Part shown: positions 1-44,360 of the stretch, piece after piece | Position numbering within the stretch: the stretch's first letter is position 1 | How the letters are laid out: every line of letters starts with the position of its first letter | Virus genome (UHGV): UHGV-0173177 | Reading direction: 5' to 3' (one strand) | Origin: a virus | Length of the DNA stretch: 44,360 nucleotides | Made by a program: the position numbers and the translations under genes | The notes under the pieces: model-generated | The model's database searches: none | Seen by the model: the letters and a program-made list of their open reading frames with translations, nothing else | Told to the model about the DNA's origin: nothing

Positions 1-203
1 ACGGCGCAGGCACAGAGGTGCGTGCTAACTCAGACGGGCGTTCAGTACAGACCGAACGCGTAGAGGGCGCGGTAACCGTCACCTACTTCAATAACGGCAG
101 CTCTGGCGCTACTACATCAATCACCGCAGCCGATGACGCCTTACGCCCGCTTCTTTGCGGCGGACTTAACAATGGCTTCTCGTTTAACGTGTACCGGGGT
201 TAA
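1..203 (+). CDS. C-terminal part of a head-tail connector-like protein (partial at window start; in frame with the ORF at 44051-44360 if the molecule is circular)
   Basis: Open frame from nt 1 (track ORF 18-203 begins at an internal GTG); stop at 201-203; frame matches the 3' partial ORF at the window end with no intervening stop. Confidence 0.5.
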   Translation, partial: GAGTEVRANSDGRSVQTERVEGAVTVTYFNNGSSGATTSITAADDALRPLLCGGLNNGFSFNVYRG

Positions 204-205
204 AA

Positions 206-856
206 ATGGCGAAGACTAAAACAGAGATATTTACGCTAATCGGGTCAGAATTACCGGATAACACAACCGGGCTAATCACCCCGGAGAAGTTACGCGGGGT
301 GCTAACCCAAATGGCCGACTCTCCTATTTATGCCACTCCTGGTGTGAAAGAGGTTGAGGTGCTTCGTGCGGCGTCTACTGTCGTCCAGGCTCCGTCCGCG
401 GTTGATACCGCGTTGCAGCTAACCTTCGGTGCCGCGCAAGGCAGCGCCTCAGACCTGGTTATGATTAACGCGGCGGGTCTGGTGACTTTCAACACCGCCG
501 GTAACTACGCCGTTCGCATCAAGTTACAGGCCGGGCGCACGGGCGCTAGCGGGACATCTATCCTGCTATCGCGCATCCTCATCAACGGCGCTCAGTACGG
601 CTCTCCCGCTGCCACAAAACTGGTAAGTGCCGACACCACAATCCCGATTGAATCTCGCGTCGTTATCAATCCTACCGCAGGTCAGACGTTTTCCGTGCAG
701 ATTATGCGGGATAGCGCCTTCCGCACTACTGGTTATTTCGAGACTGGAGGCCGCCTGATGAATAAGTTCACATGTGGTGTAGTTTTTGGTTTTCTTACCG
801 CGGTAGTCTTGCACAGTTACGGTGTTCTTTTGACGCTGCAAGAGGTGCTAAAATGA
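206..856 (+). CDS. hypothetical structural (neck/tail-region) protein
   Basis: 216-aa ORF in the co-oriented structural operon; ATG 206 right after the upstream stop; stop overlaps the next start (ATGA at 853-856). Confidence 0.5.
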   Translation: MAKTKTEIFTLIGSELPDNTTGLITPEKLRGVLTQMADSPIYATPGVKEVEVLRAASTVVQAPSAVDTALQLTFGAAQGSASDLVMINAAGLVTFNTAGNYAVRIKLQAGRTGASGTSILLSRILINGAQYGSPAATKLVSADTTIPIESRVVINPTAGQTFSVQIMRDSAFRTTGYFETGGRLMNKFTCGVVFGFLTAVVLHSYGVLLTLQEVLK

Positions 857-1212
857 GCACCGCTTTCAGTAAACGTATGCAAGGCGTCGGTACACGCCTG
901 CTAACCAAATTTGGTAGCACGGTATCCCTGGTTCGCGCTGGCTCGAAAGTGTGGGATGAAGTTCTCGGTGAGTATGTCCGGTCCGCGGATGAAGTGCTGC
1001 CGTTGAAAGCTGTTCCGGTTCCTGTTAACGCAGGACTGGTGAACGGTACGACGATTCAGGCGGGCGACATGATTGTTAAAGCGGATTGCAGTGTCGTACC
1101 GAAGATGGAAGACAAGGTGCAATCCGGCGGCGAGCAATGGTCTGTCGTAGCCATTGAGAAGAAGATGGTTAACGATGATGTCGTGGCATACTTTATTCAG
1201 GTGAGAAAATGA
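853..1212 (+). CDS. putative head-tail joining/adaptor protein
   Basis: 119-aa ORF (MSTAFSKRMQG...) with ATGA coupling to the upstream gene; size and position between connector and tail-completion genes; track ORF 772-1212 trimmed to ATG 853. Confidence 0.45.
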   Translation: MSTAFSKRMQGVGTRLLTKFGSTVSLVRAGSKVWDEVLGEYVRSADEVLPLKAVPVPVNAGLVNGTTIQAGDMIVKADCSVVPKMEDKVQSGGEQWSVVAIEKKMVNDDVVAYFIQVRK

Positions 1213-1604
1213 GTTTCGCGCTTGATGTCTCTAAGTTCGTGGAAAAGGCGAAGAAGAACCCAGAGAAGGTGATGCGTCAGGTGTCTATCAAGCTGTTTTC
1301 CGCTATTATAAAGGCGAGTCCGGTAGATACAGGCCGCTTTCGTATGAACTGGATGGTATCTGGTGGTACTCCTGCTTCCGGGATTACGGACGCTACGGAT
1401 AAATCAGGAAACACAGCAACCGGAAACGCTACAAGTTTCGTACTGAAAGCCGCCGACTGGCGCGAGTTCACGCTGACAAACAACCTGCCGTATGCTCAAC
1501 GGCTGGAGTATGGCTGGTCGCAGCAAGCGCCCGCCGGGATGGTCAGGACTAACGTGTCTCGCTTCCAGCAACTCATTAATGAAGAAGCCAACAAGGTGAA
1601 ATAA
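1209..1604 (+). CDS. HK97 gp10-like neck/tail-completion protein
   Basis: 131 aa containing a DTGRFRMNW motif resembling the DTGxLR signature of the HK97 gp10 family; translationally coupled to neighbours. Confidence 0.55.
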   Translation: MSFALDVSKFVEKAKKNPEKVMRQVSIKLFSAIIKASPVDTGRFRMNWMVSGGTPASGITDATDKSGNTATGNATSFVLKAADWREFTLTNNLPYAQRLEYGWSQQAPAGMVRTNVSRFQQLINEEANKVK

Positions 1605-2017
1605 TGGGCTACTTTGAGGACTTAACCAAAGCGTTTGATGTGCCGTTGGTAGCCTTCGGGAACGCAAACGGCATCAAGGTTGCGCTTGAAAACATCGACG
1701 CGCCGACGTCAACCGATACGCCGTATCTGGCGAGTTACATGTTGCTGGCAGATACGGAACAGGCGGATTTGTTCTTCACCGAGCAACGCTCTGGTATCTA
1801 TCAGGTCGACATTAACTACGCATCGGTGAAAGGTAGCGCGCCAATCAATAAAATGGCAGACTTACTTAACACGGCGTTTAAAGCAGGTAAGTCATTTTCA
1901 CGTAACGACATCTGCGCCGAGGTTCAATCGGTTAGCCTGGGGCCGCTGATTGTAGAAAACGGATGGGCCAAAAGACCATTGTCAATTAACTTTATTACAT
2001 TCACCAAGAGGCTGTGA
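1604..2017 (+). CDS. putative tail terminator / tail-associated protein
   Basis: 137-aa ORF immediately upstream of the major tail gene; TAATG overlap with the upstream gene. Confidence 0.4.
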   Translation: MGYFEDLTKAFDVPLVAFGNANGIKVALENIDAPTSTDTPYLASYMLLADTEQADLFFTEQRSGIYQVDINYASVKGSAPINKMADLLNTAFKAGKSFSRNDICAEVQSVSLGPLIVENGWAKRPLSINFITFTKRL

Positions 2018-2019
2018 AT

Positions 2020-3186
2020 ATGGCTACAACTCCTTTTAAGGGCGCGACTACCGCGCAATTCTATGTGGCGGAAGTCACCCCGGGCGTAACACCGGCTAAC
2101 CCTGTCTGGTCGCCGTTGCGTAACACTGGCGGTGTTCCTGCTATCACCCGCGACACGCTGACCTCCAACGAACTGGACGGCAGCCGTGAAACTACATCCA
2201 TCCGCACCGGTAACAAACAGGTTAGCGGTGAATACGCGATCGAGCTTAGCTCGAAAAGCCAGGATGACTGGCTGGCTGGTGCTTTAGGCTCTACGTGGCA
2301 ATCCGGTGTTTCCCTGTCCAGTCTGTCGATTACCGTCGCACCCGCGGGCAAGACGTTCACACGCGCTACCGGCAGTTTTATCGCTGACGGAGTTGGGGTA
2401 GGCGACCTGATTGCATTTACCGATTTAACAGGCGATAACGCAAAACCATTTATTGTTACTGCAGTAACGGCTACGGTTGTTACTGGTGCGGGCATCCAAC
2501 ACACCCTGACCACCGAGACAAAAACTAGTAAGGCTAAAACCGGCGACACGCTGGAAACCGGTAACACGTGTAAGACGTTCTCTATCCTTACCTGGTACAA
2601 AGGCCAGTGCGGCGGTACTGACGCGTACACGTTAACCAAAGGCGTGGAAGTTTCTGGTTTTACCATCGAACAGGCTGTTAACGCGATGGTAACTGGCAGT
2701 TTCCCGTTCATCGGGCGCAGCCAGGAGATTCTCGCCACGCCGCCGACAGGTTCTGATTTCTCCTCTGTCACGTTTGGTGACGAGCCGTTCTCTTCGGTTG
2801 ACGTTTCTGTGTTCGATGGCTCAACACCGTTGCGCTGCGACAGCCTGACCATCACCAACGATAACAGCGCGTCCGCTCAGTTCGAACTCGGTAATACTAA
2901 CGTAGCGTTTATTGAGCGTAGCCGCGCGGCTAACACCTTCTCCATCTCCGGCAAGCTGTACGACATGGCTATGATTCAGAAGTTTATCAACGAACAACAG
3001 GTAGAGATTAACTCTATTCTGGCGGGGGTAAACGGGGCTATGTCTTTCAGTCTGAAACGTGCAGAACTCACGGCGGTTACGCCAGAGATTGGCGGGCCTG
3101 AGTCAATCACTCAGAGCATAGAAGGACAGTCCACAGGCAATCAATACCAGTCGTCTATTGTTATCCAGCGTATCACCTACGCATAA
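2020..3186 (+). CDS. major tail protein (tail tube)
   Basis: 388 aa; ATG 2020 with AAGAGG 8 nt upstream (track start 2014 is a GTG); last gene before a strong intrinsic terminator; position upstream of chaperones and tape measure. Confidence 0.55.
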   Translation: MATTPFKGATTAQFYVAEVTPGVTPANPVWSPLRNTGGVPAITRDTLTSNELDGSRETTSIRTGNKQVSGEYAIELSSKSQDDWLAGALGSTWQSGVSLSSLSITVAPAGKTFTRATGSFIADGVGVGDLIAFTDLTGDNAKPFIVTAVTATVVTGAGIQHTLTTETKTSKAKTGDTLETGNTCKTFSILTWYKGQCGGTDAYTLTKGVEVSGFTIEQAVNAMVTGSFPFIGRSQEILATPPTGSDFSSVTFGDEPFSSVDVSVFDGSTPLRCDSLTITNDNSASAQFELGNTNVAFIERSRAANTFSISGKLYDMAMIQKFINEQQVEINSILAGVNGAMSFSLKRAELTAVTPEIGGPESITQSIEGQSTGNQYQSSIVIQRITYA

Positions 3187-3190
3187 AACT

Positions 3191-3214
3191 AAGGCCCCTT
3201 TCGGGGCCTTTTTC
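3191..3214 (+). terminator. intrinsic terminator, probably bidirectional, between convergent genes
   Basis: AAGGCCCC-TTTC-GGGGCCTT stem-loop followed by a T-run; sits between the + strand tail-tube gene and the - strand ORF ending at 3219. Confidence 0.7.
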
Positions 3215-3218
3215 TCAC

Positions 3219-3395
3219 TCACTCACTTTTGAATGGCATTTCGTAGAAGTTAGTTAACTGCCCCCGGTCACTCCGTTCTGTCATTTCTTTCGAAGCCTCT
3301 TCCTTACTACCCACGGCGTAAATATCTACCCACTCGTCCCATTCTTTGTCGTATACGCGGATTACGTATATTGTTTTCATTACATTCTTACTCAT
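3219..3395 (-). CDS. small hypothetical protein (58 aa)
   Basis: Hand-translated - strand ORF MSKNVMKTIYVIRVYDKEWDEW...; below the 60-aa track cutoff; GGAG upstream; last gene of the - strand island. Confidence 0.3.
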   Translation of the reverse strand: MSKNVMKTIYVIRVYDKEWDEWVDIYAVGSKEEASKEMTERSDRGQLTNFYEMPFKSE

Positions 3396-3618
3396 CAATA
3401 TTACTCCTGTACTCCCGTAACTTCTCCAGACTTTCTATTGCTTCTGCTAAGTCGGTTCCTGTGTCTTTGTGTCCGCGAAGGCCCATACACAACAGCTTCT
3501 TCAATGCGTGCTGTAGCGCCGGGTCGCGTATATCGAAGGCGCGTAGCACATCATAAACGTCTACTGTCATAGTGCTGCCGTGAGTGTTTGTCATTGTGCG
3601 GTTGTATTTATTTGTCAC
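3388..3618 (-). CDS. hypothetical protein (76 aa)
   Basis: ORF in the - strand island; GTG start at 3618 with GAGAG upstream, or the internal ATG at 3594. Confidence 0.45.
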   Translation of the reverse strand: MTNKYNRTMTNTHGSTMTVDVYDVLRAFDIRDPALQHALKKLLCMGLRGHKDTGTDLAEAIESLEKLREYRSNIDE

Positions 3619-3625
3619 TGTTAAC

Positions 3626-3675
3626 TCTCTTAAATCTGGCTATGCCTGACTCTCTTAAATCTGGCTATGCCTGAC
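3626..3675. repeat. perfect 25-bp tandem direct duplication (2 copies) of TCTCTTAAATCTGGCTATGCCTGAC
   Basis: Read directly: 3626-3650 is identical to 3651-3675; overlaps the 3' end of the - strand ORF 3630-3833. Confidence 0.9.
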
Positions 3676-3833
3676 TCGTTAATGCTGCCTATTTCAAAGA
3701 AGCTGCGATATTTAGGCGAATACATTCTTACGTCGCCGTTCTCTAGGGTGACCCCTTCATATACAGCGCCTACTTCGAATCCATTTTTCTCCGCGTACGG
3801 ACTCACATCGGTGCATTCATACATATCTTTCAT
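3630..3833 (-). CDS. hypothetical protein (67 aa) whose C-terminus is altered by the 25-bp duplication
   Basis: ORF ends ...FKRVRHSQI*; with one repeat copy removed the frame would read ...FKRVNSDK*. Confidence 0.45.
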   Translation of the reverse strand: MKDMYECTDVSPYAEKNGFEVGAVYEGVTLENGDVRMYSPKYRSFFEIGSINESGIARFKRVRHSQI

Positions 3834-4960
3834 CCCAGCATCTCCGGTGAAATAGTTAAACGTGCGACCTCGCCATATTCGGCACTATAGGTAATTACAT
3901 TTGCGCTACGGCCTGACATCCATCCACCGCGCGAGGCGTAGGCGTCTTTAGCCGCCAGGGTGCGGTGTTGCTCAACAATCATGTTACGGCTTTCCACAAT
4001 CTTCTGATGGTGGAGGTGGCCTACGTGGGCGTAGCTGTAAACGCTTTCGCCAAATGCTTTGCGGAACTTGGCAATCATAACCGGTTCGATAGCGTCGAAT
4101 CGTGCCTTATGCCCGTGGTGAAAGAACAGCGTCGTTTTGCCGTGTTGCACCATCTTGTAAACATCTGGCGACGTATCGACGAACACACGAGGCTCATTGT
4201 CGTACAGCGTACTAAACATCTCAGCTAACCAAATCATTCCGCTTTCGTCGTGGTTTCCTTGCACGATAAGCAAGCGAACATTTTTATGCTTAACCAGCGC
4301 CATACCGACAACACGGCGGACCATACGAATCATGTAGCGGACAAGTTTCTGATAGCGAGTGTCCGCATCAAGGGCGTGACCGCTTGCAGGCGTAACGGCA
4401 ACCAGACTGTCGAAGTGCGCGAAGTCGCCCAGCAGGTTAATAACTCCAGTTCCTGCATCCGGCGCTTTCTGGAACGCCGCATCGAACCAGCGAGAAAACA
4501 GGTCTTCCGCAATCTTCATATCCCAGTCGTCGCCACTCTCGTCGGCCCAGGCCAGCATACCAAGATGGAAATCAGATACAGTGTAAAGATTGAGTAGTTT
4601 ATCGTCACGTTTGGTGCGAACGGCTTTAACTGGTACAACGGGAGTAATCTCCGACTTCATGCCTTCGATTACGGCTTTCATCAACTCGACCTGACGTTCA
4701 GCGTCAGTGTCTGTCTTAACCCATTGCAACTTAGTGTTGCCGAACTCGTCCACAAGCGACGACGTTCCTTTAATCTTGTAGCCGTCCGGGACAAGATGGC
4801 TAACGTCACGACCGTGACCTACGCCTTTCTTCGCCAGCTTCGCTTTACGGATACGAATAACGCGGTCTGAGATGCCGTATTTACGGGCGATGTCTACATT
4901 CTTCATCCCGGCGTTCAATTCTTCCTGTAACTGTTCGTCGGTTATTTTCTTCTGGGCCAT
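3830..4960 (-). CDS. metallophosphoesterase (calcineurin-like) with N-terminal helix-turn-helix domain
   Basis: 376 aa; N-terminus DIARKYGISDRVIRIRKAKL is HTH-like; ordered metallophosphatase motifs DFHLG, GDFAHFD, GNHD, HHGH, GHLHH. Confidence 0.6.
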   Translation of the reverse strand: MAQKKITDEQLQEELNAGMKNVDIARKYGISDRVIRIRKAKLAKKGVGHGRDVSHLVPDGYKIKGTSSLVDEFGNTKLQWVKTDTDAERQVELMKAVIEGMKSEITPVVPVKAVRTKRDDKLLNLYTVSDFHLGMLAWADESGDDWDMKIAEDLFSRWFDAAFQKAPDAGTGVINLLGDFAHFDSLVAVTPASGHALDADTRYQKLVRYMIRMVRRVVGMALVKHKNVRLLIVQGNHDESGMIWLAEMFSTLYDNEPRVFVDTSPDVYKMVQHGKTTLFFHHGHKARFDAIEPVMIAKFRKAFGESVYSYAHVGHLHHQKIVESRNMIVEQHRTLAAKDAYASRGGWMSGRSANVITYSAEYGEVARLTISPEMLG

Positions 4961-5025
4961 GCTTACTTCCTCGTGTTTAGGATTTGTCCTATTTAACCAC
5001 AGTGGATTCCTTTAAATAAAGGCAA

Positions 5026-5352
5026 CTATTTACTTTCTGCGCCTATTGCCCATCCAGTCATTACCATTTGCAGACGGGTGGCTGTCAGTAGGCTGTAAAA
5101 CGCGTCTCCGTTTTTCTCTACCGAACGTATTACCGTGTATGTTACGGCTTGCGGAGGCAGGCCCGATTTACCAACCTCTACGGCGGACTCGCACTCGCGA
5201 ACTGTAGAGTCCTTAAATGCCTTTACAAGAGTAGGGTTGGCTTTCTCAAGCACACCAGAAGTCATAAGAACAGATTCACTAAATACCTGTTCGCACGGGG
5301 ACCCAAAAGTAGCAAAAGACATAAACCCCAGAGCTAGTACTAATTTACGCAT
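5026..5352 (-). CDS. small secreted/periplasmic protein (signal peptide)
   Basis: 108 aa; N-terminus MRKLVLALGFMSFATFGSPCEQ has n-, h- and c-regions of a Sec signal; first gene downstream of the - strand promoter at 5381-5409. Confidence 0.5.
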   Translation of the reverse strand: MRKLVLALGFMSFATFGSPCEQVFSESVLMTSGVLEKANPTLVKAFKDSTVRECESAVEVGKSGLPPQAVTYTVIRSVEKNGDAFYSLLTATRLQMVMTGWAIGAESK

Positions 5353-5380
5353 AATTATTTCCTCGGTAAGTTACAAGTGA

Positions 5381-5409
5381 ATAGTACCCTATTATATTGG
5401 GGTGCGCAA
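5381..5409 (-). promoter_or_regulatory. sigma70-like promoter (class 2: TTGCGC-17-TACTAT) with AATAG-N4-CTATT palindrome over the -10
   Basis: - strand reads TTGCGC accccaatataataggg TACTAT tcacttg; near-identical architecture to the promoters at 28979 and 30513. Confidence 0.5.
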
Positions 5410-5516
5410 GTAGTGTGCTAGAATAAGTTTGCGCCTAGTGTCGCACACGAAAAGCGGGTGGTTCCCGTCTGGCGCGTCAACCTTAACCTGTAACCTCTTA
5501 ACCAAAGGATTAAAGA

Positions 5517-5933
5517 ATGAAACTTTCTGATTTTTATTTTGCCGACCGCCACGCTACTGGCACTAAAATGCCTATCCTTCTGCCGAGTGGTAAAGACTCC
5601 GGTGAATGGCTGCAGGTCATTGGCCCCGATTGTGATGCGGGTGTTCGTGCAGGCCGCGCCTACACAACGGCAATTCGACGCCTTACGGAAGAACTTGCGC
5701 CATTAGATAAAGAGTGTGAGGCGCTGAATAACTGGGCGCGCTATAACGATGAGAAGGGCTGGCGGGTGATGGACCTGAACAAGCAGCTCGCTGTCGAAAT
5801 CGTCACCGGTTGGTCATTCGACGAGCCGTTCAGCAAAGAGGCGCTGGCTAACCTGTTCGACCAGTACAGCGGACTGGCAGAAGCCGTGGTTAAACACCAC
5901 ACCGATAGCCGCGAGAAACTCTCGGAAAAGTAA
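5517..5933 (+). CDS. tail assembly chaperone (lambda gpG-like position)
   Basis: 138-aa ORF with AAAGGA RBS, immediately upstream of the tape measure gene; the downstream -1 frame is open from 5909. Confidence 0.5.
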   Translation: MKLSDFYFADRHATGTKMPILLPSGKDSGEWLQVIGPDCDAGVRAGRAYTTAIRRLTEELAPLDKECEALNNWARYNDEKGWRVMDLNKQLAVEIVTGWSFDEPFSKEALANLFDQYSGLAEAVVKHHTDSREKLSEK

Positions 5934-6022
5934 AAGCGCTGTATGAATTTGCGCAATGGTGCTTTGTCGACCGCCACAAACGTAAGCAATTCGACGACAT
6001 CGCGGCAGGCCACCAGGCGGCT

Positions 6023-6295
6023 TTGATTGCAATGGGCGTGATTAAAGAACCGCAGATGAAAGAAGCGACGGGGCCAGAATGCCCCGTTTCTCTTATCGAC
6101 GCGTTCGAGAAATACCGTGCCATTAAATTCCTACAGCGCGAAACAGATGATACTATCGTTATAATCCCGCGCGATGCGCTCAAATGGCAAGATTTGGTAG
6201 CGTTTCGTGATGTCGCCGGTTACGGCATAAGTTTGTTCGAGGCCGAGGTTATCATGGGCTTAGACGGAATATTTGAGGGCAGAGAAGATGGCTGA
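6023..6295 (+). CDS. tail assembly chaperone frameshift extension (gpT-like), probably expressed as a fusion with 5517-5933
   Basis: Frame is -1 relative to the upstream gene and open from 5909 (the frames overlap 5909-5930 around GGAAAAG); track start 6023 is a TTG with no good RBS; ends overlapping the tape measure start. Confidence 0.4.
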   Translation: MIAMGVIKEPQMKEATGPECPVSLIDAFEKYRAIKFLQRETDDTIVIIPRDALKWQDLVAFRDVAGYGISLFEAEVIMGLDGIFEGREDG

Positions 6296-8600
6296 TACGG
6301 CTTCCCTAATTGCCAGAGTAAAAACAGAAGGTGCTGACGTAGCTGCCAAACAGCTTGACGCTATGGCGTCGTCTGCAGACCGCGCGGATACCGCGGTAAA
6401 CAAGCTGACTCCGGACGTTAATAAAGTAAACTCCACCACGTCTAAAGCGGCCTCCGACGGTTTCGCTAAGTTCCGTAACGCCGCAGGGCAGGTTGGCTTC
6501 CAGGTGCAGGACATGGTGGTCCAGTTGCAATCCGGCACGTCTGCATTCGTCGCGATAGGGCAGCAAGGTTCGCAGCTTGCCGGTGCTTTCGGTCCAGGTG
6601 GCGCGGTGCTAGGTGCGGTAATAGCGCTAGCGTCGGCGGTTGGTGGCGTTCTTTACAAATCATTAACTGAGGCTGAGGGTAGCTCAAAAGACCTGGAAGC
6701 CGCACAGAAACAGTTAAAGGACACCTTCCAACAAACGGCATCTGGCTCTCTTGAATTGACAGATGGTCTTATCCAGCTTACCCAAATCAGCAGAGAAGCG
6801 GCGGAGACTCAGCTTGCTCTGGCTAAGGCTAACGCGGACCTTATTGCACAGCAAACAGCTAAAGCCGTTCGTGAGGACGCAGAGTCGTGGGAAACGTGGA
6901 AGGCCTCCACGACATCGGCGATCAGCCAGTATGATGCGCTGGTCTCTAAGGGCGCCGATGTAGGCGACACATTAGAAAAACTAGGCGGCACTTACGAGGG
7001 TAACATCGTAGGCGTCAACATGCTGGCGCAGAATATCGCGGAGCTTAGCAGTAAGTTCGGGGTTAACCGTGACCAGGCGCTGGAGATGATAGCGGCGCAG
7101 AGTGCGTTTAACAAAGAACCAACCGCCGAGAATGCCCGTCGTATCGCCGATGTGTTTACCGACTGGCTAGGTAATACAAAACAGTTGAACCCGGAACTTA
7201 TCCGCCTGACCGACAACGCCAACAAGAACGCCACGGCACTGGAGAACGCGGAGAAGTCAGCAAACGCGGCGGCAGAGGCCCAAAAGAATCTCGGTCGTAA
7301 CGTCAACTCGACCACGCAGAGGTTCCAGGAACAGAACGAAGCTATCGTCAAAAACCAGCAAATTGCCATCTTAAGTGACCGTGAGCGCGTCCGGGCGCAA
7401 GCTGAACTGGATAAGCAGGCGTTTGCTAAACGTGAAGCTGTCACCAAAGAACAGATAGCCGCGTATAACGCTGCCCGTGACGCGGAAGCACAGCAAGACA
7501 TCGCTCGCATCGACGCGACCGAAAAAGCGAAGGCAGACCGCGAGGCTAAATCGAACGAGAAACGTCTGGCGGCACAAGCCAAACGCGAAGAAACTGCAGC
7601 GCAACGCCAGAAGAAAGCCGCGGAAGATTTCCTCGCTACGGTCGACCGAACAACGGGGGATGAAATTTCTCGTATCACAGCGGCAGAAGAGCAGAAACTG
7701 GCGAAACTTGAAGAGTTCAACCGCGCCGGAACAATAAGTCAGCAGCAGTACGAAAACGCCAAAACGCAGATTATGCTCACCGCCGAGCAGGCCCGACAGG
7801 AAGAACTGGATAAGAAAAGAAAAGAAGCCCAGGAAAAGCAGCAGAAAGGTGACGACTTCATGGCTCAGATTATGGGCCAGAACGCCGCTGAGCTTGAGCT
7901 TCTCGACATCCAGGAACAGCAGAAACTGGCGGTCGCAGATAAGTACCGTGAGCAAGGGCTTATTAGTGAGAAGCAGTATCAGGCCGCGCTTAACGCCATC
8001 AACGAGCAATACGCAACCAAGCGTGCCGACGCAACGGCAACCGCCTTCGGTAACATGGCCTCAAACATCGGGTCTGCGTTGGGTGAGGCTTCTGGCGCGT
8101 ACAAGGCATTCGCTATCGTACAGGCCACCATAGCCACGTACACCGCAGCTATCGAGGCGTACAAGTCCACGGCGGCTATCCCCGTAGTCGGCCCGTTCCT
8201 GGCCCCTGTAGCCGCTGCCGCTGCCGTTGGGGCGGGTATGGCGCAGATTTCCGCTATCAGGTCCGCGCGTGAGCAGGGCGGTCAGTTGTCCGCAGGGCAG
8301 GCTTCCACCATCGCAGAACGTGGTAAACCAGAAGTTATCATGCCCGCTGGCGCATCGCGTGTTCGCACCGCACAGCAGATGAAGGAAATTATGGGCCAAA
8401 ACGGGTCTTCTTCCGGCCCATCTAATGTTACCATCGTAAATAACACATCGAGTCAGATTGGCAACGTATCCACTGAGCAAGATGATGAAGGCCGTTTGCG
8501 TATCATCATCGAAGAGCAAGTGGCGGCCTCTTTGCAGAACAGCAACAGTAAGATTAGCAAGGCTCGCAAGGCCACAAGAAACGCGCCGGGGTTCAAGTAA
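6288..8600 (+). CDS. tail tape measure protein
   Basis: About 770 aa, Ala/Gln/Glu/Lys-rich and helical, hydrophobic Gly/Ala-rich segment near the C-terminus; follows the chaperone pair; ATG 6288 overlaps the upstream stop. Confidence 0.8.
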   Translation: MADTASLIARVKTEGADVAAKQLDAMASSADRADTAVNKLTPDVNKVNSTTSKAASDGFAKFRNAAGQVGFQVQDMVVQLQSGTSAFVAIGQQGSQLAGAFGPGGAVLGAVIALASAVGGVLYKSLTEAEGSSKDLEAAQKQLKDTFQQTASGSLELTDGLIQLTQISREAAETQLALAKANADLIAQQTAKAVREDAESWETWKASTTSAISQYDALVSKGADVGDTLEKLGGTYEGNIVGVNMLAQNIAELSSKFGVNRDQALEMIAAQSAFNKEPTAENARRIADVFTDWLGNTKQLNPELIRLTDNANKNATALENAEKSANAAAEAQKNLGRNVNSTTQRFQEQNEAIVKNQQIAILSDRERVRAQAELDKQAFAKREAVTKEQIAAYNAARDAEAQQDIARIDATEKAKADREAKSNEKRLAAQAKREETAAQRQKKAAEDFLATVDRTTGDEISRITAAEEQKLAKLEEFNRAGTISQQQYENAKTQIMLTAEQARQEELDKKRKEAQEKQQKGDDFMAQIMGQNAAELELLDIQEQQKLAVADKYREQGLISEKQYQAALNAINEQYATKRADATATAFGNMASNIGSALGEASGAYKAFAIVQATIATYTAAIEAYKSTAAIPVVGPFLAPVAAAAAVGAGMAQISAIRSAREQGGQLSAGQASTIAERGKPEVIMPAGASRVRTAQQMKEIMGQNGSSSGPSNVTIVNNTSSQIGNVSTEQDDEGRLRIIIEEQVAASLQNSNSKISKARKATRNAPGFK

Positions 8601-10012
8601 TGAGCGACTTATATTTCCCACGTAGCCTTAAGCCAGTGGTATCGAAAGGCTACTCAATGACCAGACGCAACAACGTCTGGAGCGTCGATTTAGCCGGTGG
8701 CGGGGTGCGTCAGGGGCGTGACACGTATTACGACGTGTTTCCGATAAGCGTAACCCTGATTACATCTGCACTAGGGCGGCAGGCGTTCCTGTCGTTCCTC
8801 GAAAAAGTCGATGGTGGTGCGTCAAGTTTCTGGATGGCGCACGACTTCGGCATGGGCATCGAGGATTATCAGGTAACAATCACGTCAACCATCGCCGAGT
8901 CCACAGAAGATGGGATTAACTGGACAATCACTTTCACAGCAACCGCCGAGAAATCCCCGTTCCAGAACCTCGAGAATCAGTGCCTGATTAACAATCTGCC
9001 AGATTTGTATGGTTGCTACGGGGATTGTCTGGGTAGTTTCCTGAAAATATACGCGAACTATGAGACTACGTTCCCGCGCATCTGGAGCGATGAAGGGCCC
9101 GCAGGATACCCGCCGATTAACCTTCTGGCGTCCGCCCTGGATAGCCGCATTGTGTACGACGGGCCGCAGGTTTATTACATCAACCGCAACGGCAATCTTG
9201 TGCAATCAGCCACTAATGAATGGCCCCTAACATTTATTGATGGTGTTGCCGTTGGGCGTGTGCCGCCAGAAAACGCTGCTACAAATTTACTCTATAAATC
9301 TGAGGATTATTCTATTCAAGACGGCGCCTGGAGTAGCGTAAGGGTTAGCGTAAACTACGGCGAAACTGAGGCGCCTACAGGAGAGAATACCGCAGGAAAA
9401 GTTACACCAACAACTGATAACAACACCCATACAATTATACAGACTATTACACCGGACGGTAATTCTGAATATGTGCTATCAGTATTTCTCAAGAGTAACG
9501 GCTACACCAACGCTATGGTTCAGATAGGCATCTTCGCAAGCCAAACAGCGCGCAACGTGGTACATGTAGATTTATCAAATGGGGTTATCACTTCGGCCTC
9601 CGATAGTAGCCGCTGTGGCATTCATATAATCGGCGACGGTTGGTACCGGGTGTGGACGAGAGTATCCACCATTGAATCCCCCACGACAATAAATGCTTCG
9701 GTATACGTAGCCGGTACCCGCGGTAATACTTCATTTGCGGGAGACGGTGTTAGTGCTATATCAGTTTTTGGCGCCCAAATGGAGAAATCTACCAATTCAT
9801 CGTCGTATGTTAAAACCGAAGAAAATTTAATTACACGCCCCGCGGCATCGGCAAAAGTAGCCATGAATGGTGCGACAAGCATCGACATTACATACTCTGA
9901 TGGTTCCACCGTAAACGTGCCCGCAGTAGATAACTACGCCACCATCCCCCAAGCGGATTCGGCGTGGGGTAGTAAATATATCACCCGTATTGATTTTAAT
10001 GTGGACGGTTAA
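8600..10012 (+). CDS. minor tail protein with lambda gpM-like N-terminal domain and long C-terminal extension
   Basis: N-terminal ~110 aa (…AFLSFLEKVDGGASSFWM…) recalls the gpM family; the remaining ~360 aa is an extension; TAATG coupling to the tape measure gene. Confidence 0.5.
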   Translation: MSDLYFPRSLKPVVSKGYSMTRRNNVWSVDLAGGGVRQGRDTYYDVFPISVTLITSALGRQAFLSFLEKVDGGASSFWMAHDFGMGIEDYQVTITSTIAESTEDGINWTITFTATAEKSPFQNLENQCLINNLPDLYGCYGDCLGSFLKIYANYETTFPRIWSDEGPAGYPPINLLASALDSRIVYDGPQVYYINRNGNLVQSATNEWPLTFIDGVAVGRVPPENAATNLLYKSEDYSIQDGAWSSVRVSVNYGETEAPTGENTAGKVTPTTDNNTHTIIQTITPDGNSEYVLSVFLKSNGYTNAMVQIGIFASQTARNVVHVDLSNGVITSASDSSRCGIHIIGDGWYRVWTRVSTIESPTTINASVYVAGTRGNTSFAGDGVSAISVFGAQMEKSTNSSSYVKTEENLITRPAASAKVAMNGATSIDITYSDGSTVNVPAVDNYATIPQADSAWGSKYITRIDFNVDG

Positions 10013-10015
10013 CTT

Positions 10016-10531
10016 ATGAGCCAGGAATCAGTAGAAGCAGCCTACCGCCGTAAGCTGGCGTCTAACCCGGACGGCGAGATGGATTACATCACGTTGCAAA
10101 TCAGCCATCCGTTGCTGTCAAAGACGTATTATCTTGTGCGCGGGCTACAGGAACTTACGGCAACACTGGAGACAGGCGAAACAATAACATTCGAGCCAAC
10201 CCCGATGGAGGCGTCGGGAGCGGCTAACAACAGTGATATGGACCAGACTACGACGTTTACTTTACCGGATATCCTCAATCAACTGGATGATGAGATGGAT
10301 AAAATCCCGATGAGCAATACTGAGTTGCCTAAGTTCGTCTTCCGTCGTTATGTCAGCACCGACCTGTCTTACCCGGCTGACGGCCCTGTCGTGTACGAGT
10401 TACAGGCCATCCACCAGGAGAAGGGCGAGTTCTCCGCGGATGTCGGTACACCTATGCTGAACCAACGAAGCACTGGTATACTGATGACACCTAAAGAGAT
10501 ACCGTTATTACGCGGCCTGTTGACAACATGA
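10016..10531 (+). CDS. minor tail protein (gpL-like position)
   Basis: 171-aa ORF between the gpM-like and gpK-like genes; call rests on gene order and size. Confidence 0.4.
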   Translation: MSQESVEAAYRRKLASNPDGEMDYITLQISHPLLSKTYYLVRGLQELTATLETGETITFEPTPMEASGAANNSDMDQTTTFTLPDILNQLDDEMDKIPMSNTELPKFVFRRYVSTDLSYPADGPVVYELQAIHQEKGEFSADVGTPMLNQRSTGILMTPKEIPLLRGLLTT

Positions 10532-10893
10532 ATATTAACGACTACACGGGCATACCTTACGACTTTCGCAAGCGCAATTGCTGGCATCATGTGCGAATTG
10601 TGCGGGCGGATGCCGGGTTAGAAACCCCGGCGTTCGACGTCACAAGCCCAACGGCAATTAATGAAGCGTTCGACGAAGGACATCGCAACACGAAGGGGCT
10701 TACGAAAATAGATAAGCCTGAAAACTTCTGTGCGGTGCTTATGGGGTATCGCCGTGGTGGTCGTATCGTGTGGCACGCAGGAGTTTACTTCGACGGGATG
10801 GTTAGCCATTGCGAGCTTGCTTCTCGTCAGGTACGGCTTGACAGGCTGGCGGACCTCAGAGACACGTACACGGAGATTGAATTTTGGCGATAA
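10528..10893 (+). CDS. tail assembly protein, gpK-like, with possible NlpC/P60-type Cys/His motifs
   Basis: 121 aa; Cys in RNCWHHVR and His in WHAGVY; ATGA coupling to the upstream gene. Confidence 0.45.
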   Translation: MNINDYTGIPYDFRKRNCWHHVRIVRADAGLETPAFDVTSPTAINEAFDEGHRNTKGLTKIDKPENFCAVLMGYRRGGRIVWHAGVYFDGMVSHCELASRQVRLDRLADLRDTYTEIEFWR

Positions 10894-13439
10894 TCCTGCA
10901 CTACACGCGAAACGCTGATGGCGCTTTCGACCGTACAAAACACGTCGGGATGCCGATGGAGTTTGTCGTTAACCGTATCCCGGACGGCGTGCCGGTGCGC
11001 GTCTACCTCGGCGAAATTGGTGATGATACCGACGTAACTGACGACTTCGACGCACTCAAAGACGAAGACGCCGTGTACCACATTATAGAGGGTGCTGGTA
11101 GCGGGGCGCTTGGTGCCGTTAGTAAGGTGTTTGGTTTTATCCTTAAGCCAATCGCTAAGTTGTTTGGTCTGAACATGTCCGCAAACGCCAACTATACGGC
11201 GACTAACAACCAGACAACATCACCAAATAACAGCCTCACAGACCGCTCAAACAAACCACGCCCTTACGAGCGCTCCTATGACATCTGCGGGACCGTGCAG
11301 ACGATCCCTAATGACCTGATGCGGACGTATAAGGCGTTCAACTCCACTGGTGCTTTGCTGGAATATTCGTACTATGACGCAGGGCGCGGACATCTGCATA
11401 TTGAGGCTGATGGCGTCACAGAGGGCGACACCCTGATAAGCGACATCACAGGTTCCTCTGTTGCCATATATGCACCGTATACGTCACTGAACAACACCAC
11501 ATCGCCGCAACTACAAATCGGCGACGTCATTGACCAGAAACTCTATGTGACATACTCCAACGACGACGTTGACGGTATTGTACTGAAAGCACCAAACGAC
11601 ATCGGGGCCAACCCAAGCTCCGGTGGAACCGCCAAACGTATTTCGACCACCGGCTACCTATATGACCCGTCGGGTGATTCTGCTTTTTCTGAGTTTCTTA
11701 GTGTTGGTGATGTCGCAGTGTTGAGCAATTTCGACGTTAAGGACGTCACTAACCTAAACGGCTCGTTTGAAGTTTTATACGTCGACGACTTTGAGGTTCG
11801 GTTGTACGTCGGGGATATAGGTAACTGGGGCAATCTTAATAACGGAGAGACTTACGCACTTACAGAGCGTTCTGACACGTTTATCGCCCCGAGCAACACC
11901 TATGACGTATCTCTTACGGACTGGTATTACATGGTGCGCGGAGAGGTTGACCGGGTGCTTGCTAACGTTGCCGGGCAGAACGGCCTCTACAAATACGACG
12001 GGGGCTATAACCGCACCAGTGTAACGGTGGAACTCCAGTACCAGATGATTGACTCCCAACGCAACCCTTTGAGCGACATTTACACGGTACAGGCTACAAT
12101 TACAGGCAACAGTACGGATTACGTCGGTACGTCTATCTACGGGCAGTTGCCGACCGCGTCTCGTTTCCGCGCCCGCATGCGCCGTATAACTAATTTCGAC
12201 AAGGACTACGACGGTACAGTAAGCGACGAGATAACGTTCATCAACCTGTACGGTCAGTCACTGGACACTACCCCGCATTACGGCAACCGAACTACAGTAC
12301 ATTGCGCCCGTAAACAGACACCACGCGCCGCCAGTATCGATAACCCTGAACTGCGCATGATTGCTACAGAGATGTGCTATAAATACCTCGGCAATGGGGT
12401 ATTCGATACAGTAATGTCGCCAAACACTCAGGCCGTGCAGTCGCTAATCAGACTGGCTCGCGACCCGGCGGTGGGCAATCTGGAACTGACAACGGCAAAC
12501 ATGGATAAGTTGCTTGCCGTGCAGGAAGAAATTGAGTCCTATTTTGGCAGTGAATTAGCCGGACAATTCTGCTACACGTTCGACGACTACGATACCACGA
12601 TGCAGGACATAGTTCAGACCATAGCGGAAGCCGTATTCTGTACTGCGTACCGCAAAGGTGCAGATATTATGCTGCGATTCGACCGTCCGGTTGCGGGGCC
12701 TGAAATGGTGTTCACCCACCGCAGTAAGACGACCGGTACGGAGAAATGGACACGCACGTTCAATGATTCGACAACCTACGATAGCTTGTCGTTCTCGTAC
12801 ATCGACCCGGATACTAACGTACAGGAAACGATTTATATCCCGGAAGAACTCGGCGCAAACACCGAGGAATACGAATCGAAGGGCGTACGTAACTATCAGC
12901 AGGCGTATTGGCTGGCGTGGCGGCGCTACCAACGCAACGCGTTAAGTAAAGTTGTCGTAGAGTTTGAAGCTACCGAAGAAGGTGCGCTCGCTACCCCAGG
13001 CGGCGTAATCAGCGTTGTTAAAGGTTCACGTATTGCGCCGCAGGATGGTTATGTTGTTGCCGTTAATGGGCTCACACTTACGCTGTCACAGCCAGTTACG
13101 TTCACACCCGGCGACGACCACTCAATCATCCTCAAGAAGCGCGATGGCTCCGTGCAGAGTATCTCGGTTATCAAAGGAAGCCACGACCGCGAGGTGATTA
13201 TGCTATCCGCGCCAGAGGAAGCGATTTATACCGGGAATAGCGCACTAAAAACTGAGTTTTCATTCGGCAACGAAGCAAGGCATAATGCACAGAGGATAGT
13301 TGTCTCTTCAATAGACCCTGGTGATGACCGCACGGTTAAGATTACAGGTTACAACTATGACGAAGGTTTCTACAAATACGACGGCGTCGCGCCTTTCGGT
13401 CGCGGTTTCTCCGACGGATTCAGCAACGGTTTTTATTAA
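10884..13439 (+). CDS. tail tip / central fibre host-specificity protein (gpJ-like)
   Basis: ~850-aa ORF after the M/L/K-like genes; track start is a TTG overlapping the upstream stop; first in-frame ATG is at 10950. Confidence 0.5.
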   Translation: MAIILHYTRNADGAFDRTKHVGMPMEFVVNRIPDGVPVRVYLGEIGDDTDVTDDFDALKDEDAVYHIIEGAGSGALGAVSKVFGFILKPIAKLFGLNMSANANYTATNNQTTSPNNSLTDRSNKPRPYERSYDICGTVQTIPNDLMRTYKAFNSTGALLEYSYYDAGRGHLHIEADGVTEGDTLISDITGSSVAIYAPYTSLNNTTSPQLQIGDVIDQKLYVTYSNDDVDGIVLKAPNDIGANPSSGGTAKRISTTGYLYDPSGDSAFSEFLSVGDVAVLSNFDVKDVTNLNGSFEVLYVDDFEVRLYVGDIGNWGNLNNGETYALTERSDTFIAPSNTYDVSLTDWYYMVRGEVDRVLANVAGQNGLYKYDGGYNRTSVTVELQYQMIDSQRNPLSDIYTVQATITGNSTDYVGTSIYGQLPTASRFRARMRRITNFDKDYDGTVSDEITFINLYGQSLDTTPHYGNRTTVHCARKQTPRAASIDNPELRMIATEMCYKYLGNGVFDTVMSPNTQAVQSLIRLARDPAVGNLELTTANMDKLLAVQEEIESYFGSELAGQFCYTFDDYDTTMQDIVQTIAEAVFCTAYRKGADIMLRFDRPVAGPEMVFTHRSKTTGTEKWTRTFNDSTTYDSLSFSYIDPDTNVQETIYIPEELGANTEEYESKGVRNYQQAYWLAWRRYQRNALSKVVVEFEATEEGALATPGGVISVVKGSRIAPQDGYVVAVNGLTLTLSQPVTFTPGDDHSIILKKRDGSVQSISVIKGSHDREVIMLSAPEEAIYTGNSALKTEFSFGNEARHNAQRIVVSSIDPGDDRTVKITGYNYDEGFYKYDGVAPFGRGFSDGFSNGFY

Positions 13440-13451
13440 AGAGGATTCTAT

Positions 13452-15689
13452 ATGTCAAGCGGATGCGGTGACGTTTTAAGCCTGGCGGATTTACAAACCG
13501 CCAAGAAGCACCAGATTTTCGAAGCTGAGGTTATCACCGGTAAATCCGGCGGTGTTGCTACGGGTGCTGATATCGATTACGCGACAAATCAGGTTACTGG
13601 GCAGACACAGAAGACGTTACCTGCCGTGTTGCGTGATGCTGGTTTTTCTCCTGTATCGTGGGACTTTTCTACAGGCGGTACGTTAACAGTTAATGACCGC
13701 GACAAAGTGGTGTACGACCCTGTAAGTAAAACGTGGTACTCGTACGCGGGGACGTTACCAGTTACAGTTCCCGCGAGTTTTAATCCTGTAGGTAACGCTA
13801 ACTGGAGGCCACAGACCGATCCTAATTTACGTGGTGAGTTATCCATCATTGAAAACATAGCTGAGCTTATGTCTAAAACGCCAAACCCAGAACTCACGTA
13901 CACCGTGAAAGGCTATGCCCCAGGTACGACTTTCGGCGGGGGCATTTTCTACTGGGACGCCACCCTCCCTAAGTCACAACACAACGGCATCACTGTATTT
14001 AGTCCAACGGTGCCATGGGACGGAACCTACACCACTCTCGCGACCTTCTTAGCTGGCACAGGGGAAACCACCCCATCCGGCAGCGGATGCTGGGTCCGTA
14101 TGCAGAACAGCCGCGACATGCTCGTTTCTTGGGGCGGCGTTGACATCACAGGGACGAACGTTGCGGACGCCGCTGTAACCGCTGTTATTAAGTATGCTAA
14201 TACGGTCAAGCGTTCTGTTAGATTTGACTCTGGTGCAAATATTAAATGGGGCTTCTCTACCCTTGTCCAGCACTTTGACAAGTTCAATCGTAATGTGCAA
14301 TGTTCTGTTGTTCTGGAGAATATCAGCGGGATTAAGGTTTACGCGGAGAATGACGTTGAGTTCAACACTGACCACCCTACTTATGCGGAGCGTGTTGTCT
14401 TTCGCCTTAAAAACTGTAGCGAAGTAGAATTCTCTGGATTCAACTTCAACTCCAATTTCACCGACTATTCGACGACGACATCGGACACTACGTACAAGCC
14501 CCAAGAATGGTGGCAGGGCTTCACGGCCGAAGGTTGTTCTAATCTAGAAATCACTAAGCATCACGTTAATGCGTGCCAAGTATTTGTAGGGGCTGATTGT
14601 ACAAACTTAGCAGCAAACCTTCATAACATAGATATTCATGTTACAGATAACATGTTTAAGTATGTAACGAATTACTGCGTTATTTCCAGAAACATAAATC
14701 TGGTTGAATTCAGCCGCAACAAGGTTTCATTTAATGGGCGTAACTGGCACACATTCGGAGAGGCGTTCGCCCCTACGACAGGCTCCCTTAATATAATTGC
14801 CAAAGATAACATTTTTACTAACCAAATTGCGCAGCAGTCGTGTATTACGCCAACTCTGGGCGCTTCATCTGTAACTATTCAAGGTAATTATTGCCGTCGA
14901 CATTATGGTATTTTTGTCGAACTCGGTAGTTCGAGCAATGTGTTAATTTCAGGTAACACATCAATAAGTACTGGCGAACGTGCGGATACACCACACATTC
15001 TTATGGTTGGAGAGGTAGACGGCAACCCGGCGGGAGGTCTTTCAAACGTCAACATTACTGCAAACTATTTTGAGGGTGGTGGTTTTGCCGTTCAAGAATA
15101 CAATACCGGGTCTGCATTGCGCAGGGGTTTCAGTATAACTAACAACCATATGGTTGACTGCAAGTTACCCGCCATAACCAACCAATCTTACATTGGCGTG
15201 ACTGTTCGCGGTAACTATATGGAAGCACCCACTAACTTTCCTGATTTAGCTATCGCAGGACAGAGGCCTGTTATAGACGGTAACATGTTTGTTGGCGTTA
15301 GGGTGCGTGCAAGAGATTTAGGGTATAGCGTAATAGCTCCTAAGGTAACCAACAACGTATGGAGAGCAAACTCCATAGGGGAATCATATCCAGCACTTAT
15401 CGACTATACCGAATTCACCGCATTAGTGGCGGATGGCAACGACTCAACAGCAGCGGCGTACACGGACTTCATTGTCCACCCTTTAAATTGTAATAATGTA
15501 GGGTTCCGCAGAGTAGGCCATACTGAAGGGTTTACTGTCAGCCCTACTGCAAGATTTGGAGCCAAGCTCACTGATGCCAGAGTAGGTGATTTTGTAGCTA
15601 ATTCGTCCCCTACAGCATCTGGTGCTTATGCGTGGGTATGCGTTAGCCAATCAACAAAAGCGTTCAGTTCTATCGCATTGCGCGCATAA
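13452..15689 (+). CDS. tailspike / receptor-binding protein with probable beta-helix domain
   Basis: 745 aa, GAGGA RBS, last structural gene before a strong terminator; Asn/Gly/Thr/Val-rich repetitive middle region. Confidence 0.5.
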   Translation: MSSGCGDVLSLADLQTAKKHQIFEAEVITGKSGGVATGADIDYATNQVTGQTQKTLPAVLRDAGFSPVSWDFSTGGTLTVNDRDKVVYDPVSKTWYSYAGTLPVTVPASFNPVGNANWRPQTDPNLRGELSIIENIAELMSKTPNPELTYTVKGYAPGTTFGGGIFYWDATLPKSQHNGITVFSPTVPWDGTYTTLATFLAGTGETTPSGSGCWVRMQNSRDMLVSWGGVDITGTNVADAAVTAVIKYANTVKRSVRFDSGANIKWGFSTLVQHFDKFNRNVQCSVVLENISGIKVYAENDVEFNTDHPTYAERVVFRLKNCSEVEFSGFNFNSNFTDYSTTTSDTTYKPQEWWQGFTAEGCSNLEITKHHVNACQVFVGADCTNLAANLHNIDIHVTDNMFKYVTNYCVISRNINLVEFSRNKVSFNGRNWHTFGEAFAPTTGSLNIIAKDNIFTNQIAQQSCITPTLGASSVTIQGNYCRRHYGIFVELGSSSNVLISGNTSISTGERADTPHILMVGEVDGNPAGGLSNVNITANYFEGGGFAVQEYNTGSALRRGFSITNNHMVDCKLPAITNQSYIGVTVRGNYMEAPTNFPDLAIAGQRPVIDGNMFVGVRVRARDLGYSVIAPKVTNNVWRANSIGESYPALIDYTEFTALVADGNDSTAAAYTDFIVHPLNCNNVGFRRVGHTEGFTVSPTARFGAKLTDARVGDFVANSSPTASGAYAWVCVSQSTKAFSSIALRA

Positions 15690-15693
15690 AACT

Positions 15694-15717
15694 AAGGCCC
15701 CTAACGGGGCCTTTTTC
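15694..15717 (+). terminator. intrinsic terminator (copy 2 of a reiterated module), probably bidirectional
   Basis: AAGGCCCC-TAAC-GGGGCCTTTTTCTT; the flanking 36 bp almost match the terminator at 3183-3218; the convergent - strand ORF ends at 15718. Confidence 0.7.
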
Positions 15718-15855
15718 TTACTCTTCTGATAACTTCTCCAGTACAAACGCCAGTTGCGCATTAGCGGCATATCTTTGCTGGCGTAGGCGTAGAACCTCCT
15801 CCTCGAGTTCCTTGATACGTTTTTGCAATGCTGGAATCGGGGCTATGATGTTCAT
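15718..15855 (-). CDS. small coiled-coil protein (45 aa)
   Basis: Hand-translated ORF MNIIAPIPALQKRIKELEEEVLRLRQQ...; ATGA overlap with the upstream TOPRIM gene; below the track cutoff. Confidence 0.3.
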   Translation of the reverse strand: MNIIAPIPALQKRIKELEEEVLRLRQQRYAANAQLAFVLEKLSEE

Positions 15856-16367
15856 CTGGTAAATTTCCTCGCAAGATACGTTATTTCTTCTTCACAAAGT
15901 TCATCGAGGTCGTTAGATACAAATCCTCTGGTGAATGTTTTGCTGAACTTTAAGCCCGCTTTATCATTGTCACCGGCGCACACCCATTCATACGGCAAAA
16001 GTGACATTTGCTGCCGTAAGTCAGCTGGTATGTTCGACCCCAATGCGCTAACTGCATTAAACCCGCAATTCATCAAAGCAACAGCTTTAAATATGCTTTC
16101 GGTAACAAATACCACCCCGCTACTTGGCAAATACTCAAGTCCCCATAAACACGGCCTTGTTGTTCGGGTAAAGTACCGCGCATCCTTTGGGTTCTTGCAG
16201 TTCTTTTCAGCATGTGGCTTGTAATGCTGGTACCCGCGTAGCTTACCGTCAAAACCCCACAGGTAAAACGTAGCTACTCCAGGGCCTAAGACTACACGTA
16301 AACGGTCCGCGTCAAAACCTCGTGACAGCAGATGCGCCTTAAGTAGTAACTCCTCGCCGTCCATCAT
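15852..16367 (-). CDS. TOPRIM-domain protein (primase-like)
   Basis: 171 aa with VFVTESIFKA (conserved Glu) and CAGDNDKAG (DxD), spaced as in TOPRIM folds. Confidence 0.5.
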   Translation of the reverse strand: MMDGEELLLKAHLLSRGFDADRLRVVLGPGVATFYLWGFDGKLRGYQHYKPHAEKNCKNPKDARYFTRTTRPCLWGLEYLPSSGVVFVTESIFKAVALMNCGFNAVSALGSNIPADLRQQMSLLPYEWVCAGDNDKAGLKFSKTFTRGFVSNDLDELCEEEITYLARKFTR

Positions 16368-17788
16368 TTCTTACCTCGTCTCTTCATGTAATTAAGCAAC
16401 TCTTCCTGTACCGATTTCTTCTCGTCCGTACGCGCGGCAACAACCTCATCCAGTGTGTCTTTAGCGACGATGTGATAGAGGAACACCGGGCGCTCGTGCC
16501 CCGCCTGCTTCTGGCGAACAGGGCCTATGCGCTCGACAACCTGCAAATAGTGTTCAAGGTTCCAGCCTTGTGAGATGAACGCCAGATGATGCCCGCCGTC
16601 CTGTAAATTCAAACCATGACCGGCTGACGCAGGGTGCACGCATAAAATCTCGATTTCACCACGGTTCCATGCTTCCATCTGCTTGTTCCCCTTAGCGCCT
16701 TTGGCGAACGCCTGTGCCTGTGGGAATCGCTTAAGGATACGCTCCAGTTCGTGTTTAAACTGATAGGCTACCAGCAACGGCTCACCCTGCAACTCCTCAA
16801 CAATCGACTCGAGCGCATCCAGTTTCGTGTCGTGCACTTTCTCCCAGTCTTTGGTCGCTTCGCCATCCGGCCCTGACACATACACGGCACCGGATGCAAT
16901 CTGCAAACATTTCGACGTCTTCGCCGCGGCGTTAGCCGCTTCGACTTCTCCGCTCTCCAGCTCAGCGAATAACTTCTCCTCCATATCGATGTACGCCTGA
17001 CGCGCTTTCTTCGGCAGGTCGATTTCAACCGGCACAATAATCGGCGCTTCACAACCGAACCACTCGGCAGGGTCGATGGTCAGGCTGATGTCTTTCATCT
17101 TCTGATGAATTTCATTATCTGCACCTGGTCGCGCATGATATTCACGCGCCATAGCCGACTTACCTTTCTGTACCGAGTTAAACCAGCGGTCTGTGAATGC
17201 CGTATACGAAGAGCCGAGGCGCTCGCCAGCGTCGATAAACCAGTTCTGACCCCACAAGTCTTTGAGGCCGTTTGGTGACGGTGTGCCAGTCAGGTTGATG
17301 AAACGCTTAACCTTTCCGAACGCAACCTTGCTGAGCGCCTTTGCCCGCTTGCTACCACCCGAACGGCTGCGGAACGATTTAAGCTTCGTGCTTTCATCGG
17401 CAACGATAACCGTAAAAGGCCAGTCGTCTTTGCCGTAGTAGTCAATTAGCCACTCGATAACTTCGTAGTTAGTGCACACCACGTTAGCATCTGACTCCAG
17501 CGCCGCGATGCGGCGCTTCTCCGAACCAGTTGCATCTACGACACGCAGACAAGGGAATTGCCATTTCTCTTGTTCAGCGGGCCACGTACCGGACGCAACA
17601 CGTAACGGGGCAAGGATTAACACGCGGTCCTCTTCCGTAAGCTGCCCGTTGCGGAACAGGCGGTTGAGCACCCACATAGTGGAGGAGGTTTTACCTCCCC
17701 CCATTCCGCACCAGATATTACAGCGCGGGTGTTGCAGCATGAACGAAGTCATGAGCTTCTGGTATTCGCGCCTTTGAAACTTACTCAT
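16364..17788 (-). CDS. SNF2/DEAD-like superfamily 2 helicase
   Basis: 474 aa; Walker A CGMGGGKTSS, DExx-type IVADESTKLK, C-terminal helicase-domain-like region. Confidence 0.7.
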   Translation of the reverse strand: MSKFQRREYQKLMTSFMLQHPRCNIWCGMGGGKTSSTMWVLNRLFRNGQLTEEDRVLILAPLRVASGTWPAEQEKWQFPCLRVVDATGSEKRRIAALESDANVVCTNYEVIEWLIDYYGKDDWPFTVIVADESTKLKSFRSRSGGSKRAKALSKVAFGKVKRFINLTGTPSPNGLKDLWGQNWFIDAGERLGSSYTAFTDRWFNSVQKGKSAMAREYHARPGADNEIHQKMKDISLTIDPAEWFGCEAPIIVPVEIDLPKKARQAYIDMEEKLFAELESGEVEAANAAAKTSKCLQIASGAVYVSGPDGEATKDWEKVHDTKLDALESIVEELQGEPLLVAYQFKHELERILKRFPQAQAFAKGAKGNKQMEAWNRGEIEILCVHPASAGHGLNLQDGGHHLAFISQGWNLEHYLQVVERIGPVRQKQAGHERPVFLYHIVAKDTLDEVVAARTDEKKSVQEELLNYMKRRGKK

Positions 17789-18734
17789 TTACCGCCCCCA
17801 TGAATGCCTTTATAAATTCAGCGGCTACTTGCGGGACGATGGCATTGCCATAACCGCGCAATCGTCCCACTCTGGCGGGTATCCCATTAGCCAGCGGGAA
17901 TGCGCCGGGTTCAACTGGCCTGAATTTTCCATCCCGGCATCCGAGCCAGTCAGTATCTGACCAGAAGCCGTGATGCGGATTGGTTGTGTTATTTTCAGAC
18001 CCTGCTCCGTCGAGTAGTCCAGCCTGTCGAATGTTCTGTCTTTTCCGTCCTTGCGAATAACTGTCTCTCCGCTCCCTCTGTAATCGTTCGCTGTTGGGGT
18101 CGGCCATGCCAAAAGGTATTGTGCGTGCGTCGCCAGATTGCAATTCGCATTCGGTCTGTTGAAGCGTTTTTCCGCGTAGGCTTGTGGGTCTTTCGCTCTG
18201 CTGTTGTTGTCGTCCGCAACCGCTGGCGTCGGCCAGGTTGTGCGCGCCGAAGAACAGTCTGTCGCGTTTGTGCGGTGCGCCGACGCTACAAGCTGGGAGT
18301 ACGGCAAACCCGACGGCGTAGTCTTCTCCTTCCAGGTGAGTTTGTAAATCGCACATCCACGATTTTGCAATTGCTGGCGCAACCTGCTCCCCAAAGAGGA
18401 CTGGAGGTCGGCACTCGCTGATAAGGTCGAGGAACACAGGTGCGAGGTGTCTCTGGTCGAACTGTCCGAGTTGCTTTCCCGCCGCGCTAAACGGTTGGCA
18501 AGGCGGGCTTCCCGTCCAGAGAGGCGCATCTTCCGGAACTCCCGCAAGTCTGAGCGCGAGAGGCCAGCCGCCGATACCAGCGAAAAAATGACACTGGGTG
18601 AACCCGTCAAGGTCTTCTGGCTTAACTTCGGTAATGCTTCTTTCATCTACAACTCCAAAAGGTATGTGACCCTGTTTTATCAACTCACGCAGCCACGCGG
18701 CTGCGCCTTTATCCCATTCATTGTAATAGTTCAT
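17781..18734 (-). CDS. DNA (cytosine-5)-methyltransferase
   Basis: Motif I FFAGIGG, motif IV SPPCQPFS, LFGEQV (ENV-like), RDRLFF, C-terminal GNAIVPQV, in the canonical order. Confidence 0.65.
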   Translation of the reverse strand: MNYYNEWDKGAAAWLRELIKQGHIPFGVVDERSITEVKPEDLDGFTQCHFFAGIGGWPLALRLAGVPEDAPLWTGSPPCQPFSAAGKQLGQFDQRHLAPVFLDLISECRPPVLFGEQVAPAIAKSWMCDLQTHLEGEDYAVGFAVLPACSVGAPHKRDRLFFGAHNLADASGCGRQQQQSERPTSLRGKTLQQTECELQSGDARTIPFGMADPNSERLQRERRDSYSQGRKRQNIRQAGLLDGAGSENNTTNPHHGFWSDTDWLGCRDGKFRPVEPGAFPLANGIPARVGRLRGYGNAIVPQVAAEFIKAFMGAVNE

Positions 18735-18922
18735 TTCGCCACCAGAACTAACTCTTTACGACCGAACGCCGTAACGTTACCGGTTACATCTTCGATAACC
18801 AGTTTACCGTTTGACTCGACGTACACCGTATCAACGGCAACAGGGTGGCGGGTCTTAACGCTGAAAATCATGTCGCCTGGTACGATGTCACGTGCTGGCT
18901 TGCGGTCATATTCGTGTTTCAT
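18731..18922 (-). CDS. hypothetical protein (63 aa)
   Basis: ORF with ATGA coupling to the methyltransferase gene; downstream of the promoter at 18956-18984. Confidence 0.4.
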   Translation of the reverse strand: MKHEYDRKPARDIVPGDMIFSVKTRHPVAVDTVYVESNGKLVIEDVTGNVTAFGRKELVLVAK

Positions 18923-18952
18923 TTCTCAATTCCTTATATTGTTGGTGTGTGA

Positions 18953-19237
18953 TTAACTATAATAGCTCGCTATTAGGTCGTCAACCTGTTTAAACGAACC
19001 AACGACAAAAACATTTGCACCACGTTTACGCATCCGCTCATGCTCGCGTAACTGGTGCGGGTCTGGCTTCGTGTTTTCGTCTTTTTTAACCTCGACGAAC
19101 CAGATGATGCCGCCGGGGAGAATTACCAGCAGGTCGGGAGCGCCGGAGCGCCCCTCGTAGGAAAGTTTACGAACGAGGCCCCCAATGGCCTCGAATCGCT
19201 CTTTTGCGTATTTCTGAATCTTGCCTTCCGGTGTCAT
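18953..19237 (-). CDS. VRR-NUC domain nuclease
   Basis: 94 aa; …GAPDLLVILPGGIIWFVEVKK… matches the PD-(D/E)XK core typical of VRR-NUC proteins. Confidence 0.6.
   Translation of the reverse strand: MTPEGKIQKYAKERFEAIGGLVRKLSYEGRSGAPDLLVILPGGIIWFVEVKKDENTKPDPHQLREHERMRKRGANVFVVGSFKQVDDLIASYYS
18956..18984 (-). promoter_or_regulatory. sigma70-like promoter (class 1: TTGACG-17-TATAGT) with AATAGCTCGCTATT palindrome in the spacer
   Basis: - strand reads TTGACG acctaatagcgagctat TATAGT; lies within the last codons of the VRR-NUC gene. Confidence 0.45.
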
Positions 19238-19396
19238 CAGTCCGTTACCTTACACAAAACGGCAACACCTAAAAACACGGCTACGATTACCATAATAAGG
19301 GTAAGCATTGTCATAATACACACCCCTCACGTTTCGTATGCTCAATCCCGCAGCGCGGACAGATTCGACAGTCTTCTTCGTAGAACCAGTAAATTT

Positions 19397-19528
19397 TCAT
19401 TCCAGCACCCACAGATAAATTGCGATGAGCATGCCTAATACGGCGACAGTCATGCCGTATTGACCCTCGTGACAGTAGACACCGGCGGCGAATCCCGCCA
19501 GTACCGCGATAATAAGTTTACTTAGCAT
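19397..19528 (-). CDS. small membrane peptide (43 aa); first of three overlapping tiny ORFs
   Basis: Hand-translated MLSKLIIAVLAGFAAGVYCHEGQYGMTVAVLGMLIAIYLWVLE with two hydrophobic segments; followed by 28-aa and 25-aa ORFs joined by ATGA overlaps. Confidence 0.25.
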   Translation of the reverse strand: MLSKLIIAVLAGFAAGVYCHEGQYGMTVAVLGMLIAIYLWVLE

Positions 19529-20213
19529 CTCTACATTCTCCTTCAGGCCACCTATTAGGGAAAGACGGTATATGTGAAACTTCTCTCGCCGCTTTTATTC
19601 TTTTAATGGCGGGACCTATCTCCGTAACCATTTCGATGAATGTAAACCGGTGTCCTCTGGTAAGATTACATGTCTGACAACAAGAAACGCAGTTAGATAC
19701 TATGTGTCCGCTTGTGTTATCAATGCGGTCTACCCCGACTTTTGTAGTGCTTCCGCAATAATGACACGGCTGTGATATCAGTTTAATAACACTTTCCAGT
19801 GTTAAATCGCACATAAGCCCTTTCCCTGAATCCGCTCTTTTGTACCCCAACAAAAGCGCGTACGCCCGCGTCCTTTGGTCCTTATTCACCAGTTCCCTGC
19901 GTTGCTTGTTGAGACACTCTCGGCAATCTTTCCGGATATGAGAGCCGTTGCTTTTATTTCCTTTCCGGAAGTTTTCCTCTGTTAAGGGTTTTATCTCTCC
20001 GCACTTTCTGCATTTAACAGGCTTCCCCGTGAAAACATACCAAGGGCTTTCTCGCCGTGATTTACCTTGTAATTTAAGTTTTTCGTCATACTTTTCCTTC
20101 CTGTTGGCGTTTACACACTCTTTACACCAGCTTTGCAGACCGAGGCGCGTTGACTTTGAAAAATACTCCGTAGTCGCGGGTTTATCTTCACCACATCTTG
20201 AACACTTTTTCAT
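19518..20213 (-). CDS. HNH homing-type endonuclease with zinc-ribbon repeats
   Basis: HNH core HYCGSTTKVGVDRIDNTSGHIVSNCVSCCQTCN plus two CxxC…C repeats; start trimmed to ATG 20213 with GGAG RBS; visibly AT-rich compared with neighbours. Confidence 0.6.
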   Translation of the reverse strand: MKKCSRCGEDKPATTEYFSKSTRLGLQSWCKECVNANRKEKYDEKLKLQGKSRRESPWYVFTGKPVKCRKCGEIKPLTEENFRKGNKSNGSHIRKDCRECLNKQRRELVNKDQRTRAYALLLGYKRADSGKGLMCDLTLESVIKLISQPCHYCGSTTKVGVDRIDNTSGHIVSNCVSCCQTCNLTRGHRFTFIEMVTEIGPAIKRIKAAREVSHIPSFPNRWPEGECRDAK

Positions 20214-20289
20214 TAGTAACTCCAAAAAAAATACCGACATAGTCATTATATCGGTATTTACATTTTCTACAGCGTATTTCCTAAATCTA

Positions 20290-22464
20290 CTACTTGGCGT
20301 ATCTGTACATTTCGCTGCCTTCTGCAACCAAAGGGAAGCCTTCTGCCCATTCCGGTAATTCGCACATCAACCGCTCAAGCTCTGCGACATTGTATTCCGG
20401 TAAATCTGGCGTCTCGCAGATAATCTCATCGTGTACGTGAAGTACAATCGGGTAGCCGTTTGCTTCTACGTTCAGCAGTGCATTAGCCAGCAAATCACGG
20501 CACAGCGCCTGAGTACAGTTTTCCACCAGTTTACCGGAGTAGGTGTACTGGAATCCCCACTGACGAGTTAACTGGTTTTCTCCCTGATACTTGATGCGCA
20601 CGTTAGTAGACACCTTTCCATCTTCGTCTGTCTCTTTCGACACGCTCAATCCGACGCCGGGGTAGGACATAACGCGGCCAGACGGCAACGTCATACGCAA
20701 CCACCAACCGGCGACCTTGTTGCCGTTGTTGTCCGTTTCTACGTTGCGCGAAAACTTAACACCCCGCGGCCCTGCAGTGAACTCTTTACCAGGATTGCGG
20801 ATGGCCGCCATAGCCGCGTCTTCAATATCGCGCCAGAATTGTACTATCGCCGGATTGGCCTCTCGGTACATGCGTTTCAGAGCGTCACATGTTCTCCATA
20901 CTTTCTTATCAAGTATATATGATGGTCGGTCATCCTTTTCACCAGGACGCGGTGGTCGCTTGGCTTCCTGAATACGCGCCCACTCGTAACCGCGTGCGGT
21001 AGCCGACCAAATATGGTCCGGGAAAGTTCCGTCTAAAGTGCGGGTCATATCGTTCAAATCAAGACCTAAGTTTTTAGCAAACGTGACGAAAGCACCGACA
21101 CCCCCCGCGTAGCCGAGGCCCAGAACCATTGCTTTGGCTATTTGTCTTTGGTCCTTTGTTACATCCTCATAAGCAACGTTGAACACCGTTGATGCGAGTT
21201 TCTTATACACATCAACCCCGTTTACAAATACTTCGATTAAATCGTCTTCGCCCGCCAGCCACGCAAGCCCACGGCCTTCAACGTTAGAGTAATCGGCGAC
21301 GACAAACTTGTGCCCAGCTTCCGGTATGATGCAGCTACGTACCGTCGATGCCGTTAGCTTGGCTACATCGAAACGGCGATGAGCGCGACCCTTAAGTAAC
21401 GCTGAAATTCCTTTATCCAGTTCATCATCGTGATAGTACCCGCGCGCCAGGTTCTGTGGCTGGAAGCCTTTACCTGCAAATCGTAACGTACGCTTTGCCC
21501 CGCCATACTGTATGCAACCACGGCGACGGTCGTCAGAAGAACGGCCCAACAGCAGTGGGTTATATTTAGTTGATGCAGTTGAAGCAGCCCCGAGGCGCAT
21601 TTCGATAATCGTACGCGCATCGTCCGGTAAATCATCATCTGCCAGCAGGTCATTCAGCGTCGACTTCTGCGCGTTGTGGATACGGTGCGCCGGTGCGAGT
21701 TCGCGAAGAATCGGAAGGAAGTCTTTACCAGTAAGAGAGCCGCCGTATTTGCGCTGGGCTTCTTCCTGTAACTGTGCCTTGTGCTTCTCCACGGCCTCGA
21801 TAGCGGCTTCCGCCAGTGCGACGTCAACCTTAAACCCGCGGTCGTTGATTAACTGGTCAAGTTCCAGTACACGGTCTTCGAACTCGGAGTTACCCCACCG
21901 CGGCAGCTTATGGAAGACTTCACGCATCGCAGTGATGTCGCTCACGGCGTACTTGATGAACAGCGCCCACTCGTCCGGGTGTGTTTCTGCGGTGTAGCGG
22001 CGGATTTTGTAATTCTTCGGTGTCGGTTTAGAGAAACGCTGAATCAGCGCCTTGCCGCGTTTATCTTTTGCATTGTCAGCATACACGCCAAGCACTTCAC
22101 ACAGCGCATCAAGTGAACCCGGCAGCGCGTGACGAAACGCCCAAATCATCGTATCAATGGTGTTGCTTACGGGAATATCAAAGCCCCAGCAGTGTTTCAT
22201 GATGAGCCTGTCGAACATTGAGCCGTTGTGCCACACCATCTTAATACGACTGTTCGGCTTAACCAGGCGGCGCAGTGCGCGGTGCAAATCACCCGGCATG
22301 TCGCTGCCGTCGGTGCAATCCCATACCCGCACAGGCTCGTCGTCAAAAGCATATGTGCAGATAAGCACTTCGGTAGTCGGGTGTTCGGCGTAAGCGTAGG
22401 AGCCGACTTTCTTTAAATCGATGCCGCTGTAGGTTTCAAAGTCTAGATAGAGTAATTCTGGCAT
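20290..22464 (-). CDS. family A DNA polymerase with 3'-5' exonuclease domain
   Basis: ~724 aa; N-terminal exonuclease motif LYLDFETYS; large polymerase-domain-like C-terminal region; track TTG start at 22494 lies in the upstream terminator, so start trimmed to ATG 22464. Confidence 0.8.
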   Translation of the reverse strand: MPELLYLDFETYSGIDLKKVGSYAYAEHPTTEVLICTYAFDDEPVRVWDCTDGSDMPGDLHRALRRLVKPNSRIKMVWHNGSMFDRLIMKHCWGFDIPVSNTIDTMIWAFRHALPGSLDALCEVLGVYADNAKDKRGKALIQRFSKPTPKNYKIRRYTAETHPDEWALFIKYAVSDITAMREVFHKLPRWGNSEFEDRVLELDQLINDRGFKVDVALAEAAIEAVEKHKAQLQEEAQRKYGGSLTGKDFLPILRELAPAHRIHNAQKSTLNDLLADDDLPDDARTIIEMRLGAASTASTKYNPLLLGRSSDDRRRGCIQYGGAKRTLRFAGKGFQPQNLARGYYHDDELDKGISALLKGRAHRRFDVAKLTASTVRSCIIPEAGHKFVVADYSNVEGRGLAWLAGEDDLIEVFVNGVDVYKKLASTVFNVAYEDVTKDQRQIAKAMVLGLGYAGGVGAFVTFAKNLGLDLNDMTRTLDGTFPDHIWSATARGYEWARIQEAKRPPRPGEKDDRPSYILDKKVWRTCDALKRMYREANPAIVQFWRDIEDAAMAAIRNPGKEFTAGPRGVKFSRNVETDNNGNKVAGWWLRMTLPSGRVMSYPGVGLSVSKETDEDGKVSTNVRIKYQGENQLTRQWGFQYTYSGKLVENCTQALCRDLLANALLNVEANGYPIVLHVHDEIICETPDLPEYNVAELERLMCELPEWAEGFPLVAEGSEMYRYAK

Positions 22465-22480
22465 GGTATTTTGACCCTTA

Positions 22481-22510
22481 GTAAAAAGGCCCAATGAAGG
22501 GCCTTAGTTA
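22481..22510 (-). terminator. intrinsic terminator (copy 3 of the reiterated module) after the SSB-like gene
   Basis: - strand reads AACTAAGGCCC-ttcatt-GGGCCTTTTTACT, sharing the AACTAAGGCCC…GGGCCTTTTT core with the terminators at 3191 and 15694. Confidence 0.6.
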
Positions 22511-22524
22511 AATTAATTCAGATA

Positions 22525-23151
22525 TTAACGGCGACGACGTTCTCGGCGCGGTGCTTCATCTTCTTCTTCGTCTTCCAGGTCGTCGACACTTGCAGCTACT
22601 TTAGAACCGCCGAACGCTTTACCTTCGCCGACGTATTTAATAGCCAGCAGGTTAACGCCGAGGACTTTGTATTTCTGGCTGAACCAGATTTCAACGCTTA
22701 CGTTAGCGACGCAGCCGCTGTAAACCTGTTCACCTTCAATCTGTTCCCCGTCTACGTTGAAGTCCTGTTCTACCTGAGTCTCACCCTTTTTAGAGGTTAC
22801 GATCAGTGGCTGTTTCTGTGCCTTCGCTTTGAAGTAGAAGCCTTCCGGGAAGTCTTCAAACGGATTGTCGCGCTCGGCAATGTCTTTAATCGCGCATTTA
22901 TCCATGTGCTTCCCTTCGCCGTAGTTGGACTTCATCCATTTCTCGGCAGCGGCTGCGCCTAACGCTTCTTCAACTACAGCGTAAACTGTGTCGTAGAGCG
23001 CGTCGATTTGCGCATGGTCAGACGACAGAATGATAGTCGCGCTGTACTGACCTTTAGTGATTGAGCCATCATCGTTTTCACGGTCTTTTTCGCGTTCGAA
23101 TACGTTAACCCAAGCAGTGTTTACTTTACGCAGATTCAGTTTCAGTCCCAC
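22525..23151 (-). CDS. putative phage single-stranded DNA-binding protein (DUF2815-like) with acidic C-terminal tail
   Basis: 208 aa; acidic tail …DDLEDEEEDEAPRRERRRR; sits between a Cas4-like nuclease and the DNA polymerase; GTG start with GAGGG RBS. Confidence 0.45.
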   Translation of the reverse strand: MGLKLNLRKVNTAWVNVFEREKDRENDDGSITKGQYSATIILSSDHAQIDALYDTVYAVVEEALGAAAAEKWMKSNYGEGKHMDKCAIKDIAERDNPFEDFPEGFYFKAKAQKQPLIVTSKKGETQVEQDFNVDGEQIEGEQVYSGCVANVSVEIWFSQKYKVLGVNLLAIKYVGEGKAFGGSKVAASVDDLEDEEEDEAPRRERRRR

Positions 23152-23214
23152 AGTTCAGCCCTCATTAAGTTTAGATTTTCAGTTTACTCCGGGAACTGCC
23201 CGGCCAGTGATTTA

Positions 23215-23243
23215 ACTATAATAGTTAGCTATTCAGGTGTCAA
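23215..23243 (-). promoter_or_regulatory. sigma70-like promoter (class 1: TTGACA-17-TATAGT) with AATAGTTAGCTATT near-palindrome in the spacer
   Basis: - strand reads TTGACA cctgaatagctaactat TATAGT; about 60 nt upstream of the SSB-like gene start. Confidence 0.55.
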
Positions 23244-23247
23244 CACT

Positions 23248-23403
23248 TTATTTAAACGTTTCTTTTGTCATACGGATAATTTTCGCCGACTCGTCTCTAA
23301 TTACCATACTGAATACACGGTATACGGCTTTGCTCCGGCCTAGCTTTGCTCCGTTTCGGTGTTGTTGTAGATAGCTTTTATGCAGTTCTTGAATCGTGCT
23401 CAT
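23248..23403 (-). CDS. hypothetical protein (51 aa)
   Basis: ATG 23403 with GAGGAGG RBS and ATGA overlap with the nuclease stop; the longer track ORF (to 23433) overlaps the nuclease. Confidence 0.45.
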   Translation of the reverse strand: MSTIQELHKSYLQQHRNGAKLGRSKAVYRVFSMVIRDESAKIIRMTKETFK

Positions 23404-24650
23404 TCCAAATCCTCCTCTGTTACCTGATTCCACTCAGGACGTTTGTCGTCCGCCGTTGCGACACATGGTGCACCCGGCTTACGTGTGATAAATGGCTCAA
23501 GCGCTGCCATCTCATCTGCCGAAAGAACTTTTGCCGCCTCCGTAGGGGACATCAATACCTCTTTTTTGAGAATGTCTCCGTGCGACACTTCAATCGCATC
23601 GGCGTCTTTCCACGCACGATTACCAGGACGACCTTCTACCAGCTTGTACCCCGGTACTTTTTTACCGGAATGCAACGCAGCAGCCATCGCTTTCTCAACC
23701 TTGTCGATGTGCTGGCGCAACAACGGCAACTTCTCATACTCAGCTACAAGTTGCTCTGGCGTAAGTTCCAGTGCAAAGTCGTCTTCCAGTTCTTCCGCCA
23801 GTACATCGTTAACGGTTTTTGTACGCGCGGCGCACTGTTCCGAGAACCGACACCACTGACAACCGTCGACAGACGGCCGGAAGTCCGACGCTTTCAGGTT
23901 CTTCTTACCTCGGGAATAAGCATCAAGCGCTAACAGTGCTCGTTTCTGCGCGAACTTAGCGAACAGTTCCAGGCCTTCAACCGAGATGTCCCACTCCGAC
24001 GCACCGCCCGCGTACGGCTGGAAGATGACCAGACGAACAGTCGTTATGTTATAACGTCTCTTGAGCCGGCGATAAACACCGAGAGCATAGAGCATAAGCT
24101 GCTTGTTTTCTTTCGCTTCGACACGATGCCGTCCAGTTTTCAGGTCGCCGATGATAAGCATGTGCTCGTCGGTGTTAGCCAGTTCCTGGACGGCAACAAG
24201 GTCAGCAGTTCCGAACGTCTCAACGCCTTCATACCCCGGATGCAACACCTCAGTAAGATTGACACGCATCTCGAGCTTCGCATAAGTCGCTACGTCGATA
24301 ATCGGTTTGCAGTAGTCCGTGTACTTGCGCACCTGCTCAATCATGTCCGCCGTAATCAGTACCGCGCCTTTCATCGGACTGATTAGTGCCTTAATCTGAC
24401 CTTTACCTTCATCCAGCACGTAAGCGCCGACTTCACGCTCTAAAGGCAACGCAGTGCCTTTGATGTACTGGTTTAGATGGACCTCAGCTATGGTGTGCAT
24501 GGCTGTACCTAATACAGCGGCTTTACCCGACGTGTTAGGAATATCTTTTTCACAAGCCAGAGATGCACTGCACGCCAGCCACTTTTTAGCGCCTGATGGT
24601 GACAGTAATGCGTGAACATCGTTATTGCCACCGCGTTCCTTTAAAATCAT
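23400..24650 (-). CDS. PD-(D/E)XK nuclease, Cas4-like/DUF2800-type recombination exonuclease
   Basis: N-terminal HALLSPSGAKKWLACSAS signature and C-terminal Cys cluster CQWCRFSEQC (CxxCx5C); start trimmed to ATG 24650. Confidence 0.6.
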   Translation of the reverse strand: MILKERGGNNDVHALLSPSGAKKWLACSASLACEKDIPNTSGKAAVLGTAMHTIAEVHLNQYIKGTALPLEREVGAYVLDEGKGQIKALISPMKGAVLITADMIEQVRKYTDYCKPIIDVATYAKLEMRVNLTEVLHPGYEGVETFGTADLVAVQELANTDEHMLIIGDLKTGRHRVEAKENKQLMLYALGVYRRLKRRYNITTVRLVIFQPYAGGASEWDISVEGLELFAKFAQKRALLALDAYSRGKKNLKASDFRPSVDGCQWCRFSEQCAARTKTVNDVLAEELEDDFALELTPEQLVAEYEKLPLLRQHIDKVEKAMAAALHSGKKVPGYKLVEGRPGNRAWKDADAIEVSHGDILKKEVLMSPTEAAKVLSADEMAALEPFITRKPGAPCVATADDKRPEWNQVTEEDLE

Positions 24651-24919
24651 ACCCTGTTCTCCCACTGGTCAATTAAATGCCTGGTCTTGTGGTCGCAATG
24701 TAAGGCCCACCCATACATCGACTCGAAGACATAAAAGTCAGGTTTGGCGAAAGTTGTGCGCTTAATCTGTGACACGTGACGGCCAATATCTTTATGCCGT
24801 GGTACTTTGCCTAAGTACGCCATCTCTTCCATCTGGTGAGCACCGGACGGCGCACGCAATAGCCATAGCGCCTCTGTGTTATCCCGCCTGTCGACGGCGC
24901 GGTAGAGTTGGTAAATCAT
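24647..24919 (-). CDS. hypothetical protein (90 aa)
   Basis: ORF with ATGA coupling to the nuclease gene; no motif confidently recognised. Confidence 0.45.
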   Translation of the reverse strand: MIYQLYRAVDRRDNTEALWLLRAPSGAHQMEEMAYLGKVPRHKDIGRHVSQIKRTTFAKPDFYVFESMYGWALHCDHKTRHLIDQWENRV

Positions 24920-24962
24920 AATTCCGACCCTCAGTTAAAGCGGCCCGAAGGCCGCGGGATAG

Positions 24963-25481
24963 TTATTCTTCTTCGAAATACTTGTTCTTGATTGCCATCA
25001 GGCGTTCCAGGTACTCGGCCAGGTCTTCGTCTTTAATCGCAGCAATCTTCATCTTCTTACCCGTGAACTCCTCCAGCAGTTCATCAGAATCGTCGCACGC
25101 GGCGTCGCTCGGGCCTTCGTTAATCGCATCGTCGATAGCCTGAATCTGGTCACGAAGAGACTGATAATCGACTTCCTTATCCTCTTCCGGCTCTGGCGTT
25201 GGTTCCTCTACTTTAGCTTTACGCGGCTTGCGTTTCGGCTTCTCTTCCTCCGCAGGTTTAGTGTCGACGATGTCTTCACCTTCAACCGGGATTTCTTTCG
25301 CCTTCTCGACTTCTTCAAGTGCTTTAGCCAGTTCTTTTTTAACTGTCTCTACCCCAGTTACCGCGACGTCAACAGTCAATTCACCTACAGATTTGCTAGT
25401 CGGTTGTTTCACACTGTTTGCAGCAATCAGTTCGTGGGCGACTACGAAACGTTCCAGTAATACTAAGAATTTCTCTAACAT
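24963..25481 (-). CDS. highly acidic protein (172 aa), first gene of a leftward early operon; candidate DNA mimic
   Basis: Long Asp/Glu-rich stretches with one basic KPKRKPRKAK patch; ATG 25481 about 25 nt downstream of the promoter at 25513-25541, with ACGAGAGGAG leader. Confidence 0.5.
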   Translation of the reverse strand: MLEKFLVLLERFVVAHELIAANSVKQPTSKSVGELTVDVAVTGVETVKKELAKALEEVEKAKEIPVEGEDIVDTKPAEEEKPKRKPRKAKVEEPTPEPEEDKEVDYQSLRDQIQAIDDAINEGPSDAACDDSDELLEEFTGKKMKIAAIKDEDLAEYLERLMAIKNKYFEEE

Positions 25482-25512
25482 TTGTTTCTCTCCTCTCGTT
25501 TGGTATGGGCTA

Positions 25513-25541
25513 ACTATAATAGTGAACTATTCACATGTCAA
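25513..25541 (-). promoter_or_regulatory. sigma70-like promoter (class 1: TTGACA-17-TATAGT) with AATAGTGAACTATT palindrome in the spacer
   Basis: - strand reads TTGACA tgtgaatagttcactat TATAGT; a second operator-like site (AATATGGTACTATT, 25562-25575) lies 44 bp away toward the HTH gene. Confidence 0.55.
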
Positions 25542-25605
25542 TGGGCTTTTCTAAAATAATTAATATGGTACTATTCACATATCAACTAACTAAGGAGTAA
25601 TTGTC

Positions 25606-25821
25606 ATGCAACCATCTGAACTAGGCATCCGTGTAGAAAAACGCCGTAAAGAACTCGGCATCTCCCAGCGCCGTCTGGCGGTGCTGACCGGGGTTTCCCA
25701 GGGCGCAATTAACCAGCTGGCACTTGGGGTAACCCAGGACGTCCGCCCGGCAACGCTGTTTAAACTGGCGGAAGTGCTGGAGGTAGACGCCAAGTGGCTG
25801 GCGCTAGGTGAAGGGGCTTAA
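25606..25821 (+). CDS. XRE-family helix-turn-helix transcriptional regulator (Cro/CI-like)
   Basis: 71 aa; LGISQRRLAVLTGVSQGAINQLALG is a classic XRE HTH; AAGGAG RBS; sole + strand gene, divergent from the 25481 operon and convergent with the primase gene. Confidence 0.7.
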   Translation: MQPSELGIRVEKRRKELGISQRRLAVLTGVSQGAINQLALGVTQDVRPATLFKLAEVLEVDAKWLALGEGA

Positions 25822-25838
25822 CGCCCCTTTCTTTTTAC

Positions 25839-28079
25839 CTATTCCAAATCCTCTTCTGTCACTACCAGCATTTCATTCGGTTCGTATATTGTCTTCGGTC
25901 TTAGTCTATCCCCTATTCTTTCAGGTATACGATACGTTCTCGGTACTACTTCGCCATTAGCATCACAGCCTAGCATTAGTTCACCATCTTTCAGCATTTT
26001 ATCAAGATGGGTGTTAGTCACAGAAAAGTCACCGGAACGGGCCACTATCTGCTGCTGAGTAAAACCGCGACCTGTGTCATCTGACTGTTGCAGGTCTTCC
26101 AGTGCCGAAAGTATCGACTCCTTCCTTACTTCATCCCTGCCGCGTTTAACTTCTTCCTTTACTTTTTGTTTACCTTCGTTAGTTAACCCTTCTTCCCGCT
26201 CCTTCTCCTCGTCAGTTTTGAACGGCTCGAAGCCCCACGGCATCAGAACAAGCGCCTTGTGTGGTTCCGGCAGGTCGAGGTTTACGATTGTGCCGTATTC
26301 CTCTGTGCTGCCCAGGAACTCAACAGCACGGTACTCTTTCGGCGGTGGTGCTTCACGGAACTGTACAGACTCCAACACCATGCCAACCGTTTTCTGTTGA
26401 GGGCCGTGCTTAAATTTTGAGTGGTATACGTTTATCTGACGGTCGGTTGCGCGTTCAATTGTCAGTTCCACGTCGACCCCAGCATACAACGCCCCGCTGC
26501 CACGGGCTTTCTTTCCACCTTTCGGTGTATGGTGGACAACACCCACCGCGGCTTTGGTTGCGTCGCGTACTTCTTTCAGGATGGCGATAACCTTACCCAT
26601 GCCGATTGCCGTTGATGAACTGTTCTCGTCGAACTTATCAATCGTCAGGGCCAGTGTCTGGTTGAGAGTATCGAACGCGACCATGCCGATGGGTTCGCCA
26701 CCCGCAGTTTCTCGCATTAGCTTAATCAGGCTTTTCAGTTTGCCAACTTCGCCCATATCGATGACATGTACATAATATTTACCTTCCTCGCCGTATTTAG
26801 CCGCGAGTGCATCAATACGGGTGCGTGTGGCAGCACCGCCCTCGCCGTCAATATAGAAATGGTGGCAACGCTGTGTATCAGCGCCGGCAAACCGGTACCC
26901 GGCGGCGCTCAGGTACATCATCCCCAGCGTATAGAAGGATTTGTACGTGCCGGATTCCCCGACGATGTCCCAGATGCAATCCGAGGGCATGTACCCTTCA
27001 ACGACGAAATCAGCCTTTACCGGTTCAGGTAACTCGTCCTCCTCTGAGCCTTCGTCATCTTCCAGGTCGTCCAGGCTGCATGAAACGGACTCTCGCGCAC
27101 CCCAACCGATAGCCTCTGCTACTTCACTGAATGGCAGCCCGGTCGCATCGCACGCATACTTCCACACCTCTTTCGGTGACATGCCTTCGGTTGCCGTAAT
27201 GTCGGTGTCGTGAATCATGGTTACGTTTGGCGCGGCGTAACCCTCTCGCGGAAAGCACAGCAGGAAATCATCCGGGCGTGGCGTCGGGTCGCTGTAGTTT
27301 TCTGCGTGTTCTGGTGTGGCAGGCATTTTAAGGCCGCGGGGTGTCATAATACCGCCATACTCGAATGCCAGTGCTTCAAACGCATCGGTAAACGCAGTGC
27401 GCAGTTCTTCCGGTATCTGGTAATCCGATGCGCTGCTAACGTCAACGGCGGGGATGCCTTCCAGCAGTTCTTCCGGGTCAATCAGGTCGTTGCGGCGCGA
27501 CCAAATAACGGTAGAGCCAACCGGCGGCAGGTACATCGGCTGCGACAGAGTGAACCCGCTGCGGTCAGCGCCCATGCCTTTGAAGAAGTGCTCGAGCAAT
27601 CCGTGGCGAACGCGGATGATGTCGCCACCTTCGACCGGGCGACCAAGCGGCATAACGACGCGAAAGCGCGGTGACCCATCGGTATGTGATGCCGTGGTAT
27701 AGAGGCACATGGCCAGGCGGCTGCGCTTAACCAGGTGCACAGCTTCCTGATACTCTTCCGGCGTTGCACTGTCGAAGTCCAGGTAGGCCAGTGATGATTT
27801 GCTTACAGAGGCGTCGCAGCGATAGAAGAAGCCTTTACGCGCTTGCTTAAAGTCCCCGGTTTCCTGGTCTTTTACGGTGCTGTGTGTTGAGTCGCACGCG
27901 GCTGTGATATAGCCGGGCGCGGTCTTAGGGTTAACCCCATCACGAACAGCATCGAGCGGCCGGATTAACTCTTTCAGGTCGTCCAGTGTTGCCGTGTGTG
28001 TGGTTCTGACGTTTATATCCTTTTTCTCTGCCCGCGCGTTGCGACGAGACCACGAGTAGGATAAAATTACATCGGACAT
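25839..28079 (-). CDS. primase-helicase (N-terminal primase-like region, C-terminal RecA-fold helicase domain)
   Basis: 746 aa; Walker A GESGTYKS within a RecA-like region; Walker B-like VVHHT; large N-terminal domain typical of phage/plasmid primases. Confidence 0.65.
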   Translation of the reverse strand: MSDVILSYSWSRRNARAEKKDINVRTTHTATLDDLKELIRPLDAVRDGVNPKTAPGYITAACDSTHSTVKDQETGDFKQARKGFFYRCDASVSKSSLAYLDFDSATPEEYQEAVHLVKRSRLAMCLYTTASHTDGSPRFRVVMPLGRPVEGGDIIRVRHGLLEHFFKGMGADRSGFTLSQPMYLPPVGSTVIWSRRNDLIDPEELLEGIPAVDVSSASDYQIPEELRTAFTDAFEALAFEYGGIMTPRGLKMPATPEHAENYSDPTPRPDDFLLCFPREGYAAPNVTMIHDTDITATEGMSPKEVWKYACDATGLPFSEVAEAIGWGARESVSCSLDDLEDDEGSEEDELPEPVKADFVVEGYMPSDCIWDIVGESGTYKSFYTLGMMYLSAAGYRFAGADTQRCHHFYIDGEGGAATRTRIDALAAKYGEEGKYYVHVIDMGEVGKLKSLIKLMRETAGGEPIGMVAFDTLNQTLALTIDKFDENSSSTAIGMGKVIAILKEVRDATKAAVGVVHHTPKGGKKARGSGALYAGVDVELTIERATDRQINVYHSKFKHGPQQKTVGMVLESVQFREAPPPKEYRAVEFLGSTEEYGTIVNLDLPEPHKALVLMPWGFEPFKTDEEKEREEGLTNEGKQKVKEEVKRGRDEVRKESILSALEDLQQSDDTGRGFTQQQIVARSGDFSVTNTHLDKMLKDGELMLGCDANGEVVPRTYRIPERIGDRLRPKTIYEPNEMLVVTEEDLE

Positions 28080-28137
28080 GTTGTATTTCCTTCAGCAAGT
28101 AATTTGGCCTCGGCGTTCACCGCGTCGGGGCTTTCTT

Positions 28138-28371
28138 TTATTCCAGGTCTTCTAAAGTAGCGGTCATTCCGCGAACTTCAGCAACGGCGCTATATTTCCC
28201 GCCAACATTTTTCACGACACCAGATTTAACCAGCACCTTCAACGACCCTTCAATAATGGCTGAACTATAGTACTTAAAATAACTACGGCGCAAGTCAATA
28301 ACGCTACACGACCCTTTTTTACGTGTTAACGAAACGACTGCTGTAAATACGCGTGACTGAAACTCGGTCAT
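28138..28371 (-). CDS. hypothetical protein (77 aa)
   Basis: ORF with ATGA coupling to the upstream HTH gene. Confidence 0.4.
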   Translation of the reverse strand: MTEFQSRVFTAVVSLTRKKGSCSVIDLRRSYFKYYSSAIIEGSLKVLVKSGVVKNVGGKYSAVAEVRGMTATLEDLE

Positions 28372-28538
28372 TTCACGTTCTCCTTAATCCATGCTTCCAC
28401 TTTCTCCGGGTCAAACGTACCTGGCTGACGACGGCCCATAATGCGGATGCAGCAATCCGGGAACTTCCCGCTCTTTAACCAGTTATTCAGCGTGCGACGG
28501 GTAACCCCGATACGCTCAGCTACCTCATTCTGTGTCAT
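28368..28538 (-). CDS. small helix-turn-helix DNA-binding protein (AlpA/excisionase-like)
   Basis: MTQNEVAERIGVTRRTLNNWLKSGKFP is an AlpA-type HTH; start trimmed to ATG 28538 with GAGGG RBS (track start 28571 is a TTG). Confidence 0.55.
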   Translation of the reverse strand: MTQNEVAERIGVTRRTLNNWLKSGKFPDCCIRIMGRRQPGTFDPEKVEAWIKENVK

Positions 28539-28570
28539 TCTCAAACCCTCATTATTAGTTAACGAAACCA

Positions 28571-28599
28571 AGTATACATTGCGAATAATGGGAAATCAA
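28571..28599 (-). promoter_or_regulatory. sigma70-like promoter (TTGATT-17-TATACT) for the leftward HTH/primase operon
   Basis: - strand reads TTGATT tcccattattcgcaatg TATACT, about 35 nt upstream of ATG 28538. Confidence 0.5.
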
Positions 28600-28978
28600 A
28601 CATAATCGCACCTATTGACATTATGAAAATCTTCGTTTAAGGTGCTTCTATATCTTAGTTACTTTGATTCCTGTTCACCTTGTAAAACCGCTTAAAACGC
28701 AGCTGCGCGCAGCGCAAGCAAAGTGTTAAGCGAAAGTTTACTGAACACGAGAATTATCGTAACTTTCCTTCCTAAGTATCTCCGGTTGCCCTGGGCAAGC
28801 TCTATTCACATCGGCAGCATATCTCTTAAGTATCTGATTTTCTTAATGTGCCGTAGATTCGCAACCGTAAAAATGTAACGATTATTGGGCAGGCTTAGGG
28901 CCTGCCCTTTAGTTACCAAGTAATAAGAATAAAGGCACAACCTTCCCAGAAGAATCACAACGGCAACGTAACTATCTC

Positions 28979-29007
28979 TTGCACGCCCCAACATAATAGG
29001 ATACTAT
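28979..29007 (+). promoter_or_regulatory. sigma70-like promoter (class 2: TTGCAC-17-TACTAT) with AATAGGATACTATT palindrome over the -10
   Basis: TTGCAC gccccaacataatagga TACTAT tcactt, followed by leader ACGAGAcagAGGAG and ATG 29042. Confidence 0.55.
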
Positions 29008-29041
29008 TCACTTATCGAAACGAGACAGAGGAGTGAGGGTT

Positions 29042-29233
29042 ATGTTTAAGAAGGGTCAGTTGGTTAAATGCGCCGACGGTAAACACGGTGTGATTGAATT
29101 AAAATCCGCTTTATTTCCGGGAGAGTACCTAGTTACTGTGCAAAAGGTGAGAGGAGTAAATTCGGCGGCATACGTAGCGGAAGAGAATTTAAAACTCATC
29201 GGCAACAATTTTAAATTCAAAGAGGTGAAGTGA
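29042..29233 (+). CDS. hypothetical early protein (63 aa)
   Basis: ATG 29042 with GAGGAG/GAGGG RBS (track start 29033 is a GTG); first gene after the promoter at 28979. Confidence 0.5.
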   Translation: MFKKGQLVKCADGKHGVIELKSALFPGEYLVTVQKVRGVNSAAYVAEENLKLIGNNFKFKEVK

Positions 29234-29442
29234 TGGAAGAATTAATTTGCGTGAAAAGTAAATTAACGGAGTTTAAGCCGGGGCGTTTATACAGCAGTTA
29301 CCCAACACCTGATTACGATTATGTTATTGATGAAACAGGAGGCGAATGGGTAGTTGACCAGTTCGGAGATGATGAGTTCGGTATATTTGATGGTGGACTG
29401 AGAGCCTCATTCACAACGGCATCGGATAAAGAGGCGAAGTGA
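29230..29442 (+). CDS. hypothetical early protein (70 aa)
   Basis: ATGA coupling to the upstream gene; acidic small protein. Confidence 0.5.
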   Translation: MMEELICVKSKLTEFKPGRLYSSYPTPDYDYVIDETGGEWVVDQFGDDEFGIFDGGLRASFTTASDKEAK

Positions 29443-29645
29443 TGCAAGAATTATTTGAAGAACTGAAACATCATGAACTAGAAGAAGTGCATTTCATAAT
29501 TGGCCATTACAAAGTCACTTTATTAGACGGTACAACCATTTCTTCAGGGGCAAGTGACGATTTGTTGAAATTTTTACGTTTACTACGAACGGCATCGAAT
29601 CATGATGCGAGTGTCGACGACTCTGAGGGAGGTTGCCGTGAATAA
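29439..29645 (+). CDS. hypothetical early protein (68 aa)
   Basis: ATGA coupling to the upstream gene. Confidence 0.5.
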   Translation: MMQELFEELKHHELEEVHFIIGHYKVTLLDGTTISSGASDDLLKFLRLLRTASNHDASVDDSEGGCRE

Positions 29646-29699
29646 GTTTGTTTTAATCATCAGCGCCGTTTATGTGGTGCACGCGTTGCGGGGGTTAGT

Positions 29700-29855
29700 A
29701 TGAGAATCCGTATAACTGACCGCAGGCTTATAGATTTCGGTATCTCGGTAGGTGATGTTTTTCTGGCGTTCAGCAGCAACCATTATGGTTTTATGATTGA
29801 GTACAAAGGGTCGTTATTGTTCGTGTATCGGGATGAGTGCGAGGTTCTGGTATGA
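29700..29855 (+). CDS. small hypothetical protein (51 aa)
   Basis: Hand-translated ORF below the track cutoff; stop overlaps the next ATG (ATGA at 29852). Confidence 0.3.
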   Translation: MRIRITDRRLIDFGISVGDVFLAFSSNHYGFMIEYKGSLLFVYRDECEVLV

Positions 29856-29995
29856 GAGAAGCATTTGAACGGTGGGCCGTCATCGAGGGGCTGCCTGTTA
29901 ATAAGGGTTCGAAGAAAGAGTACCTGAACGTTAAGACGCGTCTCGCGTGGCGGGCGTGGAAAGCTGGTGTGCAAGCTGTGATGAATACGAGGTGA
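29852..29995 (+). CDS. small hypothetical protein (47 aa)
   Basis: Hand-translated ORF MREAFERWAVIEGLPVNKGSKK… filling the gap before 29999. Confidence 0.3.
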   Translation: MREAFERWAVIEGLPVNKGSKKEYLNVKTRLAWRAWKAGVQAVMNTR

Positions 29996-29998
29996 GAT

Positions 29999-30199
29999 AT
30001 GAGTAAGTGGATTAAGTGCAGTGAGCAGATGCCCGCTCCTTTCTCTCATGTACTTGTGACCGATGGGGGAGAGGTTGAGATTAAATGGTTCGATGATGAT
30101 TCGGATGAGTGGGATAGTTGGGATGAATTCAACTCTGTCATAGACAACGAGGATATAACGCACTGGAGGAAATTGCCTAAACCGCCGAAACTGGTGTAA
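29999..30199 (+). CDS. DUF551-like small phage protein
   Basis: MSKWIKCSEQMP…VLV…W…THWRKLPKPP matches the recalled W/P-rich DUF551 pattern. Confidence 0.45.
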   Translation: MSKWIKCSEQMPAPFSHVLVTDGGEVEIKWFDDDSDEWDSWDEFNSVIDNEDITHWRKLPKPPKLV

Positions 30200-30334
30200 C
30201 AGGTCAATAGGTTACTATTTGACTGAGTGACTTACGCTGCTACACAGCAGCGTACAACTTTAGATTAGTGTCGTCAAAAAGCGACACTTTCACCGAACGC
30301 AACAATCGAAGCGACTATTGCAGGAGATGCAACA

Positions 30335-30505
30335 ATGAAACTGAATGACATCGTAACCTGGACCGGTAGAAACGGAGAAAAGCGATTCGGGCTTATTGTT
30401 GCGTCAGACGGCAACAAGTACCGTGTTATGCGATGGCGTCAGTGGGCGAGACGCCCGAGATACTACTGGATTCGCAGCGAACGATTATCGTTAAAACACC
30501 AATAA
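30335..30505 (+). CDS. small basic protein (56 aa)
   Basis: Hand-translated ORF with AGGAG RBS 8 nt upstream of ATG 30335; Arg/Trp-rich. Confidence 0.3.
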   Translation: MKLNDIVTWTGRNGEKRFGLIVASDGNKYRVMRWRQWARRPRYYWIRSERLSLKHQ

Positions 30506-30512
30506 AATTTAC

Positions 30513-30541
30513 TTGCACGCTAGGATAGAATAGGCTACTAT
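30513..30541 (+). promoter_or_regulatory. sigma70-like promoter (class 2: TTGCAC-17-TACTAT) with AATAGGCTACTATT palindrome over the -10
   Basis: TTGCAC gctaggatagaataggc TACTAT tcattt, followed by leader ACGAGAGGAGAGACAGAAG-ATG (30573). Confidence 0.55.
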
Positions 30542-30572
30542 TCATTTACACGAACGAGAGGAGAGACAGAAG

Positions 30573-30695
30573 ATGTACAGCGAATTTGATTTGTGGGACG
30601 TGGTTCTTATGTGGGCCTCCGGGGAAGATGTTGTTTGCGACGGCGACACATTAAGTATCATATGCGAGGAGCCAGAAGATGTTCCTGGAATGTAA
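30573..30695 (+). CDS. small acidic protein (40 aa)
   Basis: Hand-translated; AGGAG RBS; ends …CEEPEDVPGM overlapping the next start inside a duplicated 16-bp junction GAGGAGCCAGAAGATG. Confidence 0.35.
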   Translation: MYSEFDLWDVVLMWASGEDVVCDGDTLSIICEEPEDVPGM

Positions 30696-30897
30696 ATCCT
30701 ACGATGGCTATTGGGTGCTGACTAAAAACGACCTGTACCACCTCAAAGAAGACGGCGACGAGAGCCGCTGCTACATAATAGACGACAACGGCACTGAACT
30801 CGATGTCTATTACACCGGGTATGGTCGATGGGCGTTATCGGCGGACGACGACTTTGTGTTCGAAGAATATAACGGGGAGGAGCCAGAAGATGAGTAA
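30679..30897 (+). CDS. hypothetical acidic protein (72 aa)
   Basis: Starts in the first junction copy and ends …NGEEPEDE in the second copy (30877-30892). Confidence 0.5.
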   Translation: MFLECKSYDGYWVLTKNDLYHLKEDGDESRCYIIDDNGTELDVYYTGYGRWALSADDDFVFEEYNGEEPEDE

Positions 30898-31204
30898 CAA
30901 AAACGAGGTATTCGAGTACCTGATTGACCAACTACGGCAGCAGGTAAATAACAACCAGTGCGAAGACCTGGCGCATGAGGTGCAGTCACTTAAGAATCAG
31001 TTACGTGATGCGTCGGCGCAGATTAAGGAGTTGAAGCTGGTGCTGGCAAAAGCTACAGGTGACGTAGAGGCGTACAAACTTATCCGCGAACAGGAGCAAT
31101 CCGGTTGCCGTAAGGAAGATACTCAGGAATGTGAGCACGTGTGGAATAGGTACATTGTACACCCTCACAGAAAGATATGTTTAGTATGCGGGTTAAAGAA
31201 ATGA
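30890..31204 (+). CDS. hypothetical coiled-coil protein (104 aa)
   Basis: ATG 30890 in the second junction copy (track ORF 30803 trimmed); heptad-like Gln/Leu/Lys-rich region. Confidence 0.45.
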   Translation: MSNKNEVFEYLIDQLRQQVNNNQCEDLAHEVQSLKNQLRDASAQIKELKLVLAKATGDVEAYKLIREQEQSGCRKEDTQECEHVWNRYIVHPHRKICLVCGLKK

Positions 31205-31404
31205 CCAGCATCCTATTTATCTGGGTATTGTCCGCAGGCCAGATGCAACTCGCGGCAGCAGAAACGTTTTATTCGATGGAGGCGTGCCAGTCAGCGGCGC
31301 GCGCCGCAGAAAACGCGCACTTCCTGTTTCAGGGCGACAAGCCCAACGATTCAGAGGTACGCGCTATCTGCTCACCTAAGCGACTTGGTAAACAGGAGAA
31401 GTGA
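31201..31404 (+). CDS. small secreted protein (67 aa, signal peptide)
   Basis: ATG 31201 with ATGA overlap; N-terminus MTSILFIWVLSAGQMQLAAA looks like a cleavable signal. Confidence 0.45.
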   Translation: MTSILFIWVLSAGQMQLAAAETFYSMEACQSAARAAENAHFLFQGDKPNDSEVRAICSPKRLGKQEK

Positions 31405-31406
31405 TT

Positions 31407-31610
31407 ATGGTACAGAGATACTCTAAGTATGGGTCTGACAACCATTTCGGGGACCGTCACGGGGCGTGGGTTAAGTTTGAGGACTACCAGAATCTTGACC
31501 ACAAGCTGTTGGAAGTTGAAGCCGAGTTACAGAAATACAAAGACCAGTTTCCGGATTACGTCGAGTGCGCGAACTGCGGGTCAATTACACATGTGGAAGG
31601 GGTGGAGTGA
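31407..31610 (+). CDS. hypothetical protein (67 aa) with C-terminal CxxC
   Basis: ATG 31407 with AGGAG 8 nt upstream (track start 31401 is a GTG); …CANCGSITH. Confidence 0.45.
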   Translation: MVQRYSKYGSDNHFGDRHGAWVKFEDYQNLDHKLLEVEAELQKYKDQFPDYVECANCGSITHVEGVE

Positions 31611-31915
31611 TGATTGACGCGTATATCTATTGGAGTGGGGTAGCTTTTAATTTTACCCTTATCCCTGTGATTCTTTGGGCACTTTGGTGTTTGGTACTGT
31701 TCCCCGCCGTAGAAGCTGCTAGCATGGCGCGGTACTACCGAAGAATCGGAAAAGTTCACGGGATTAAAGTGCACAGCTGGTTCAGGCTTTTCCGCGCTAA
31801 CTACGAATTGTTTGGGCGCACGTTCACAGCACAGCGGTGCTCTTACGGCTATTGGGAAGGAGTAGGGCGATGGGAAGTATTTCCTGCGGAGGCCGAAAAT
31901 GAGCCTCGCAACTGA
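31610..31915 (+). CDS. small membrane protein (101 aa)
   Basis: ATG 31610 with GGAG RBS overlapping the upstream stop; hydrophobic segment FNFTLIPVILWALWCLVLF. Confidence 0.45.
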   Translation: MIDAYIYWSGVAFNFTLIPVILWALWCLVLFPAVEAASMARYYRRIGKVHGIKVHSWFRLFRANYELFGRTFTAQRCSYGYWEGVGRWEVFPAEAENEPRN

Positions 31916-32192
31916 TATCCTGAAACGAAGCGGCCTTGCGCCGCTGTCACCGAGAGTTAGAACACAGATATACAAGCGCCGCCATAACGCGCTGTACCCT
32001 GAGATTCAGGCCAGACGCAAAGCGGTCCGCGCCTGTGGATTCCAGAACGGGAAGGCCGTTAACCTCGGTGAGTTTAAAACACAGGAACGGGCAGCTATTG
32101 CGAACCGGCTATTTAATTACTGGAAATCGCTGGGATACGATGATATTCCGACGAAACCACAGAGGCGACAATACATCTGGAGACATAAATAA
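31899..32192 (+). CDS. hypothetical basic protein (97 aa)
   Basis: ORF overlapping the upstream gene end; precedes the lysis cassette. Confidence 0.45.
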   Translation: MSLATDILKRSGLAPLSPRVRTQIYKRRHNALYPEIQARRKAVRACGFQNGKAVNLGEFKTQERAAIANRLFNYWKSLGYDDIPTKPQRRQYIWRHK

Positions 32193-32222
32193 ACCGTTAT
32201 TAGGATAATTCCTACCCGTGGT

Positions 32223-32262
32223 ATCCTCCAGTTACTGCATACTTAATACGCACCTGGAGGAT
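32223..32262 (+). promoter_or_regulatory. stem-loop that would sequester the Shine-Dalgarno of the first holin gene
   Basis: ATCCTCCAG (32223-32231) is the exact reverse complement of CTGGAGGAT (32254-32262); the 3' arm contains the GGAGG RBS for TTG start 32268. Confidence 0.4.
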
Positions 32263-32267
32263 TCATC

Positions 32268-32576
32268 TTGGATAAATTTACTGAAACAGTGACGGGGTGG
32301 CTTCTCGCCGCCGCACTGGTCGGTGGATTGGTCGGGCTAAGACAACATAAAAAGTCTATATCCGGGCCGATTGACGGACTGGTATTTCTTCTCACCGGCT
32401 TCGCGTGTGCCATTTTCGGCGCACCTCTTGCGGCTCAATGGTTCGGTATTACTGGTGAGCGCGAGATAGCTGGCCTCGGATTCATCATTGCCATTCTCTG
32501 GATGCCTATCTATTCCCGCCTTTCTGGCATCGTATCGGGCGGCGATATTGCCCGCCCAGGAGGACCGCATGACTGA
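32268..32576 (+). CDS. holin-like membrane protein (three hydrophobic segments)
   Basis: 102 aa, TTG start with GGAGG RBS; three hydrophobic helices; immediately upstream of a second small membrane protein and the endolysin. Confidence 0.5.
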   Translation: MDKFTETVTGWLLAAALVGGLVGLRQHKKSISGPIDGLVFLLTGFACAIFGAPLAAQWFGITGEREIAGLGFIIAILWMPIYSRLSGIVSGGDIARPGGPHD

Positions 32577-32841
32577 GCTATTCTGGTTTGTCGTAATGCT
32601 GGCGATGGGCGCTTCGTCCCTGTTCAACGTGTATAATGAACACGTGGACGACGGGCTATTTGGGCGTGTGCTCTATATCCTGACTGCTATCGTCTGCGCC
32701 GCCGGGTGTATCCACCTGTTACAAGGCAGCATGTCACCTACGTTGCCCGAGACGTTAATCACATTAGTTGCGCTGCGTCAGATTCGTCAGGCGTGGCTGT
32801 CGTATGGAGGACATAAGTGTGTCTCGAAATATTTCAGATAA
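32569..32841 (+). CDS. holin/antiholin-like membrane protein (two hydrophobic segments)
   Basis: 90 aa from ATG 32569 with AGGAGG RBS (track ORF 32488 trimmed); helices FWFVVMLAMGASSLF and VLYILTAIVCAAGCIHLL; overlaps the endolysin start. Confidence 0.5.
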   Translation: MTELFWFVVMLAMGASSLFNVYNEHVDDGLFGRVLYILTAIVCAAGCIHLLQGSMSPTLPETLITLVALRQIRQAWLSYGGHKCVSKYFR

Positions 32842-33304
32842 TGGATTGCATTTCACTGCCGCATTTGAGGGGTTCCGTGGAACTGCGTATCGTGCTACCC
32901 CGAATGAGAAGTACCTGACTATTGGTTACGGGCACTACGGGCCAGACGTAACGCCCGGAAAGACCATCACGCCGGGACAAGGACTCCTGCTACTGAATCG
33001 CGATATGGCTAAGGCCGTAGCTGCGGTTGACGCAGCAGCACACCATTCACTGGCACAGGCGCAGTTCGATGCAGTGTGCGACCTGGTGTATAACGCGGGT
33101 GCTGGTGTGATTGCAGCTACTACAGGCACGGGTAAGGCGCTGCGTTCCGGTGATATTGCGACTCTGCGGGATAAGCTGGCGCTGTTCATCAACCAGAACG
33201 GCAAACCGTTACTTGGCCTGCGTCGCCGTACAGCCGGTCGTTTGGCGCTGTTCGACGGTAAACCGTGGCGGGAGGCGGAAGCTATCGGGAGGGCTGTTAA
33301 ATGA
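32804..33304 (+). CDS. endolysin, phage lysozyme (GH24-like)
   Basis: N-terminal catalytic region …AAFEGFRGTAYRATPNEKYLTIGYGH… and …QAQFDAVCDLVYNAG… resemble the P22 gp19 / T4-lysozyme family; start trimmed to ATG 32804. Confidence 0.75.
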   Translation: MEDISVSRNISDNGLHFTAAFEGFRGTAYRATPNEKYLTIGYGHYGPDVTPGKTITPGQGLLLLNRDMAKAVAAVDAAAHHSLAQAQFDAVCDLVYNAGAGVIAATTGTGKALRSGDIATLRDKLALFINQNGKPLLGLRRRTAGRLALFDGKPWREAEAIGRAVK

Positions 33305-33431
33305 TGGACGAATATGAAGGCGTTTAGTAAACTTATCCCTACGCTGTTTGTGCTTGCATACTAAGCCCCGGTAAACCCGAAGCAGCAGCCCAAGCGGTGG
33401 AGACTGCGTAGGGTTCAAGGGCTTATGACCG

Positions 33432-33462
33432 AAACCCGGACCGCGAATCCGGGTTTTATTTT
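33432..33462 (+). terminator. intrinsic terminator after the lysis cassette
   Basis: AAACCCGGA-ccgcgaa-TCCGGGTTT followed by TATTTT. Confidence 0.6.
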
Positions 33463-33467
33463 ACCAA

Positions 33468-33568
33468 TTGACACCTGAGACCAATCAGACGATACTTAAA
33501 TCACCTCCTGTTCCATCCCTCTGCTCTCCAGTTTTATCCCGGCACTGACCCAGCCGGGATTTTTTTTA
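33468..33568 (+). ncRNA. candidate small RNA unit: promoter-like element, ~65-nt transcript and intrinsic terminator, no ORF
   Basis: TTGACA(33468)-17-GATACT(33491); transcribed region contains CACCUCCUGUUCC; terminator CCCGGC-actgaccca-GCCGGG + T8 at 33538-33568. Confidence 0.3.
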
Positions 33569-33589
33569 TCTATTTTCTGCAATGACTAG

Positions 33590-33618
33590 TTGACTATTAC
33601 CCTCGACCTTATTATATT
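33590..33618 (+). promoter_or_regulatory. sigma70-like promoter (TTGACT-17-TATATT) for the operon starting at 33652
   Basis: TTGACT attaccctcgaccttat TATATT, followed by leader …ACGAGAacGGAGtagagaag-ATG. Confidence 0.5.
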
Positions 33619-33651
33619 TACTCCATCGACAACGAGAACGGAGTAGAGAAG

Positions 33652-33849
33652 ATGAGTAACGTATCGACGATAGAAATAACCGAGGAACTTGAAGCTAAAT
33701 GCATCGCGTCTGCTATGGGTGGGGATTCGGTGGAAAAACTACAGATGAGGGCCGCTGCGGGCTACATACGTAGAGCTAATTCCGCGATGACTGATGTTTT
33801 ACGTAAACGTTACCTCGTGAAAGCGTTAGAAATCCTGGAGAATAACTAA
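33652..33849 (+). CDS. hypothetical protein (65 aa)
   Basis: First ORF after the promoter at 33590; GGAG RBS. Confidence 0.5.
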   Translation: MSNVSTIEITEELEAKCIASAMGGDSVEKLQMRAAAGYIRRANSAMTDVLRKRYLVKALEILENN

Positions 33850-33998
33850 TGAAAATCACGGATATCGAAGCATTCAAAGACGCACAACTGATGGCGCGCA
33901 TCGCCGTTAGTAACCTGAGCAACAGCATTCCCGCGGACGCGTTCTGGTTCGCTGCAATGCAGACACTGAAAGCAGCTTATGCAGGAGAGAAGAAATGA
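33849..33998 (+). CDS. small hypothetical protein (49 aa)
   Basis: Hand-translated; TAATG and ATGA overlaps with neighbours. Confidence 0.3.
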   Translation: MKITDIEAFKDAQLMARIAVSNLSNSIPADAFWFAAMQTLKAAYAGEKK

Positions 33999-34153
33999 GC
34001 GAACACGGTGAAGTAAGCCAACCCTTACGAGTAGGCCGTAAAGTCAGTCACACCCCGTTCCCGACACGCGAGGAACTGATGAAACGTAACAGTTTCCCGG
34101 GACCGGACAAGAACAAGTATCTCAATCGCATGTGGGGAGAGCGTAAAGAATGA
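33995..34153 (+). CDS. small hypothetical protein (52 aa)
   Basis: Hand-translated; AGGAG RBS; ATGA coupling on both sides. Confidence 0.3.
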   Translation: MSEHGEVSQPLRVGRKVSHTPFPTREELMKRNSFPGPDKNKYLNRMWGERKE

Positions 34154-34368
34154 AAAAGTATAAATTCATAATTGGTGACAATCTTATGTATAACTCAACC
34201 CATTTGCGCCGTGTCCGTTGGTACAATCTACTATTTGTACGTGCAGGATTAGTTAACGTTATTGAGTGGGAGGGCATTGAGTCTGACGTTAAGGTGGCGG
34301 AGGGTTTTGCGCGCTTGTACTTCAAGAAACGCGGCATGACACCGCATGTTATGGGGCACGAGTTATGA
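34150..34368 (+). CDS. hypothetical protein (72 aa)
   Basis: Track ORF; ATGA coupling. Confidence 0.45.
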   Translation: MKKYKFIIGDNLMYNSTHLRRVRWYNLLFVRAGLVNVIEWEGIESDVKVAEGFARLYFKKRGMTPHVMGHEL

Positions 34369-34610
34369 CCGACCGTGAATACGAAAAGATGATGGTAGAG
34401 GCTGTTAACGGCGGCGTAGACATCGGTCGCGTGATGCACGTCCTGAATACTAAAATCGCGGTAGCGGAGCAAATGGTTGAGTCGCTCTATGAGACACGCC
34501 GTGAACTGATTAACCGCTTCAACCTGAACAAGTGCGAACATAAGTTCGACTACAATCCGAAAGATATGTGCGGCCAGTGTGTTAAATGTGGGGTACAGAG
34601 ACATGCCTAA
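34365..34610 (+). CDS. hypothetical protein (81 aa) with C-terminal Cys cluster
   Basis: …CEHKFDYNPKDMCGQCVKCG… suggests a small zinc-binding motif. Confidence 0.45.
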   Translation: MTDREYEKMMVEAVNGGVDIGRVMHVLNTKIAVAEQMVESLYETRRELINRFNLNKCEHKFDYNPKDMCGQCVKCGVQRHA

Positions 34611-34806
34611 AATCACAATCGCATCACTCGAGCGCCGTATCCTGGTGCTTGAGTCTGAGAAACAGACGTTAGGCGGACAACTGTCAATTAACGGTGAGTT
34701 TCAACTGGAGGCGTTTAAGTTGTTGCTCGTGAAATTGAAGGAAGAAGAGCAGAAGCTACTACTTTCCCCTGAGTTCGATTACGGTGTTGACGATGAAAGC
34801 GCCTGA
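34603..34806 (+). CDS. hypothetical coiled-coil protein (67 aa)
   Basis: ATG 34603 (track GTG start 34579 overlaps the upstream gene). Confidence 0.4.
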   Translation: MPKITIASLERRILVLESEKQTLGGQLSINGEFQLEAFKLLLVKLKEEEQKLLLSPEFDYGVDDESA

Positions 34807-34975
34807 GCCAGTAGTTATCGATGACGTCCTGTGGAAACCTTACTCGGTTAACCACATCGACGCCGACGGGAAGAAGTTCAGCTTCTACATTTTTGCAATT
34901 AGCCGTGAACACGCCGCTTGTGTGGTCGACGATATACGAGAAACGGCGTGGCTCGGTGATGAGATAGTGGGGTGA
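34793..34975 (+). CDS. hypothetical protein (60 aa)
   Basis: ATG 34793 (track ORF begins at GTG 34784). Confidence 0.4.
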   Translation: MKAPEPVVIDDVLWKPYSVNHIDADGKKFSFYIFAISREHAACVVDDIRETAWLGDEIVG

Positions 34976-34979
34976 GAGT

Positions 34980-35210
34980 ATGTTTCACGAACTAAAGATA
35001 TTACCTGAGCATTTTGAACCTGTTATGGTAGGAATCAAGCTGGCGGAACTGCGATTAAACGACCGCGATTTCAAGGAAGACGACACTCTGTGCCTGCGAG
35101 AATACGAAAACGGTGAATACACAGGCCGTATCGTTTACCGCCGCGTTATTCATGTTGCGGACGTAGGTGCTTACCTGCCTGGATACGTGCTATTAAGTAT
35201 GGAGGATTGA
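34980..35210 (+). CDS. ASCH-like (DUF3850-type) small protein
   Basis: MFHELKILPEHFEPVMVGIKLAELRLNDRDFKEDDTLCLREYENGEYTGR… matches the recalled DUF3850 pattern. Confidence 0.45.
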   Translation: MFHELKILPEHFEPVMVGIKLAELRLNDRDFKEDDTLCLREYENGEYTGRIVYRRVIHVADVGAYLPGYVLLSMED

Positions 35211-35212
35211 TT

Positions 35213-35383
35213 ATGTTCAGTGACATTAACGCAGCAATAGAAGAAGCAATCTGGCGCCGGTACAACGGCGATCAACAACGGCACTTCTGCCTGGTGCAGC
35301 GCGGTAACATGATTGCCGTAGTGCAGGACCGCGATAATAAATACCCAAATGCAATGTGGACGACGAGGAATTTCTTAGGATGA
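35213..35383 (+). CDS. small hypothetical protein (56 aa)
   Basis: Hand-translated; GGAGG RBS 6 nt upstream; ATGA overlap with the next gene. Confidence 0.3.
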   Translation: MFSDINAAIEEAIWRRYNGDQQRHFCLVQRGNMIAVVQDRDNKYPNAMWTTRNFLG

Positions 35384-35616
35384 TTACCAGCATTCCGAAC
35401 CTGATTAAAGAATTTGGCACGATGGCCGAGACATGCCGACAAACCGGCCTCAACGAAATGACGATTGCGAAGTACAGTAAAGACGTTAACTGTGAGCGCC
35501 ACGTAATTTATAACAACCGTCTCATGACGCACGTTAAGACAAGCCCTGTGTTATTCACCCGCCGGGGTATCACTAAAACTGAGCAACGTATCGCACGAGA
35601 GGAGGGTGATGTATGA
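35380..35616 (+). CDS. hypothetical protein (78 aa)
   Basis: ATG 35380 (track ORF 35356 trimmed); ATGA coupling. Confidence 0.4.
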   Translation: MITSIPNLIKEFGTMAETCRQTGLNEMTIAKYSKDVNCERHVIYNNRLMTHVKTSPVLFTRRGITKTEQRIAREEGDV

Positions 35617-35768
35617 AAAAGTTAACGGTGTACTGGAAGACAGGCGCTACATCAGAACTTGATGTTTTCAGCGTAACGCAATGTGAGAAGTTCTGGTACG
35701 CCGAAACATTCAACGGTGAAGTGAGAATCCCGTTAGCACTGGTAGACGGCGGATATATCACCGGGTAA
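35613..35768 (+). CDS. small hypothetical protein (51 aa)
   Basis: Hand-translated; GGAGGG RBS; last ORF before the terminator at 35779. Confidence 0.3.
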   Translation: MKKLTVYWKTGATSELDVFSVTQCEKFWYAETFNGEVRIPLALVDGGYITG

Positions 35769-35778
35769 CCGACCATCA

Positions 35779-35801
35779 AGCCCTCTACGGAGGGCTTTTC
35801 T
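35779..35801 (+). terminator. intrinsic terminator separating the small-gene block from the packaging/head operon
   Basis: AGCCCTC-tacg-GAGGGCT followed by TTTTC. Confidence 0.6.
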
Positions 35802-35830
35802 GTACATCCAGCCCAATCCCCTTATATAAT
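35801..35830 (+). promoter_or_regulatory. candidate promoter for the packaging/head operon (perfect -10 TATAAT, weak -35)
   Basis: TATAAT at 35825-35830 with TGTACA 18 bp upstream; inverted repeats CGTCTGA…TCAGACG at 35851-35878 lie in the leader. Confidence 0.3.
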
Positions 35831-35895
35831 CCCTTTAGACGCGTAGGGCGCGTCTGATGCGCTCTGATGGTCAGACGCATATGTCAGGGGGTTAT

Positions 35896-36441
35896 ATGAA
35901 ACTTACACTTAAGCAACCATCACCTGAGGTGGTGCAAGCTGCACATGAAGAGGCTGTTAGTGCCAACCGTCGCCGTAAACGACCGCGCGGTAAACAGAGT
36001 CTTTATCAATCATCCCGTAATTCCGCCGCGTTGTGGGACCCGGACTATTGCGACGCGTTAATCGAGTTCTTCGACCGCACGTCTTGGGAGCTTGTGCCTA
36101 CGTCTAAGGGTGACGAACGCCCGTTGATTCAGGATAAACCCCCGTCACTGGCCCGCTTCGCCTTACATATCGGCGTCACTATCCCTATTATTAAGCTGTG
36201 GCTGCGCGAGATTCCCGCATTTGCAGAAGCCTGGGAAACCGCTCAGGCGCTGGAAGAGGCGTATTTCACTGAGACAGGCGCTGCCGGTATCTCCGCTACG
36301 TTTGCTGCGGCTAAGCTGGGCTTAAGCAAAGAGAAACCTGTTGAATCCTCCGAAGAAACTGCGCCGACTGAGATTGTGTTCACCGTAGCGGAGCCGGTAG
36401 GTAAAATCGTTACCACGAACATGGGTGAGGTAGGGGAATGA
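35896..36441 (+). CDS. terminase small subunit (putative)
   Basis: About 180 aa, immediately upstream of and ATGA-coupled to the large terminase gene; basic N-terminal region; start assumed at ATG 35896. Confidence 0.5.
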   Translation: MKLTLKQPSPEVVQAAHEEAVSANRRRKRPRGKQSLYQSSRNSAALWDPDYCDALIEFFDRTSWELVPTSKGDERPLIQDKPPSLARFALHIGVTIPIIKLWLREIPAFAEAWETAQALEEAYFTETGAAGISATFAAAKLGLSKEKPVESSEETAPTEIVFTVAEPVGKIVTTNMGEVGE

Positions 36442-37688
36442 GTATTCAGCTATCCGCTCCTCAGGCGCTGTTCCTTAACTGCGATAACAAATACAAGGCC
36501 TATGTCGGTGGCTTCGGTAGCGGTAAGACGTTTGTTGGCTGTCTGGACCTGCTTACATTCATGCTTAAGCACCCCGGTACGCGCCTTGGTTACTTCGGCC
36601 CGACCTACCCGGCTATCCGCGACATCTTCTACCCGACATTCGAGGAAGCTGCTAACCTCCTGGGCCTTGATGTGCTGGTTAAATCCGGCGACAAAGAGGT
36701 CGTCGTTGCGAGAGGTAAGACAGTAATCGGTACAGTAATCTGCCGTTCGATGGATAACCCAGGCTCTATCGTCGGTTTCAAAATAGCCGCGGCGGTCGTT
36801 GATGAACTGGACGTTCTGAGCCGCGAGAAAGCGGAACTGGCGTGGAACAAAATCGTAGCCCGTATGCGTCTGGTTATCCCTGGAGTGGTAAACCACATCT
36901 CCGTTACCACGACACCGGAGGGATTCAAGTTCGTCTATGCCAAGTTCAAAGAGAACCCGACACCTAGCTACTCGATGGTGCAGGCTTCCACACACGAGAA
37001 TGCGCGGTTCCTCCCGCCGGATTACATTAGCTCGCTGACCGAGACTTACCCCGCGCAGCTGATTAACGCGTATCTTAACGGGGAGTTCGTCAACCTGACA
37101 TCCGGCAGCGTGTATTACGCCTACGACCGGCGCAAGCACCGCAGCAAAGAGACAATTCAACCTGGTGACACTTTGTACATCGGCCAGGACTTCAACGTTA
37201 CGAAGAATGCAAGCGCCGTGTATGTGCAACGTAAAGACGGCTGGCACGCAGTAGCAGAACTGAAAGGTCTGTTCGATACGCCGGATACCGTGCGCGTAAT
37301 TACAGAGAAGTGGAAGTCACAAGGCCACCGCATCGTCGTTTACCCCGACGCCAGCGGCAAGAACCGCAAGACCAACTCGGCGTCCATCTCTGACATCGCC
37401 TTACTACAGCAGGCTGGTTTCGATGTACGGGCTAAATCAGCCAACCCGCCAGTTAAAGACCGTGTTTTAGCAGTGAATACCGCACTGGAAAAAGGTAAGC
37501 TGTGGGTTAATGACCACTTATGCCCTGAGATAGCGAAGACGCTGGAGCAGCAGGCTTACGACGATAACGGGGAGCCATCCAAAGACGGCATCATAGACCA
37601 TATGGCGGATGCTCTCGGCTATCCTGTAGTTTACGAGATGCCGGTGGTTAAACCAGTAATCAACATCCCGGTGACTTTTGCACTTTAA
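36438..37688 (+). CDS. terminase large subunit
   Basis: Walker A YVGGFGSGKTF, Walker B AAVVDELD, C-terminal nuclease-like half; 416 aa. Confidence 0.85.
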   Translation: MSIQLSAPQALFLNCDNKYKAYVGGFGSGKTFVGCLDLLTFMLKHPGTRLGYFGPTYPAIRDIFYPTFEEAANLLGLDVLVKSGDKEVVVARGKTVIGTVICRSMDNPGSIVGFKIAAAVVDELDVLSREKAELAWNKIVARMRLVIPGVVNHISVTTTPEGFKFVYAKFKENPTPSYSMVQASTHENARFLPPDYISSLTETYPAQLINAYLNGEFVNLTSGSVYYAYDRRKHRSKETIQPGDTLYIGQDFNVTKNASAVYVQRKDGWHAVAELKGLFDTPDTVRVITEKWKSQGHRIVVYPDASGKNRKTNSASISDIALLQQAGFDVRAKSANPPVKDRVLAVNTALEKGKLWVNDHLCPEIAKTLEQQAYDDNGEPSKDGIIDHMADALGYPVVYEMPVVKPVINIPVTFAL

Positions 37689-37700
37689 GAGGATTATTCA

Positions 37701-39182
37701 ATGTTAACTATGAACGGTCAGAATCAGGGTGTTAAGACAAAACACCGGGAATGGCTGCATCACTTCGATAAATGGCAGAAGGTACGCCACGCTCTGGAAG
37801 GCGACCTTATTCGTTATCTGCGCAATGTCGGGAAGAACGAGCCGGACCCGACCTACGCGGCACAGCGGCAGGAAGAATACGAGAACGGCGCTATCTGCTA
37901 CAACTTCACCAAGCGCACTCTGGCGGGGATGGTGGGGTCGGTGATGCGCAAAGACCCAGAGCAGATTATTCCGCCTGAACTGGAGTACCTGTTACGCAAT
38001 GCGGACGGTTCCGGTGTCGGGCTGTGGCAGCACGCGCAAGACACTCTTATGGAAATTGACTCGGTAGGCCGTGGCGGGTTGCTGGTCGACGCCCCGGAGA
38101 CCGCCGCCGCAACGGCAGCAGAGCAGAACGCAGGATTATTAAACCCGGTCATCGCTTTCTATACCGCAGAGAACATCATCAACTGGCGACTGACCCGCAT
38201 CGGTTCGGTTAACCGTGTGACAATGGTCGTGCTGCGTGAGGTGTGGGAATACTCAGAACCTGGCGCAGAGTTTGAAACCAAGTTCGGTGGGCAATACCGT
38301 GTCCTTGACCTGATTGACAGCCGCTATCGCCAGCGCATATACCGTTTCGATGCCGAAGGTGGTGCGCAGGGCGAAGTAATCGAAATATTCCCTGAACTTG
38401 GCGAACAGTTACGCGGCAAAATCCCGTTCACGTTCATCGGGGCAAGCAACAACGATGCCACCATCGACGACGCACCTTTGCTACCGTTAGCTGAGCTGAA
38501 TATCGGGCATTTCCGTAACAGCGCGGACAATGAAGAGTCCAGTTTCGTTGTAGGCCAGCCCACTCTGTTCATCGCCCCGGGCGAGAACATGAGCATGGAA
38601 CAGTGGAAAGAGGCCAACCCACACGGCGTGCGCATGGGGTCTCGTTCAGGCCATAACATCGGGTACGGCGGCAACGCGTTTCTGGTTCAGGCAGGGGAGA
38701 ACAACCTGGCTAAGCAGAACATGCTGGATAAAGAGAATCAGGCCATCCAGATTGGCGCGCAGCTTATCACCCCGACGCAGCAAATAACCGCTGAATCGGC
38801 CCGCCTGCAACGTGGTGCGGATACGTCTGTTATGGCGACAATCGCACGTAACGTAAGCATGGCGTACACCGATTCGTTGCGCTGGGTGGCTGCGATGCTA
38901 GGGTTGCGTGAAGGCACAGAGATTGAGTTCAAACTTAACATGGAGTTCTTCCTGCAACCGATGACCGCTCAGGACCGCGCTCAGTGGATGGCGGACATTA
39001 ACGCTGGCTTGTTACCCGCCACTGCTTATTACGCCGCGCTGCGTAAGGCTGGCGTAACCGACTGGACCGACGAGGACATTCAGAACGCTATTGAGGATGC
39101 GCCGCTGCCGTTGGGTGCGGTTACTCAGGTGACAGGCGAGATTCCGCAGGAGGCGCAGCAACAAGACGCCACTCAGCAGTAA
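37701..39182 (+). CDS. portal protein
   Basis: 493-aa ORF with GAGGA RBS directly downstream of the large terminase gene. Confidence 0.65.
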   Translation: MLTMNGQNQGVKTKHREWLHHFDKWQKVRHALEGDLIRYLRNVGKNEPDPTYAAQRQEEYENGAICYNFTKRTLAGMVGSVMRKDPEQIIPPELEYLLRNADGSGVGLWQHAQDTLMEIDSVGRGGLLVDAPETAAATAAEQNAGLLNPVIAFYTAENIINWRLTRIGSVNRVTMVVLREVWEYSEPGAEFETKFGGQYRVLDLIDSRYRQRIYRFDAEGGAQGEVIEIFPELGEQLRGKIPFTFIGASNNDATIDDAPLLPLAELNIGHFRNSADNEESSFVVGQPTLFIAPGENMSMEQWKEANPHGVRMGSRSGHNIGYGGNAFLVQAGENNLAKQNMLDKENQAIQIGAQLITPTQQITAESARLQRGADTSVMATIARNVSMAYTDSLRWVAAMLGLREGTEIEFKLNMEFFLQPMTAQDRAQWMADINAGLLPATAYYAALRKAGVTDWTDEDIQNAIEDAPLPLGAVTQVTGEIPQEAQQQDATQQ

Positions 39183-39192
39183 GTTCACATAT

Positions 39193-39214
39193 AGCCCCGA
39201 AAGGGGCTTTCTTA
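39193..39214 (+). terminator. intrinsic terminator/attenuator between portal and head-morphogenesis genes
   Basis: AGCCCC-gaaa-GGGGCT followed by TTCTTAT (interrupted T-run, so likely partial). Confidence 0.45.
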
Positions 39215-39218
39215 TAGT

Positions 39219-40295
39219 ATGCTATTAACTTTAGCGTCACAGGGTTTATCTATGAGCTTACTTACATCCCTAATCAGCCACCAGATATGGCTGCAACGCA
39301 CCGCATCCGGTGAAGTGAAAGACCTCGCACCGTTCCTTCAGGAGATGCGGGACGAAATCAAACGGCAGGTGCTGTTATTCGGCGACGACGGGCGAAGCAC
39401 CGCGCGACTGAATAAACTGTTACGCGACCTTGAAGAAGCACTTACCGCGCTTACCGGTGACTGGCAAACGAAGCTGACAGAAGACCTTAAGGAGCTGGCC
39501 GCGTATGAGGCTGAGTGGAACGTAAAGACACTGGCAACCAACGTTAACGCGGAATTTGTTACGCCTACCGCCGAACAAGTGTGGGCCGCTGCTGAGTTTC
39601 AACCGCTCTCACTGAGCGACAAGCCAGTTGATTTCGTGAAGCTGATGGAAGGCTGGGGTGAAACGGAAGTATCGCGCCTTGTAACCGGCGTTAAGATGGG
39701 CTTTGTACAAGGTCAAACCACACGGCAGATTGTTAAGAATGTTGTAGGTGCTGGTGGGCTGGCGGACATCTCTGAACGCAACGCGGCTACGGTAATCCGC
39801 ACCGCGCTTTCCCATGTATCAAACGAAGCCCGTAACGAGACGTACCGTCAGAACGACGACATCATCGAGAAATACGAGTGGGTGTCAACGCTGGACAGCC
39901 GTACCAGTACGATTTGCAGAGCCAGAGACGGAATGACATGGGAAATTGGTAAAGGGCCGATGCCCCCCGCCCATCCGAACTGTCGGTCGTGCACGGCGCC
40001 AGTAATCAGTTCCGAGTTCGACTTCCTAGATAAAGGTGCAAAACGCGCGGCTAAGGGTGCGGACGGCGGTATGCAGGTAAGCGCAGACACCACCTATTAC
40101 GAGTTCCTGAAACAGCAACCGGCATGGTTCGTGGATGAAGCACTCGGCCCGGTGCGGGGTAAGATTTTCCGCAACAGCGGTATATCGCCGGAAGAGTTTC
40201 GCGTAATATCTGTAGATGGTTTCGGGAATCCGCTGACGCTTAAGCAGATGGCGGAACTCGATAAACGTGTTGCTGATTATCTGAAAGGGGAATAA
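39219..40295 (+). CDS. head morphogenesis protein (SPP1 gp7 / Mu F-like)
   Basis: C-terminal region …TLDSRTSTICRARDGMTWEIGKGPMPPAHPNCRSCTAP matches the Mu F / SPP1 gp7 family signature; start uncertain (39219 or 39252). Confidence 0.6.
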   Translation: MLLTLASQGLSMSLLTSLISHQIWLQRTASGEVKDLAPFLQEMRDEIKRQVLLFGDDGRSTARLNKLLRDLEEALTALTGDWQTKLTEDLKELAAYEAEWNVKTLATNVNAEFVTPTAEQVWAAAEFQPLSLSDKPVDFVKLMEGWGETEVSRLVTGVKMGFVQGQTTRQIVKNVVGAGGLADISERNAATVIRTALSHVSNEARNETYRQNDDIIEKYEWVSTLDSRTSTICRARDGMTWEIGKGPMPPAHPNCRSCTAPVISSEFDFLDKGAKRAAKGADGGMQVSADTTYYEFLKQQPAWFVDEALGPVRGKIFRNSGISPEEFRVISVDGFGNPLTLKQMAELDKRVADYLKGE

Positions 40296-40756
40296 TGATG
40301 GGCTTTTTCAAAGTAACTGATGTGCTGTCACGTCGTGTAGTCCAGTACGCCCGCGTGTCTGGCTCTGGCGAGAACGTGGTATTTATCGAAGATGAAAGTG
40401 TACTGGGTACACCAGTAGACGATATGCCGTTTGCGGATAAAACCGGTATTGCGTTGCCAGCCGCGGGTATGCTTTATGAAATTCCGTATCTGGCTGACGC
40501 AGGCGACGTGTACTTCTCGGCGCAACCGCAGGACGCTGAACTGGCGGACGGCAGCGCAACTATCACTGTCGAAGTTAAGGCGGGCAAAGCGCCGTATGCT
40601 CTTACCTGGTACAAAGACGGTAAGGAAGTTGTAAACGCACCTGAAGAGGCCTTGTCTCTGACGGTTAACGCAGCAGGTGAATACTTCGTTAAAGTCACCG
40701 ATGCCGGTGGCGTAGAGGCCGTCAGTAAAGCGGCGAAGGTAACTAAGCCAGAATGA
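40295..40756 (+). CDS. Ig-like domain protein (possible capsid decoration/accessory protein)
   Basis: C-terminal ~80 aa has the Ig pattern …YALTWYKDGKEV…AGEYFVKVTDAGG…; paralogous to the domain in 43493-43831. Confidence 0.45.
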   Translation: MMGFFKVTDVLSRRVVQYARVSGSGENVVFIEDESVLGTPVDDMPFADKTGIALPAAGMLYEIPYLADAGDVYFSAQPQDAELADGSATITVEVKAGKAPYALTWYKDGKEVVNAPEEALSLTVNAAGEYFVKVTDAGGVEAVSKAAKVTKPE

Positions 40757-40760
40757 TAAA

Positions 40761-40783
40761 AAGCCCCGTTAAGGGGCTTTTTA
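40761..40783 (+). terminator. intrinsic terminator
   Basis: AAGCCCC-gtta-AGGGGCTT followed by TTTT. Confidence 0.7.
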
Positions 40784-40832
40784 GTGCCTGTGATTATTCC
40801 AGTTATTCCACTAAATTGTAAATGTTGGAATA

Positions 40833-40848
40833 AACTATTCGAATAGTT
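40833..40848. promoter_or_regulatory. perfect 16-bp palindrome AACTATTCGAATAGTT, overlapping a promoter-like -35 (TTGACT, 40847-40852)
   Basis: Read directly; half-sites CTATT/AATAG are those of the promoter-associated palindrome family, in everted arrangement. Confidence 0.5.
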
Positions 40849-41055
40849 GACTTTTCACTGAAAATATGATAAGCTCCACCTGAGCTTGTGAAGTATGAAC
40901 AAGCGACCGCGGCGCGGGCAGGTAACGGAGCGGGACGTAAGTCCTGAGTGTAGTTACGCTGACGCGTTCGGAAGGGCCATACTCTATTGCTTGTGTAAAA
41001 AGTAACTGGTTTACTGAGATTACGCCGTTTCTATGTTTAAATGATAAGGACTAGC

Positions 41056-41080
41056 GCCCCGCTTTATGGCGGGGCTTTAC
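41056..41080 (+). terminator. candidate intrinsic terminator closing the 40.8-41.1 kb non-coding unit
   Basis: GCCCCGC-tttatg-GCGGGGC followed by TTTACTTAT (interrupted T-run). Confidence 0.4.
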
Positions 41081-41099
41081 TTATCGAGAAAGGAGAAAC

Positions 41100-41486
41100 A
41101 TGAATCTTAAAGCAACTGTCGTAGCGGGAGCATGTTTCATCATCCTGGCTTACGCACACGGCATCTACCAGTATCGCAGCGGCTGGAACGAAGGCCGGGC
41201 GAATCTCGTTTCGCAGCAACAGCATGAAGCACAAGCTGAGTTAGCGAAGAAAACACAACGGCAGCAGCAGGATGAATCAAAGGCCGCCGCCGCCGACAAC
41301 GAAGGCAAGACGAAATCAGAGGTCATTACCCGTGAAGTCGTTAAGTACATTAAAACGCCTGGTCGCAGCGTGTGCACTTTCGATGATGCTCGCGTCCTGC
41401 TCAAGTCCCGAGCCGTCGCAAACGCCAATTCCATACCCGGATACGACAATGATGCAGCCGCCGTGCAAACTGGCCGCACCAAGTAG
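41100..41486 (+). CDS. Rz: Rz-like inner-membrane spanin
   Basis: 128 aa; N-terminal transmembrane helix, Gln/Ala/Lys-rich coiled-coil middle, periplasmic Cys; AAGGAG RBS; contains a +1-frame lipoprotein ORF. Confidence 0.55.
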   Translation: MNLKATVVAGACFIILAYAHGIYQYRSGWNEGRANLVSQQQHEAQAELAKKTQRQQQDESKAAAADNEGKTKSEVITREVVKYIKTPGRSVCTFDDARVLLKSRAVANANSIPGYDNDAAAVQTGRTK

Positions 41487-41595
41487 CGATGCCGACGAGG
41501 ATTTGGCTATCGACGTCCAGAACGCCGAATGTGTACGGCAACTGAGGCTGAAAGTGTTCATGTTGCAGGATTACGTGAGGAATATTCTGGAATAG
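41332..41595 (+). CDS. Rz1: Rz1-like outer-membrane lipoprotein spanin, overlapping Rz in the +1 frame
   Basis: GTG 41332 with GAGG upstream; signal peptide ending in lipobox LASC; Pro-rich mature region CSSPEPSQTPIPYPD…. Confidence 0.5.
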   Translation: MKSLSTLKRLVAACALSMMLASCSSPEPSQTPIPYPDTTMMQPPCKLAAPSSDADEDLAIDVQNAECVRQLRLKVFMLQDYVRNILE

Positions 41596-41677
41596 TTGCC
41601 TTGCATGTTGGAATAATTTATTCTTGACATGTAAATCCGGGCGGCCCGGGTTCCAACGTCCAGGGGACATACTGACT

Positions 41678-42379
41678 ATGAATCGTTTTTTACGTTATCC
41701 GTTCCAGGAAGAAGCTGGAGCAGAAGATAAAGCTGGTGGCGGTGACGCACCAAAAATGTTCACCGCTGAAGAAGTTCAGGCGCTGATTGAGAAAGAAGTT
41801 GCCGGGCTTAAGGCAAATCAGGAAGCGTTGCTGGCGGAGAAGAAAGAAGCCGCTCGCAAAGCAAAAGAGGCCGAAGAACAACGGCAGCGCGCGCACCAGG
41901 AGGCGTTAAAGGCTGCTGGTAAGATGGACGAGTTCGAAAAAACGATTCGTAGCCAGTATGACCCGGTGTTAGCCGAGAAAGATGGTCGCATCTCCAAAAT
42001 GGCGGAGCGCATCCTCGGCAGCGAACGTAAAGCGGTGTTAGGCTCTTTTGCGGGTGACTTTATTACCCCGGAAGCAGCGGACATTCTTGCACCGTTCGTC
42101 AAGACTGAGTTCGAAGGTGATGATGTGGTTACTAAGTTTGTCGGCCCAGACGGCAACGTAATCACGACTGACCCGGAACAGTTCCGCAAATACCTGCGCG
42201 AACACAAAGCGTTTTCGCATTTGATTAAAGCAAATGCAGCTTCCGGCGGCGGGGCTTCCGGTAGCAAAGGCGGCGGGGCCGCACCAGCGTTTAAAGACAT
42301 GAGTGAAGCAGAGCGTTTAGCCCTGTATAAATCGAACCCTGCCGAATTTGAACGGCAACTTAAAGCCCTGAGGAAATAA
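41678..42379 (+). CDS. scaffolding protein (putative)
   Basis: ~230 aa, Ala/Glu/Lys-rich and helical, immediately upstream of the major capsid gene; track TTG start 41624 trimmed to ATG 41678. Confidence 0.5.
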   Translation: MNRFLRYPFQEEAGAEDKAGGGDAPKMFTAEEVQALIEKEVAGLKANQEALLAEKKEAARKAKEAEEQRQRAHQEALKAAGKMDEFEKTIRSQYDPVLAEKDGRISKMAERILGSERKAVLGSFAGDFITPEAADILAPFVKTEFEGDDVVTKFVGPDGNVITTDPEQFRKYLREHKAFSHLIKANAASGGGASGSKGGGAAPAFKDMSEAERLALYKSNPAEFERQLKALRK

Positions 42380-42381
42380 TA

Positions 42382-43431
42382 ATGGCAATTACCACTATCG
42401 GCGATATCGTAACTGGCAACATCCCGGTCCTGGCGTCTTACATGACCGAGGACCCGGTAGAAAAAACTGCGTTCTTCCAGTCCGGTATTCTGACCCCGAC
42501 TCCGCACGCTGCCGAGATTGCCCGCGGCCCGTCCAACGTCGCTAATATTCCGTTCTGGAAAGCGATTGACACTTCCATCGAGCCTAACTACTCGAACGAC
42601 GTATACCAGGACATCGCTACCCCGCGTAACGTGCAGACCGGCGAGATGATGGCGCGCGTTGCATACCTGAACGAAGGCTTTGGCCAGGCGGACCTGACCG
42701 TTGAACTGACCAGCCAGAACCCGCTGCAATCTGTGGCTTCTCGCCTGGATAACTTCTGGCAGCGTCAGGCACAACGCCGTCTGATTGCTACTGCGCTCGG
42801 TCTGTACAATGACAACGTAGCTGCTACCGACGAATACCATGAGCAGAACGACATGGTAATCGACGTGTCCTCTACTCTGGGCTTCGACGCTGGCGCGTTC
42901 ATCGACGCTACCCAGACTATGGGTGATGCACTGATGGGTAACGGTGGTGAAGTGCTGGGCGCTATCGCTATGCACAGCTTCGTATACGCGCAGGCGCGTA
43001 AGCAGCAGCTCATTGACTTCACCAGAGACGCCGACAACGACACCCTGTTTGCCACCTACCAGGGCTACCGTGTGATTGTTGACGACAGCATGACTGTAGT
43101 CGGTACCGGCAGCAGCCGTAAGTTCATCTCCATCATCTTCGGCAACGGCGCTATCGGTTACGGAGAAGGTAACCCGACCAATCCGCTGGCATATGAGCGC
43201 GAAGAGTCCCGCGGCAACGGCGGTGGCGTCGAAACCCTGTGGACACGTAAGACTTGGTTGCTGCACCCACTGGGCTACCGCTTCACCAGCGCGGAGATCA
43301 CCGGCAACGGCACCGAGACCGTCGCACGCTCCGCTTCCTGGCAGGACCTGGCGAACGCCTCCAACTGGAACCGTGTTGTTGGCCGTAAGCACGTACCGAT
43401 TGCCTTCCTGGTAACTGGTGTAGGGTCTTAA
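42382..43431 (+). CDS. major capsid protein
   Basis: 349-aa ORF with GAGGA RBS after the scaffold gene and before a strong terminator; assigned by gene order, size and context. Confidence 0.65.
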   Translation: MAITTIGDIVTGNIPVLASYMTEDPVEKTAFFQSGILTPTPHAAEIARGPSNVANIPFWKAIDTSIEPNYSNDVYQDIATPRNVQTGEMMARVAYLNEGFGQADLTVELTSQNPLQSVASRLDNFWQRQAQRRLIATALGLYNDNVAATDEYHEQNDMVIDVSSTLGFDAGAFIDATQTMGDALMGNGGEVLGAIAMHSFVYAQARKQQLIDFTRDADNDTLFATYQGYRVIVDDSMTVVGTGSSRKFISIIFGNGAIGYGEGNPTNPLAYEREESRGNGGGVETLWTRKTWLLHPLGYRFTSAEITGNGTETVARSASWQDLANASNWNRVVGRKHVPIAFLVTGVGS

Positions 43432-43446
43432 GGTTAAGATATAATC

Positions 43447-43471
43447 GAGAGGGACTTCGGTCCCTCTTTTC
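43447..43471 (+). terminator. intrinsic terminator after the major capsid gene
   Basis: GAGAGGGAC-ttcg-GTCCCTC followed by TTTT. Confidence 0.7.
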
Positions 43472-43492
43472 ATTTACTAAGAGGATTCCTCA

Positions 43493-43831
43493 ATGGCAGA
43501 CGTACTGAAACGACGCACTACTGGTGTTTCTGCGGATTGCGGATACAGTTGGCGCATGGAGACGATTTCTCCCGCGTCTTTCTCATCCGCTCTTAACCCT
43601 ACTACCGCGGTAACCGCAAGTGAAACTATGACACTGACCGTAACCGTAACAGGCGGACTGGAGCCGTATTCCTACCAGTGCTACAAGAACAACAACGCTA
43701 TCGCCGGGGCGAACGCTGCTTCCTATGTGAAGGCGTCCACTACTACCGCAGATTCCGGTACGTATAAAGTGGTTGTTCGCGATGTGTATGGTAATATTAT
43801 CTCCAGCAGCACTGTAGCAACTGTGTCTTAA
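43493..43831 (+). CDS. Ig-like domain protein (second paralog; decoration/accessory candidate)
   Basis: …GGLEPYSYQCYKNNNAIAGANAASYVKASTTTADSGTYKVVVRDVYGN… is a classic I-set Ig pattern. Confidence 0.45.
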   Translation: MADVLKRRTTGVSADCGYSWRMETISPASFSSALNPTTAVTASETMTLTVTVTGGLEPYSYQCYKNNNAIAGANAASYVKASTTTADSGTYKVVVRDVYGNIISSSTVATVS

Positions 43832-43867
43832 TGCGACGGCCCTTCGGGGCCGTAATAAGGAAAGGTC

Positions 43868-44047
43868 ATGGCAGATAATTATGTAATCCGCGAAAAATAC
43901 ACCCACGTTGATGTTGTTGACGGTCAGGTGATACCAGTTCGCGGTGTTGTAGAAGCGGACGAGCTGGTTGCAACCCAACCGGACAGCGAAGAAGCGCACA
44001 ACAACGGCGGCGGTACTAAGCGTCGTCGCCGTAAGTCAGAGGAATAA
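43868..44047 (+). CDS. small hypothetical protein (59 aa) with basic C-terminal tail
   Basis: Hand-translated MADNYVIREKYTHVDVVDGQVIPVRG…KRRRRKSEE; just under the track cutoff. Confidence 0.3.
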   Translation: MADNYVIREKYTHVDVVDGQVIPVRGVVEADELVATQPDSEEAHNNGGGTKRRRRKSEE

Positions 44048-44050
44048 TTT

Positions 44051-44360
44051 ATGCCGCTAATCGTGGAAACGGGAGAAATCGTACCTGGCGCTGACAGTTA
44101 CATTAGCCTGGCTGACGCCCGCGCGTTAGCGGCTAATTATGGCCTTGAGCTACCGGAAGACGATACCGCAGCAGAGGTGGCCTTGCGCAACGGCGCTACT
44201 TATGTCGGCCTGTCCGAACCGCAGATGTGTGGTCGCCGTGTGTCAGCCGAGCAGTCGCTGGCGTACCCACGAACCGGGGTAACGCTGAACGGCTTCCCTG
44301 TGGCGAACAATGTAATCCCTAAGCAGGTAATTCTTGCTCAGGTAATCGCCGCGGTAACAT
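44051..44360 (+). CDS. head-tail connector-like protein, N-terminal part (partial at window end; continues in frame into 1-203 if circular)
   Basis: MPLIVETGEIVPGADSYISLADARALAANYG… resembles the N-terminal signature of phage head-tail connector/DnaT-like domain proteins; no stop before the window end. Confidence 0.5.
   Translation, partial: MPLIVETGEIVPGADSYISLADARALAANYGLELPEDDTAAEVALRNGATYVGLSEPQMCGRRVSAEQSLAYPRTGVTLNGFPVANNVIPKQVILAQVIAAVT

What the first reader, a model, noticed from the sequence alone, without database searches (positions are those of the whole stretch)
3626..3675. Perfect 25-bp tandem duplication that frameshifts the C-terminus of a small gene
TCTCTTAAATCTGGCTATGCCTGAC occurs twice in tandem. 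Because 25 is not a multiple of 3, the duplication changes the last residues of ORF 3630-3833 from a predicted …FKRVNSDK to …FKRVRHSQI and moves the stop 14 nt away from the original. It is either a very recent slipped-strand event, a population polymorphism or an assembly artefact.
Basis: seen in the sequence. Interest (0 to 1): 0.5.

Follow-up and report, generated by a model that had tools for sequence, protein, structure and literature searches.

The report
Recent 25-bp duplication in phage gene
One strain of a gut E. coli phage carries a real, very recent 25-base tandem duplication, flanked by a 4-base repeat as slippage copying errors typically are, which swaps the last four amino acids of a small optional protein for five others; it is an ordinary mutation, not a new element.

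Summary
TCTCTTAAATCTGGCTATGCCTGAC occurs twice head to tail at 3626-3675. Perfect period-25 sequence runs 3624-3677 (54 nt = 2x25 plus a 4-nt ACTC/GAGT microhomology). It is the only perfect tandem duplication in the window. The window is a Kagunavirus-like E. coli siphophage. Every relative examined has one copy: 26 GenBank phage records, 7 IMG/VR or metagenome contigs, and 16 Logan/ENA contigs, some encoding the identical neighbouring exonuclease. The ancestral arrangement is GAGT-21 nt-GAGT, the expected substrate for slipped-strand duplication. It is not a one-assembly artefact. The exact 67-aa frameshifted protein is on 14 contigs. All 9 fetched loci (8 different assemblies: SPAdes-style NODE contigs, Logan contigs, one scaffold) are 99.97-100% identical to the window, carry two copies and hold the repeat internally. 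The small gene on the minus strand is real (pN/pS 0.06) but optional. NSDK becomes RHSQI and the stop moves 22 nt upstream (not 14). An 11-nt overlap with the next gene's GTG start becomes an 11-nt gap, while that gene's ribosome-binding region stays intact. Verdict: a recent, lineage-specific, microhomology-flanked tandem duplication that is probably near neutral. Interest is low.

The parts
3624..3677 (.). Full extent of perfect period-25 sequence (54 nt): two 25-nt units plus the 4-nt microhomology
   Evidence: TRF; own scan, (start 3624, 29 matching positions at lag 25)
3626..3650 (.). It carries the SD-like AAGAGAG (3625-3631, minus strand) of the next gene and the new stop codon.
3651..3675 (.). 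Copy 2 (distal on the minus strand). It encodes ...SGIARFKR in the original frame.
3624..3627 (.). Microhomology ACTC (GAGT on the coding strand), repeated at 3649-3652 and 3674-3677. In single-copy relatives the two GAGT copies bracket 21 nt.
   Evidence: alignment with six relatives; chance estimate
3630..3833 (-). Small accessory gene, 67 aa here and 66 aa in relatives. Function unknown. The last 4 residues NSDK are replaced by RHSQI.
   Evidence: pN/pS 0.059; 21 of 27 variable sites at codon position 3
3630..3632 (-). New stop codon TAA created by the +1 frameshift. It overlaps the SD-like motif of the next gene and lies 11 nt upstream of its GTG.
3608..3610 (-). Position equivalent to the ancestral stop TAA (in GTGACAAATAA), now out of frame for the small gene
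3388..3618 (-). Downstream 76-aa gene (matches the C-terminal part of phrog_2452; called DUF3310 in some records). Its GTG start at 3616-3618 overlapped the small gene by 11 nt in relatives and is now separated from it by 11 nt.
   Evidence: start position supported
3830..4960 (-). Upstream metallophosphoesterase / DNA-repair-exonuclease-like gene. Its stop overlaps the small gene's ATG (ATGA).

Best explanation
This is a genuine, evolutionarily very recent 25-nt tandem duplication that is private to one clonal lineage of a Kagunavirus-like E. coli phage. It was most likely made by misalignment between two GAGT tetranucleotides 25 nt apart: the nascent strand slipped back during replication, or an equivalent microhomology-primed resynthesis occurred, and 21+4 nt were copied twice. 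Because 25 = 3x8+1, the reading frame of the small minus-strand accessory gene shifts by +1 four codons before its end. NSDK* becomes RHSQI*, and the stop moves from 8 nt inside the next gene to 11 nt upstream of that gene's GTG. The copy next to the downstream gene reproduces the ancestral sequence exactly, so that gene's ribosome-binding region is unchanged for 44 nt (the 19 nt between the repeat and the GTG plus the proximal unit) upstream of its start. The expected phenotypic effect is small: a changed tail on a dispensable protein, and translational coupling kept but changed in geometry. The allele is probably neutral or nearly so and hitch-hiked in a strain seen in several gut metagenome runs. 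Shown: the duplication, its derived state, the microhomology, its reproducibility across assemblies, and the coding consequences. Inferred: the slippage mechanism, near-neutrality, and retention of coupling.
For: The repeat is perfect and unique in the window. The single-copy state is found in 6 aligned relatives, in all 26 matching INPHARED records (record span 65 nt vs a 90-nt query), in 5 IMG/VR and 2 metagenome contigs (all matches 39 nt long, which is one copy), and in the 16 Logan/ENA contigs outside the clone that carry the small ORF, some of them encoding the identical exonuclease at 97-98% nt identity. The ancestral sequence is AAC-GAGT-21 nt-GAGT-TAAC. Only 1.5% (breakpoint-weighted) or 0.4% (event-weighted) of random 25-nt duplications in this genome would have 4 nt or more of flanking microhomology. 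The exact 67-aa protein is on 14 contigs. The 9 fetched loci come from 8 assemblies: ERZ1307772 (fetched twice), ERZ1310596, ERZ1310501, ERZ1311714, ERZ28658432, and SRR5558393/97/98. All have two copies, are 99.97-100% identical to the window, and hold the repeat inside the contig. The small gene is under purifying selection (pN/pS 0.059). It is nevertheless dispensable: it is absent in L024 and L026, replaced by another ORF in L022, truncated by a nonsense codon in L031, and 57 aa long in P0007. The replaced residues lie in a low-confidence tail of a single-sequence model (residues 59-67 below pLDDT 50). Predicted accessibility of the downstream SD and start is unchanged (0.505 vs 0.498).
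Against: No reads were available, so the fraction of one-copy and two-copy molecules within a sample is unknown. The samples carrying the strain have adjacent accession numbers and probably come from one study, so the evidence is independent at the level of runs and assemblers, not necessarily of hosts (inference; I could not verify this). No near-identical (>99.9%) single-copy genome was found, so the immediate ancestor is inferred rather than observed. The tail NSDK is nearly invariant in relatives, which could mean it matters. However, that DNA is also constrained by the overlapping start of the next gene. The mechanism (replication slippage versus microhomology-mediated break repair) cannot be told apart from sequence.
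Confidence: 0.88

Rival explanations
1. Assembly or sequencing artefact: for example an untrimmed k-mer overlap of a circular contig that was later rotated, or a mis-resolved graph bubble, so that the real phage has one copy.
For: A 25-nt exact duplication is the kind of thing an untrimmed end overlap can create. Coverage of the ENA contigs is low (cov 1.7-3.8 in the contig names). The window has no terminal overlap and starts at a different place from its relatives, so it may have been rotated.
Against: The same junction lies well inside contigs of different lengths (1.1 to 44.5 kb) from 8 assemblies made by different assemblers from at least 3 runs. A single-copy template contains no repeated k-mer longer than 4 nt here, so a de Bruijn assembler could not generate the junction without reads that contain it (inference). 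Random-breakpoint artefacts would show 4 nt or more of microhomology only 0.4-1.5% of the time.
Confidence: 0.03
2. The duplication is real but was produced by repair of a double-strand break (for example one made by a homing endonuclease) through microhomology-primed synthesis, not by replication slippage.
For: The neighbourhood is a hot spot for HNH endonuclease genes in close relatives (L024, L025, L028). Microhomology at the junction fits this route too.
Against: No endonuclease gene is called in the loci of this strain that span the region (L014, L021). Nothing distinguishes this from slippage. The unit contains a small hairpin (GGC-ATA-GCC; DNA fold z = -4.8 on the + strand) of the kind classically invoked to stabilise slipped intermediates (own knowledge).
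Confidence: 0.06
3. The duplication is adaptive, or a reversible switch. It changes the protein tail and the translational coupling to the 76-aa gene. Copy-number changes (2 to 1 to 0) toggle between separate and fused products.
For: Tandem duplications revert easily (own knowledge). The reciprocal deletion between the GAGT repeats would fuse the small ORF in frame to the 76-aa gene, giving a 131-aa product. The stop/start geometry does change.
Against: All 9 fetched loci of the clone have exactly two copies, and all other relatives exactly one. No zero-copy or three-copy allele was seen. Three copies would give the same protein as two. Predicted start-site accessibility is unchanged. The gene is optional.
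Confidence: 0.03
4. The two copies are a functional repeat element (protein-binding iteron or operator, or regulatory RNA repeat) rather than a mutation.
For: Perfect direct repeats near a gene start can be binding sites. The unit contains a short palindrome.
Against: Every relative has one copy at the orthologous site. The sequence is coding and evolves like coding sequence. The 25-mer occurs nowhere else in the genome even with 3 mismatches. There is no Rfam hit.
Confidence: 0.01

Closest known systems
Slipped-strand mispairing / short-homology-mediated tandem duplication (Streisinger-type misalignment; the class reviewed by Lovett, 'Encoded errors', 2004; cited from own knowledge)
   Same: Head-to-tail duplication with no filler. 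The unit is bounded in the ancestor by a short direct repeat (GAGT, 25 nt apart), one copy of which ends up shared at the junction. The copies are identical. The length is not a multiple of 3, so it causes a frameshift. A small hairpin lies within the unit.
   Different: Nothing differs at the sequence level. The mechanism itself (replication-dependent slippage) is inferred, not demonstrated.
Overlapping stop/start translational coupling in phage operons (termination-reinitiation; own knowledge)
   Same: In relatives the small gene's TAA lies 8 nt inside the next gene (GTGACAAATAA, 11-nt overlap). The whole exonuclease / small ORF / 76-aa / 58-aa string has overlapping junctions.
   Different: In this strain that one junction has become an 11-nt spacer, with the stop sitting on the SD-like AAGAGAG. 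Whether coupling efficiency changes was not measured.
Phase-variable simple-sequence contingency loci
   Same: A tandem repeat whose copy number sets the reading frame of a gene's end.
   Different: There are only two copies of a long (25-nt) unit. No copy-number variation was seen among clonal contigs. Relatives have a single copy. Adding a third copy has no further effect on the protein.

Membership tests
Microhomology-flanked tandem duplication (slipped-strand mispairing product) | Two identical units head to tail with no intervening bases | tested here: met
Microhomology-flanked tandem duplication (slipped-strand mispairing product) | Derived state: orthologous site is single-copy in relatives | tested here: met
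   every sequence outside the clonal lineage has one copy
Microhomology-flanked tandem duplication (slipped-strand mispairing product) | Short direct repeat bracketing the unit in the ancestral sequence | tested here: met
   GAGT-21 nt-GAGT in all relatives; 4 nt or more expected for only 0.4-1.5% of random 25-nt duplications
Microhomology-flanked tandem duplication (slipped-strand mispairing product) | Arises by polymerase/nascent-strand slippage during replication | not testable with these tools
   Needs genetics or mutation-accumulation experiments
Assembly artefact (untrimmed overlap / graph error) | Confined to one assembly, or located at a contig end or rotation joint | tested here: not met
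   Two copies lie inside contigs of 8 assemblies from different assemblers
Assembly artefact (untrimmed overlap / graph error) | Raw reads do not span the junction | not testable with these tools
   No read access
Functional repeat element (iteron/operator) | Repeat arrangement conserved in related genomes | tested here: not met
Phase-variable contingency repeat | Copy number varies among otherwise near-identical genomes and toggles the product | tested here: not met
   All 9 fetched clonal loci have exactly 2 copies; 3 copies would give the same protein. Within-sample heterogeneity was not testable.
Transposon target-site duplication or excision footprint | Duplication flanks (or once flanked) an inserted element; typical length 2-14 bp | tested here: not met
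   No sequence lies between the copies and the unit is 25 nt. No relative has an insertion at this site.

The most novel reading that the evidence does not exclude
The two-copy allele is kept by selection because it re-tunes expression of the downstream 76-aa DUF3310-like gene, or gives the small protein a new functional tail. Slippage between the GAGT repeats would then act as a reversible 2/1/0-copy switch, whose zero-copy state fuses the two proteins in frame.
Probability: 0.03. Interest if true: 0.35.

Novelty: already known. Interest (0 to 1): 0.1.

Why it matters
It matters little beyond bookkeeping. It is a clean natural example of a microhomology-flanked tandem duplication caught while still perfect. 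It also serves as a strain marker for one gut E. coli phage lineage. It shows that the C-terminus of this small accessory protein, and its overlap with the next gene, tolerate change. For annotation, the 67-aa product should be recognised as a frameshifted allele of the common 66-aa protein, not as a new protein.

Tried and rejected
(1) I searched for the two-copy junction elsewhere. There was no exact match in IMG/VR. A gapped pattern that accepts one or two copies found only one-copy matches in IMG/VR and JGI metagenomes and nothing in GTDB genomes. I worked around this with the window's own neighbouring proteins. (3) I tried to link SRR5558393/97/98 and SAMN06233224 to a study. PRJNA361402 is the Wu et al. 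metformin cohort, but none of the run numbers appeared in the texts or supplements searched, so a shared origin remains an inference from accession adjacency and the 'WUHA17' label. (4) Function of the small protein: no Pfam or PHROG hit. The single-sequence AF2 model is moderate (pLDDT 70). Foldseek against BFVD and PDB found only its own ortholog. (5) TRF's third degenerate copy was rejected as weak (13/25). (6) An effect on mRNA structure around the next gene's start was rejected, because accessibility is unchanged. (7) An ORF fusion caused by the duplication was rejected: the frames still differ and a TAG at 3640-3642 blocks the downstream frame (reading). (8) There are no tRNA genes or Rfam families in the window.

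Full report
OBSERVATION. The sequence at 3626-3675 is as described: TCTCTTAAATCTGGCTATGCCTGAC twice in tandem with no mismatch. No copy is expected in dinucleotide-preserving shuffles, even with 3 mismatches allowed. Tandem Repeats Finder gives period 25, 2.2 copies and 100% matches over 3624-3677. A scan of my own shows this is the only perfect tandem duplication with a unit of 8 nt or more in the whole 44,360-nt window. The perfect periodicity is 54 nt rather than 50 because the unit is bracketed by the tetranucleotide ACTC (GAGT on the coding, minus strand) at 3624-3627, 3649-3652 and 3674-3677. TRF's suggested third, degenerate copy reaching 3692 is weak, at 13 of 25 matches at offset 24, and I do not count it.

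CONTEXT. The window is a Kagunavirus-like (Guernseyvirinae) E. coli siphophage. The best genome-wide relatives are about 90-93% identical. The repeat lies in a string of minus-strand genes between the tail tube gene and the tail assembly chaperone genes:
- A 376-aa metallophosphoesterase / 'DNA repair exonuclease' (3830-4960; phrog_704, weak Pfam Metallophos).
- A small ORF (3630-3833, 67 aa; no Pfam or PHROG hit).
- A 76-aa ORF (3388-3618, GTG start). It matches positions 150-220 of the 235-position phrog_2452 and is labelled DUF3310 in some records.
- A 58/59-aa ORF (3219-3398).
The junctions overlap (ATGA at 3830-3833; 11 nt at 3388-3398), which is the usual layout of a translationally coupled phage operon.

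THE TWO-COPY STATE IS DERIVED AND PRIVATE TO ONE CLONE. An alignment with six GenBank relatives shows a clean 25-nt gap in all of them. The ancestral sequence on the coding strand is ...ATTAAC GAGT CAGGCATAGCC(A/C)GATTTAAGA GAGT TAACAGTGACAAATAA. All 26 INPHARED records that match a 90-nt query across the repeat cover it with a 65-nt stretch, which is one copy. A gapped pattern able to match one or two copies found 5 IMG/VR and 2 metagenome contigs, each with a 39-nt (one-copy) match, and nothing in GTDB genomes. The junction-specific 20-mer has no match in IMG/VR. I then used exact look-ups of the window's own exonuclease and 76-aa proteins to pull in the closest strains. Contigs that encode the identical exonuclease protein and are 97-99% identical in nucleotides across that gene either have one copy or lack the small ORF altogether.

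NOT AN ASSEMBLY ARTEFACT. The exact 67-aa frameshifted protein is in the public protein collection on 10-14 contigs. The nine loci I could read are L014-L021 and L040. They come from eight assemblies, because L014 and L021 are two fetches of the same ERZ1307772 contig: ERZ1307772, ERZ1310596, ERZ1310501, ERZ1311714, ERZ28658432, SRR5558393, SRR5558397 and SRR5558398. All contain two copies and the junction. They are 99.97-100% identical to the window over 1.1-6.2 kb. They hold the repeat well inside contigs of 1.1 to 44.5 kb. The contigs come from different assembly pipelines: SPAdes-style NODE contigs, Logan contigs and a 'scaffold' set. A single-copy template has no repeated word longer than 4 nt here, so an assembler could not create the junction without reads that contain it (inference). 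The accession numbers are adjacent, and one contig is labelled WUHA17. PRJNA361402 is the Wu et al. 2017 metformin gut cohort. I could not tie the runs to that project, so I treat 'one study, several runs' as likely but unverified.

MECHANISM. The ancestral GAGT...GAGT pair, 25 nt apart, is exactly the substrate expected for slipped-strand duplication. The nascent strand ending in GAGT re-pairs with the upstream GAGT, and 25 nt are copied again. In this genome only 1.5% of all possible 25-nt duplications (0.4% when equivalent breakpoints are merged) would be flanked by 4 nt or more of homology by chance. That is roughly a 60- to 250-fold preference for a homology-guided event over a random-breakpoint one. 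The unit also contains a small hairpin (GGC-ATA-GCC with flanking pairs; folded as DNA, z = -4.8 on the + strand and -2.4 on the - strand), which could stabilise a looped-out nascent strand. That role is inference. A break-repair route using the same microhomology cannot be excluded; homing-endonuclease genes sit nearby in some relatives.

CONSEQUENCES. 25 = 24 + 1, so the small gene is shifted by +1 after ...ARFKRV. NSDK-stop becomes RHSQI-stop, and 66 aa becomes 67 aa. The new TAA is at 3630-3632. In relatives the small gene overlaps the next gene's start by 11 nt (GTGACAAATAA; annotated coordinates). In this strain there is an 11-nt spacer instead, and the stop codon sits on the SD-like AAGAGAG (3625-3631) of the next gene. 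The GTG at 3618 is supported as the true start. In relatives that lack the small ORF, an ATG at the homologous position is fused to the exonuclease stop. The copy proximal to the downstream gene restores the ancestral sequence, so that gene's initiation region is unchanged for 44 nt upstream of the GTG. The predicted unpaired probability of SD-to-start is the same with one or two copies (0.498 vs 0.505). Termination 11 nt upstream, rather than 8 nt downstream, of a start codon is still within the range where reinitiation works (established knowledge; not measured here).

IS THE AFFECTED GENE REAL AND DOES THE TAIL MATTER? Across 15 distinct single-copy alleles, pN/pS is 0.059 and 21 of 27 variable sites are at codon position 3, so it is a real protein-coding gene. 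It is also an optional cassette. L024 and L026 lack it, and L022 has an unrelated 77-aa hydrophobic ORF in the same slot. L031 has a GAG-to-TAG nonsense codon that leaves 52 aa. A 57-aa truncated form (P0007) is on two contigs. The tail RFKRVNSDK is nearly invariant in relatives, but that DNA also encodes the SD and start of the next gene, so the conservation is ambiguous. A single-sequence AlphaFold model has moderate confidence (mean pLDDT 70). It shows a small beta-sheet core (residues 3-51) and puts residues 59-67 below pLDDT 50. Fold searches found only the protein's own ortholog. Together these results suggest a small effect, probably near neutral.

ALTERNATIVES. The artefact reading, the functional-repeat (iteron or operator) reading and the target-site-duplication reading each fail a defining test (see the membership table). 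A switch-like reading is not excluded but has no support. Every contig of the clone has two copies, and every other relative has one. A third copy would not change the protein. The zero-copy reciprocal, which would fuse the small ORF in frame to the 76-aa gene as a 131-aa product, was not seen anywhere.

VERDICT. This is a recent, lineage-specific, microhomology-flanked tandem duplication that alters the last residues of a small accessory protein. It is real rather than an assembly artefact. It is a textbook class of mutation with modest consequences, so interest is low.

Noticed in passing
window 3619-3833 (slot between the exonuclease and the 76-aa gene); L022 2028-2261, L024/L026 about 2028-2040: The small ORF is an optional cassette. 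Close relatives with the identical exonuclease have the 66-aa ORF, an unrelated 77-aa hydrophobic ORF (L022), or nothing. In the last case the exonuclease stop (ATGA) is fused to an ATG start of the 76-aa gene at the position homologous to the window's GTG 3618.
   Followed up: partly
L031 (SRR22560170) 311-469; protein P0007: There are independent natural truncations of the same small protein: a GAG-to-TAG nonsense codon at codon 53 (52 aa) in L031, and a 57-aa form ending ...ESGIA on two contigs. Its DNA could not be fetched; a CGA-to-TGA change is my guess.
   Followed up: partly
L024 2300-2788, L025 2441-2931, L028 2660-2931, L034 847-1231: HNH_3 endonuclease-like genes, and in one case an ANT/pRha gene, are inserted just downstream of the 76-aa/58-aa genes in some close relatives. 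The region between the tail tube and exonuclease genes is an insertion hot spot.
   Followed up: no
window 3388-3618 (-): The 76-aa protein matches only positions 150-220 of the 235-position phrog_2452, and likewise the C-terminal parts of five other PHROGs. In other phages this domain is therefore the C-terminal part of a roughly three-fold longer protein.
   Followed up: no
window 3624-3677: In silico, the reciprocal slippage product (deletion of the unit from a single-copy genome) would put the small ORF in frame with the 76-aa gene and give a 131-aa fusion. No such allele was seen.
   Followed up: yes
window 5026-5352 (-): The window and its clone have a 108-aa ORF upstream of the exonuclease, where many close relatives have a 63-aa Imm_superinfect (PF14373) gene. 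This is another cassette swap.
   Followed up: no
GenBank OR594180.1 (L002): Escherichia phage vB_EcoM_SHAK7693 is filed under Autographiviridae / Kayfunavirus and named 'EcoM'. It is about 93% identical to this Kagunavirus-like siphophage over 25 kb, so the taxonomy line looks wrong.
   Followed up: no
window 1-44360: There are no tRNA genes and no Rfam family at gathering threshold anywhere in the window. There is no terminal direct overlap of 8 nt or more at the window ends.
   Followed up: yes

Follow-up and report, generated by a model that had tools for sequence, protein, structure and literature searches.

434 Cro binds 14-bp dyad operators in which the outer bases are conserved and the centre is variable. 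The window analysed here, a complete Kagunavirus genome of ~44 kb from a lytic E. coli phage, holds a comparable arrangement. Its XRE gene encodes a 71-aa single-domain HTH_3 protein whose model has the five-helix fold of 434 Cro and repressor, and its AATAG-N4-CTATT dyads resemble the OR/OL operators of 434 in being 14 bp long and dyad-symmetric, in conserving the outer 4-5 bp around a variable centre, and in overlapping core promoters. In both phages a perfect and an imperfect site flank the promoter of the regulator, which diverges from a second promoter. However, the Kagunavirus phage lacks a CI partner, an integrase and a lysogeny switch, and no CI-like long repressor or integrase is present in the gene map of the window or in annotated relatives. 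The half-site is AATAG rather than ACAA, the phage is virulent and its putative operators lie singly, spread across about 11 promoters instead of grouped in two triple clusters, and the two sites beside the XRE gene (O1 and O2) are 43-45 bp apart rather than adjacent, with binding here predicted from sequence.

Two further systems share part of this organization. Restriction-modification controller (C) proteins such as C.AhdI and C.BclI are small XRE-fold dimers, among the top structural matches of XRE, and achieve a delayed switch by binding two dyads at their own promoter, the distal one strong and the proximal one weak; here, the perfect O1 would be centred near -39.5 and the imperfect O2 near +4.5 relative to the candidate XRE promoter. 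However, C-protein operators are adjacent, bind a cooperative tetramer and serve a single-operon regulon, whereas O1 and O2 are about 44 bp apart at a spacing that differs between genomes and the dyads are distributed genome-wide; activation from O1 in the fashion of C proteins would be pure speculation. The stoperators of L5 and Bxb1 also represent one phage repressor acting at many (>20 in mycobacteriophage) dispersed, near-identical short intergenic sites, but they are 13 bp long, asymmetric and oriented with transcription, and they halt elongating polymerase in lysogeny through a CI-like immunity repressor, whereas the symmetric Kagunavirus sites are placed on the core promoters of a lytic phage.

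The motif itself is not new. The same sequences, such as TAATAGGATACTATTCACTT (consensus tgAATAGTa-ccTATTat-T), were tabulated as PHIRE "phage promoters" in the genome papers of the Kagunaviruses Golestan and fBC-Eco01 (PMC7203180, PMC9825357), with seven elements in each genome, located at the same junctions between genes; the copy at 39213 is a listed PHIRE element in Golestan. Both papers treat the elements as promoters, which for fBC-Eco01 are credited to a phage RNA polymerase that is absent from these genomes, and neither remarks that the sequences are dyad-symmetric, that they overlap sigma-70 hexamers or that a Cro-like gene lies next to them (PMC7203180, PMC9825357). In neither paper are the elements read as operators.

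Enrichment and promoter context of the dyad

When all 5-mer dyads of the window are scanned without bias, AATAG-N4-CTATT ranks first among the palindromic ones (7 copies, 0.03 expected, p=2e-15). Dinucleotide shuffles of the ~44-kb window likewise give 0.03 expected for the seven exact copies, and 1.0 for the 12 copies with at most one mismatch. The enrichment belongs to the 14-bp inverted repeat, whose half-sites are 9 bp apart from centre to centre and flank a variable middle: AATAG alone is not enriched (75 copies, 83 expected), and pairs of this 5-mer in other gaps or orientations occur only 0-1 times each in the window. Six of the seven exact copies lie in non-coding DNA, which is 6.7% of the genome; the seventh falls in the final codons of the gene for the Holliday-junction resolvase and still precedes the following gene by 39 nt. 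Four one-mismatch copies are located at promoter/terminator junctions. The seven sites originally predicted all carry the sequences reported for them, although an exact copy at 30206-30219 and degenerate copies at 33585, 39213 and 40842 had been missed (Table 1). Their description as a genome-wide family holds for the early and middle promoters, together with a few junctions in the late region.

Table 1. Putative operators, leader motifs, genes and associated elements in the window
Feature	Sequence	Coordinates	Strand	Context
Class-1 operator O1	AATAGTGAACTATT	25518..25531	.	Spacer of leftward TTGACA(25541-25536)-17-TATAGT(25518-25513)
Class-1 operator		23220..23233	.	SSB-operon promoter spacer, TTGACA(23243)-17-TATAGT(23215), minus strand; cross-genus gene-anchored alignment
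Class-1 operator		18961..18974	.	Spacer of TTGACG(18984)-17-TATAGT(18956), minus strand; 3' end of Holliday-junction resolvase gene
Class-2 operator		28995..29008	.	Over -10 TACTAT (29002-29007), rightward promoter, -35 TTGCAC (28979-28984)
Class-2 operator		30529..30542	.	Over -10 (30536-30541), rightward promoter, -35 TTGCAC (30513-30518)
Class-2 operator		5380..5393	.	Over -10 of leftward TTGCGC(5409-5404)-17-TACTAT(5386-5381)
Orphan exact copy		30206..30219	.	Conserved hairpin follows
Class-3 degenerate operator	ACTAGTTGACTATT	33585..33598	.	Overlaps -35 of TTGACT(33590)-17-TATATT(33618)
Class-3 degenerate operator	AATAGTTGACTTTT	40842..40855	.	Overlaps -35 of TTGACT(40847-40852)-17-TAAGCT(40870-40875)
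Degenerate copy	TATAGTATGCTATT	39213..39226	.	Directly past portal-gene terminator, 7 nt into head-morphogenesis start region
Operator O2, one mismatch	AATATGGTACTATT	25562..25575	.	Over start/-10 region of candidate XRE promoter
Candidate XRE promoter	TTCACA-16-TAAAAT	25530..25557	+	10/12, consensus match only; back-to-back with 25541 promoter
XRE/HTH_3 gene		25606..25821	+	71 aa, 434-Cro-like; candidate operator-binding repressor
Terminator hairpin		25810..25830	+	Closes monocistronic XRE gene
HTH_17 gene		28368..28538	-	56 aa, MerR-like winged helix, Pfam HTH_17; rival binder, judged unlikely
Leader motif	ACGAGAGGAG	25490..25499	-	About +8 of class-1 transcript
Leader motif	ACGAGAcagaGGAG	29020..29033	+	
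Leader motif	ACGAGAGGAG	30554..30563	+	
Leader motif	ACGAGAacGGAG	33632..33643	+	Downstream of class-3 promoter

The putative operators overlap the -35, spacer or -10 of predicted sigma-70-type promoters, whose hexamers are consensus matches, in three registers with dyad centres near -18.5 (class 1), -12.5 (class 2) and -33.5 (class 3). Both promoter classes of the original prediction are recovered. Class 1 (TTGACA/G-17-TATAGT, minus strand) is present at 25541>25513, 23243>23215 and 18984>18956; these are the three top sigma-70 matches of the window (11/12, 11/12 and 10/12), with the dyads within their spacers. Class 2 (TTGCRC-17-TACTAT), in which the dyad covers the TACTAT -10, matches the consensus at only 7/12 positions and is not called by the sigma-70 scan. 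The class-2 promoter at 28995 is predicted to drive the small early genes beginning at 29033, and that at 5380 the hyp108/exonuclease island; the promoter at 30529 has an A/T-rich tract upstream and shares a 48-nt direct repeat with that at 28978. At the position orthologous to the 33585 site, Ent1 carries AATAGTTGACTAGT. The exact copy at 30206 has no -35 at 17 bp and no recognisable promoter, and the degenerate copy at 39213 has no evident -35. The missing promoter at 30206 and the low consensus match of class 2 count against the explanation favoured below. In addition, the leader sequence thought to be common to three operons is found as ACGAGA-N0-4-GGAG at 25490 (minus strand), 29020 and 30554, and also at 33632 and 35595 (five copies, 0.37 expected).

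Conservation of the half-sites among related phages

Gene-anchored comparison revealed an exact O1 upstream of XRE in 38/38 Kagunavirus loci, with six different central tetramers, and the imperfect left half of O2, AATAT, is kept in all 38 as well. The half-sites do not vary across these loci or in Jerseyvirus, in contrast to the central 4 bp. Kagunavirus and Jerseyvirus have the -35, both half-sites and the -10 in common at the SSB promoter, whereas the centre and flanks differ; the operator at 18961..18974 was also included in the cross-genus comparison. In Pantoea phage AH01, the corresponding promoter positions carry AATAC-N4-GTATT, a change that affects both half-sites at once. This variant occurs five times (0.047 expected, p=2e-9), at the orthologous class-1, class-2, O1 and O2 positions, including site 21793, the orthologue of the 5380 operator. 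Among AATAN-N4-NTATT sites, the G..C pair accounts for 7/9 in Kagunavirus, 4/5 in Jerseyvirus and 2/2 in Tsm2, whereas AH01 has C..G in 5/9 and G..C in none. Such a concerted change is the signature of a homodimer site rather than of an RNA-polymerase contact.

In Serratia phage Tsm2, class-1 and class-2 promoters carry AATAG-type sites, two of them exact and two with one mismatch, and phiEap-2 has 10 sites within one mismatch (0.8 expected). However, the phiEap-2 sites are heterogeneous at position 5, and the Cornellvirus variant AATAC-N4-CTAAT forms no clean palindrome, both of which count against the explanation favoured below. The comparative data nevertheless support an operator over a promoter element, and the constant half-sites around a variable centre, the AH01 change and the core-promoter overlap lend computational support to the dimeric DNA-binding protein originally proposed to occupy the palindrome and to occlude RNA polymerase.

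Candidate readers of the palindrome

The best explanation of the motif is an operator bound by a homodimeric helix-turn-helix repressor that the phage itself encodes, most probably XRE; we assign this reading a probability of about 0.6. XRE, which consists of a DNA-binding domain only, matches Pfam HTH_3 above the curated cut-off (E=2.5e-12); its best PDB sequence match is the likewise 71-aa protein 434 Cro (E=2.2e-6 across 63 residues), and its model aligns with the folds of the 434 repressor, 434 Cro and P22 C2 at TM 0.70-0.79. The gene is flanked by one perfect and one imperfect operator, with O1 abutting the -35 of the candidate XRE promoter; orthologues occur in 11/11 lineages compared, and XRE is the only HTH gene beside O1/O2 in all 11. 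In the recognition helix, Ser precedes the invariant Gln in AATAG lineages and Thr in AATAC lineages, a correspondence that is only suggestive, given the few independent events. On the other hand, XRE is 48% identical between Kagunavirus and Jerseyvirus, the recognition helices read SQGAINQ and SQSLITH despite identical half-sites, and Jerseyvirus and Cornellvirus have similar helices yet different motifs, observations that count against XRE as the binder.

Both XRE and the product of the HTH_17 gene had been put forward as candidates, of which XRE is favoured owing to its homology to 434 Cro, its two flanking operators and its presence in every motif-bearing lineage. That the early-made HTH_17 protein binds in the promoter spacer in MerR fashion, leaving XRE some other role, is unlikely. 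HTH_17 does occur in exactly the two genera with many exact motif copies (Kagunavirus and Jerseyvirus), between which it is 87.5% identical, with an invariant recognition helix that parallels the invariant half-sites. Its orthologue is among just four "early" genes in K1B4, and its nearest folds include Xis, BldC and the RacA DNA-binding domain, the last of which recognizes a 14-bp inverted repeat. However, these fold matches are weak (E 0.04-1, pLDDT 76), a profile search does not find HTH_17 in the motif-bearing Serratia Tsm2, phiEap-2 and Pantoea AH01, and no operator lies at the promoter of its gene, TTGATT-17-TATACT (28599>28571). MerR-type regulators recognize a dyad in an over-long spacer of 19-20 bp and carry a C-terminal coiled-coil dimerisation/effector domain. 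A spacer-binding regulator of this type was rejected, as the dyad-bearing spacers are 17 bp and HTH_17 comprises a winged HTH and one further helix only, without such a domain.

A conserved enterobacterial transcription factor that binds the palindrome and couples early transcription to host physiology is very unlikely. Phages of E. coli, Salmonella and Serratia share the motif, and the TrpR operator (ACTAG-N4-CTAGT) and the ATAG/CTAT elements of OxyR are superficially similar, the class-3 site at 33585 even having an ACTAG half. However, OxyR elements are spaced by N7 and TrpR requires a CTAG core, and we know of no host factor with the AATAG-N4-CTATT consensus and spacing. Jerseyvirus and Cornellvirus both infect Salmonella although their motifs differ, and the dyad-preserving variant of AH01 suggests that the reader is encoded by the phage and evolves fast, unlike a conserved host factor.

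It is hardly credible that the motif acts as a promoter element in its own right, with a phage RNA polymerase reading it or the host enzyme using it as an unusual spacer or extended -10 determinant, and with no separate binder. The 20-mers were named promoters in the PHIRE-based reports (PMC9825357, PMC7203180), and the right half-site adjoins or overlaps the -10, with some of its sequence (TACTAT, CTATTATAGT) belonging to the promoter. However, a fixed polymerase contact would not allow three registers, the class-1 half-site nearer the -35 is invariant yet matches no known sigma-70 determinant, and AH01 switches both half-sites with dyad symmetry preserved. In addition, no RNA-polymerase gene is found in the window or annotated in the relatives compared, all ORFs >300 aa mapping to annotated tail, head, replication or packaging proteins. 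The chance is next to negligible that the conserved blocks are module-boundary sequences aiding homologous recombination of mosaic phages, with an incidental palindrome: the block at 28995 is near-identical among Kagunaviruses up to the start codon of a first downstream gene that is just 48-56% identical, but conserved regulatory blocks are expected to recombine simply as a consequence of being conserved, and this reading leaves the dyad symmetry, variable centre, exclusive N4 and concerted half-site switch unexplained.

A predicted circuit for early and middle transcription

If XRE is the binder, host sigma-70 RNA polymerase would fire after injection from the class-1, class-2 and two class-3 promoters, the near-consensus class-1 promoters serving the leftward replication/recombination operons and the class-2 promoters the rightward small early genes and the exonuclease island. 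XRE would be made from its own weak promoter, back-to-back with that at 25541, and as it accumulates its dimers may occupy the operators, which extend over about -25..-12 in class 1 (within the spacer and in contact with the -10), -19..-6 in class 2 (over the -10) and -40..-27 in class 3 (over the -35), and thereby exclude RNA polymerase. The conserved but imperfect O2 over the XRE promoter would permit negative autoregulation at higher XRE concentration. In an RNA-seq time course of K1B4, the XRE orthologue is classed as "middle" and the HTH_17 orthologue as "early"; the former timing is compatible with a delayed repressor, without proving one.

Collectively, the dyad lies on nearly all predicted strong early and middle promoters of the phage and is most likely the XRE binding site. 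Its net effect would be a coordinated turn-down or dosage compensation of early and middle transcription, exerted in a strictly lytic phage by a Cro-like protein without CI. The elements tabulated as promoters in Kagunavirus phages may thus belong to a gene switch of a commonplace type, overlooked in this phage family and given the wrong label.

The dyad and its promoter context

The window is the complete 44,360-bp genome of a Kagunavirus-like siphophage of the subfamily Guernseyvirinae, and shares about 90% identity with phiWAO78-1 and Bas73, both phages of Escherichia. Its gene map, carried over from the Bas73 annotation by tblastn, contains no integrase, CI-type repressor or RNA polymerase. 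The original prediction had described a 14-bp palindrome, AATAG-N4-CTATT, at promoter-like elements across this genome, and its coordinates and sequences were correct for all copies, with one exact copy at 30206 having been overlooked. Seven exact copies are present in the window against 0.03 expected, and 12 against 1.0 when one mismatch is allowed. Unbiased motif discovery, carried out as a motif-blind spaced-dyad enrichment scan of the window, ranked the same element first among the palindromic dyads (p=2e-15). The pentamer AATAG is not over-represented by itself in the window, and the AATAG/CTATT pair is present solely in inverted orientation and with N4 spacing. Six of the seven exact copies lie in the 6.7% of the window that is non-coding, and the other is within the final resolvase codons, with the next gene 39 nt downstream. 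Four of the five one-mismatch copies are at gene junctions, and the single copy within a tail gene matches the number predicted by chance. The exact copy at 30206 (region 30206-30252) is an orphan without a -35 at 17 bp, and has a conserved hairpin, ACGCTGCT-acac-AGCAGCGT, after it; in Jerseyvirus Ent1 the hairpin stands ahead of a related site (~38260-38313).

The promoter assignments held up as well. The class-1 sites, where the palindrome lies in the spacer, are the three top sigma-70 matches when the entire window is scanned independently for the consensus; the palindrome begins 4 nt past the -35 and ends at the first T of the -10 (~-25..-12). Class-2 promoters, where it lies over the -10 (~-19..-6), have the form TTGCRC-17-TACTAT; they match the consensus at 7/12 positions and were missed by the sigma-70 scan, and their block from -38 through the leader is highly conserved. 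A third class is added here, in which a degenerate palindrome includes the -35 (TTGACT) of a promoter with 17-bp spacing. The leader motif said to be shared by several operons is likewise real (ACGAGA-N0-4-GGAG, five copies against 0.37 expected), starts ~5-8 nt inside the predicted transcripts, and recurs in leaders of Jerseyvirus, phiEap-2, Tsm2 and AH01. A separate element, AATCACTGGCCGGGCAGnnCCCGGAGTAAACTGAAAA, stands in the leader of the gp2.5-like SSB gene and is kept from Kagunavirus to Cornellvirus and phiEap-2 while the SSB protein is merely ~42% identical; it may be a site of translational autoregulation. The small hairpin of this leader is thermodynamically ordinary and has no Rfam match.

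Coordinates of regulatory features and gene blocks in the window
Feature	Coordinates	Strand or direction	Remark
Class-1 promoter TTGACA-17-TATAGT	25541>25513	minus	consensus scan
Class-1 promoter TTGACA-17-TATAGT	23243>23215	minus	consensus scan
Class-1 promoter TTGACG-17-TATAGT	18984>18956	minus	consensus scan
Class-2 promoter	5380	minus	
Class-2 promoter	28995		
Class-2 promoter	30529		
Class-3 sites	33585, 40842		one mismatch, gene junctions
Exact operator O1	25518-25531		beside XRE gene
Imperfect operator O2	25562-25575		one mismatch, gene junction, beside XRE gene
Orphan exact copy	30206-30219		
One-mismatch copy	39213		gene junction
One-mismatch copy	12530		within tail gene
SSB leader	23152-23212	minus	
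TTATTCC cluster	40790-40835		direct copies 40794 and 40803, 9 bp apart; inverted GGAATAA 40827
Structural and lysis genes		plus	
Replication/recombination block	25481 down to 15721	leftward	
XRE gene	25606-25821	plus	monocistronic
HTH_17-p77-helicase/primase operon	28538 down to 25839	leftward	
Small-gene clusters	starts 29033, 30573, 33652	rightward	
Small island inside tail region	5352 down to 3388	leftward	
Region without convincing gene	28572-28994		hairpins 28703-28717 and 28887-28907
Bidirectional terminators	3191-3210, 15694-15713		strand-switch points
Mosaic boundary	29033-29233 / upstream 28950-29032

Several further features were observed in the genome. The TTATTCC cluster, which immediately precedes the class-3 site and its promoter at 40842, may be a site set for a second regulator; a similar cluster stands beside motif copies in phiEap-2 (~11800-11900), and both this phage and SP-031 show enrichment of the dyad GAATA-N2-TTATT. 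The ~420 bp that separate the 28995 promoter from the divergent HTH_17 operon include a Bas73 gene 55 homologue broken by a stop codon, and the matching place in Ent1 is a 1-kb gap without annotation. The first gene past this promoter has 48-56% identity among Kagunaviruses, while the promoter/operator/leader block is near-identical up to the start codon, which suggests recombination at the conserved regulatory block. The same terminator, AAGGCCCC-N4-GGGGCCTT, is used at two strand-switch points, and related AGGCC/GGGCC dyads are among the most enriched in every subfamily genome.

Comparative evidence for an operator

The original prediction attributed the palindrome to a separate dimeric DNA-binding protein, and four comparative results support this reading, namely the registers, two conservation tests and a concerted change. 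The motif stands in three registers relative to the hexamers, a pattern not expected of a fixed polymerase contact. Because a footprint drawn from site-selected copies is circular for the half-sites, conservation was assessed again with gene-anchored regions. Anchored on the start codon of XRE, a 71-aa HTH_3 protein, the 38 Kagunavirus loci (35 distinct sequences) all retain the exact O1 and the imperfect O2 (AATAT-N4-CTATT), with six different central tetramers in O1 and an O1-O2 distance that varies from 43 to 45 bp. At the SSB promoter, Kagunavirus and Jerseyvirus, whose SSB proteins are 70% identical, have the -35, both half-sites and the -10 in common, and differ in the centre and flanks.

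Pantoea phage AH01 has the same architecture, including O1/O2 around XRE, class-1 and class-2 promoters and a ACGAGAGGAG leader. However, both half-sites have changed together to AATAC-N4-GTATT, a form present exactly five times where 0.047 would be expected (p=2e-9), and the AATAG type is absent from this genome. When position 5/10 pairs were tallied among AATAN-N4-NTATT sites, G..C accounted for 7/9 sites in Kagunavirus (the window), 4/5 in Jerseyvirus (Ent1) and 2/2 in Serratia phage Tsm2, with no C..G in any of them, whereas AH01 has G..C at 0/9 and C..G at 5/9. This dyad-preserving change at many dispersed sites is the classical signature of co-evolution between a homodimer and its operator, and is the most telling result. 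In Cornellvirus SP-031, VSiP and SE1, the orthologous promoters carry a non-palindromic AATAC-N4-CTAAT, enriched at 2-3 exact copies against 0.03-0.07 expected, with ATTAS-N4-GTATA inside the spacer of the XRE promoter; AATAC-N4-CTAAT does not form a clean palindrome, and may be a diverged operator or else partly promoter sequence. We propose that the spacer sequences are conserved because the palindromes are the operator set of a 434-Cro-like repressor.

The candidate DNA-binding protein

The neighbourhood encodes two HTH proteins, XRE and the 56-aa HTH_17. XRE is the candidate binder, with a probability of roughly 0.7. The best solved relative of XRE is phage 434 Cro, likewise 71 aa (E=2.2e-6), and its structural model (pLDDT 78) matches 434 repressor, 434 Cro (including the Cro/OR1 complex 3CRO), P22 C2, SinR and restriction-modification controller proteins. 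The operators bound by phage 434 Cro are 14-bp dyads in which the outer bases are conserved and the centre varies, the same geometry as that of the dyad in the window. XRE adjoins the O1/O2 region in all 11 lineages compared. In addition, the recognition-helix residue before the invariant Gln is Ser in Kagunavirus, Jerseyvirus and Tsm2, all with AATAG, and Thr in AH01 and Cornellvirus, both with AATAC, a tentative correlation that comprises few independent events. The XRE gene is intact but unannotated in Bas73 (34027-34242), where the annotation instead has a short ORF on the other strand.

A host factor, or some unknown factor, could occupy the dyad in place of XRE, with whatever probability XRE and HTH_17 leave; the sites of TrpR and OxyR resemble the dyad, yet their spacing or core does not fit. 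Binding by HTH_17, a small MerR-like winged helix whose nearest folds (the RacA DNA-binding domain, BldC and phage Xis) have weak E-values, is very improbable. The initial phyletic pattern favoured it, with homologues confined to Kagunavirus and Jerseyvirus and 87.5% identical between them, against just 48% for XRE with a different recognition helix, and with Cornellviruses lacking both HTH_17 and the exact motif. However, wider lineage sampling reversed this pattern, as a profile search found no HTH_17 in Tsm2, phiEap-2 or AH01, all of which keep the motif: Tsm2 as sites of the exact AATAG type at promoters of classes 1 and 2, Enterobacter phage phiEap-2 as 10 sites within one mismatch against 0.8 expected, and AH01 as the five exact variant copies. 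The discrimination between XRE and HTH_17 thus comes from divergent Guernseyvirinae genomes, indexed protein searches for phages outside the subfamily with just one of the two proteins having returned close relatives only. SP-031, VSiP and SE1 also lack p77, and their helicase-primase gene is inverted and so placed after XRE. An RNA-level explanation was rejected, as class-1 sites lie upstream of the predicted transcription start, no Rfam match was obtained, and the stems are just 5 bp long.

Proposed regulation and significance

The class-1 promoters are near-consensus and predicted to need no activator, and the position of an operator is putatively repressing whether it lies in the spacer or covers the -10 or the -35. 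The monocistronic XRE gene ends at a terminator, and its candidate promoter, TTCACA-16-TAAAAT, stands back-to-back with the 25541 promoter, with O2 over its start/-10 region. The AATAT defect of O2, kept in all 38 loci, is as expected of a deliberately weaker autoregulatory site. On the basis of these features, we propose that XRE would turn down early/middle transcription globally in a Cro-like manner, or provide dosage compensation for it, and would be negatively autoregulated. The available expression data are those of the K1B4 RNA-seq paper (PMC12645636), in which the XRE orthologue (gene 004) is classed as 'middle' and the HTH_17 orthologue (gene 008) is among four 'early' genes. These classes are coarse bins of peak time and do not discriminate between the two proteins as binder. 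The 'middle' timing is compatible with a delayed repressor, within the coarseness of the data.

In an extended reading, which we consider unlikely, a strictly lytic phage would run most of its sigma-70 programme from one 'Cro-only' XRE timer. Bound at the perfect O1, XRE would keep the divergent replication promoter repressed and would, from ~-39.5, activate the weak promoter of its own gene as a C protein or CI at OR2 does, and the conserved imperfect O2 would later switch XRE off. The three registers (-35, spacer and -10) and the conserved mismatches would give a graded order of shut-off, and the G..C to C..G switch between genera would define 'immunity groups' that insulate co-infecting relatives.

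The same sequences have been published under other names. The Golestan paper tabulates the same 20-mers as PHIRE 'conserved promoters' (PMC7203180), and the fBC-Eco01 paper lists them, under the consensus tgAATAGTa-ccTATTat-T, as 'phage RNAP promoters' (PMC9825357); neither mentions the dyad, the sigma-70 hexamer overlap or the Cro-like gene. One paper on a Jerseyvirus genome describes Cro-like genes as absent (PMC5217580). Full-text literature searches for the dyad sequences or operator studies returned nothing beyond these papers.

Collectively, the observation is confirmed and extended, and its interpretation is supported by the comparative evidence and narrowed to XRE as the candidate binder. 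The system appears to be a new member of the Cro-type repressor/operator systems, genome-wide in a lytic phage; the mechanism itself would be conventional. Kagunavirus, Jerseyvirus and their relatives in Guernseyvirinae are among the most frequent isolates for E. coli and Salmonella therapy and biocontrol, and genome papers say that they lack Cro-like genes and list their motif as 'phage promoters', once for a polymerase that the phage does not encode. Reading the motif as 434-Cro-like repressor operators would provide a concrete, testable map of ~11 regulated promoters and well-defined repressible promoter/operator parts, and the AATAG to AATAC change would offer a natural regulator/operator co-evolution series for specificity change in a minimal HTH protein.

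What the first reader, a model, noticed from the sequence alone, without database searches (positions are those of the whole stretch)
5909..5933. Candidate programmed -1 ribosomal frameshift joining the two tail-chaperone ORFs
The frame of 6023-6295 is exactly -1 relative to 5517-5933 and stays open back to 5909, overlapping the last seven codons of the upstream gene. The overlap contains GGAAAAG, in which an A-site Lys tRNA could re-pair after a -1 slip, and the downstream ORF has only a TTG start with no RBS. This matches the conserved G/G-T chaperone arrangement upstream of tape measure genes in long-tailed phages.
Basis: partly seen in the sequence, partly recalled or inferred. Interest (0 to 1): 0.45.

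Follow-up and report, generated by a model that had tools for sequence, protein, structure and literature searches.

The report
Tail-chaperone G/GT ribosomal frameshift site
This is the usual "G/GT" trick of long-tailed phages, where a few ribosomes slip back one base at the end of a tail-assembly chaperone gene to make a longer fusion protein. The same fusion is already annotated in near-identical phages, so it is real but ordinary.

Summary
ORF 5517-5933 encodes a 138-aa tail assembly chaperone (Pfam Phage_TAC_4). The -1 frame is open from 5909 to 6295 (Pfam Phage_TAC_18) and ends inside the start of the tape measure gene (ATG 6288).

The window is a Kagunavirus (Guernseyvirinae) E. coli phage, about 96% identical here to NTEC3, fFiEco02 and Bas70/71.

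Comparison with about 85 related loci (22 non-redundant) shows that the 34 codons after the G stop are conserved protein-coding sequence in the -1 frame. About half of the lineages have no start codon there. Only a frameshift from G can express this segment.

The conserved signal is not the heptamer GGAAAAG. It is the tetramer A_AAG followed directly by the stop (A AAG UAR), plus an invariant GCGYUG five bases further on. The three bases before A_AAG vary freely.

The predicted product is ...LSEK|VKALYEF..., 259 aa and 29.3 kDa. The equivalent fusion built for phage fFiEco02 (three substitutions from the window's) is an exact match to GenBank QNO11587.1, so the frameshift is already annotated, though inconsistently across relatives. 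I found no experimental proof for this phage group.

Interest is low. The only mildly new points are the non-canonical stop-adjacent motif and the unexplained 3' block.

The parts
5505..5509 (+). Shine-Dalgarno-like AAGGA, 7 nt before the G start codon
   Evidence: Read from the sequence. Duplex energy with the anti-SD is -5.4 kcal/mol, similar to other real starts in relatives.
5517..5933 (+). Gene G: tail assembly chaperone, 138 aa (15.6 kDa), stop TAA at 5931-5933
   Evidence: Pfam PF08748 Phage_TAC_4, E=1e-8, 35.9 bits against a cut-off of 21.1. Matches positions 1-138 of the 259-position profile phrog_15027, E=2.5e-65. The exact protein is in public databases as UVM80858.1.
5909..5933 (+). 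Overlap in which the -1 frame is already open (after TAG 5906-5908) while frame 0 is still G
   Evidence: The overlap length varies from 10 to 208 nt in relatives, so only its 3' end matters.
5924..5930 (+). Only its last four bases are conserved.
   Evidence: In relatives the first three bases are GGA, GTC, CGC, GGT, AAA, AGC, GGC or GGG.
5927..5930 (+). Inferred shift site: tetramer A_AAG, where tRNA-Lys re-pairs from AAG to AAA
   Evidence: AAG is used in 22 of 22 non-redundant relatives. The preceding codon always ends in A although it encodes six different amino acids. In L042 and L043 a TAA closes the -1 frame immediately 5' of C_GCA_AAG, which confines the shift to these 7 nt.
5931..5933 (+). 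G stop codon TAA immediately 3' of the shift codon. This is a conserved 'A AAG UAR' arrangement.
   Evidence: UAA or UAG directly follows AAG in 21 of 22 non-redundant relatives, and it is never UGA. In L030 the stop is one codon later.
5936..5941 (+). Invariant GCGCTG block (Ala-Leu codons of the -1 frame) 5 nt 3' of the shift codon. Its role is unknown; it may be a stimulator.
   Evidence: GCG is used in 22 of 22 and YTG in 22 of 22 relatives, whereas almost every other conserved residue shows synonymous variation. No conserved partner helix was found.
5930..6295 (+). T extension read in the -1 frame: 121 codons (V139...G259) plus stop TGA 6293-6295. Fusion GT = 259 aa, 29.3 kDa.
   Evidence: Pfam PF23812 Phage_TAC_18, E=5e-17. 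Matches positions 137-259 of phrog_15027, E=8.6e-62. Codon-position variability is 0.31/0.25/0.57 with 0 stops in the first 34 codons. The same construction for fFiEco02 equals QNO11587.1.
6023..6034 (+). First canonical start codons in the -1 frame (TTG 6023, ATG 6032). These are the rival independent start for an 87-90 aa T-only protein.
   Evidence: Public annotations often call an 87-aa product from the ATG. SD strength upstream of the conserved ATG ranges from -0.1 to -12.3 kcal/mol in relatives, so it is not conserved.
6288..8600 (+). Tape measure protein gene. Its ATG overlaps the T stop (ATGGCTGA, invariant in relatives).
   Evidence: phrog_1538 tail length tape measure protein, E=2e-198. 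The alignment shows ATGGCTGAT invariant.

Best explanation
Genes G (5517-5933) and T (-1 frame, to 6295) are the tail assembly chaperone pair of a Kagunavirus siphophage.

Most ribosomes terminate at TAA 5931 and make the 138-aa G protein. A minority slip back one base at the last sense codon. The single E. coli tRNA-Lys (anticodon mnm5s2UUU), paired with AAG 5928-5930, re-pairs with AAA 5927-5929. The next codon read is then GUA 5930-5932.

This gives a 259-aa G-T fusion, ...LSEK-VKALYEF..., which terminates inside the start of the tape measure gene.

By analogy with lambda gpG/gpGT, the G part would bind the tape measure protein and the T part would recruit the tail tube protein. The low fixed ratio would be set by the frameshift frequency.

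Shown here:
- the frame arrangement;
- the homology to chaperone families;
- coding conservation of the start-less segment;
- invariance of A_AAG, the adjacent stop and GCGYUG;
- the existing public annotation.

Inferred:
- that slippage occurs, and at what frequency;
- whether tRNA-Lys slips in the A site during translocation, or in the P site while the slowly decoded stop codon occupies the A site;
- the protein functions.
For: (1) Family and position. PF08748 and PF23812 both score above their curated cut-offs. phrog_15027, a 259-position fused chaperone profile, matches G at positions 1-138 and the -1 stretch at 137-259. The tape measure gene follows directly.

(2) Conservation of the two-frame layout. 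489 of 513 phage records match the full fusion, down to about 50% identity; in all 57 listed records with 49% identity or more the match falls in two pieces, as expected for two frames.

(3) The segment 5934-6022 has no canonical start codon in the window but evolves as coding sequence in the -1 frame. Pairwise differences at codon positions 1/2/3 are 0.28/0.21/0.54 in 11 genomes and 0.31/0.25/0.57 in 22. There are no stops, against 51 and 55 in the other frames. Mean amino-acid identity is 60%, higher than the 44% of the G C-terminus.

(4) In 12 of 22 lineages the first ATG/GTG/TTG in the -1 frame is 28-34 codons past the junction.

(5) Synonymous sites are frozen only at the junction: AAG 22/22, GTA 21/22, GCG 22/22, YTG 22/22. 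The codon before AAG always ends in A across six amino acids.

(6) Natural variants at the same position include the canonical G_GGA_AAG (L060) and A_AAA_AAG (L032, L036). In L042 and L043 a -1-frame TAA confines the shift to C_GCA_AAG.

(7) A_AAG is the most shift-prone tetramer in E. coli (Sharma et al. 2014, PMC4066793). It is used at CGA_AAG in B. subtilis cdd and in IS1222 (Atkins et al. 2016, PMC5009743).

(8) The same junction is deposited for fFiEco02, fPoEco01 and fFiEco03.
Against: - I found no experimental detection of a G-T fusion in any Guernseyvirinae phage.
- G_GAA_AAG is not a canonical X_XXY_YYZ heptamer. One genome announcement for a phage with the identical site states there is 'no canonical slippery sequence'.
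- In reporter assays, tetramers without a stimulator were barely above background: 0.147% against 0.112%.
- I found no conserved downstream hairpin (RNAalifold -0.21 kcal/mol; window fold z = 0.52).
- I found no conserved upstream SD-like element (mean -2.25 against a background of -2.58 kcal/mol).
- There was no Rfam match.
- The review notes that a slow A-site codon matters more for +1 than for -1 shifts, so the role of the stop codon is uncertain.
Confidence: 0.85

Rival explanations
1. There is no frameshift. T is made as a separate small protein by its own initiation, either at ATG 6032 or TTG 6023 (87-90 aa), or at the CTG/TTG Leu codon six bases after the G stop (5939, 118-119 aa). Many GenBank records annotate it this way.
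For: Public annotations-aa (ATG) and 119-aa (TTG/CTG) products on hundreds of contigs. Some lineages have an SD-like GAGG upstream of the conserved ATG, at -5.6 to -12.3 kcal/mol. Jersey-like phages have TTG at the +9 Leu codon, with AGGA 12 nt upstream, which the Shashou record annotates as an RBS.
Against: The 34 codons upstream of the ATG are conserved as coding sequence. Twelve of 22 lineages have no canonical start codon within the first 27 codons after the junction, and in most of them none before the conserved Met at codon 34. The +9 Leu codon is CTG in 19 of 22. SD strength at either candidate is not conserved: -0.1 to -12.3 kcal/mol at the ATG and -0.4 to -5.7 at the YTG. Independent initiation does not explain the frozen A_AAG or the requirement that the preceding codon end in A.
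Confidence: 0.07
2. The frameshift occurs, by classical tandem slippage of two tRNAs on G_GAA_AAG. tRNA-Glu moves from GAA to GGA and tRNA-Lys from AAG to AAA. The adjacent stop and the GCGYUG block play no part. The product is the same and only the mechanism differs.
For: G_GAA_AAG is the commonest form of the site, found in the window and most Kagunavirus and Jerseyvirus loci. After the slip, tRNA-Glu could keep two Watson-Crick pairs plus a central G-U (my own reasoning). Heptamers generally out-perform tetramers.
Against: The P-site codon is GAA, TCA, GCA, GTA, AAA or GGA in different lineages. For TCA, GCA and GTA the -1 codon (GTC, CGC/AGC/GGC, GGT) cannot be re-paired by the P-site tRNA. 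Tandem slippage therefore cannot be the conserved mechanism. It also leaves the synonymous freezing of GTA, GCG and YTG unexplained.
Confidence: 0.25
3. The fusion arises from RNA polymerase slippage on the A run rather than from the ribosome.
For: An A run is present at the junction (AAAA, 5926-5929).
Against: Four A residues, and three in lineages with GCAAAG, are far shorter than the homopolymer runs known to give transcriptional slippage (established knowledge; reviewed in PMC5009743). The conserved feature is A_AAG in a fixed reading frame followed by a stop, which is a translational signature.
Confidence: 0.02

Closest known systems
Phage lambda gpG/gpGT programmed -1 frameshift (Levin et al. 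1993; Xu, Hendrix & Duda 2004, 2013, 2014, as summarised in PMC5009743)
   Same: Two overlapping ORFs lie directly upstream of the tape measure gene. The second is in the -1 frame without its own start. The shift occurs near the 3' end of G on an ...A_AAG Lys codon. A G-T fusion is predicted as a minor product.
   Different: Lambda uses the canonical heptamer G_GGA_AAG. Here the conserved unit is only A_AAG, and the window has G_GAA_AAG. The shift codon is the very last sense codon, abutting the stop. The proteins belong to other Pfam chaperone families (Phage_TAC_4 and Phage_TAC_18). A minus-strand gene module separates the tail tube gene from G.
Annotated 'putative tail assembly chaperone frameshift product' of Escherichia phages vB_EcoS_fFiEco02 (QNO11587.1 / YP_010749005.1), fPoEco01 (QNO11812.1) and fFiEco03 (QNO11663.1)
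   Same: The locus is the same: fFiEco02 is 95.5% identical in nucleotide sequence over 5300-6500. The junction ...EK|V... is the same, and the lengths are 259-260 aa.
   Different: The window's fusion differs from the fFiEco02 protein by three substitutions and is not itself in the protein collection. Those records are predictions without experimental support.
A_AAG tetranucleotide -1 frameshift sites: IS3, IS1222 (G_CGA_AAG) and Bacillus subtilis cdd (A_CGA_AAG)
   Same: The shift depends on a single tRNA-Lys re-pairing from AAG to AAA, with a P-site codon that cannot re-pair. A_AAG is the most efficient tetramer in E. coli.
   Different: Those sites rely on identified stimulators: a pseudoknot or hairpin 3', and an SD-like sequence 5'. 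No conserved counterpart was found here. Instead the stop codon directly follows, and a linear GCGYUG block is conserved.
E. coli dnaX A_AAA_AAG frameshift
   Same: It uses the same slippery Lys codon and the same host tRNA. Two metagenomic relatives (L032, L036) carry A_AAA_AAG at this very position.
   Different: dnaX has a full heptamer, an upstream SD-like element and a strong downstream hairpin, and shifts at about 50%. After the dnaX shift the new frame stops almost at once, so the product is shorter rather than longer.

Membership tests
G/GT-type tail assembly chaperone frameshift of long-tailed phages (Xu et al. 2004) | Two ORFs located between the major tail (tube) gene and the tape measure gene, the second ending at the tape measure start | tested here: met
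   The tail tube gene is at 2014-3186 (PF18906), G at 5517-5933, T runs to 6295, and the tape measure gene starts at 6288. One variation: a minus-strand module at 3219-5352 lies between the tube gene and G. The annotated relative Shashou has the same layout.
G/GT-type tail assembly chaperone frameshift of long-tailed phages (Xu et al. 2004) | Second ORF in the -1 frame, overlapping the end of the first, with its conserved coding sequence beginning before any start codon | tested here: met
   There are 0 stops and a coding-type substitution pattern in the 34 codons after the junction. The first canonical start is 28-34 codons downstream in 12 of 22 lineages.
G/GT-type tail assembly chaperone frameshift of long-tailed phages (Xu et al. 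2004) | Slippery sequence in the overlap (canonical X_XXY_YYZ heptamer) | tested here: not met
   G_GAA_AAG is not X_XXY_YYZ. Only the Z_ZZN tetramer A_AAG is present and conserved. Rare relatives do carry G_GGA_AAG or A_AAA_AAG at this position.
G/GT-type tail assembly chaperone frameshift of long-tailed phages (Xu et al. 2004) | Sequence membership of G and T in recognised tail assembly chaperone families | tested here: met
   PF08748 scores 35.9 bits against a cut-off of 21.1. PF23812 scores 62.2 bits against a cut-off of 27. phrog_15027 and phrog_313 also match.
G/GT-type tail assembly chaperone frameshift of long-tailed phages (Xu et al. 2004) | Both G and a minor G-T fusion are produced (about 30:1 in lambda) and both are needed for tail assembly | not testable with these tools
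   This needs protein detection and genetics. I found no published data for Guernseyvirinae.
G/GT-type tail assembly chaperone frameshift of long-tailed phages (Xu et al. 2004) | The G domain binds the tape measure protein and the T domain binds the tail tube protein | not testable with these tools
There is no solved relative by sequence; the best PDB E-value was 0.18.
Tetranucleotide Z_ZZN (A_AAG) -1 frameshift sites (IS3 / IS1222 / cdd type) | A_AAG in the zero frame, allowing cognate re-pairing of tRNA-Lys in the -1 frame | tested here: met
   Positions 5927-5930. Invariant in 22 of 22 non-redundant relatives.
Tetranucleotide Z_ZZN (A_AAG) -1 frameshift sites (IS3 / IS1222 / cdd type) | Flanking stimulator: a downstream hairpin or pseudoknot starting 5-8 nt 3', and/or an SD-like element 10-14 nt 5' | tested here: inconclusive
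   There is no conserved local structure and no SD enrichment. However, an invariant GCGYUG block starts after a 5-nt spacer. A candidate long-range partner about 80 nt downstream pairs in 84% of cells, but only 6 of 22 sequences form all six pairs, and there is no covariation.

The most novel reading that the evidence does not exclude
The signal in this phage group may be a distinct, compact 'shifty-stop' -1 frameshift cassette, A_AAG-UAR-NN-GCGYUG. In this reading tRNA-Lys slips in the P site while release factor is slow to act on the adjacent stop. The invariant GCGYUG would act as a linear or long-range 3' stimulator, not a nearby hairpin. The G:GT ratio would then be set by competition between termination and slippage.
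Probability: 0.25. Interest if true: 0.35.

Novelty: already known. Interest (0 to 1): 0.15.

Why it matters
For genome annotation, the T reading frame of this phage should be recorded as a joined G-T coding sequence with the junction K138|V139. It should not be recorded as an 87-, 90- or 118-aa 'hypothetical protein'. Public records for this subfamily are split three ways, and one paper states that no slippery sequence exists.

For recoding biology, the comparative data give a clean natural example in which only a tetramer and the adjacent stop are conserved across about 50% protein divergence. A further invariant 6-nt block has no known role and would be cheap to test in an E. coli reporter. 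None of this changes the general picture of tail assembly.

Tried and rejected
- **Downstream stimulatory hairpin.** RNAalifold on 19 diverged sequences gave -0.21 kcal/mol and no covariation. The window's own hairpin at 5933-5965 folds no better than shuffled sequence (z = 0.52).
- **Long-range helix.** GCGYUG against the Ala-Ala-Leu codons about 80 nt downstream is the best of about 180 registers, with 84% of cells paired. Only 6 of 22 sequences form it completely, and the 3' arm varies at synonymous sites. This is left open, not adopted.
- **Upstream SD-like stimulator.** Not enriched.
- **Rfam.** Only one chance-level hit, to ar35 at E = 0.63.
- **Large protein search with the fusion.** It returned only 28 G-type proteins of 142-181 aa and no fused or T-only forms. 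It was useful only in showing that more distant G homologues also end in ...AK or ...VK.
- **PDB sequence search.** Nothing significant.
- **Literature searches** for Kagunavirus, Jerseyvirus or Guernseyvirinae plus frameshift. They gave only two genome announcements, which disagree with each other, and no experiments.
- **Transcriptional slippage and sequencing error.** Rejected on run length and on conservation across hundreds of genomes.
- **Minus-strand ORFs** 5741-6013, 5814-6032 and 5890-6183. Treated as spurious, because the substitution pattern is fully explained by the plus-strand frames.

Full report
**1. The observation**

Reading 5400-6420 and listing ORFs confirms every statement in the finding.

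- ORF 5517-5933 ends ...CTC TCG GAA AAG TAA.
- ORF 6023-6295 starts with TTG and is in the -1 frame.
- That frame is closed by TAG at 5906-5908 and open from 5909.
- GGAAAAG is at 5924-5930 and reads G_GAA_AAG in frame 0.
- There is also an in-frame ATG at 6032.
- The T stop (TGA 6293-6295) sits inside the start of the next gene (ATG 6288, ATGGCTGA).

The heptamer alone is not remarkable: it occurs 8 times in the window against 5.6 expected.

**2. What the genes are**

- The upstream ORF matches Pfam Phage_TAC_4, at 35.9 bits against a cut-off of 21.1.
- The -1 stretch matches Phage_TAC_18, at 62.2 bits against a cut-off of 27.
- The next gene matches the tape measure family phrog_1538, E=2e-198.
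- The genes at 1604-3186 are a tail terminator and a tail tube protein.

The profile phrog_15027 is 259 positions long. It matches G at positions 1-138 and the -1 stretch at 137-259. Fused proteins of exactly this kind are therefore already in a public family.

The DNA is 94-96% identical to many Kagunavirus (Guernseyvirinae) E. coli phages, including NTEC3, fFiEco02 and Bas70/71.

**3. Existing annotation**

Two phage records, fFiEco02 and fPoEco01, carry a joined CDS described as a 'putative tail assembly chaperone frameshift product'.

I built the fusion by reading G through AAG and continuing in the -1 frame at GTA. For fFiEco02 and fPoEco01 the result is an exact match to QNO11587.1/YP_010749005.1 (259 aa) and QNO11812.1 (260 aa). 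The junction K|V is therefore the one already deposited.

Other records annotate T differently:
- as 87 aa from the ATG;
- as about 118-119 aa from a CTG or TTG six bases after the G stop;
- or simply as 'hypothetical protein'.

The literature is split. The Shashou genome announcement says there is 'no canonical slippery sequence', yet Shashou has the identical CAG GAA AAG TAG. The Shelanagig announcement says the slippery sequence is present. I found no experimental demonstration for this subfamily.

**4. Comparative test of the frameshift**

A tblastn search with the 259-aa fusion finds 513 phage records. In 489 of them the match covers at least 80% of the query, down to about 50% identity; in all 57 listed records with 49% identity or more the match falls in two pieces, as expected for two frames.

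I fetched 11 annotated loci and 79 IMG/VR loci. I reduced them to 22 representatives that are at most 92% identical over 200 nt around the junction.

The 34 codons after the G stop behave as coding sequence in the -1 frame:
- pairwise differences at codon positions 1/2/3 are 0.31/0.25/0.57;
- there are no stops in any representative, against 51 and 55 in the other two frames;
- mean amino-acid identity is 60%, higher than the 44% of the last 19 codons of G.

In 12 of 22 representatives the first ATG/GTG/TTG in that frame is 28-34 codons past the junction. Anti-SD complementarity upstream of the conserved Met or the +9 Leu codon is not conserved. A conserved protein segment without a start, continuous with the end of G in the -1 frame, is what a frameshift predicts and what independent initiation does not.

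**5. Where the shift happens**

Across all loci the three bases before A_AAG vary: GGA, GTC, CGC, GGT, AAA, AGC, GGC or GGG. In contrast, A_AAG is invariant. The codon before it always ends in A, although it encodes Glu, Ser, Ala, Val, Lys or Gly.

In L042 and L043 a TAA in the -1 frame lies immediately 5' of C_GCA_AAG. The shift must therefore occur on those two codons.

One relative has lambda's G_GGA_AAG (L060), and two have the dnaX-type A_AAA_AAG (L032, L036), all at the same position.

The stop (UAA or UAG, never UGA) directly follows AAG in 21 of 22 representatives. In L030 it is one codon later.

A codon-level alignment shows where synonymous sites are frozen. Among about 65 conserved residues with degenerate codons, only four show no third-position variation, or almost none:
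- K138, AAG in 22 of 22;
- V139, GTA in 21 of 22;
- A141, GCG in 22 of 22;
- L142, YTG in 22 of 22.

The conserved RNA string is thus A AAG UAR NN GCG YUG, at window 5927-5941. It occurs once in the window against 0.01 expected.

**6. Mechanism**

The best-supported reading is single-tRNA slippage of tRNA-Lys from AAG to AAA. A_AAG is the most shift-prone tetramer in E. coli, at up to 5.6% with a pseudoknot stimulator (Sharma et al. 2014, PMC4066793). It is used with non-re-pairing P-site codons in B. subtilis cdd and in IS1222 (PMC5009743).

Tetramers alone are weak in reporters, at 0.147% against 0.112%, so a stimulator is expected. I looked for one and found none that is conserved:
- no conserved local hairpin;
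- no conserved upstream SD-like element;
- no Rfam match.

The invariant adjacent stop and the GCGYUG block are the only candidates. The stop could act as a slow A-site codon that favours P-site slippage. The review notes that this matters more for +1 than for -1 shifts, but it also gives a -1 case in which a nearby stop is required.

GCGYUG could pair with the Ala-Ala-Leu codons about 80 nt downstream. That register is the best of about 180 tested, with 84% of cells paired. However, only 6 of 22 sequences form all six pairs and there is no covariation. These two sub-claims remain inferences.

The functional model is taken from lambda: G binds the tape measure protein, T recruits the tube protein, and the ratio is fixed (PMC5009743). 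It was not tested here.

**7. More distant relatives**

Two distant Phage_TAC_4-type loci also have a -1 T frame but use other motifs:
- Serratia phage Tlacuache has CGA_AAG three codons before the stop.
- Vibrio phage pVco-14 has T_TTT_TTC.

This is the usual diversity of G/GT sites.

**8. Verdict**

It is a standard G/GT chaperone frameshift that is already annotated for near-identical phages. Novelty is 'already known' and interest is low.

The useful by-products are:
- a precise junction for annotation;
- the demonstration that the conserved signal is A_AAG plus the stop, rather than a heptamer;
- an unexplained invariant 3' block.

Noticed in passing
window 6067-6088: There is a GC hairpin inside the T reading frame, GACGGGGCCAGAATGCCCCGTT, encoding the G-P-E-C-P motif. 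Its core GGGC-N6-GCCC is essentially invariant in 18 diverged relatives (one deviates at one pair); RNAalifold gives -6.3 kcal/mol. Synonymous choices are nearly fixed: GGG 20/21, TGC 20/21, CCC 16/22. In most relatives TTTTT follows 3-5 nt later, like a weak intrinsic terminator or attenuator between G and the tape measure gene. In the window the T run is degenerate.
   Followed up: partly
window 5936-5941: GCGCTG (Ala-Leu in the -1 frame) is invariant at synonymous sites in 22 non-redundant relatives, and no convincing pairing partner was found. It may be a 3' frameshift stimulator of unknown type.
   Followed up: partly
window 3187-5516: The tail tube gene (2014-3186) and the chaperone genes are separated by a minus-strand module at 3219-5352. 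It includes a 376-aa metallophosphoesterase / 'DNA repair exonuclease' at 3830-4960 (phrog_704). A terminator-like hairpin lies at 3191-3210, which the annotated relative Shashou marks as a bidirectional terminator. G therefore starts its own transcription unit. The same layout is annotated in phage Shashou.
   Followed up: partly
window 6288-6295: The T stop and the tape measure start overlap as ATGGCTGA. ATGGCTGAT is invariant in all 12 aligned genomes. Only the rare frameshifted ribosomes terminate here, so the tape measure gene must mostly be initiated de novo from its own GAGGG at 6274-6278.
   Followed up: no
L010 (Salmonella phage SS3e, AY730274.2) 401-1177: This older record has indels in the G gene. 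It is missing the ATG, has an extra A near codon 13 and another insertion near codon 95. G is therefore broken into small ORFs, and tblastn matched the fusion in one piece. These are probably sequencing errors in the deposited record.
   Followed up: no
P0001-P0028; L046/L047 position 601: Metagenomic G homologues (51-65% identical) are called with N-terminal extensions of about 15-40 residues, giving lengths of 142-181 aa. L046 and L047 have CTT where the usual ATG lies. Some lineages therefore appear to have a longer G. Of the ten whose sequences were read, nine end in ...AK or ...VK before the stop and one (P0008) ends ...AKL.
   Followed up: no
public records of the same locus: Annotation of the T frame is inconsistent across Guernseyvirinae. 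It appears as a joined frameshift CDS, as 87 aa from the ATG, as 118-119 aa from a CTG/TTG (in Shashou with an 'RBS' placed on the slippery heptamer itself), or as 'hypothetical protein'.
   Followed up: yes

Follow-up and report, generated by a model that had tools for sequence, protein, structure and literature searches.

The 954-nt methylase gene of this phage raises the question of whether its enzyme is one polypeptide read in a single frame or two polypeptides read in two. The window is the whole stretch analysed, 44,360 nucleotides of the virus genome UHGV-0173177; the genome with the nested pair is that of a Kagunavirus-like coliphage. The earlier note placed a C5 cytosine methyltransferase gene, overlapping the start of an SNF2-like helicase gene, in a replication block. 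Both open reading frames (ORFs) are present, with an 8-nt overlap and with matches to PF00145 and PF00176, and the neighbouring genes (VRR-NUC, family-A DNA polymerase, Toprim protein) bear out the replication block. Treatment of the methylase ORF as a self-contained enzyme is probably mistaken. A nested +1-frame ORF, missed earlier, holds the conserved middle sequence. The gene probably specifies two proteins in two frames, together one C5 DNA cytosine methyltransferase in the form of a nested alpha/beta heterodimer. Features are listed in Table 1.

Table 1. Features of the methylase locus, with positions in the window.
Feature	Position	Strand	Remarks
63-aa ORF, upstream of alpha	18731..18922	-	TGA overlaps alpha ATG (ATGA)
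Alpha ORF, frame 0, 317 aa	17781..18734	-	putative C5 cytosine methyltransferase 'alpha' subunit
Beta internal start	18644..18656	-	SD + ATG: GGAG 18656-18653, 6-nt spacer, ATG 18646-18644
Beta ORF, nested +1 frame, 273 aa	17825..18646	-	proposed 'beta' subunit
Beta leader, beta aa 1-86	18389..18646	-	overlaps alpha motifs I-VI; +1 frame unconstrained, stop-free
Alpha linker, alpha aa 163-254	17973..18248	-	frame 0 nearly neutral, stop-free; coincides with the proposed recognition region of beta
Beta cassette 1, aa 138-180, 43 aa	18107..18235	-	W-P-T-P cassette, WPTPAVADD...
Beta cassette 2, aa 181-223	17978..18106	-	W-P-T-P cassette, WPTPTANDYRGSGETVIRKDG...
Alpha conserved C-terminus, aa 255-317	17784..17972	-	GFW..DW..CRDGKFRPVEPG...ARVGRLRGYGNAIVPQVAAEFIKAFM; invariant columns; motif X GN 17849-17844
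Beta motif-IX-like element LNPAHSRWLMGYPPEW	17867..17914	-	dual-coded with alpha ...EPGAFPLANGIPARV
SNF2-type helicase ORF, 474 aa	16364..17788	-	PF00176 match

Composition of the locus

Alpha is the longest ORF and the sole one annotated in many records. It matches phrog_363 over its full length (2.5e-88) and Pfam PF00145 with 59.7 bits (cut-off 22), the latter match being limited to aa 70–171, or profile positions 62–168 of 324. Motifs follow in the order II, I, IV, VI, VIII, unconstrained linker, conserved C-terminus with motif X. PPCQPFS (IV), GEQV (VI, with Glu retained) and HKRDR (VIII) line up with M.HhaI 74–168, and the alignment of motifs IV–VIII with M.HhaI is significant (family profile, 7.7e-11). 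FAGIGG (aa 51–56) aligns weakly with M.HhaI 2–32 (9.3 bits). A motif-II-like YYNEWD is located at aa 3–8, upstream of motif I, and the TIGR00675 match begins at profile position 25; the order of motifs I and II appears locally permuted. The motif set, described earlier as complete, is so in part. FAGIGG (18584–18567), PCQ (18503–18495), HKRDR (18272–18258) and GN are readable in frame 0, but neither a target-recognition domain nor motif IX is detectable in that frame. The segment of about aa 163–254 is of low complexity, R/Q/S/G-rich and unconserved, and lineages are not alignable there. Lacking both elements, alpha alone probably cannot methylate DNA.

Beta lies wholly inside the alpha gene and spans 86% of it. 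Its ATG is 88 nt into alpha and immediately follows a +1-frame TAG. An unconstrained leader is followed by a conserved core, a pair of W-P-T-P cassettes and an end that resembles motif IX. It matches phrog_1008 (3.7e-61), no Pfam family, and nothing significantly in a profile search of the sequences of solved structures (PDB). In K1ind phages it is annotated as ORF28, 'Mte8-like', inside ORF29. In many distant lineages the start is AGGAG-N8-ATG, formed from the frame-0 codons Arg(AGG)-Ser(AGC)-Ile-x-Asp-Val. Its conserved start signal suggests that beta is translated.

The helicase ORF matches SNF2-rel_dom of Pfam (PF00176; 48.8 bits, cut-off 24.9) and, slightly below the cut-off, Helicase_C (PF00271; 21.4 bits, cut-off 23.5). 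Its ATG (17788–17786) is 5 nt ahead of the alpha stop TAA (17783–17781), with ATGAGTAA (17781–17788) as the shared sequence. Judged from this overlap, the translational coupling of alpha and helicase claimed earlier is plausible; the adjacency itself is specific to this phage subfamily. As it is not kept outside Guernseyvirinae, no functional link between methylase and helicase is implied. In Rhodobacter, Pseudomonas, Vibrio, Burkholderia and Xanthomonas phages the nested pair adjoins integrase, terminase or head genes.

Selection alternates between two conserved open frames

Phages of Proteobacteria and of Acidobacteria share the dual-frame layout. It is the same in Rhodobacter, Pseudomonas, Vibrio, Burkholderia, Xanthomonas and Tunturiibacter phages; in a T4-like Krischvirus it is read from the frame offset of the match alone. 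About 60 homologous loci were compared; nearly all of them have a +1 frame that runs without a stop through 203–424 codons, while the +2 frame reaches only about 40–95. Homologues of beta number 6206 database proteins; tblastn finds beta in 243 phage records, with identity down to about 30%, and the family comprises 10249 clusters at 50% identity. In-frame fusion of a beta-type domain to the catalytic domain was not found among the homologues: none of the ten longest of 150 listed representative matches carries PF00145. Two of these ten are fusions, with a Dam domain or with DUF2800/PD-(D/E)XK, and eight are without a Pfam family. Apparent in-frame fusions in Burkholderia vB_CB2a and Tunturi_1 are records whose annotators picked the beta frame.

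Selection was measured by frame-resolved substitution counts in the style of OLGenie, with column-bootstrap intervals; flanks outside the overlap served as single-frame controls and behaved as such. Over alpha codons 32–115, which overlap the beta leader, frame-0 dNN/dSN is 0.25 and +1 dNN/dNS 0.94–0.95. Over alpha codons 163–254 the values are 0.60–0.79 for frame 0 and 0.29–0.34 for the +1 frame (CI 0.21–0.44). Both frames are constrained over codons 275–299, the motif-IX-like stretch (0.2–0.45), and frame-0 dNN/dSN of the alpha C-terminus is 0.15–0.32. Purifying selection thus acts on the +1 frame exactly where frame 0 is without it.

Stops are avoided correspondingly. In the beta leader, 0 stops are observed in the +1 frame vs 72.8 expected (53 distinct sequences), and 133 in the +2 frame vs 167 expected. 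In the alpha linker, 0 are observed in frame 0 vs 143.4 expected (44 sequences), and 226 in the third frame vs 223 expected. In both cases the count for the third frame lies near the expected one. Selection shifts from frame to frame along the gene, and each frame stays open where the other one codes.

Matches of beta-core homologues in databases mostly begin at residue ~70–80, so the leader is the same in them. The start of beta lies about 85 codons ahead of its constrained part, for a reason that the two-protein model leaves unexplained.

These results bear on the reading of alpha as a self-sufficient monomeric methylase, with the +1 ORF a non-functional by-product of composition. Frame 0 is indeed the longest, passes PF00145 and is alone annotated in many records. 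This reading is nevertheless scarcely credible: purifying selection is seen in the +1 frame where frame 0 shows none; the beta protein is conserved to about 30% identity, stop-free against expectation and provided with a conserved start signal; the frame-0 middle is of low complexity, unalignable across lineages and modelled with very low confidence. The AlphaFold2 monomer of alpha, built on an alignment of close homologues, has a pLDDT of 40, with aa 170–299 below 35.

Proposed two-protein enzyme and its candidate recognition cassettes

In the two-protein reading, frame 0 would yield alpha, composed of an AdoMet-binding/catalytic domain (motifs I, IV, VI and VIII), an unconstrained spacer of ~90 aa and the conserved C-terminus, which carries motif X. 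The +1 frame, with its own GGAG-N6-ATG, would yield beta, composed of a leader of ~85 aa, the core, two W-P-T-P-x3-D cassettes of ~43 aa and LNPAHSRWLMGYPPEW. The two would assemble into an active enzyme, as both chains of M.EcoHK31I do, and the complex would methylate phage DNA at sites chosen by the beta cassettes. Formation of the complex is suggested by analogy with that enzyme, and DNA is its presumed substrate. The phage may accordingly methylate its own DNA, as the earlier note proposed. Published phenotyping reported high sensitivity of Kagunavirus isolates to those restriction-modification systems that it covered (PMC11990801); any protection must therefore be narrow and site-specific.

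The beta element LNPAHSRWLMGYPPEW resembles LHPRECARVMGYPDSY of M.HhaI and LTPRECARLMGFE of Dcm; pairwise and profile scores are all non-significant. In a hand-made chimera it lines up with M.HhaI 270–288 (KTRKLHPRECARVMGYPDS) in collinear coordinates, again with a score that is not significant. The element is conserved in all lineages. In two loci with swapped recognition regions (L024 and L033), the +1 frame keeps an IX-like SFHPIMARQIMGFPPEW, and frame 0 loses most of the CRDGKFRPVEPG motif. The alpha C-terminus is alignable with motif X of Dcm, at a non-significant score. Pfam searches of chimeras and fragments give no significant support for motifs IX and X. No significant C5 methylase match was found among PDB sequences with profiles of beta, of a chimera of beta IX and alpha X, or of the alpha C-terminus. 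Comparison with a Dcm alignment by hhalign gives no significant match for either motif; it placed the beta motif instead against the sequence that precedes Dcm motif IV, with a probability of 1%. Smith-Waterman alignment with shuffles gives z of about 1. The assignments of motifs IX and X are thus made at the level of sequence pattern. Against the two-protein reading stand these non-significant profile tests vs solved C5 methylases and the Dcm profile, and the poor monomer models (pLDDT 49 for beta, 40 for alpha), which provide no structural support. The beta model, likewise built from close homologues, is confident only at aa ~80–125.

The collinearity of the cross-frame motif order in that chimera with M.HhaI (frame 0 for I–VIII, +1 for the IX-like element, frame 0 again for X) also fits a canonical methylase made as a single chain by programmed ribosomal frameshifting: frame 0 to motif VIII, +1 into the recognition region and motif IX, and –1 back for motif X. 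An X XXY YYZ heptamer between the IX-like element and motif X is, however, present in 0 of 10 diverse loci; after motif VIII the sequence is variable, with no conserved +1 shift site; two shifts per gene would be very inefficient. Frameshifting requires neither a +1 frame open from codon ~30, nor a frame 0 open in mid-gene, nor an internal SD-ATG. It is very improbable.

A third reading regards beta as a real protein with a role of its own (e.g. regulator, anti-defence factor or DNA-binding protein) and alpha as acting alone or inactive. Overprinted viral genes frequently have unrelated accessory functions, and beta is without significant similarity to solved structures or Pfam families; both points count in its favour. 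Beta, however, always accompanies alpha in the same nested geometry, in very distant phages; the constrained part of beta coincides exactly with the gap left in alpha between motifs VIII and X, the place of the recognition domain and motif IX; alpha is without a recognisable recognition domain; and the M.EcoHK31I precedent favours a subunit role. A separate function is unlikely.

In the two-protein reading, the cassettes of beta are candidate target-recognition modules that would set the methylation sites. Beta homologues have 0–6 tandem W-x-T-P-x3-D cassettes of ~30–45 aa each, in differing combinations, for example C-E-B, C-E-D-B and C-G-E-D-B; the string is I-A in this phage and A in K1ind1-type relatives. 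Cassette 1 is missing from the latter, as a 129-nt indel. Cassette 2 is the most frequent cassette type in close relatives. A wider reading is tentative and rather doubtful. The very large phage family, with its more than 10,000 clusters (50% identity), would consist of relay-coded methylases, in which the frames alternate under selection over ~270 codons, beta cassettes are independent, exchangeable recognition modules, specificities are changed or multiplied by cassette gain, loss and shuffling, and the alpha frame merely stays open. Most genome annotations, giving alpha only or beta only, would then misdescribe the enzyme.

If the two-protein reading is correct, the frame-0 'DNA cytosine methyltransferase' of hundreds of phage genomes is half an enzyme, and its specificity half is an overlapping gene, discarded by most gene callers or labelled 'Mte8-like' or 'hypothetical'. 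Predictions of phage methylomes, and of how sensitive phages are to restriction or type IV systems, would be affected, and so would the cloning of these methylases, since alpha by itself would probably not work. The family would also point to a modular way of acquiring new specificities. As an example of extended dual coding on one strand, the locus is clean and testable: the selected frame changes several times along it, and two stretches without constraint would be held open solely for translation to pass.

Comparison with known methyltransferases

Full-text literature searches found no publication that describes a nested two-subunit methylase for this phage family. The two-subunit methyltransferase of Stx phages (PMC10810198) is not related; it is of the MT-A70 type, and its partner is encoded by a separate gene upstream.

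Unlike in the monomeric M.HhaI and Dcm, the recognition domain and motif IX would not be on the catalytic polypeptide. Alpha is further distinguished from both by YYNEWD ahead of motif I and by GEQV instead of ENV in motif VI.

Bacillus phages SPR, phi3T and rho11s have orphan multispecific C5 methylases with several tandem recognition modules of ~40–50 aa, which can be gained, lost or exchanged. The present gene is likewise a phage-borne orphan with tandem, varying cassettes, the candidate modules. The Bacillus phage enzymes are one polypeptide in one frame, unlike the nested pair.

M.AquI (CYCGRG) is a C5 methylase with a natural break in its variable region, so that it consists of two polypeptides (PMC3404938). 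Its split is serial and not nested: alpha has motifs I–VIII, and beta the rest of the variable region with motifs IX–X. In the phage pair, by contrast, motif X remains with alpha.

M.EcoHK31I (E. coli HK31, YGGCCR) is a heterodimeric C5 methyltransferase that needs both polypeptides; its beta gene is wholly within the alpha gene in a different frame, and the N-terminal part of its beta is partly dispensable, with alternative internal Met starts used (PMC2836561; PMC3404938). The phage gene resembles it in having a second ORF inside the methylase gene in another frame, a likeness of architecture. If the two-protein reading is correct, this architecture, known from a single bacterial enzyme, extends to a widespread phage family. 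The phage gene differs in being an orphan without a restriction-modification partner. Its beta spans most of alpha and has the long unconstrained leader and shuffled cassettes described above. The recognition domain, assigned to alpha in M.EcoHK31I, is here placed by selection in beta, and the middle of alpha is a nearly neutral spacer.

Gene order and overlaps around the methylase locus

Between positions 16000 and 19300 the sequence shares 91-94% identity with Kagunavirus coliphages (Guernseyvirinae), for example phiEc3, Golestan and the K1ind phages. The methylase locus lies on the minus strand, within a series of overlapping replication genes. Its start is overlapped, as ATGA, by the upstream 63-aa ORF, and its stop codon shares bases with the helicase ATG (ATGAGTAA). 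Judged from sequence, the latter overlap fits translational coupling within this run of overlapping genes. Among the annotated regions compared, the other phages with the nested pair do not share this helicase neighbourhood.

Features of the locus and of the remaining window; genes from polymerase to Toprim protein are listed in gene order
Feature	Coordinates	Strand	Remarks
Family-A DNA polymerase	20290-22494	-	first in gene order
Cys-rich ORF, 269 aa	19518-20327	-	repeated CxxC pairs
VRR-NUC protein			
63-aa ORF			
Methylase ORF (alpha), 317 aa	17781-18734	-	frame 0
Nested ORF (beta), 273 aa	17825-18646	-	+1 frame
SNF2-type helicase	ATG at 17788	-	
Toprim protein			
Helicase/Toprim junction	16364-16367		4-nt overlap
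Chained start/stop overlaps	15852-18922	-	four successive genes
Antisense ORF, 551 aa	41818-43473	-	structural block
775-aa ORF	6273-8600		

Visual inspection of the Cys-rich ORF suggests an HNH-like motif, VDRIDN...H...N...CN, at its C-terminus; its Pfam search gave no match at E<=0.001. It may be a homing endonuclease. The 551-aa ORF is antisense to plus-strand ORFs of 251 and 349 aa, is without a match in Pfam, and is probably a chance open frame. AT skew is maximal (0.38) at 7001-8000, within the 775-aa ORF. GC skew changes from -0.16 to +0.30 near 29 kb, which fits the change from minus- to plus-strand gene blocks.

Two coding frames in one gene

Alpha passes Pfam PF00145 at 59.7 bits, with the match limited to residues 70-171 (motifs IV-VIII), and matches PHROG 363. 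FAGIGG, PCQ, GEQV, HKRDR and GYGNAIVPQ are readable in frame 0. The ORFs, motifs and methylase/helicase overlap described in the earlier note are thus real; the beta ORF, entirely within the methylase ORF in the ORF list, was missed. The coupling proposed there fits the overlap, but the feature is a nested gene pair rather than one methylase gene.

Beta matches PHROG 1008 (labelled 'DNA methyltransferase') at 3.7e-61 and has 6206 relatives in the database. Its last 176 residues retrieve 243 phage records by tblastn, at identities down to ~30%. Its core retrieves 10,249 clusters at 50% identity from the whole library (E<=1e-3); the majority of these matches begin at residue ~70-80, which indicates that the same leader (the N-terminal stretch without amino-acid constraint) is carried. 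K1ind genomes have beta annotated as ORF28, 'putative Mte8-like protein', within ORF29. Fusions with a Dam domain or with DUF2800/PD-(D/E)XK occur in some database proteins of beta type.

The comparison covered 64 viral-contig loci together with several phage regions that carry annotation. In nearly all of them the +1 frame runs without a stop for 203-424 codons from frame-0 codon 0-37 onward; in the +2 frame the longest such run is ~40-95 codons. The layout is present in phages of Rhodobacter, Pseudomonas, Vibrio, Burkholderia, Xanthomonas and the acidobacterium Tunturiibacter; in T4-like Krischvirus it is deduced solely from the frame offset of the match. In-frame beta matches in Burkholderia vB_CB2a and Tunturi_1 are only apparent, the annotators having picked the +1 ORF as the gene. 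Frame 0 of L020 and L036 ends after 82 codons, unlike every other locus; a frameshift mutation in the part encoding the alpha catalytic domain, or faulty assembly there, may account for this. Insertions between the beta ORF end and alpha motif X occur in some relatives (among L028/L029, L054, L048); alpha is 478 aa in L028/L029. In other relatives (L030-L032) the beta frame continues beyond the alpha stop.

Synonymous shuffling of frame-0 codons (alpha codons 38 to motif VI; 53 distinct sequences) gave 72.8 expected +1 stops against 0 observed; for +2 stops in this beta-leader test, 133 were observed and 167 expected. Shuffling of +1 codons in the middle region (44 sequences) gave 143.4 expected frame-0 stops against 0 observed, and 226 third-frame stops against 223 expected. 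Ribosomes therefore seem to translate the +1 frame from close to the 5' end onward and to pass through the middle in frame 0.

For ~25 close relatives, each substitution was classed by what it changes in the two frames (an OLGenie-style count with bootstrapped columns), and counts were repeated on alignments guided by each frame.

Selection ratios by segment (frame 0, dNN/dSN; +1, dNN/dNS; bootstrap ranges in parentheses)
Alpha codons	Frame 0	+1 frame
32-115	0.25 (0.18-0.35)	0.94-0.95 (neutral)
116-141	0.7	0.43
142-162 (motif VIII)	0.18	0.68
163-254	0.60-0.79	0.29-0.34 (0.21-0.44)
255-274	0.15	0.7
275-299	0.23-0.32	0.40-0.44

Codons 2-28 and 301-316, beyond the overlap, act like single-frame controls. 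Together these ratios show that selection passes from one frame to the other over the length of the gene.

The beta ATG is immediately 3' of a TAG, and a GGAG lies upstream of it at a spacing of 6 nt. In many distant lineages AGGAG-N8, built from the alpha codons Arg(AGG)-Ser(AGC)-Ile-x-Asp-Val, precedes a +1 ATG at alpha codon ~35. These signals point to independent initiation, not frameshifting; slippery heptamers and conserved shift sites were looked for at the frame transitions and none were found.

Organization of the two products

After the leader, beta contains the conserved block S.SA.L..SL..RL....GS.IYKLTWK..TP.G....L.AS..RT, then 0-6 tandem W-x-T-P-x3-D cassettes of about 30-45 aa each, and ends in ..SGQLNPAHSRWLMGYPPEW. 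Cassette types recur in differing numbers and combinations (C-E-B, C-E-D-B, C-G-E-D-B, C-P-E-E-D-B). The window has I-A and the K1ind1 type A only, a difference of 43 aa / 129 nt. The alpha middle (aa ~163-254) is rich in R/Q/S/G and unalignable across lineages. In L024 and L033, whose recognition region is replaced, the +1 frame retains SFHPIMARQIMGFPPEW and frame 0 drops most of the CRDGKFRPVEPG motif.

In a chimera, the beta terminal motif aligns to M.HhaI 270-288 (motif IX) with collinear coordinates, and it resembles Dcm LTPRECARLMGFE; both similarities are below significance, which was reached in no profile or pairwise test. AlphaFold2 monomer models were of too low quality for use. The motif IX and recognition-domain assignments accordingly rest on position, pattern and precedent.

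Motif order seems locally permuted in alpha aa 1-66 (18540-18734, minus strand). YYNEWDK (aa 3-9), upstream of FAGIGG, resembles M.HhaI motif II (residues 37-47), and FAGIGG with its helix (aa 35-66) resembles M.HhaI 2-33; both alignments are weak. The TIGR00675 match of alpha begins at profile position 25.

Putative two-subunit methylase and comparison with M.EcoHK31I

The nested, relay-coded gene pair probably encodes a C5 methyltransferase composed of alpha and beta subunits, like M.EcoHK31I. The pair is widespread among phages and mostly mis-annotated; full-text searches found no paper describing the phage family as a nested two-subunit methylase. As proposed earlier, a C5 methylase would naturally be predicted to methylate the phage genome. 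Kagunavirus isolates have been reported to be highly sensitive to the restriction-modification systems tested (PMC11990801); protection, if there is any, would thus act only at specific sites.

Only two C5 methylases made of two polypeptides have been characterised, and M.EcoHK31I is one of them. Its alpha has motifs I-VIII and X, its beta has motif IX, activity requires both, and beta may start at internal Met codons (PMC2836561; PMC3404938). Judged by gene layout, the phage gene appears to share this architecture. It differs from M.EcoHK31I in four respects: selection on the recognition region acts in beta instead of alpha, beta carries a long leader free of constraint, its cassettes are modular, and the gene is a phage orphan.

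Follow-up and report, generated by a model that had tools for sequence, protein, structure and literature searches.

A PacI-like nuclease cassette, probably of the homing type, inserted between the DNA polymerase gene and conserved small genes of a Kagunavirus phage

The window analysed here, a 44,360-nucleotide virus genome (UHGV-0173177), carries a cassette of about 770 bp (19518-20289). Its insertion point is precisely the 11-nt overlap that joined the stop of the DNA polymerase gene to the start of the next gene. A repeat at the end of the cassette restores the ribosome-binding site (RBS) and start codon of the downstream gene, and neither neighbour is damaged. The cassette encodes, on the minus strand (19518-20213), a 231-aa PacI-like beta-beta-alpha-metal (His-Me finger) endonuclease and has the character of a free-standing insertion of the homing-endonuclease type. 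We consider it probable that the region brings together two unrelated things: this mobile homing-type nuclease cassette, and a set of resident small genes behind it (19237-19528).

A 2-kb query around the locus retrieved 419 phage records at 80-95% identity, every one of them from the Guernseyvirinae (either E. coli Kagunavirus or Salmonella Jerseyvirus). The closest are Bas72, Bas73, Bas74 and KMB35, at 92-94% identity, and the window is a Kagunavirus phage. The gene order, all on the minus strand, is family A DNA polymerase (pol), nuclease, three small ORFs (o43, o29 and o25), VRR-NUC, a 63-aa ORF, a cytosine methylase and a SNF2 helicase; the initial annotation, made from the sequence alone, had correctly placed the nuclease and the small ORFs between the polymerase and VRR-NUC. 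The polymerase gene (20290-22494; Pfam DNA_pol_A, 5.6e-22) was delimited with junction alignments against Golestan, a relative that lacks the nuclease gene. The insertion is bordered on the left by the last codons of this gene (...EMYRYAK), with a TAG at 20290-20292 and another at 20287-20289. The conserved right neighbour, the VRR-NUC nuclease gene (18953-19237), matches PHROG 93 at 2.2e-33 and gives a weak Pfam VRR_NUC match (0.0023).

The nuclease gene is rare among close relatives. It is covered by 4 of the 419 related GenBank records, and a protein-level search of all phage records returned the same four carriers at 98-99% identity, annotated under assorted names. One of 50 close IMG/VR loci (L012) also has the gene, and an additional copy lies in a 44-kb record labelled as a plasmid that is actually a phage genome; no copy of the cassette was found among 5,426 complete E. 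coli genomes. The nuclease ORF is intact in all seven carriers.

In the cassette-less genomes pol is joined directly to o43 by an overlap of 10-11 nt. In Golestan, for example, pol ends in ...RYAK-TAA, and these last codons contain the start codon of o43, which gives an overlap of 11 nt. The window holds this overlap twice, at the end of pol and at the end of the nuclease ORF. The stretch at 20290-20300 (ACGCCAAGTAG) is a copy of the old pol/o43 overlap in which the o43 ATG has become ACG, a change that is silent in pol (TACGCCAAGTAGTAG). The copy at the end of the nuclease ORF (GAATGTAGAGATGCTAAGTAA) provides the GGAG and the ATG of o43. More broadly, the last ~27 nt of the nuclease ORF together with its stop (19518-19547, minus strand) repeat the pol 3' end and o43 start in direct orientation and degenerate form, with about 20 of 24 positions matching the pol end in a hand alignment; the duplicated stretch measures ~24-33 nt. 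A longer repeat of the pol 3' end, of ~45 nt, was rejected, as the tails of homologues show ...HIPSFPNR(Y/W) to be native to the nuclease subfamily. None of 48 cassette-less loci retains a deletion scar or left-over spacer, so the polarity is one of gain here and not of loss elsewhere. The alignment with relatives therefore shows an insertion, and the earlier proposal of a free-standing, laterally acquired endonuclease gene agrees with its absence from ~99% of close relatives, its lower GC content and its own RBS.

As the initial annotation had noted, the GC content of the nuclease gene lies visibly below that of its flanks. It is 44.3% (43.5% at third codon positions, GC3), against 51.1% for the window, 52.4% for pol and 51.2% for VRR-NUC, with GC3 of ~57% in both neighbours. 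The gene falls in the lowest 4.5% of 696-nt windows (z = -1.9), a moderate deviation that is not unique, since several other stretches of the window are equally low. The predicted GGAG RBS is likewise present, at 20223-20220, 6 nt upstream of the start ATG at 20213.

Between the polymerase and this start codon lies a 76-nt AT-rich spacer (20214-20289, minus strand; GC 28.9%) that arrived with the nuclease gene and is absent from cassette-less relatives. Its central feature is a terminator-like hairpin (20229-20259) of 13 pairs, only 3 of them G-C, with a 5-nt loop, followed directly by U8. The hairpin was recovered by a terminator scan, has an RNA folding z of -2.46, and has the pattern of an intrinsic (Rho-independent) terminator, that is, a stable hairpin running directly into a U-run. 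Equivalent hairpins precede homologues of 60-64% identity, where the stem sequences differ and the pairing is kept. Across 7 sequences from ~4-5 lineages, 4 of 11 pairs are compensatory and 96% of cells are paired, compared with 42-56% in slid controls; these figures come from a small, hand-guided alignment of trimmed hairpins with pairs counted on the stated structure, as automatic MAFFT/RNAalifold alignment put the hairpins out of register. Homing endonuclease genes of T4 carry expression signals of their own, including hairpins close to the start.

The spacer also holds a -35-like CTGTAG (20272-20267), a 16-nt gap and a perfect -10 TATAAT (20250-20245), the last located in the inner 5' arm and loop of the hairpin. 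A TTGTAG-N16/17-TATAAT-like arrangement recurs in 5 diverged cassettes, with TATTGT replacing TATAAT in two lineages; the -35-like hexamer of the window is weak by comparison (CTGTAG versus TTGTAG-like elsewhere). A promoter scan did not call the TATAAT site in the spacer, so the site is best treated as a candidate promoter. Taken from sequence and predicted structure, the hairpin may be a terminator for read-through transcripts with a promoter embedded in it. A resemblance to the Rfam sRNA STnc240 at 20222-20289 (minus strand) scored 29.8 bits, below the 55-bit gathering threshold, and was dismissed as terminator-like similarity only.

The nuclease had been described as having a canonical HNH core, and this description did not hold. 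Pfam and NCBIfam searches assigned the nuclease to no family; they found no HNH family for the window protein at E <= 0.1, and none of 50 homologues matches an HNH profile at E <= 0.01. The family is nonetheless large: an exhaustive protein search returned 16,369 cluster representatives (50% identity clusters) at E <= 1e-3, compared with only 6 relatives from a word-indexed search. PHROG 1035, labelled 'endonuclease VII', matches the nuclease at 3e-30. We rejected identity with T4 endonuclease VII, given that Pfam Endonuclease_7 gives no match at E <= 0.1 and that the closest structure is PacI. The label of PHROG 1035, and the same name in the annotations of Bas72-74, is best regarded as a naming convenience.

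The catalytic core (19650-19766, minus strand) reads C150-x2-C153 ... G160-x-D162-R163-I-D-N166 ... G169-H170 ... N174 ... C179-x2-C182-N183, as defined by conserved columns and by a HMMER alignment to PacI residues 89-135. C150, C153, G160, D162, N174, C179, C182 and N183 are invariant in the 50-member alignment, and Y152, R163, N166 and G169 nearly so. Arg163 occupies the position of the general-base His of HNH enzymes, at the end of beta-strand 1. HMMER pairs window residues D162, R163, H170 and N183 with D92, R93, Y100 and N113 of PacI, Y100 being the only Tyr in the aligned PacI loop. By sequence similarity alone the relationship is not significant (phmmer E 0.11). The AlphaFold2 model has a mean pLDDT of 90.3, falling below 50 at residues 225-231, and in structure comparison the predicted fold is closest to PacI, a beta-beta-alpha-metal fold with Asn and Asp as putative metal ligands.

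PacI is a His-Me finger enzyme without the His; it relies on a Tyr in the loop that connects the two strands, and an Asp and an Asn bind the metal (PMC5714182, PMC4081073). By analogy, Asp162 and Asn183 probably hold the metal in the window protein, and His170, which lies in the inter-strand loop and aligns with the catalytic Tyr of PacI, would activate the water. Among 174 motif instances in 155 family representatives, Arg follows Asp in 173. At the loop position 90 instances have Tyr and 81 have His, so that 171 of 174 carry one or the other. As its loop residue is His170 and not Tyr, the window protein belongs to the His variant; it is a His variant of the PacI-type core with an extra zinc ribbon.

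The replacement of the canonical general-base His by Arg163 and the missing Pfam HNH match could be taken to mean that this His-Me finger has lost catalysis and does no more than bind DNA, and some His-Me groups without the His are indeed inactive (PMC5714182). We think this very unlikely: PacI, an active restriction enzyme relying on its loop Tyr, shows the same Asp-Arg arrangement, the loop position is almost always Tyr or His across the family motifs, and Asp162 and Asn183, the putative metal ligands, never vary in the alignment. A role as a packaging-type HNH protein was rejected because the gene sits in the replication module and is missing from nearly all relatives.

The zinc-ribbon repeats named in the initial annotation are present as two CxxC...CxxC units. 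The first, N-terminal unit (C4, C7, C30 and C33; 20115-20204, minus strand) is recognized from sequence, with weak Stc1 and Lar-like PHROG matches, and its predicted strands have pLDDT above 87. The second (C68, C71, C97 and C100; 19914-20012, minus strand) is at least 90% conserved in 50 homologues. Two Cys4 site patterns, C68/C71/C97/C100 and C150/C153/C179/C182, are kept at 90-100%, as sequence patterns only, and may bind zinc.

The closest known entities are PacI and the 'PacI-like' endonucleases of Skunavirus (PMC12724721). With PacI (PDB 3ldy/3m7k; His-Me finger group 20 of Jablonska et al. 2017) the window protein has in common a G-x-D-R...G-(Y/H)...N...C-x2-C-N core, Cys4 zinc sites and the lack of a His at the end of strand 1. 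It differs in having His170 where PacI has the catalytic Tyr100, in its length of 231 aa with an extra N-terminal zinc ribbon (PacI has 142 aa), and in being encoded sporadically by phages, in a setting of the homing type, whereas PacI is a bacterial restriction enzyme. The lactococcal Skunavirus proteins are free-standing HNH endonucleases whose assignment to the PacI-like class was based on profile similarity, and which were read as homing endonucleases (PMC12724721). Compared by description and not by direct homology, they are likewise phage-encoded, free-standing and variably present, but they belong to another host and phage group and lie in the morphogenesis module, while the window gene lies behind polA. 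Two enzymes of lactococcal phages are reported to reduce plating of a phage lacking them, and the single PacI-like enzyme that was tested is neither of these (PMC12724721).

Two further comparisons concern better-known phage enzymes. T4-like and T5-like homing endonuclease genes (Seg, Mob, F-Tfl, and I-HmuI-type HNH_3) are similarly intergenic insertions beside conserved replication genes with sporadic distribution; the window gene differs in catalytic family and has no HNH_3 match, and true HNH_3 genes occupy the same two slots in L034, L051 and CP088689. T4 endonuclease VII shares the His-Me finger superfamily and CxxC zinc motifs with the window nuclease and differs from it in the structural and Pfam results given above.

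Homologues of the nuclease sit in comparable positions in other phages. A homologue of 50% identity lies between pol and VRR-NUC in Dhillonvirus (26 of 158 records), and four metagenomic phage contigs have homologues of 60-64% identity immediately behind polA. At the identical insertion point, L034 has an unrelated canonical HNH_3+AP2 endonuclease. The neighbouring slot, between o29 and VRR-NUC, is filled by HNH_3 endonucleases in L051, L055 and CP088689, and L058 keeps an HNH_3 endonuclease remnant. The same region is thus used by PacI-like, HNH_3+AP2 and HNH_3 genes, which makes the pol/VRR-NUC interval a hot spot for at least three endonuclease lineages. Slot reuse and sporadic presence are the picture expected of free-standing homing endonuclease genes, with cleavage and homing as the putative activities of this nuclease.

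Sequence comparison between carriers indicates strong constraint on the nuclease protein. Between the window allele and that of Bas74, KMB35 and L012 there are 33 synonymous and only 3-4 nonsynonymous changes (pN/pS 0.02-0.03), and the copies in those three are identical to one another at synonymous sites. Between Bas74 and KMB35 the cassette is 99-100% identical and the flanks immediately outside it are 88-93% identical; the genomes are mosaic elsewhere too. With mosaicism found throughout these phages, ordinary recombination could account for the occurrence of identical cassettes in unlike backgrounds. Polymorphisms in the flanks fail to separate cassette-plus from cassette-minus genomes, and no target or immunity site can therefore be deduced from them. 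The locus overall is a case of ordinary phage mosaicism with some instructive details, and current understanding is not overturned.

On another reading, compatible with the low pN/pS, with the intact ORF in 7 of 7 carriers and with homologues beside pol and VRR-NUC in several genera, the nuclease is not selfish and serves as a useful accessory of the replication/recombination module, cutting competing phage or host DNA or working with the polymerase and VRR-NUC, and that was kept in some lineages and lost in most. We regard this as unlikely. The gene occurs in only ~1% of Guernseyvirinae and 16% of Dhillonvirus records, the pol/o43 overlap is seamless and free of any scar in the 48 cassette-less loci, the junction duplication indicates insertion and not loss elsewhere, and unrelated homing-type HNH_3 genes sit at the same point.

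The small ORFs behind the nuclease have a different history. The largest, o43 (19397-19528, minus strand), overlaps the nuclease stop by 11 nt and encodes a 43-aa micro-protein in which two hydrophobic segments flank a conserved CHEGQYG turn (GRAVY 1.43; phrog_10404, 7.7e-31). It is followed by o29 (19311-19400, minus strand), which encodes a 29-aa, Cys-rich hydrophilic micro-protein (phrog_38225, 2.9e-23); both PHROG families are of unknown function. The o29 residues C14 and C27 are present in all 51 loci compared, C17 in 50, H21 in 49 and C11 in 45, and these conserved Cys and His residues suggest a small zinc knuckle. The third ORF, o25 (19237-19314, minus strand), is a 25-codon hydrophobic ORF (GRAVY 2.16) in the second variable slot, between o29 and VRR-NUC, with which it shares 1 nt at the VRR-NUC start (19237). 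ATGA overlaps join o43 to o29 and o29 to o25. Of the coupled chain of 43, 28 and 25 codons described in the initial annotation, the coupling and the first and last lengths were borne out, and the second ORF has 29 codons, not 28; the description of the peptides as hydrophobic or Cys-rich is also accurate. On hydropathy only, a membrane character of o43 and o25 is plausible.

The first two of these ORFs are widespread. We found o43 in 224 phage records and o29 in 445, the latter spanning Kagunavirus and Jerseyvirus. Because almost all of these phages lack the nuclease, the suggestion that the micro-proteins are linked to the endonuclease was not sustained; o25 occurs in only four GenBank phages and 2 IMG/VR loci, none of them with the nuclease.

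A skeptical reading would treat the small ORFs as no genes at all, the 290 nt being a spacer that relays ribosomes from the polymerase or the nuclease to VRR-NUC. The ORFs are very short, their stop and start signals overlap, the slot beside VRR-NUC varies freely in length, and the 4 differences seen in o25 are all nonsynonymous (among 3 sequences only). For o43 and o29, selection speaks against this: pN/pS is 0.24 in frame for o43 (40 unique sequences; 1.0-1.9 in other frames) and 0.17 for o29 (45 unique sequences; 1.4-2.1 in other frames), comparable to 0.29 for pol and 0.19 for VRR-NUC. There are no internal stops in the 40 unique o43 or 45 unique o29 sequences, and o29 is kept across two genera. 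A pure spacer is accordingly quite improbable. Judged on coding signals, o43 and o29 appear to be real conserved coding genes, independent of the nuclease.

The status of o25 is different, and it may not be a functional gene. It had no match in the PHROG search. The o29/VRR-NUC slot measures 0, 68, 74, 125, 146, 188, ~335 or 487 nt among relatives, and o25 aligns partially, at the nucleotide level, to the 146-nt variant. It is a rare filler of this second variable slot and may have arisen by deletion from a 50-aa two-segment membrane ORF (phrog_14925) that other relatives have there.

The probable arrangement of a mobile cassette beside resident genes can be put together as follows. The cassette comprises the terminator-like hairpin, whose loop holds a -10 box, an RBS of its own, the 231-aa nuclease and the degenerate copy of the pol end. 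During co-infection the nuclease would cut the pol/o43 junction region of related cassette-less phages, and repair templated by the cassette-bearing genome would copy the cassette in. Transcripts reading through from pol would end at the hairpin, and those from the embedded promoter, which lack the 5' arm, would allow the nuclease and downstream genes to be expressed. The two-segment hydrophobic micro-protein o43 and the Cys/His-rich, probably zinc-binding peptide o29 would be long-standing Guernseyvirinae genes, translated by coupling within the replication operon.

A bolder version can be offered only tentatively. The cassette might be a self-insulated mobile unit, in which the hairpin stops pol transcripts and the -10 promoter in its loop restarts transcription of the nuclease and the downstream operon. 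Its enzyme might represent a very large phage family (more than 16,000 clusters at 50% identity) for which no curated profile exists and in which the PacI Tyr and a relocated His are interchangeable at one loop position. In the same proposal, o29 and o43 might form a zinc-peptide and membrane-peptide pair in Guernseyvirinae replication.

Four GenBank phages already hold the nuclease gene; what the window adds is a divergent allele, the first combination of the nuclease with o25, and some detail of the cassette architecture. For the enzyme family, the result means that Kagunavirus and Dhillonvirus genes labelled 'endonuclease VII', 'restriction endonuclease' or 'HNH' are PacI-like nucleases missed by Pfam HNH models, and that the near 50/50 split between Tyr and His at the position of the PacI catalytic Tyr constitutes a natural experiment on the active site. 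Kagunaviruses serve as small synthetic-biology chassis. In their genomes the pol/VRR-NUC interval offers two insertion-tolerant slots that have received at least three endonuclease lineages, and o43 and o29 within it are to be treated as real conserved genes, not as spacer.

In one relative (locus L034), a gene for an HNH_3+AP2 endonuclease (765-1280 of that locus) lies between the polymerase gene and o43, a conserved micro-ORF of 43 codons. Its insertion point is identical to that of the PacI-like nuclease gene in the window, the two genes are unrelated, and the overlap duplication in L034 is only ~10 nt. The interval between o29, the conserved micro-ORF of 29 codons, and the VRR-NUC gene is a second variable slot among relatives. 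Canonical homing-type endonucleases of the HNH_3 type are encoded there in three loci, L051 (999-1505), L055 and L093 (2400-2897), and L058 carries a truncated HNH_3 endonuclease remnant (1361-1492). In other relatives the same slot holds a 50-aa membrane ORF with two segments (phrog_14925), a 64-aa ORF (phrog_25645), or a hydrophobic ORF of 23 aa.

Locus L093 corresponds to positions 8620-12312 of CP088689.1, a circular 'plasmid' of 44,086 bp from an E. coli blood isolate, which is a Kagunavirus-like phage genome. Both of its slots, pol/o43 and o29/VRR-NUC, are occupied by endonuclease genes. Among the PLSDB gene-table rows listed, there is no gene entry for its PacI-like gene.

In the window, the minus-strand gene for a cytosine methylase (17781-18734) contains about 300 nt (17941-18240) for which the relatives Bas74 and KMB35 have no counterpart, and a 273-aa ORF (17825-18646) overlaps this gene in a different frame. 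An internal stretch of polA (21015-21305) shares only 62-67% identity with Bas74 and KMB35, compared with 83-91% for the adjoining stretches; an intein-containing polymerase is annotated in some Jerseyvirus records. GC content as low as that of the nuclease gene also occurs at ~2500-4500, 14000-15500 and 27500-30000.

The entire spacer between polA and the nuclease gene is spanned by a sub-threshold match (20222-20289, minus strand) to the Rfam enterobacterial sRNA STnc240, scoring 29.8 bits against a gathering score of 55. A sigma-70-like sequence, TTGACG-17-TATAGT (10/12; 18956-18984, minus strand), lies within the VRR-NUC 3' end, with a 63-aa ORF downstream.

The o29 homologue in KMB35 (L002, 2028-2126; 32 aa) carries the label 'HNH endonuclease'. 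This is probably a mis-annotation, which its CxxC motif probably explains.

Follow-up and report, generated by a model that had tools for sequence, protein, structure and literature searches.

A Cro-like XRE gene and dispersed promoter palindromes in virulent Guernseyvirinae phages: candidate parts of a lytic-cycle repressor system

What does a lone XRE gene, facing a replication operon across a short control region, do in a phage without an integrase? The locus lies in a window of 44,360 nucleotides, i.e., the whole stretch of DNA analysed here, which is a near-complete genome of a Kagunavirus (subfamily Guernseyvirinae, virulent siphovirus of E. coli). The earlier note on this DNA saw in it an autoregulated repressor gating a divergent early operon. 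Among the phages isolated for therapy and biocontrol of E. coli and Salmonella, Kagunaviruses and Jerseyviruses are some of the most frequent, and we know of no studies of gene regulation in Guernseyvirinae. The two sites in front of the XRE gene are two of at least eight promoter-embedded copies, which points to a phage-wide throttle rather than a leftover lysogeny switch.

The XRE gene and the region that it faces

The XRE gene lies where the earlier note had placed it (Table 1), and its product scores 47.1 bits (E 2.5e-12) on the Pfam HTH_3 family, the cut-off of which is 23. The best PDB match in a phmmer search is 434 Cro (E 2.2e-6), and the nearest solved relatives are 434 Cro and the DNA-binding domain of the 434 repressor. 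The AF2 model consists of five helices (residues 5-17, 21-28, 32-39, 48-57 and 62-66; pLDDT 78) and finds 2cro as its top Foldseek match (TM 0.70/0.76, 42% identity); the modelled fold is the five-helix fold of 434 Cro and repressor. Coding signal is clear in 32 distinct Kagunavirus alleles, in which 11, 3 and 51 variable sites fall on codon positions 1, 2 and 3, respectively; an antisense ORF annotated over the gene in some records is open in only 6 of these 32. A frameshifted copy in phage GE_vB_HIL was rejected as a natural knock-out, since a single base is missing from a C run in a record marked 'UNVERIFIED', which makes a sequencing error probable.

The gene is transcribed alone, divergently from the facing operon, and has its own terminator. 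It is indeed convergent with the primase-helicase gene, which ends at 25839, and the terminator separates the two; read on the - strand, the terminator stem lacks a trailing T-run. RNA-seq of a close relative shows transcripts of the orthologue, vB_Eco_K1B4_004, in infected cells and assigns it to the 'middle' class, the time classes being coarse (PMC12645636). The facing operon, for its part, encodes the replication and recombination block and not the earliest genes, so the word 'early' in the earlier note does not hold.

The 124 bp between the XRE gene and the acidic-protein operon (25482-25605) contain the strong leftward promoter that had been claimed for them. This promoter, P_L, matches the consensus in 11 of 12 positions, is among just three matches of at least 10/12 on the - strand of the whole window, and has both hexamers conserved in Kagunavirus, Jerseyvirus and Cornellvirus. 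It is predicted to serve the acidic-protein and exonuclease block, the first protein of which has no Pfam match. The A/T-rich block upstream of its -35 hexamer is probably an UP element, as judged from its sequence and position, and a similar block is found in all three genera. An alternative rightward promoter, TTCACA-16-TAAAAT, scores 10/12 and has its TAAAAT inside this block. At the distance from the Shine-Dalgarno sequence at which we place the -10 of the candidate XRE promoter, P_xre, there are -10-like hexamers also in Jerseyvirus (TACTAT) and Cornellvirus (TATATT).

The same region contains a 25-nt direct repeat (25517-25541 and 25561-25585, 84% identical, 44 nt from start to start). 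The two palindromic sites about 44 bp apart that were described in the earlier note are thus real as two related sites with this spacing, but the conserved unit is AATAG-N4-CTATT and not GTGAA..TTCAC: GTGAA-cta-TTCAC in site 1 is not conserved among 32 Kagunavirus variants, and we rejected it as an operator. In the same variants, both half-sites of O1 are invariant, while its N4 centre varies, and the adjoining spacer varies in length and sequence. O2 is nearly invariant in Kagunavirus. Its positional counterparts, 42-45 nt ahead of the start codon, read ATTAC-TGTA-CTATT in Jerseyvirus and ATTAC-TGAT-GTATA in Cornellvirus. The pairing of O1 and O2 is kept in the three genera with spacings of 44, 55 and 64 bp, or 4.2, 5.2 and 6.1 helical turns, which are only roughly whole turns and therefore no strong argument for cooperative binding. 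This is the sole close pair of palindrome copies in the genome.

Table 1. Features of the XRE locus and palindromic sites in the window
Feature	Coordinates	Strand	Description
XRE/HTH_3 gene	25606..25821	+	71 aa, 434-Cro-like; Pfam, phmmer, AF2/Foldseek, codon-position variation
HTH of XRE protein	residues ~21-39		recognition helix S31-Q-G-A-I-N-Q-L-A39
Shine-Dalgarno sequence of XRE gene	25592..25597	+	AAGGAG; read from sequence; conserved in all genera
Intrinsic terminator of XRE transcript	25810..25838	+	8-bp stem (25810-25830) including the stop codon, then T-run
Candidate P_xre	25566..25574	+	extended -10 TGg-TACTAT; predicted start near 25581; read from sequence
Site O2	25562..25575		AATAT-GGTA-CTATT, one mismatch; overlaps candidate -10 of XRE promoter
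A/T-rich block upstream of P_L -35	25545..25561	-	TTATTTTAGAAAAGCCC on - strand; read from sequence
P_L	25513..25541	-	-35 TTGACA (25541-25536), 17-bp spacer, -10 TATAGT (25518-25513)
Site O1	25518..25531		perfect AATAG-TGAA-CTATT; about -25 to -12 of P_L, within the spacer
First gene of P_L unit	24963..25481	-	acidic 172-aa protein, phrog_3127
Palindrome	23220..23233		in spacer of TTGACA-17-TATAGT, upstream of Gp2.5-like SSB and DNA polymerase genes
Palindrome	18961..18974		in spacer of TTGACG-17-TATAGT, upstream of methylase and SNF2-helicase genes
Palindrome	28995..29008		main divergent region; over -10 of rightward TTGCAC-17-TACTAT (first small rightward gene, 29033); also overlaps weaker leftward TCGATA-17-TATGTT
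Palindrome	30529..30542		in rightward TTGCAC-17-TACTAT; leader AACGAGAGGAG shared with the 28995 site
Palindrome	30206..30219		between two small rightward genes; TACTAT present, poor -35
Palindrome	5380..5393		divergent region between 5352(-) and 5517(+)
Promoters at 5380..5393			rightward GTTACA-17-TATATT; leftward TTGCGC-17-TACTAT

Palindromes across the genome and the subfamily

The window contains seven perfect copies of AATAG-N4-CTATT, in addition to O2 with its one mismatch. With up to one mismatch allowed, there are 12 copies against 1.0 expected; a separate shuffle control gives expectations of 0.02 perfect and 1.1 one-mismatch copies. The seven perfect copies and O2 are all in promoter-like context, the seven being intergenic or at gene boundaries, and the three highest-scoring sigma-70 matches of the - strand each contain a copy. 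The usual flanks in Kagunavirus are TG-AATAG...CTATT-A. In 142 distinct Kagunavirus and 33 distinct Jerseyvirus site sequences, both 5-bp arms are invariant and the 4-bp centre is variable, so that the palindrome, by its pattern of variation, behaves as a dimer-binding site would. At the base adjoining the distal arm, 113 of the 142 Kagunavirus sites have G and all 33 Jerseyvirus sites have T. In Jerseyvirus, perfect sites are also found in front of structural operons (head morphogenesis, tail chaperone), which is a poor fit to a simple role in shutting off early genes. Cornellvirus has a variant of the palindrome, with arms A[AT]TA[CG], at five sites against 0.6 expected. Another genome-wide palindrome of Cornellvirus, GAATAAnTTATTC, was set aside, because its copies cluster together and include one in a coding region.

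The motif has been met before: PHIRE 'phage promoters' with the consensus tgAATAGTa-ccTATTat-T were reported in seven copies per genome for fBC-Eco01, and seven PHIRE promoters were reported for VB_EcoS-Golestan (PMC9825357 and PMC7203180 cover the two phages). These are the same motif as ours, and the fBC-Eco01 record annotates one of them immediately upstream of the XRE orthologue; their authors took the motif for the promoter of a phage RNA polymerase, and its palindromy, its position in sigma-70 spacers and the link to XRE went unremarked.

The replication operon, the divergent region and the XRE gene are universal in about 450 Kagunavirus and Jerseyvirus records, and the divergent module is also found in Cornellvirus, a third Guernseyvirinae genus, and in a Serratia relative, phage Smarc3. 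The layout is not unusual for this lineage, contrary to what the earlier note suggested; the note was right that the genome is without an integrase: Pfam scans detected no such gene among mid-size ORFs, and for the large ORFs left over there are structural orthologues. In an IMG/VR scan for the Kagunavirus form of promoter and operator, five contigs not previously known to encode XRE were tested, and four of them are Kagunavirus by XRE and/or SSB matches; the fifth, locus L102, has neither match, and its promoter-operator match is probably due to chance.

Cro-like repression and competing explanations

434 Cro binds 14-bp palindromes, and one whose geometry would suit a dimer stands beside the XRE gene. 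We give about an even chance to the proposal that XRE is a Cro-only repressor, which regulates its own gene and turns down many phage promoters. XRE would be a dimeric repressor of the 434 Cro type, without a CI partner, acting wholly within the lytic cycle and recognising the 14-bp palindrome AATAG-N4-CTATT. On O1, it would exclude RNA polymerase from P_L of the recombination and replication block; on the imperfect O2, it would cover the -10 of P_xre, resulting in negative autoregulation at higher protein concentration; and it would act on at least six other sigma-70 promoters, namely those of the SSB and DNA polymerase genes, the methylase and helicase genes, the small rightward genes and the divergent region at 5.4 kb. 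With XRE building up in mid-infection and palindromes in many promoters, a large part of phage transcription may thus be turned down. We infer the binding of XRE to the palindromes, the repression and the order of occupancy. The broader statement, that one 71-aa Cro-like protein without CI governs most transcription of a virulent siphovirus through at least eight sigma-70 promoters, its own included, with operators varying by genus (arms AATAG in Kagunavirus and Jerseyvirus, A[AT]TA[CG] in Cornellvirus), is more tentative, and we would place it somewhat short of an even chance. The autoregulated repressor of the earlier note agrees with the palindrome in the P_L spacer, the weaker one over the probable XRE -10, the 434-Cro-type protein and the conservation of the module; the notion of gating one operon gives way before at least eight sites genome-wide, as XRE, if it is the binder, would be a global regulator and not a one-operon gatekeeper.

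XRE is the sole recognisable sequence-specific HTH protein common to all palindrome-bearing genera. A TorI-like HTH_17 protein and its 77-aa neighbour co-occur with the motif in Kagunavirus and Jerseyvirus. Both are absent from Cornellvirus and from one Kagunavirus contig (L024), and we rejected them as binders, because that contig keeps six palindromes and Cornellvirus has the variant one. Kagunavirus and Jerseyvirus largely share the HTH_17 helix, while the XRE helix has diverged, in parallel to the G/T flank. Covariation of the XRE recognition helix with the motif is nevertheless mixed and ambiguous in these alignments: Q-G-A-I-N-Q of Kagunavirus and Q-S-L-I-T-H of Jerseyvirus differ in four of five specificity positions at identical AATAG arms, and the helices of Jerseyvirus and Cornellvirus (Q-S-A-I-S-H) are more alike, with different motifs. 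The module of Serratia phage Smarc3 includes an XRE orthologue, and the palindrome is not found genome-wide in this phage. A word-indexed protein search for the same recognition helix outside the family returned only Kagunavirus-type proteins, and distant XRE homologues in IMG/VR have other helices and unrelated upstream palindromes.

The failure of the recognition helix to track the motif across genera, and the occurrence of XRE without the palindrome in Smarc3, would be expected if the palindrome were bound by another factor, either a host protein or an unrecognised small phage protein, such as the NinH/Fis-like product of 35356-35616. The target of XRE would then be elsewhere, possibly local or host-directed, and the sites near its gene would be ordinary members of a phage promoter family. 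We consider this unlikely, though worth keeping in mind: a weak NinH-like protein and several small proteins are common to all three genera, yet none of them is another recognisable sequence-specific dimeric HTH, the HTH_17 and 77-aa proteins are excluded as above, and the genome's only paired sites stand at the XRE gene. A host factor, moreover, leaves unexplained both the genus-specific flank and the Cornellvirus variant in a phage that shares its host with Jerseyvirus; the known binding sites of CRP, Cra, NarL and DnaA match neither the spacing nor the conserved positions. Rather improbable, in our view, is that no dedicated repressor exists and the palindrome simply arises where -10-like hexamers stand back to back (nnCTAT on both strands) in a duplicated promoter core, forming bidirectional or tandem sigma-70 promoters. 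Each arm with the two central bases does read TACTAT or AACTAT on one or the other strand, the sites at 5380, 28995 and 30529 have plausible -35 hexamers at 17 bp both ways, and the rightward promoters share entire promoter-leader cassettes, which suggests duplication. The sites at 18961, 23220 and 25518, however, lack a gene or a -35 in the opposite orientation, and their distal arm is still invariant in Kagunavirus and Jerseyvirus; the palindrome takes up different positions relative to -35 and -10 in different promoter classes (-25..-12 versus -19..-6), as an independent element should; and sigma-70 has, to our knowledge, no preference for AATAG in the spacer.

Many GenBank entries label the XRE gene 'transcriptional repressor', and others 'repressor' or 'DicA'. 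Together with a TorI-like RDF homologue in this genome and an Ant-like gene in Jerseyviruses, such labels would suit a remnant or cryptic lysogeny or immunity switch in a phage that is, or recently was, temperate or pseudolysogenic, and the presence of the RDF-like and Ant-like genes has been called puzzling (PMC9409062). This we regard as very improbable. XRE amounts to a DNA-binding domain of Cro size; no CI-type repressor with a C-terminal S24 or oligomerisation domain was found, the 71-aa protein being the sole XRE protein; neither a second repressor nor an integrase was found in the window ORFs scanned; a prophage copy of the region is absent from all 5,426 complete E. coli genomes; the divergent partner is an acidic protein at the head of replication genes; and the motif is genome-wide. 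Still less credible is that the direct repeats are replication-origin elements, iterons or DnaA-box-like CTATTCACA, beside the primase-helicase gene. Against the DnaA-box consensus, TTATNCACA, the sequence agrees in 8 of 9 positions in both repeats, with an A/T-rich stretch between them; its CACA part at site 1, however, varies freely among Kagunaviruses, the cumulative GC-skew minimum and the lowest G+C are at 28-29.5 kb, and the conserved part is the palindrome common to seven other promoters. The assignment to a phage-encoded RNA polymerase, as stated for fBC-Eco01 from the PHIRE signal, is refuted by gene content, as neither the window ORFs nor the annotated relatives include an RNA polymerase gene, and the sites have sigma-70 -35 and -10 hexamers (with a poor -35 at 30206); we give it practically no weight.

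Relation to known regulators

XRE and 434 Cro belong to the same fold and family, have 71 amino acids each, are about 40% identical and share the first Gln of the recognition helix. As with the Cro proteins of 434, lambda and P22, the sites overlap promoters, the presumed regulator's own included, the palindrome is 14 bp long as in 434, and the presumed role is to turn down earlier transcription, which is what Cro does at P_L and P_R of lambda and 434 in lytic growth. Unlike in those phages, there is no CI partner, tripartite OR, integrase or lysogeny, and the divergent gene is not a repressor. The half-site is AATAG here and ACAA in 434, and instead of three adjacent sites there are two, 44 bp apart, and at least six scattered ones; the lambdoid OR arrangement, with three adjacent operators over two back-to-back promoters, is replaced by O1 in the P_L spacer and O2 over the candidate P_xre -10.

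Dispersed operators of one regulator are known from temperate actinophages, in the conserved inverted repeats of phiC31 and the 'stoperators' of L5 and Bxb1. The many scattered sites tied to promoters or transcription units are common to these systems and ours; their regulators, however, are immunity repressors of temperate phages, and stoperators are asymmetric and block elongation, whereas the sites described here are palindromic, sit in promoter cores and belong to a virulent phage. The MotA box of T4 replaces the -35 and activates middle promoters. It is likewise a phage-specific element on host sigma-70 promoters of one class, but here the near-consensus hexamers are retained, with the palindrome in the spacer or over the -10, and this speaks for repression. 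XRE also differs from Aca-type regulators, whose genes lie downstream of anti-defence genes in one transcript, behind a strong promoter with inverted repeats, as it is divergent and alone, has its own terminator and faces exonuclease and replication functions. Fold neighbours of XRE in Foldseek include C.AhdI and C.BclI, but no endonuclease gene adjoins the XRE gene, as one under C-box control would for the C protein of a restriction-modification system.

We regard the XRE system as being of an ordinary kind, with an uncharacterised, regulon-like layout. If the Cro-only proposal is true, it would account for the timing and limits of expression in phages that have no RNA polymerase of their own, despite near-consensus promoters of the host type; on the broader statement, Guernseyvirinae would exemplify a minimal one-repressor timing circuit. 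The label 'repressor' in lytic phages would acquire a lytic-cycle function, removing a safety worry, and the published assignment of the motif to a non-existent phage RNA polymerase would be corrected. XRE and its palindrome could also become a compact repressor/operator pair for engineering; the BASEL paper, citing phage CM001, considers the small genomes of 41-44 kb attractive for synthetic biology.

The XRE gene and its divergent control region

Megablast of positions 24900-26000 matched 446 phage records. The best matches are Escherichia phages of the genus Kagunavirus (Guernseyvirinae), with identity up to 94.7%, and the remainder are mostly Salmonella phages of the genus Jerseyvirus; gene order and size of the window (44,360 bp) are those of a complete Kagunavirus genome. 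The module described in the earlier note is real, and its repressor-operator layout was read correctly: the XRE-type helix-turn-helix gene matches Pfam HTH_3 (E 2.5e-12), is convergent with the primase-helicase gene beyond an intrinsic terminator, and faces a strong leftward promoter, P_L (table). In agreement with the reported lack of an integrase, the mid-size ORFs gave no match to an integrase domain, and the remaining large ORFs are accounted for by structural orthologues. The layout was thought unusual for a lytic phage; instead, it is conserved and already annotated across a large phage subfamily.

Features of the XRE region and of the main divergent region
Feature	Position	Strand	Remarks
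Acidic-protein gene	24963-25481		first gene of the P_L unit, 172 aa
P_L	within 25482-25605 (124 bp)	-	TTGACA-17-TATAGT, 11/12 matches
A/T-rich UP-like block			upstream of the P_L -35
Direct repeat, 25 nt	25517-25541 and 25561-25585		84% identical, 44 bp apart
O1	25518-25531		fills the spacer of P_L
O2, AATAT-GGTA-CTATT	25562-25575		overlaps candidate extended -10 TGg-TACTAT, 17 nt before the Shine-Dalgarno
XRE gene	25606-25821	+	71 aa
XRE intrinsic terminator	25810-25830 + T-run		separates XRE from the convergent primase-helicase gene (end 25839)
HTH_17 gene	28368-28571		TorI/Xis-like
Promoter-like site	28599-28571	-	no palindrome; just upstream of the HTH_17 gene
Main divergent region	28572-29032		460 bp, non-coding
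Terminator-like hairpin	28887-28907		internal to the main divergent region
Promoter-leader cassettes	28977-29032 and 30511-30572		rightward

Variable sites in the XRE gene fall 11/3/51 at codon positions 1/2/3 among 32 distinct Kagunavirus alleles, and the overlapping antisense ORF annotated instead in some GenBank records is open in only 6 of the 32; on sequence evidence, 25606-25821 is a real gene. In the RNA-seq study of Kagunavirus vB_Eco_K1B4, its orthologue, gene _004, is transcribed and classed as 'middle' (PMC12645636); this gene, 3386..3601 (+), is flanked by the acidic-protein and primase-helicase genes. In many GenBank records the gene goes under 'transcriptional repressor', 'DicA' or 'helix-turn-helix', and several others leave it unannotated; the closest GenBank relative, PV656001, annotates a spurious antisense ORF in its place (3571-3732, equivalent to window 25590-25793, - strand). 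In Jerseyvirus GE_vB_HIL a run of C (2592-2600) is one base short and the XRE gene frameshifted; this was considered as a natural knock-out, and is probably a sequencing error in a record flagged UNVERIFIED.

By sequence, the solved structures nearest to the XRE protein are those of 434 Cro (E 2.2e-6, likewise 71 aa) and of the DNA-binding domain of the 434 repressor. The AlphaFold2 model has a five-helix fold (pLDDT 78) with 2cro as the top Foldseek match; the first Gln of the recognition helix is conserved, and the rest of this helix (Q-G-A-I-N-Q) is not the same as in 434 Cro.

Orthologues of XRE were found in 546 phage records, and the neighbouring SSB gene in 541, so that XRE is essentially universal in the group. 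The layout in Jerseyvirus SETP13 is identical to that of the window. Cornellvirus FSL SP-031 and Serratia phage Smarc3 have XRE and, downstream of it, the primase-helicase gene on one strand; the lone + strand XRE gene of Kagunavirus and Jerseyvirus therefore reflects inversion of the primase-helicase segment, which, as these gene orders indicate, gave rise to the convergent arrangement. The inverted segment is window 25839-28571, against 11449-13749 in a Cornellvirus locus (L003) and 37260-39605 in Smarc3, where primase-helicase is co-transcribed with XRE. The constant core consists of the leftward replication operon, the divergent region and the rightward XRE gene; in Dhillonvirus SSL-2009a the XRE position is taken by a different protein of 109 aa. 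Since the XRE terminator is unidirectional, transcripts running leftward across the primase-helicase gene could continue antisense over XRE, and a further layer of control of this kind is speculation.

For the promoter of XRE itself, P_xre, we prefer the candidate TGg-TACTAT, because a -10-like hexamer, TACTAT in Jerseyvirus and TATATT in Cornellvirus, recurs equally far from the Shine-Dalgarno; the alternative, TTCACA-16-TAAAAT, has a variable -35. On the other side, the predicted strongest promoter of the genome serves a strongly acidic protein (phrog_3127, no Pfam match) with conserved N- and C-terminal parts and a variable central Glu/Lys/Pro-rich linker.

Window 25769-25803, in the 3' part of the XRE gene, is matched over 35 nt with 97% identity at two places in the record of E. 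coli strain 2017.09.02CC (NZ_AP025214.2); the match, at 1201-1235 of an E. coli locus, lies within a type I-E CRISPR array adjoining iap, cas2e and cas1e; a natural host has thus acquired a spacer against XRE.

A palindrome shared by phage promoters

Two palindromic sites about 44 bp apart had been proposed in the divergent region. The spacing and the repeats stand, but the GTGAA..TTCAC unit of site 1 is not conserved across 34 Kagunavirus loci from IMG/VR; the true unit is AATAG-N4-CTATT, and both sites belong to a genome-wide promoter motif. The 16-mer common to both repeats found related copies at 5370, 23228 and 29003. The 14-bp palindrome is perfect at 5380, 18961, 23220, 25518, 28995, 30206 and 30529 (0.02 perfect copies expected in a second shuffle control) and has one mismatch at 25562; with at most one mismatch there are 12 matches, versus 1.0 expected. 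The copies are all intergenic or at gene boundaries. Across the same 34 loci both arms are invariant and the four central bases variable, and between CTATT and the -35 the sequence and even the length change.

The logos of 142 Kagunavirus and 33 Jerseyvirus site sequences, TtGAcA-N2-TG-AATAG-N4-CTAT|TATA(G/T)T, place the palindrome at roughly -25 to -12 in sigma-70 promoters whose spacer measures 17 bp. In a second class, TTGCAC-N10-AATAG-NN-TACTAT, the palindrome lies over the -10; its members are rightward 28995 and 30529, leftward 5380 and the XRE-proximal site 2. Only nine sigma-70 matches of at least 10/12 exist in the whole window, and the three best on the - strand all carry the palindrome. 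The rightward promoters form repeated cassettes, TTGCAC-N17-TACTAT followed by a conserved leader AACGAGA..GAGGAG, also seen in locus L002 (36319-36378, 37544-37602), which suggests that whole expression units were duplicated ahead of small early genes.

The motif itself is no new observation, since seven PHIRE 'phage promoters' were published for fBC-Eco01, with consensus tgAATAGTa-ccTATTat-T and assignment to a phage-encoded RNA polymerase (PMC9825357), and likewise seven for Golestan (PMC7203180); the fBC-Eco01 GenBank record has one directly upstream of the XRE orthologue. No RNA polymerase gene was found among the ORFs of the window and its annotated relatives, so the assignment is wrong and this explanation of the motif is refuted. 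A Cro-type repressor with promoter-overlapping palindromic operators is a well-known kind of system; what is new is its likely regulon-wide use in a virulent phage and the corrected attribution.

Candidate regulators of the palindrome

We put the chance that the XRE protein binds AATAG-N4-CTATT at about even. Jerseyvirus SETP13 has the same core motif in six perfect copies, and promoter spacers of Cornellvirus contain a variant, the quasi-palindrome A[AT]TA[CG]-N4-[CG]TA[AT]T (5 sites versus 0.6 expected in SP-031; 3 versus 0.23 in a second contig), with one site in the P_L spacer and a one-mismatch copy over the XRE -10. XRE is the sole recognisable sequence-specific helix-turn-helix protein common to these three genera, and the XRE-proximal sites are the only close pair of copies in the genome, the pairing being kept in the three genera at 44, 55 and 64 bp. 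The base flanking the distal arm is G in 113/142 Kagunavirus sites and T in 33/33 Jerseyvirus sites. The core motif that these two genera share contrasts with their XRE proteins, of which that of Jerseyvirus (helix Q-S-L-I-T-H) is only 48% identical to that of Kagunavirus.

Binding by another factor is unlikely, if the most serious competitor. Motif and recognition helix do not vary together, Jerseyvirus and Cornellvirus being more alike in the helix than in the motif; the three genera share, besides XRE, a weak NinH-like protein and several uncharacterised small proteins; and Smarc3 keeps XRE without a genome-wide palindrome. It is rather doubtful that there is no repressor and the motif merely duplicates a promoter core or reflects bidirectional -10 symmetry, as the distal arm is invariant even where the opposite strand has no promoter or gene. 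A remnant lysogeny switch is very improbable, there being no CI and no integrase, and no prophage copy of the region was found among 5,426 complete E. coli genomes. A replication origin at the XRE locus is very improbable too, as the GC-skew minimum lies at 28-29.5 kb.

With XRE as the binder, a Cro-only circuit can be proposed, in which the protein would be made from its own modest promoter, occupy perfect sites such as O1 first, fill the imperfect O2 at higher concentration, and so restrain transcription at the strongest phage promoters in the course of infection. We infer repression, not activation, from where the sites are: in promoters whose hexamers are already good, they occupy the spacer or cover the -10. 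In Jerseyvirus perfect sites also precede structural operons, so the regulon is not simply 'early'.

The TorI-like HTH_17 protein, ~89% identical between Kagunavirus and Jerseyvirus, was rejected as palindrome binder. In Kagunavirus contig L024 its gene and the adjacent 77-aa gene are replaced by unrelated ORFs with six palindromes kept, and Cornellvirus, which lacks both HTH_17 and AATAG-N4-CTATT, has the variant palindrome. The L024 replacements (12559-13144, equivalent to window 28138-28571) are two ORFs, one of 149 aa and one of 47 aa, the latter zinc-ribbon-like (CxxC...CxxC); the comparison shows that modules are exchanged where the leftward early operon begins. The divergent region of Smarc3 (36625-36836) lacks an AATAG palindrome and has four to five GATTGC copies, including one in each promoter spacer; GATTGC may be the operator for the diverged XRE of this phage (helix Q-G-M-L-N-H).

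Other features of the genome

HTH_17 (phrog_66, 'excisionase and transcriptional regulator') stands in an integrase-free genome, as already remarked of this Jerseyvirus marker (PMC9409062); in K1B4 its gene (_008) is classed as 'early' (PMC12645636). The main divergent region next to it has the lowest G+C of the genome and the cumulative GC-skew minimum, and may serve as replication origin or for early control.

The 9-mer ACAACGGCA occurs ten times on the + strand (5664, 12489, 13981, 23720, 28957, 29413, 30785, 35275, 41255, 41878) and once on the -, where an order-3 Markov model predicts about 0.4 occurrences; genes of either orientation contain it. Its core AACGGCA is enriched too in Jerseyvirus SETP13 and Cornellvirus SP-031, and either codon usage or a strand-specific signal could account for the enrichment of ACAACGGCA.
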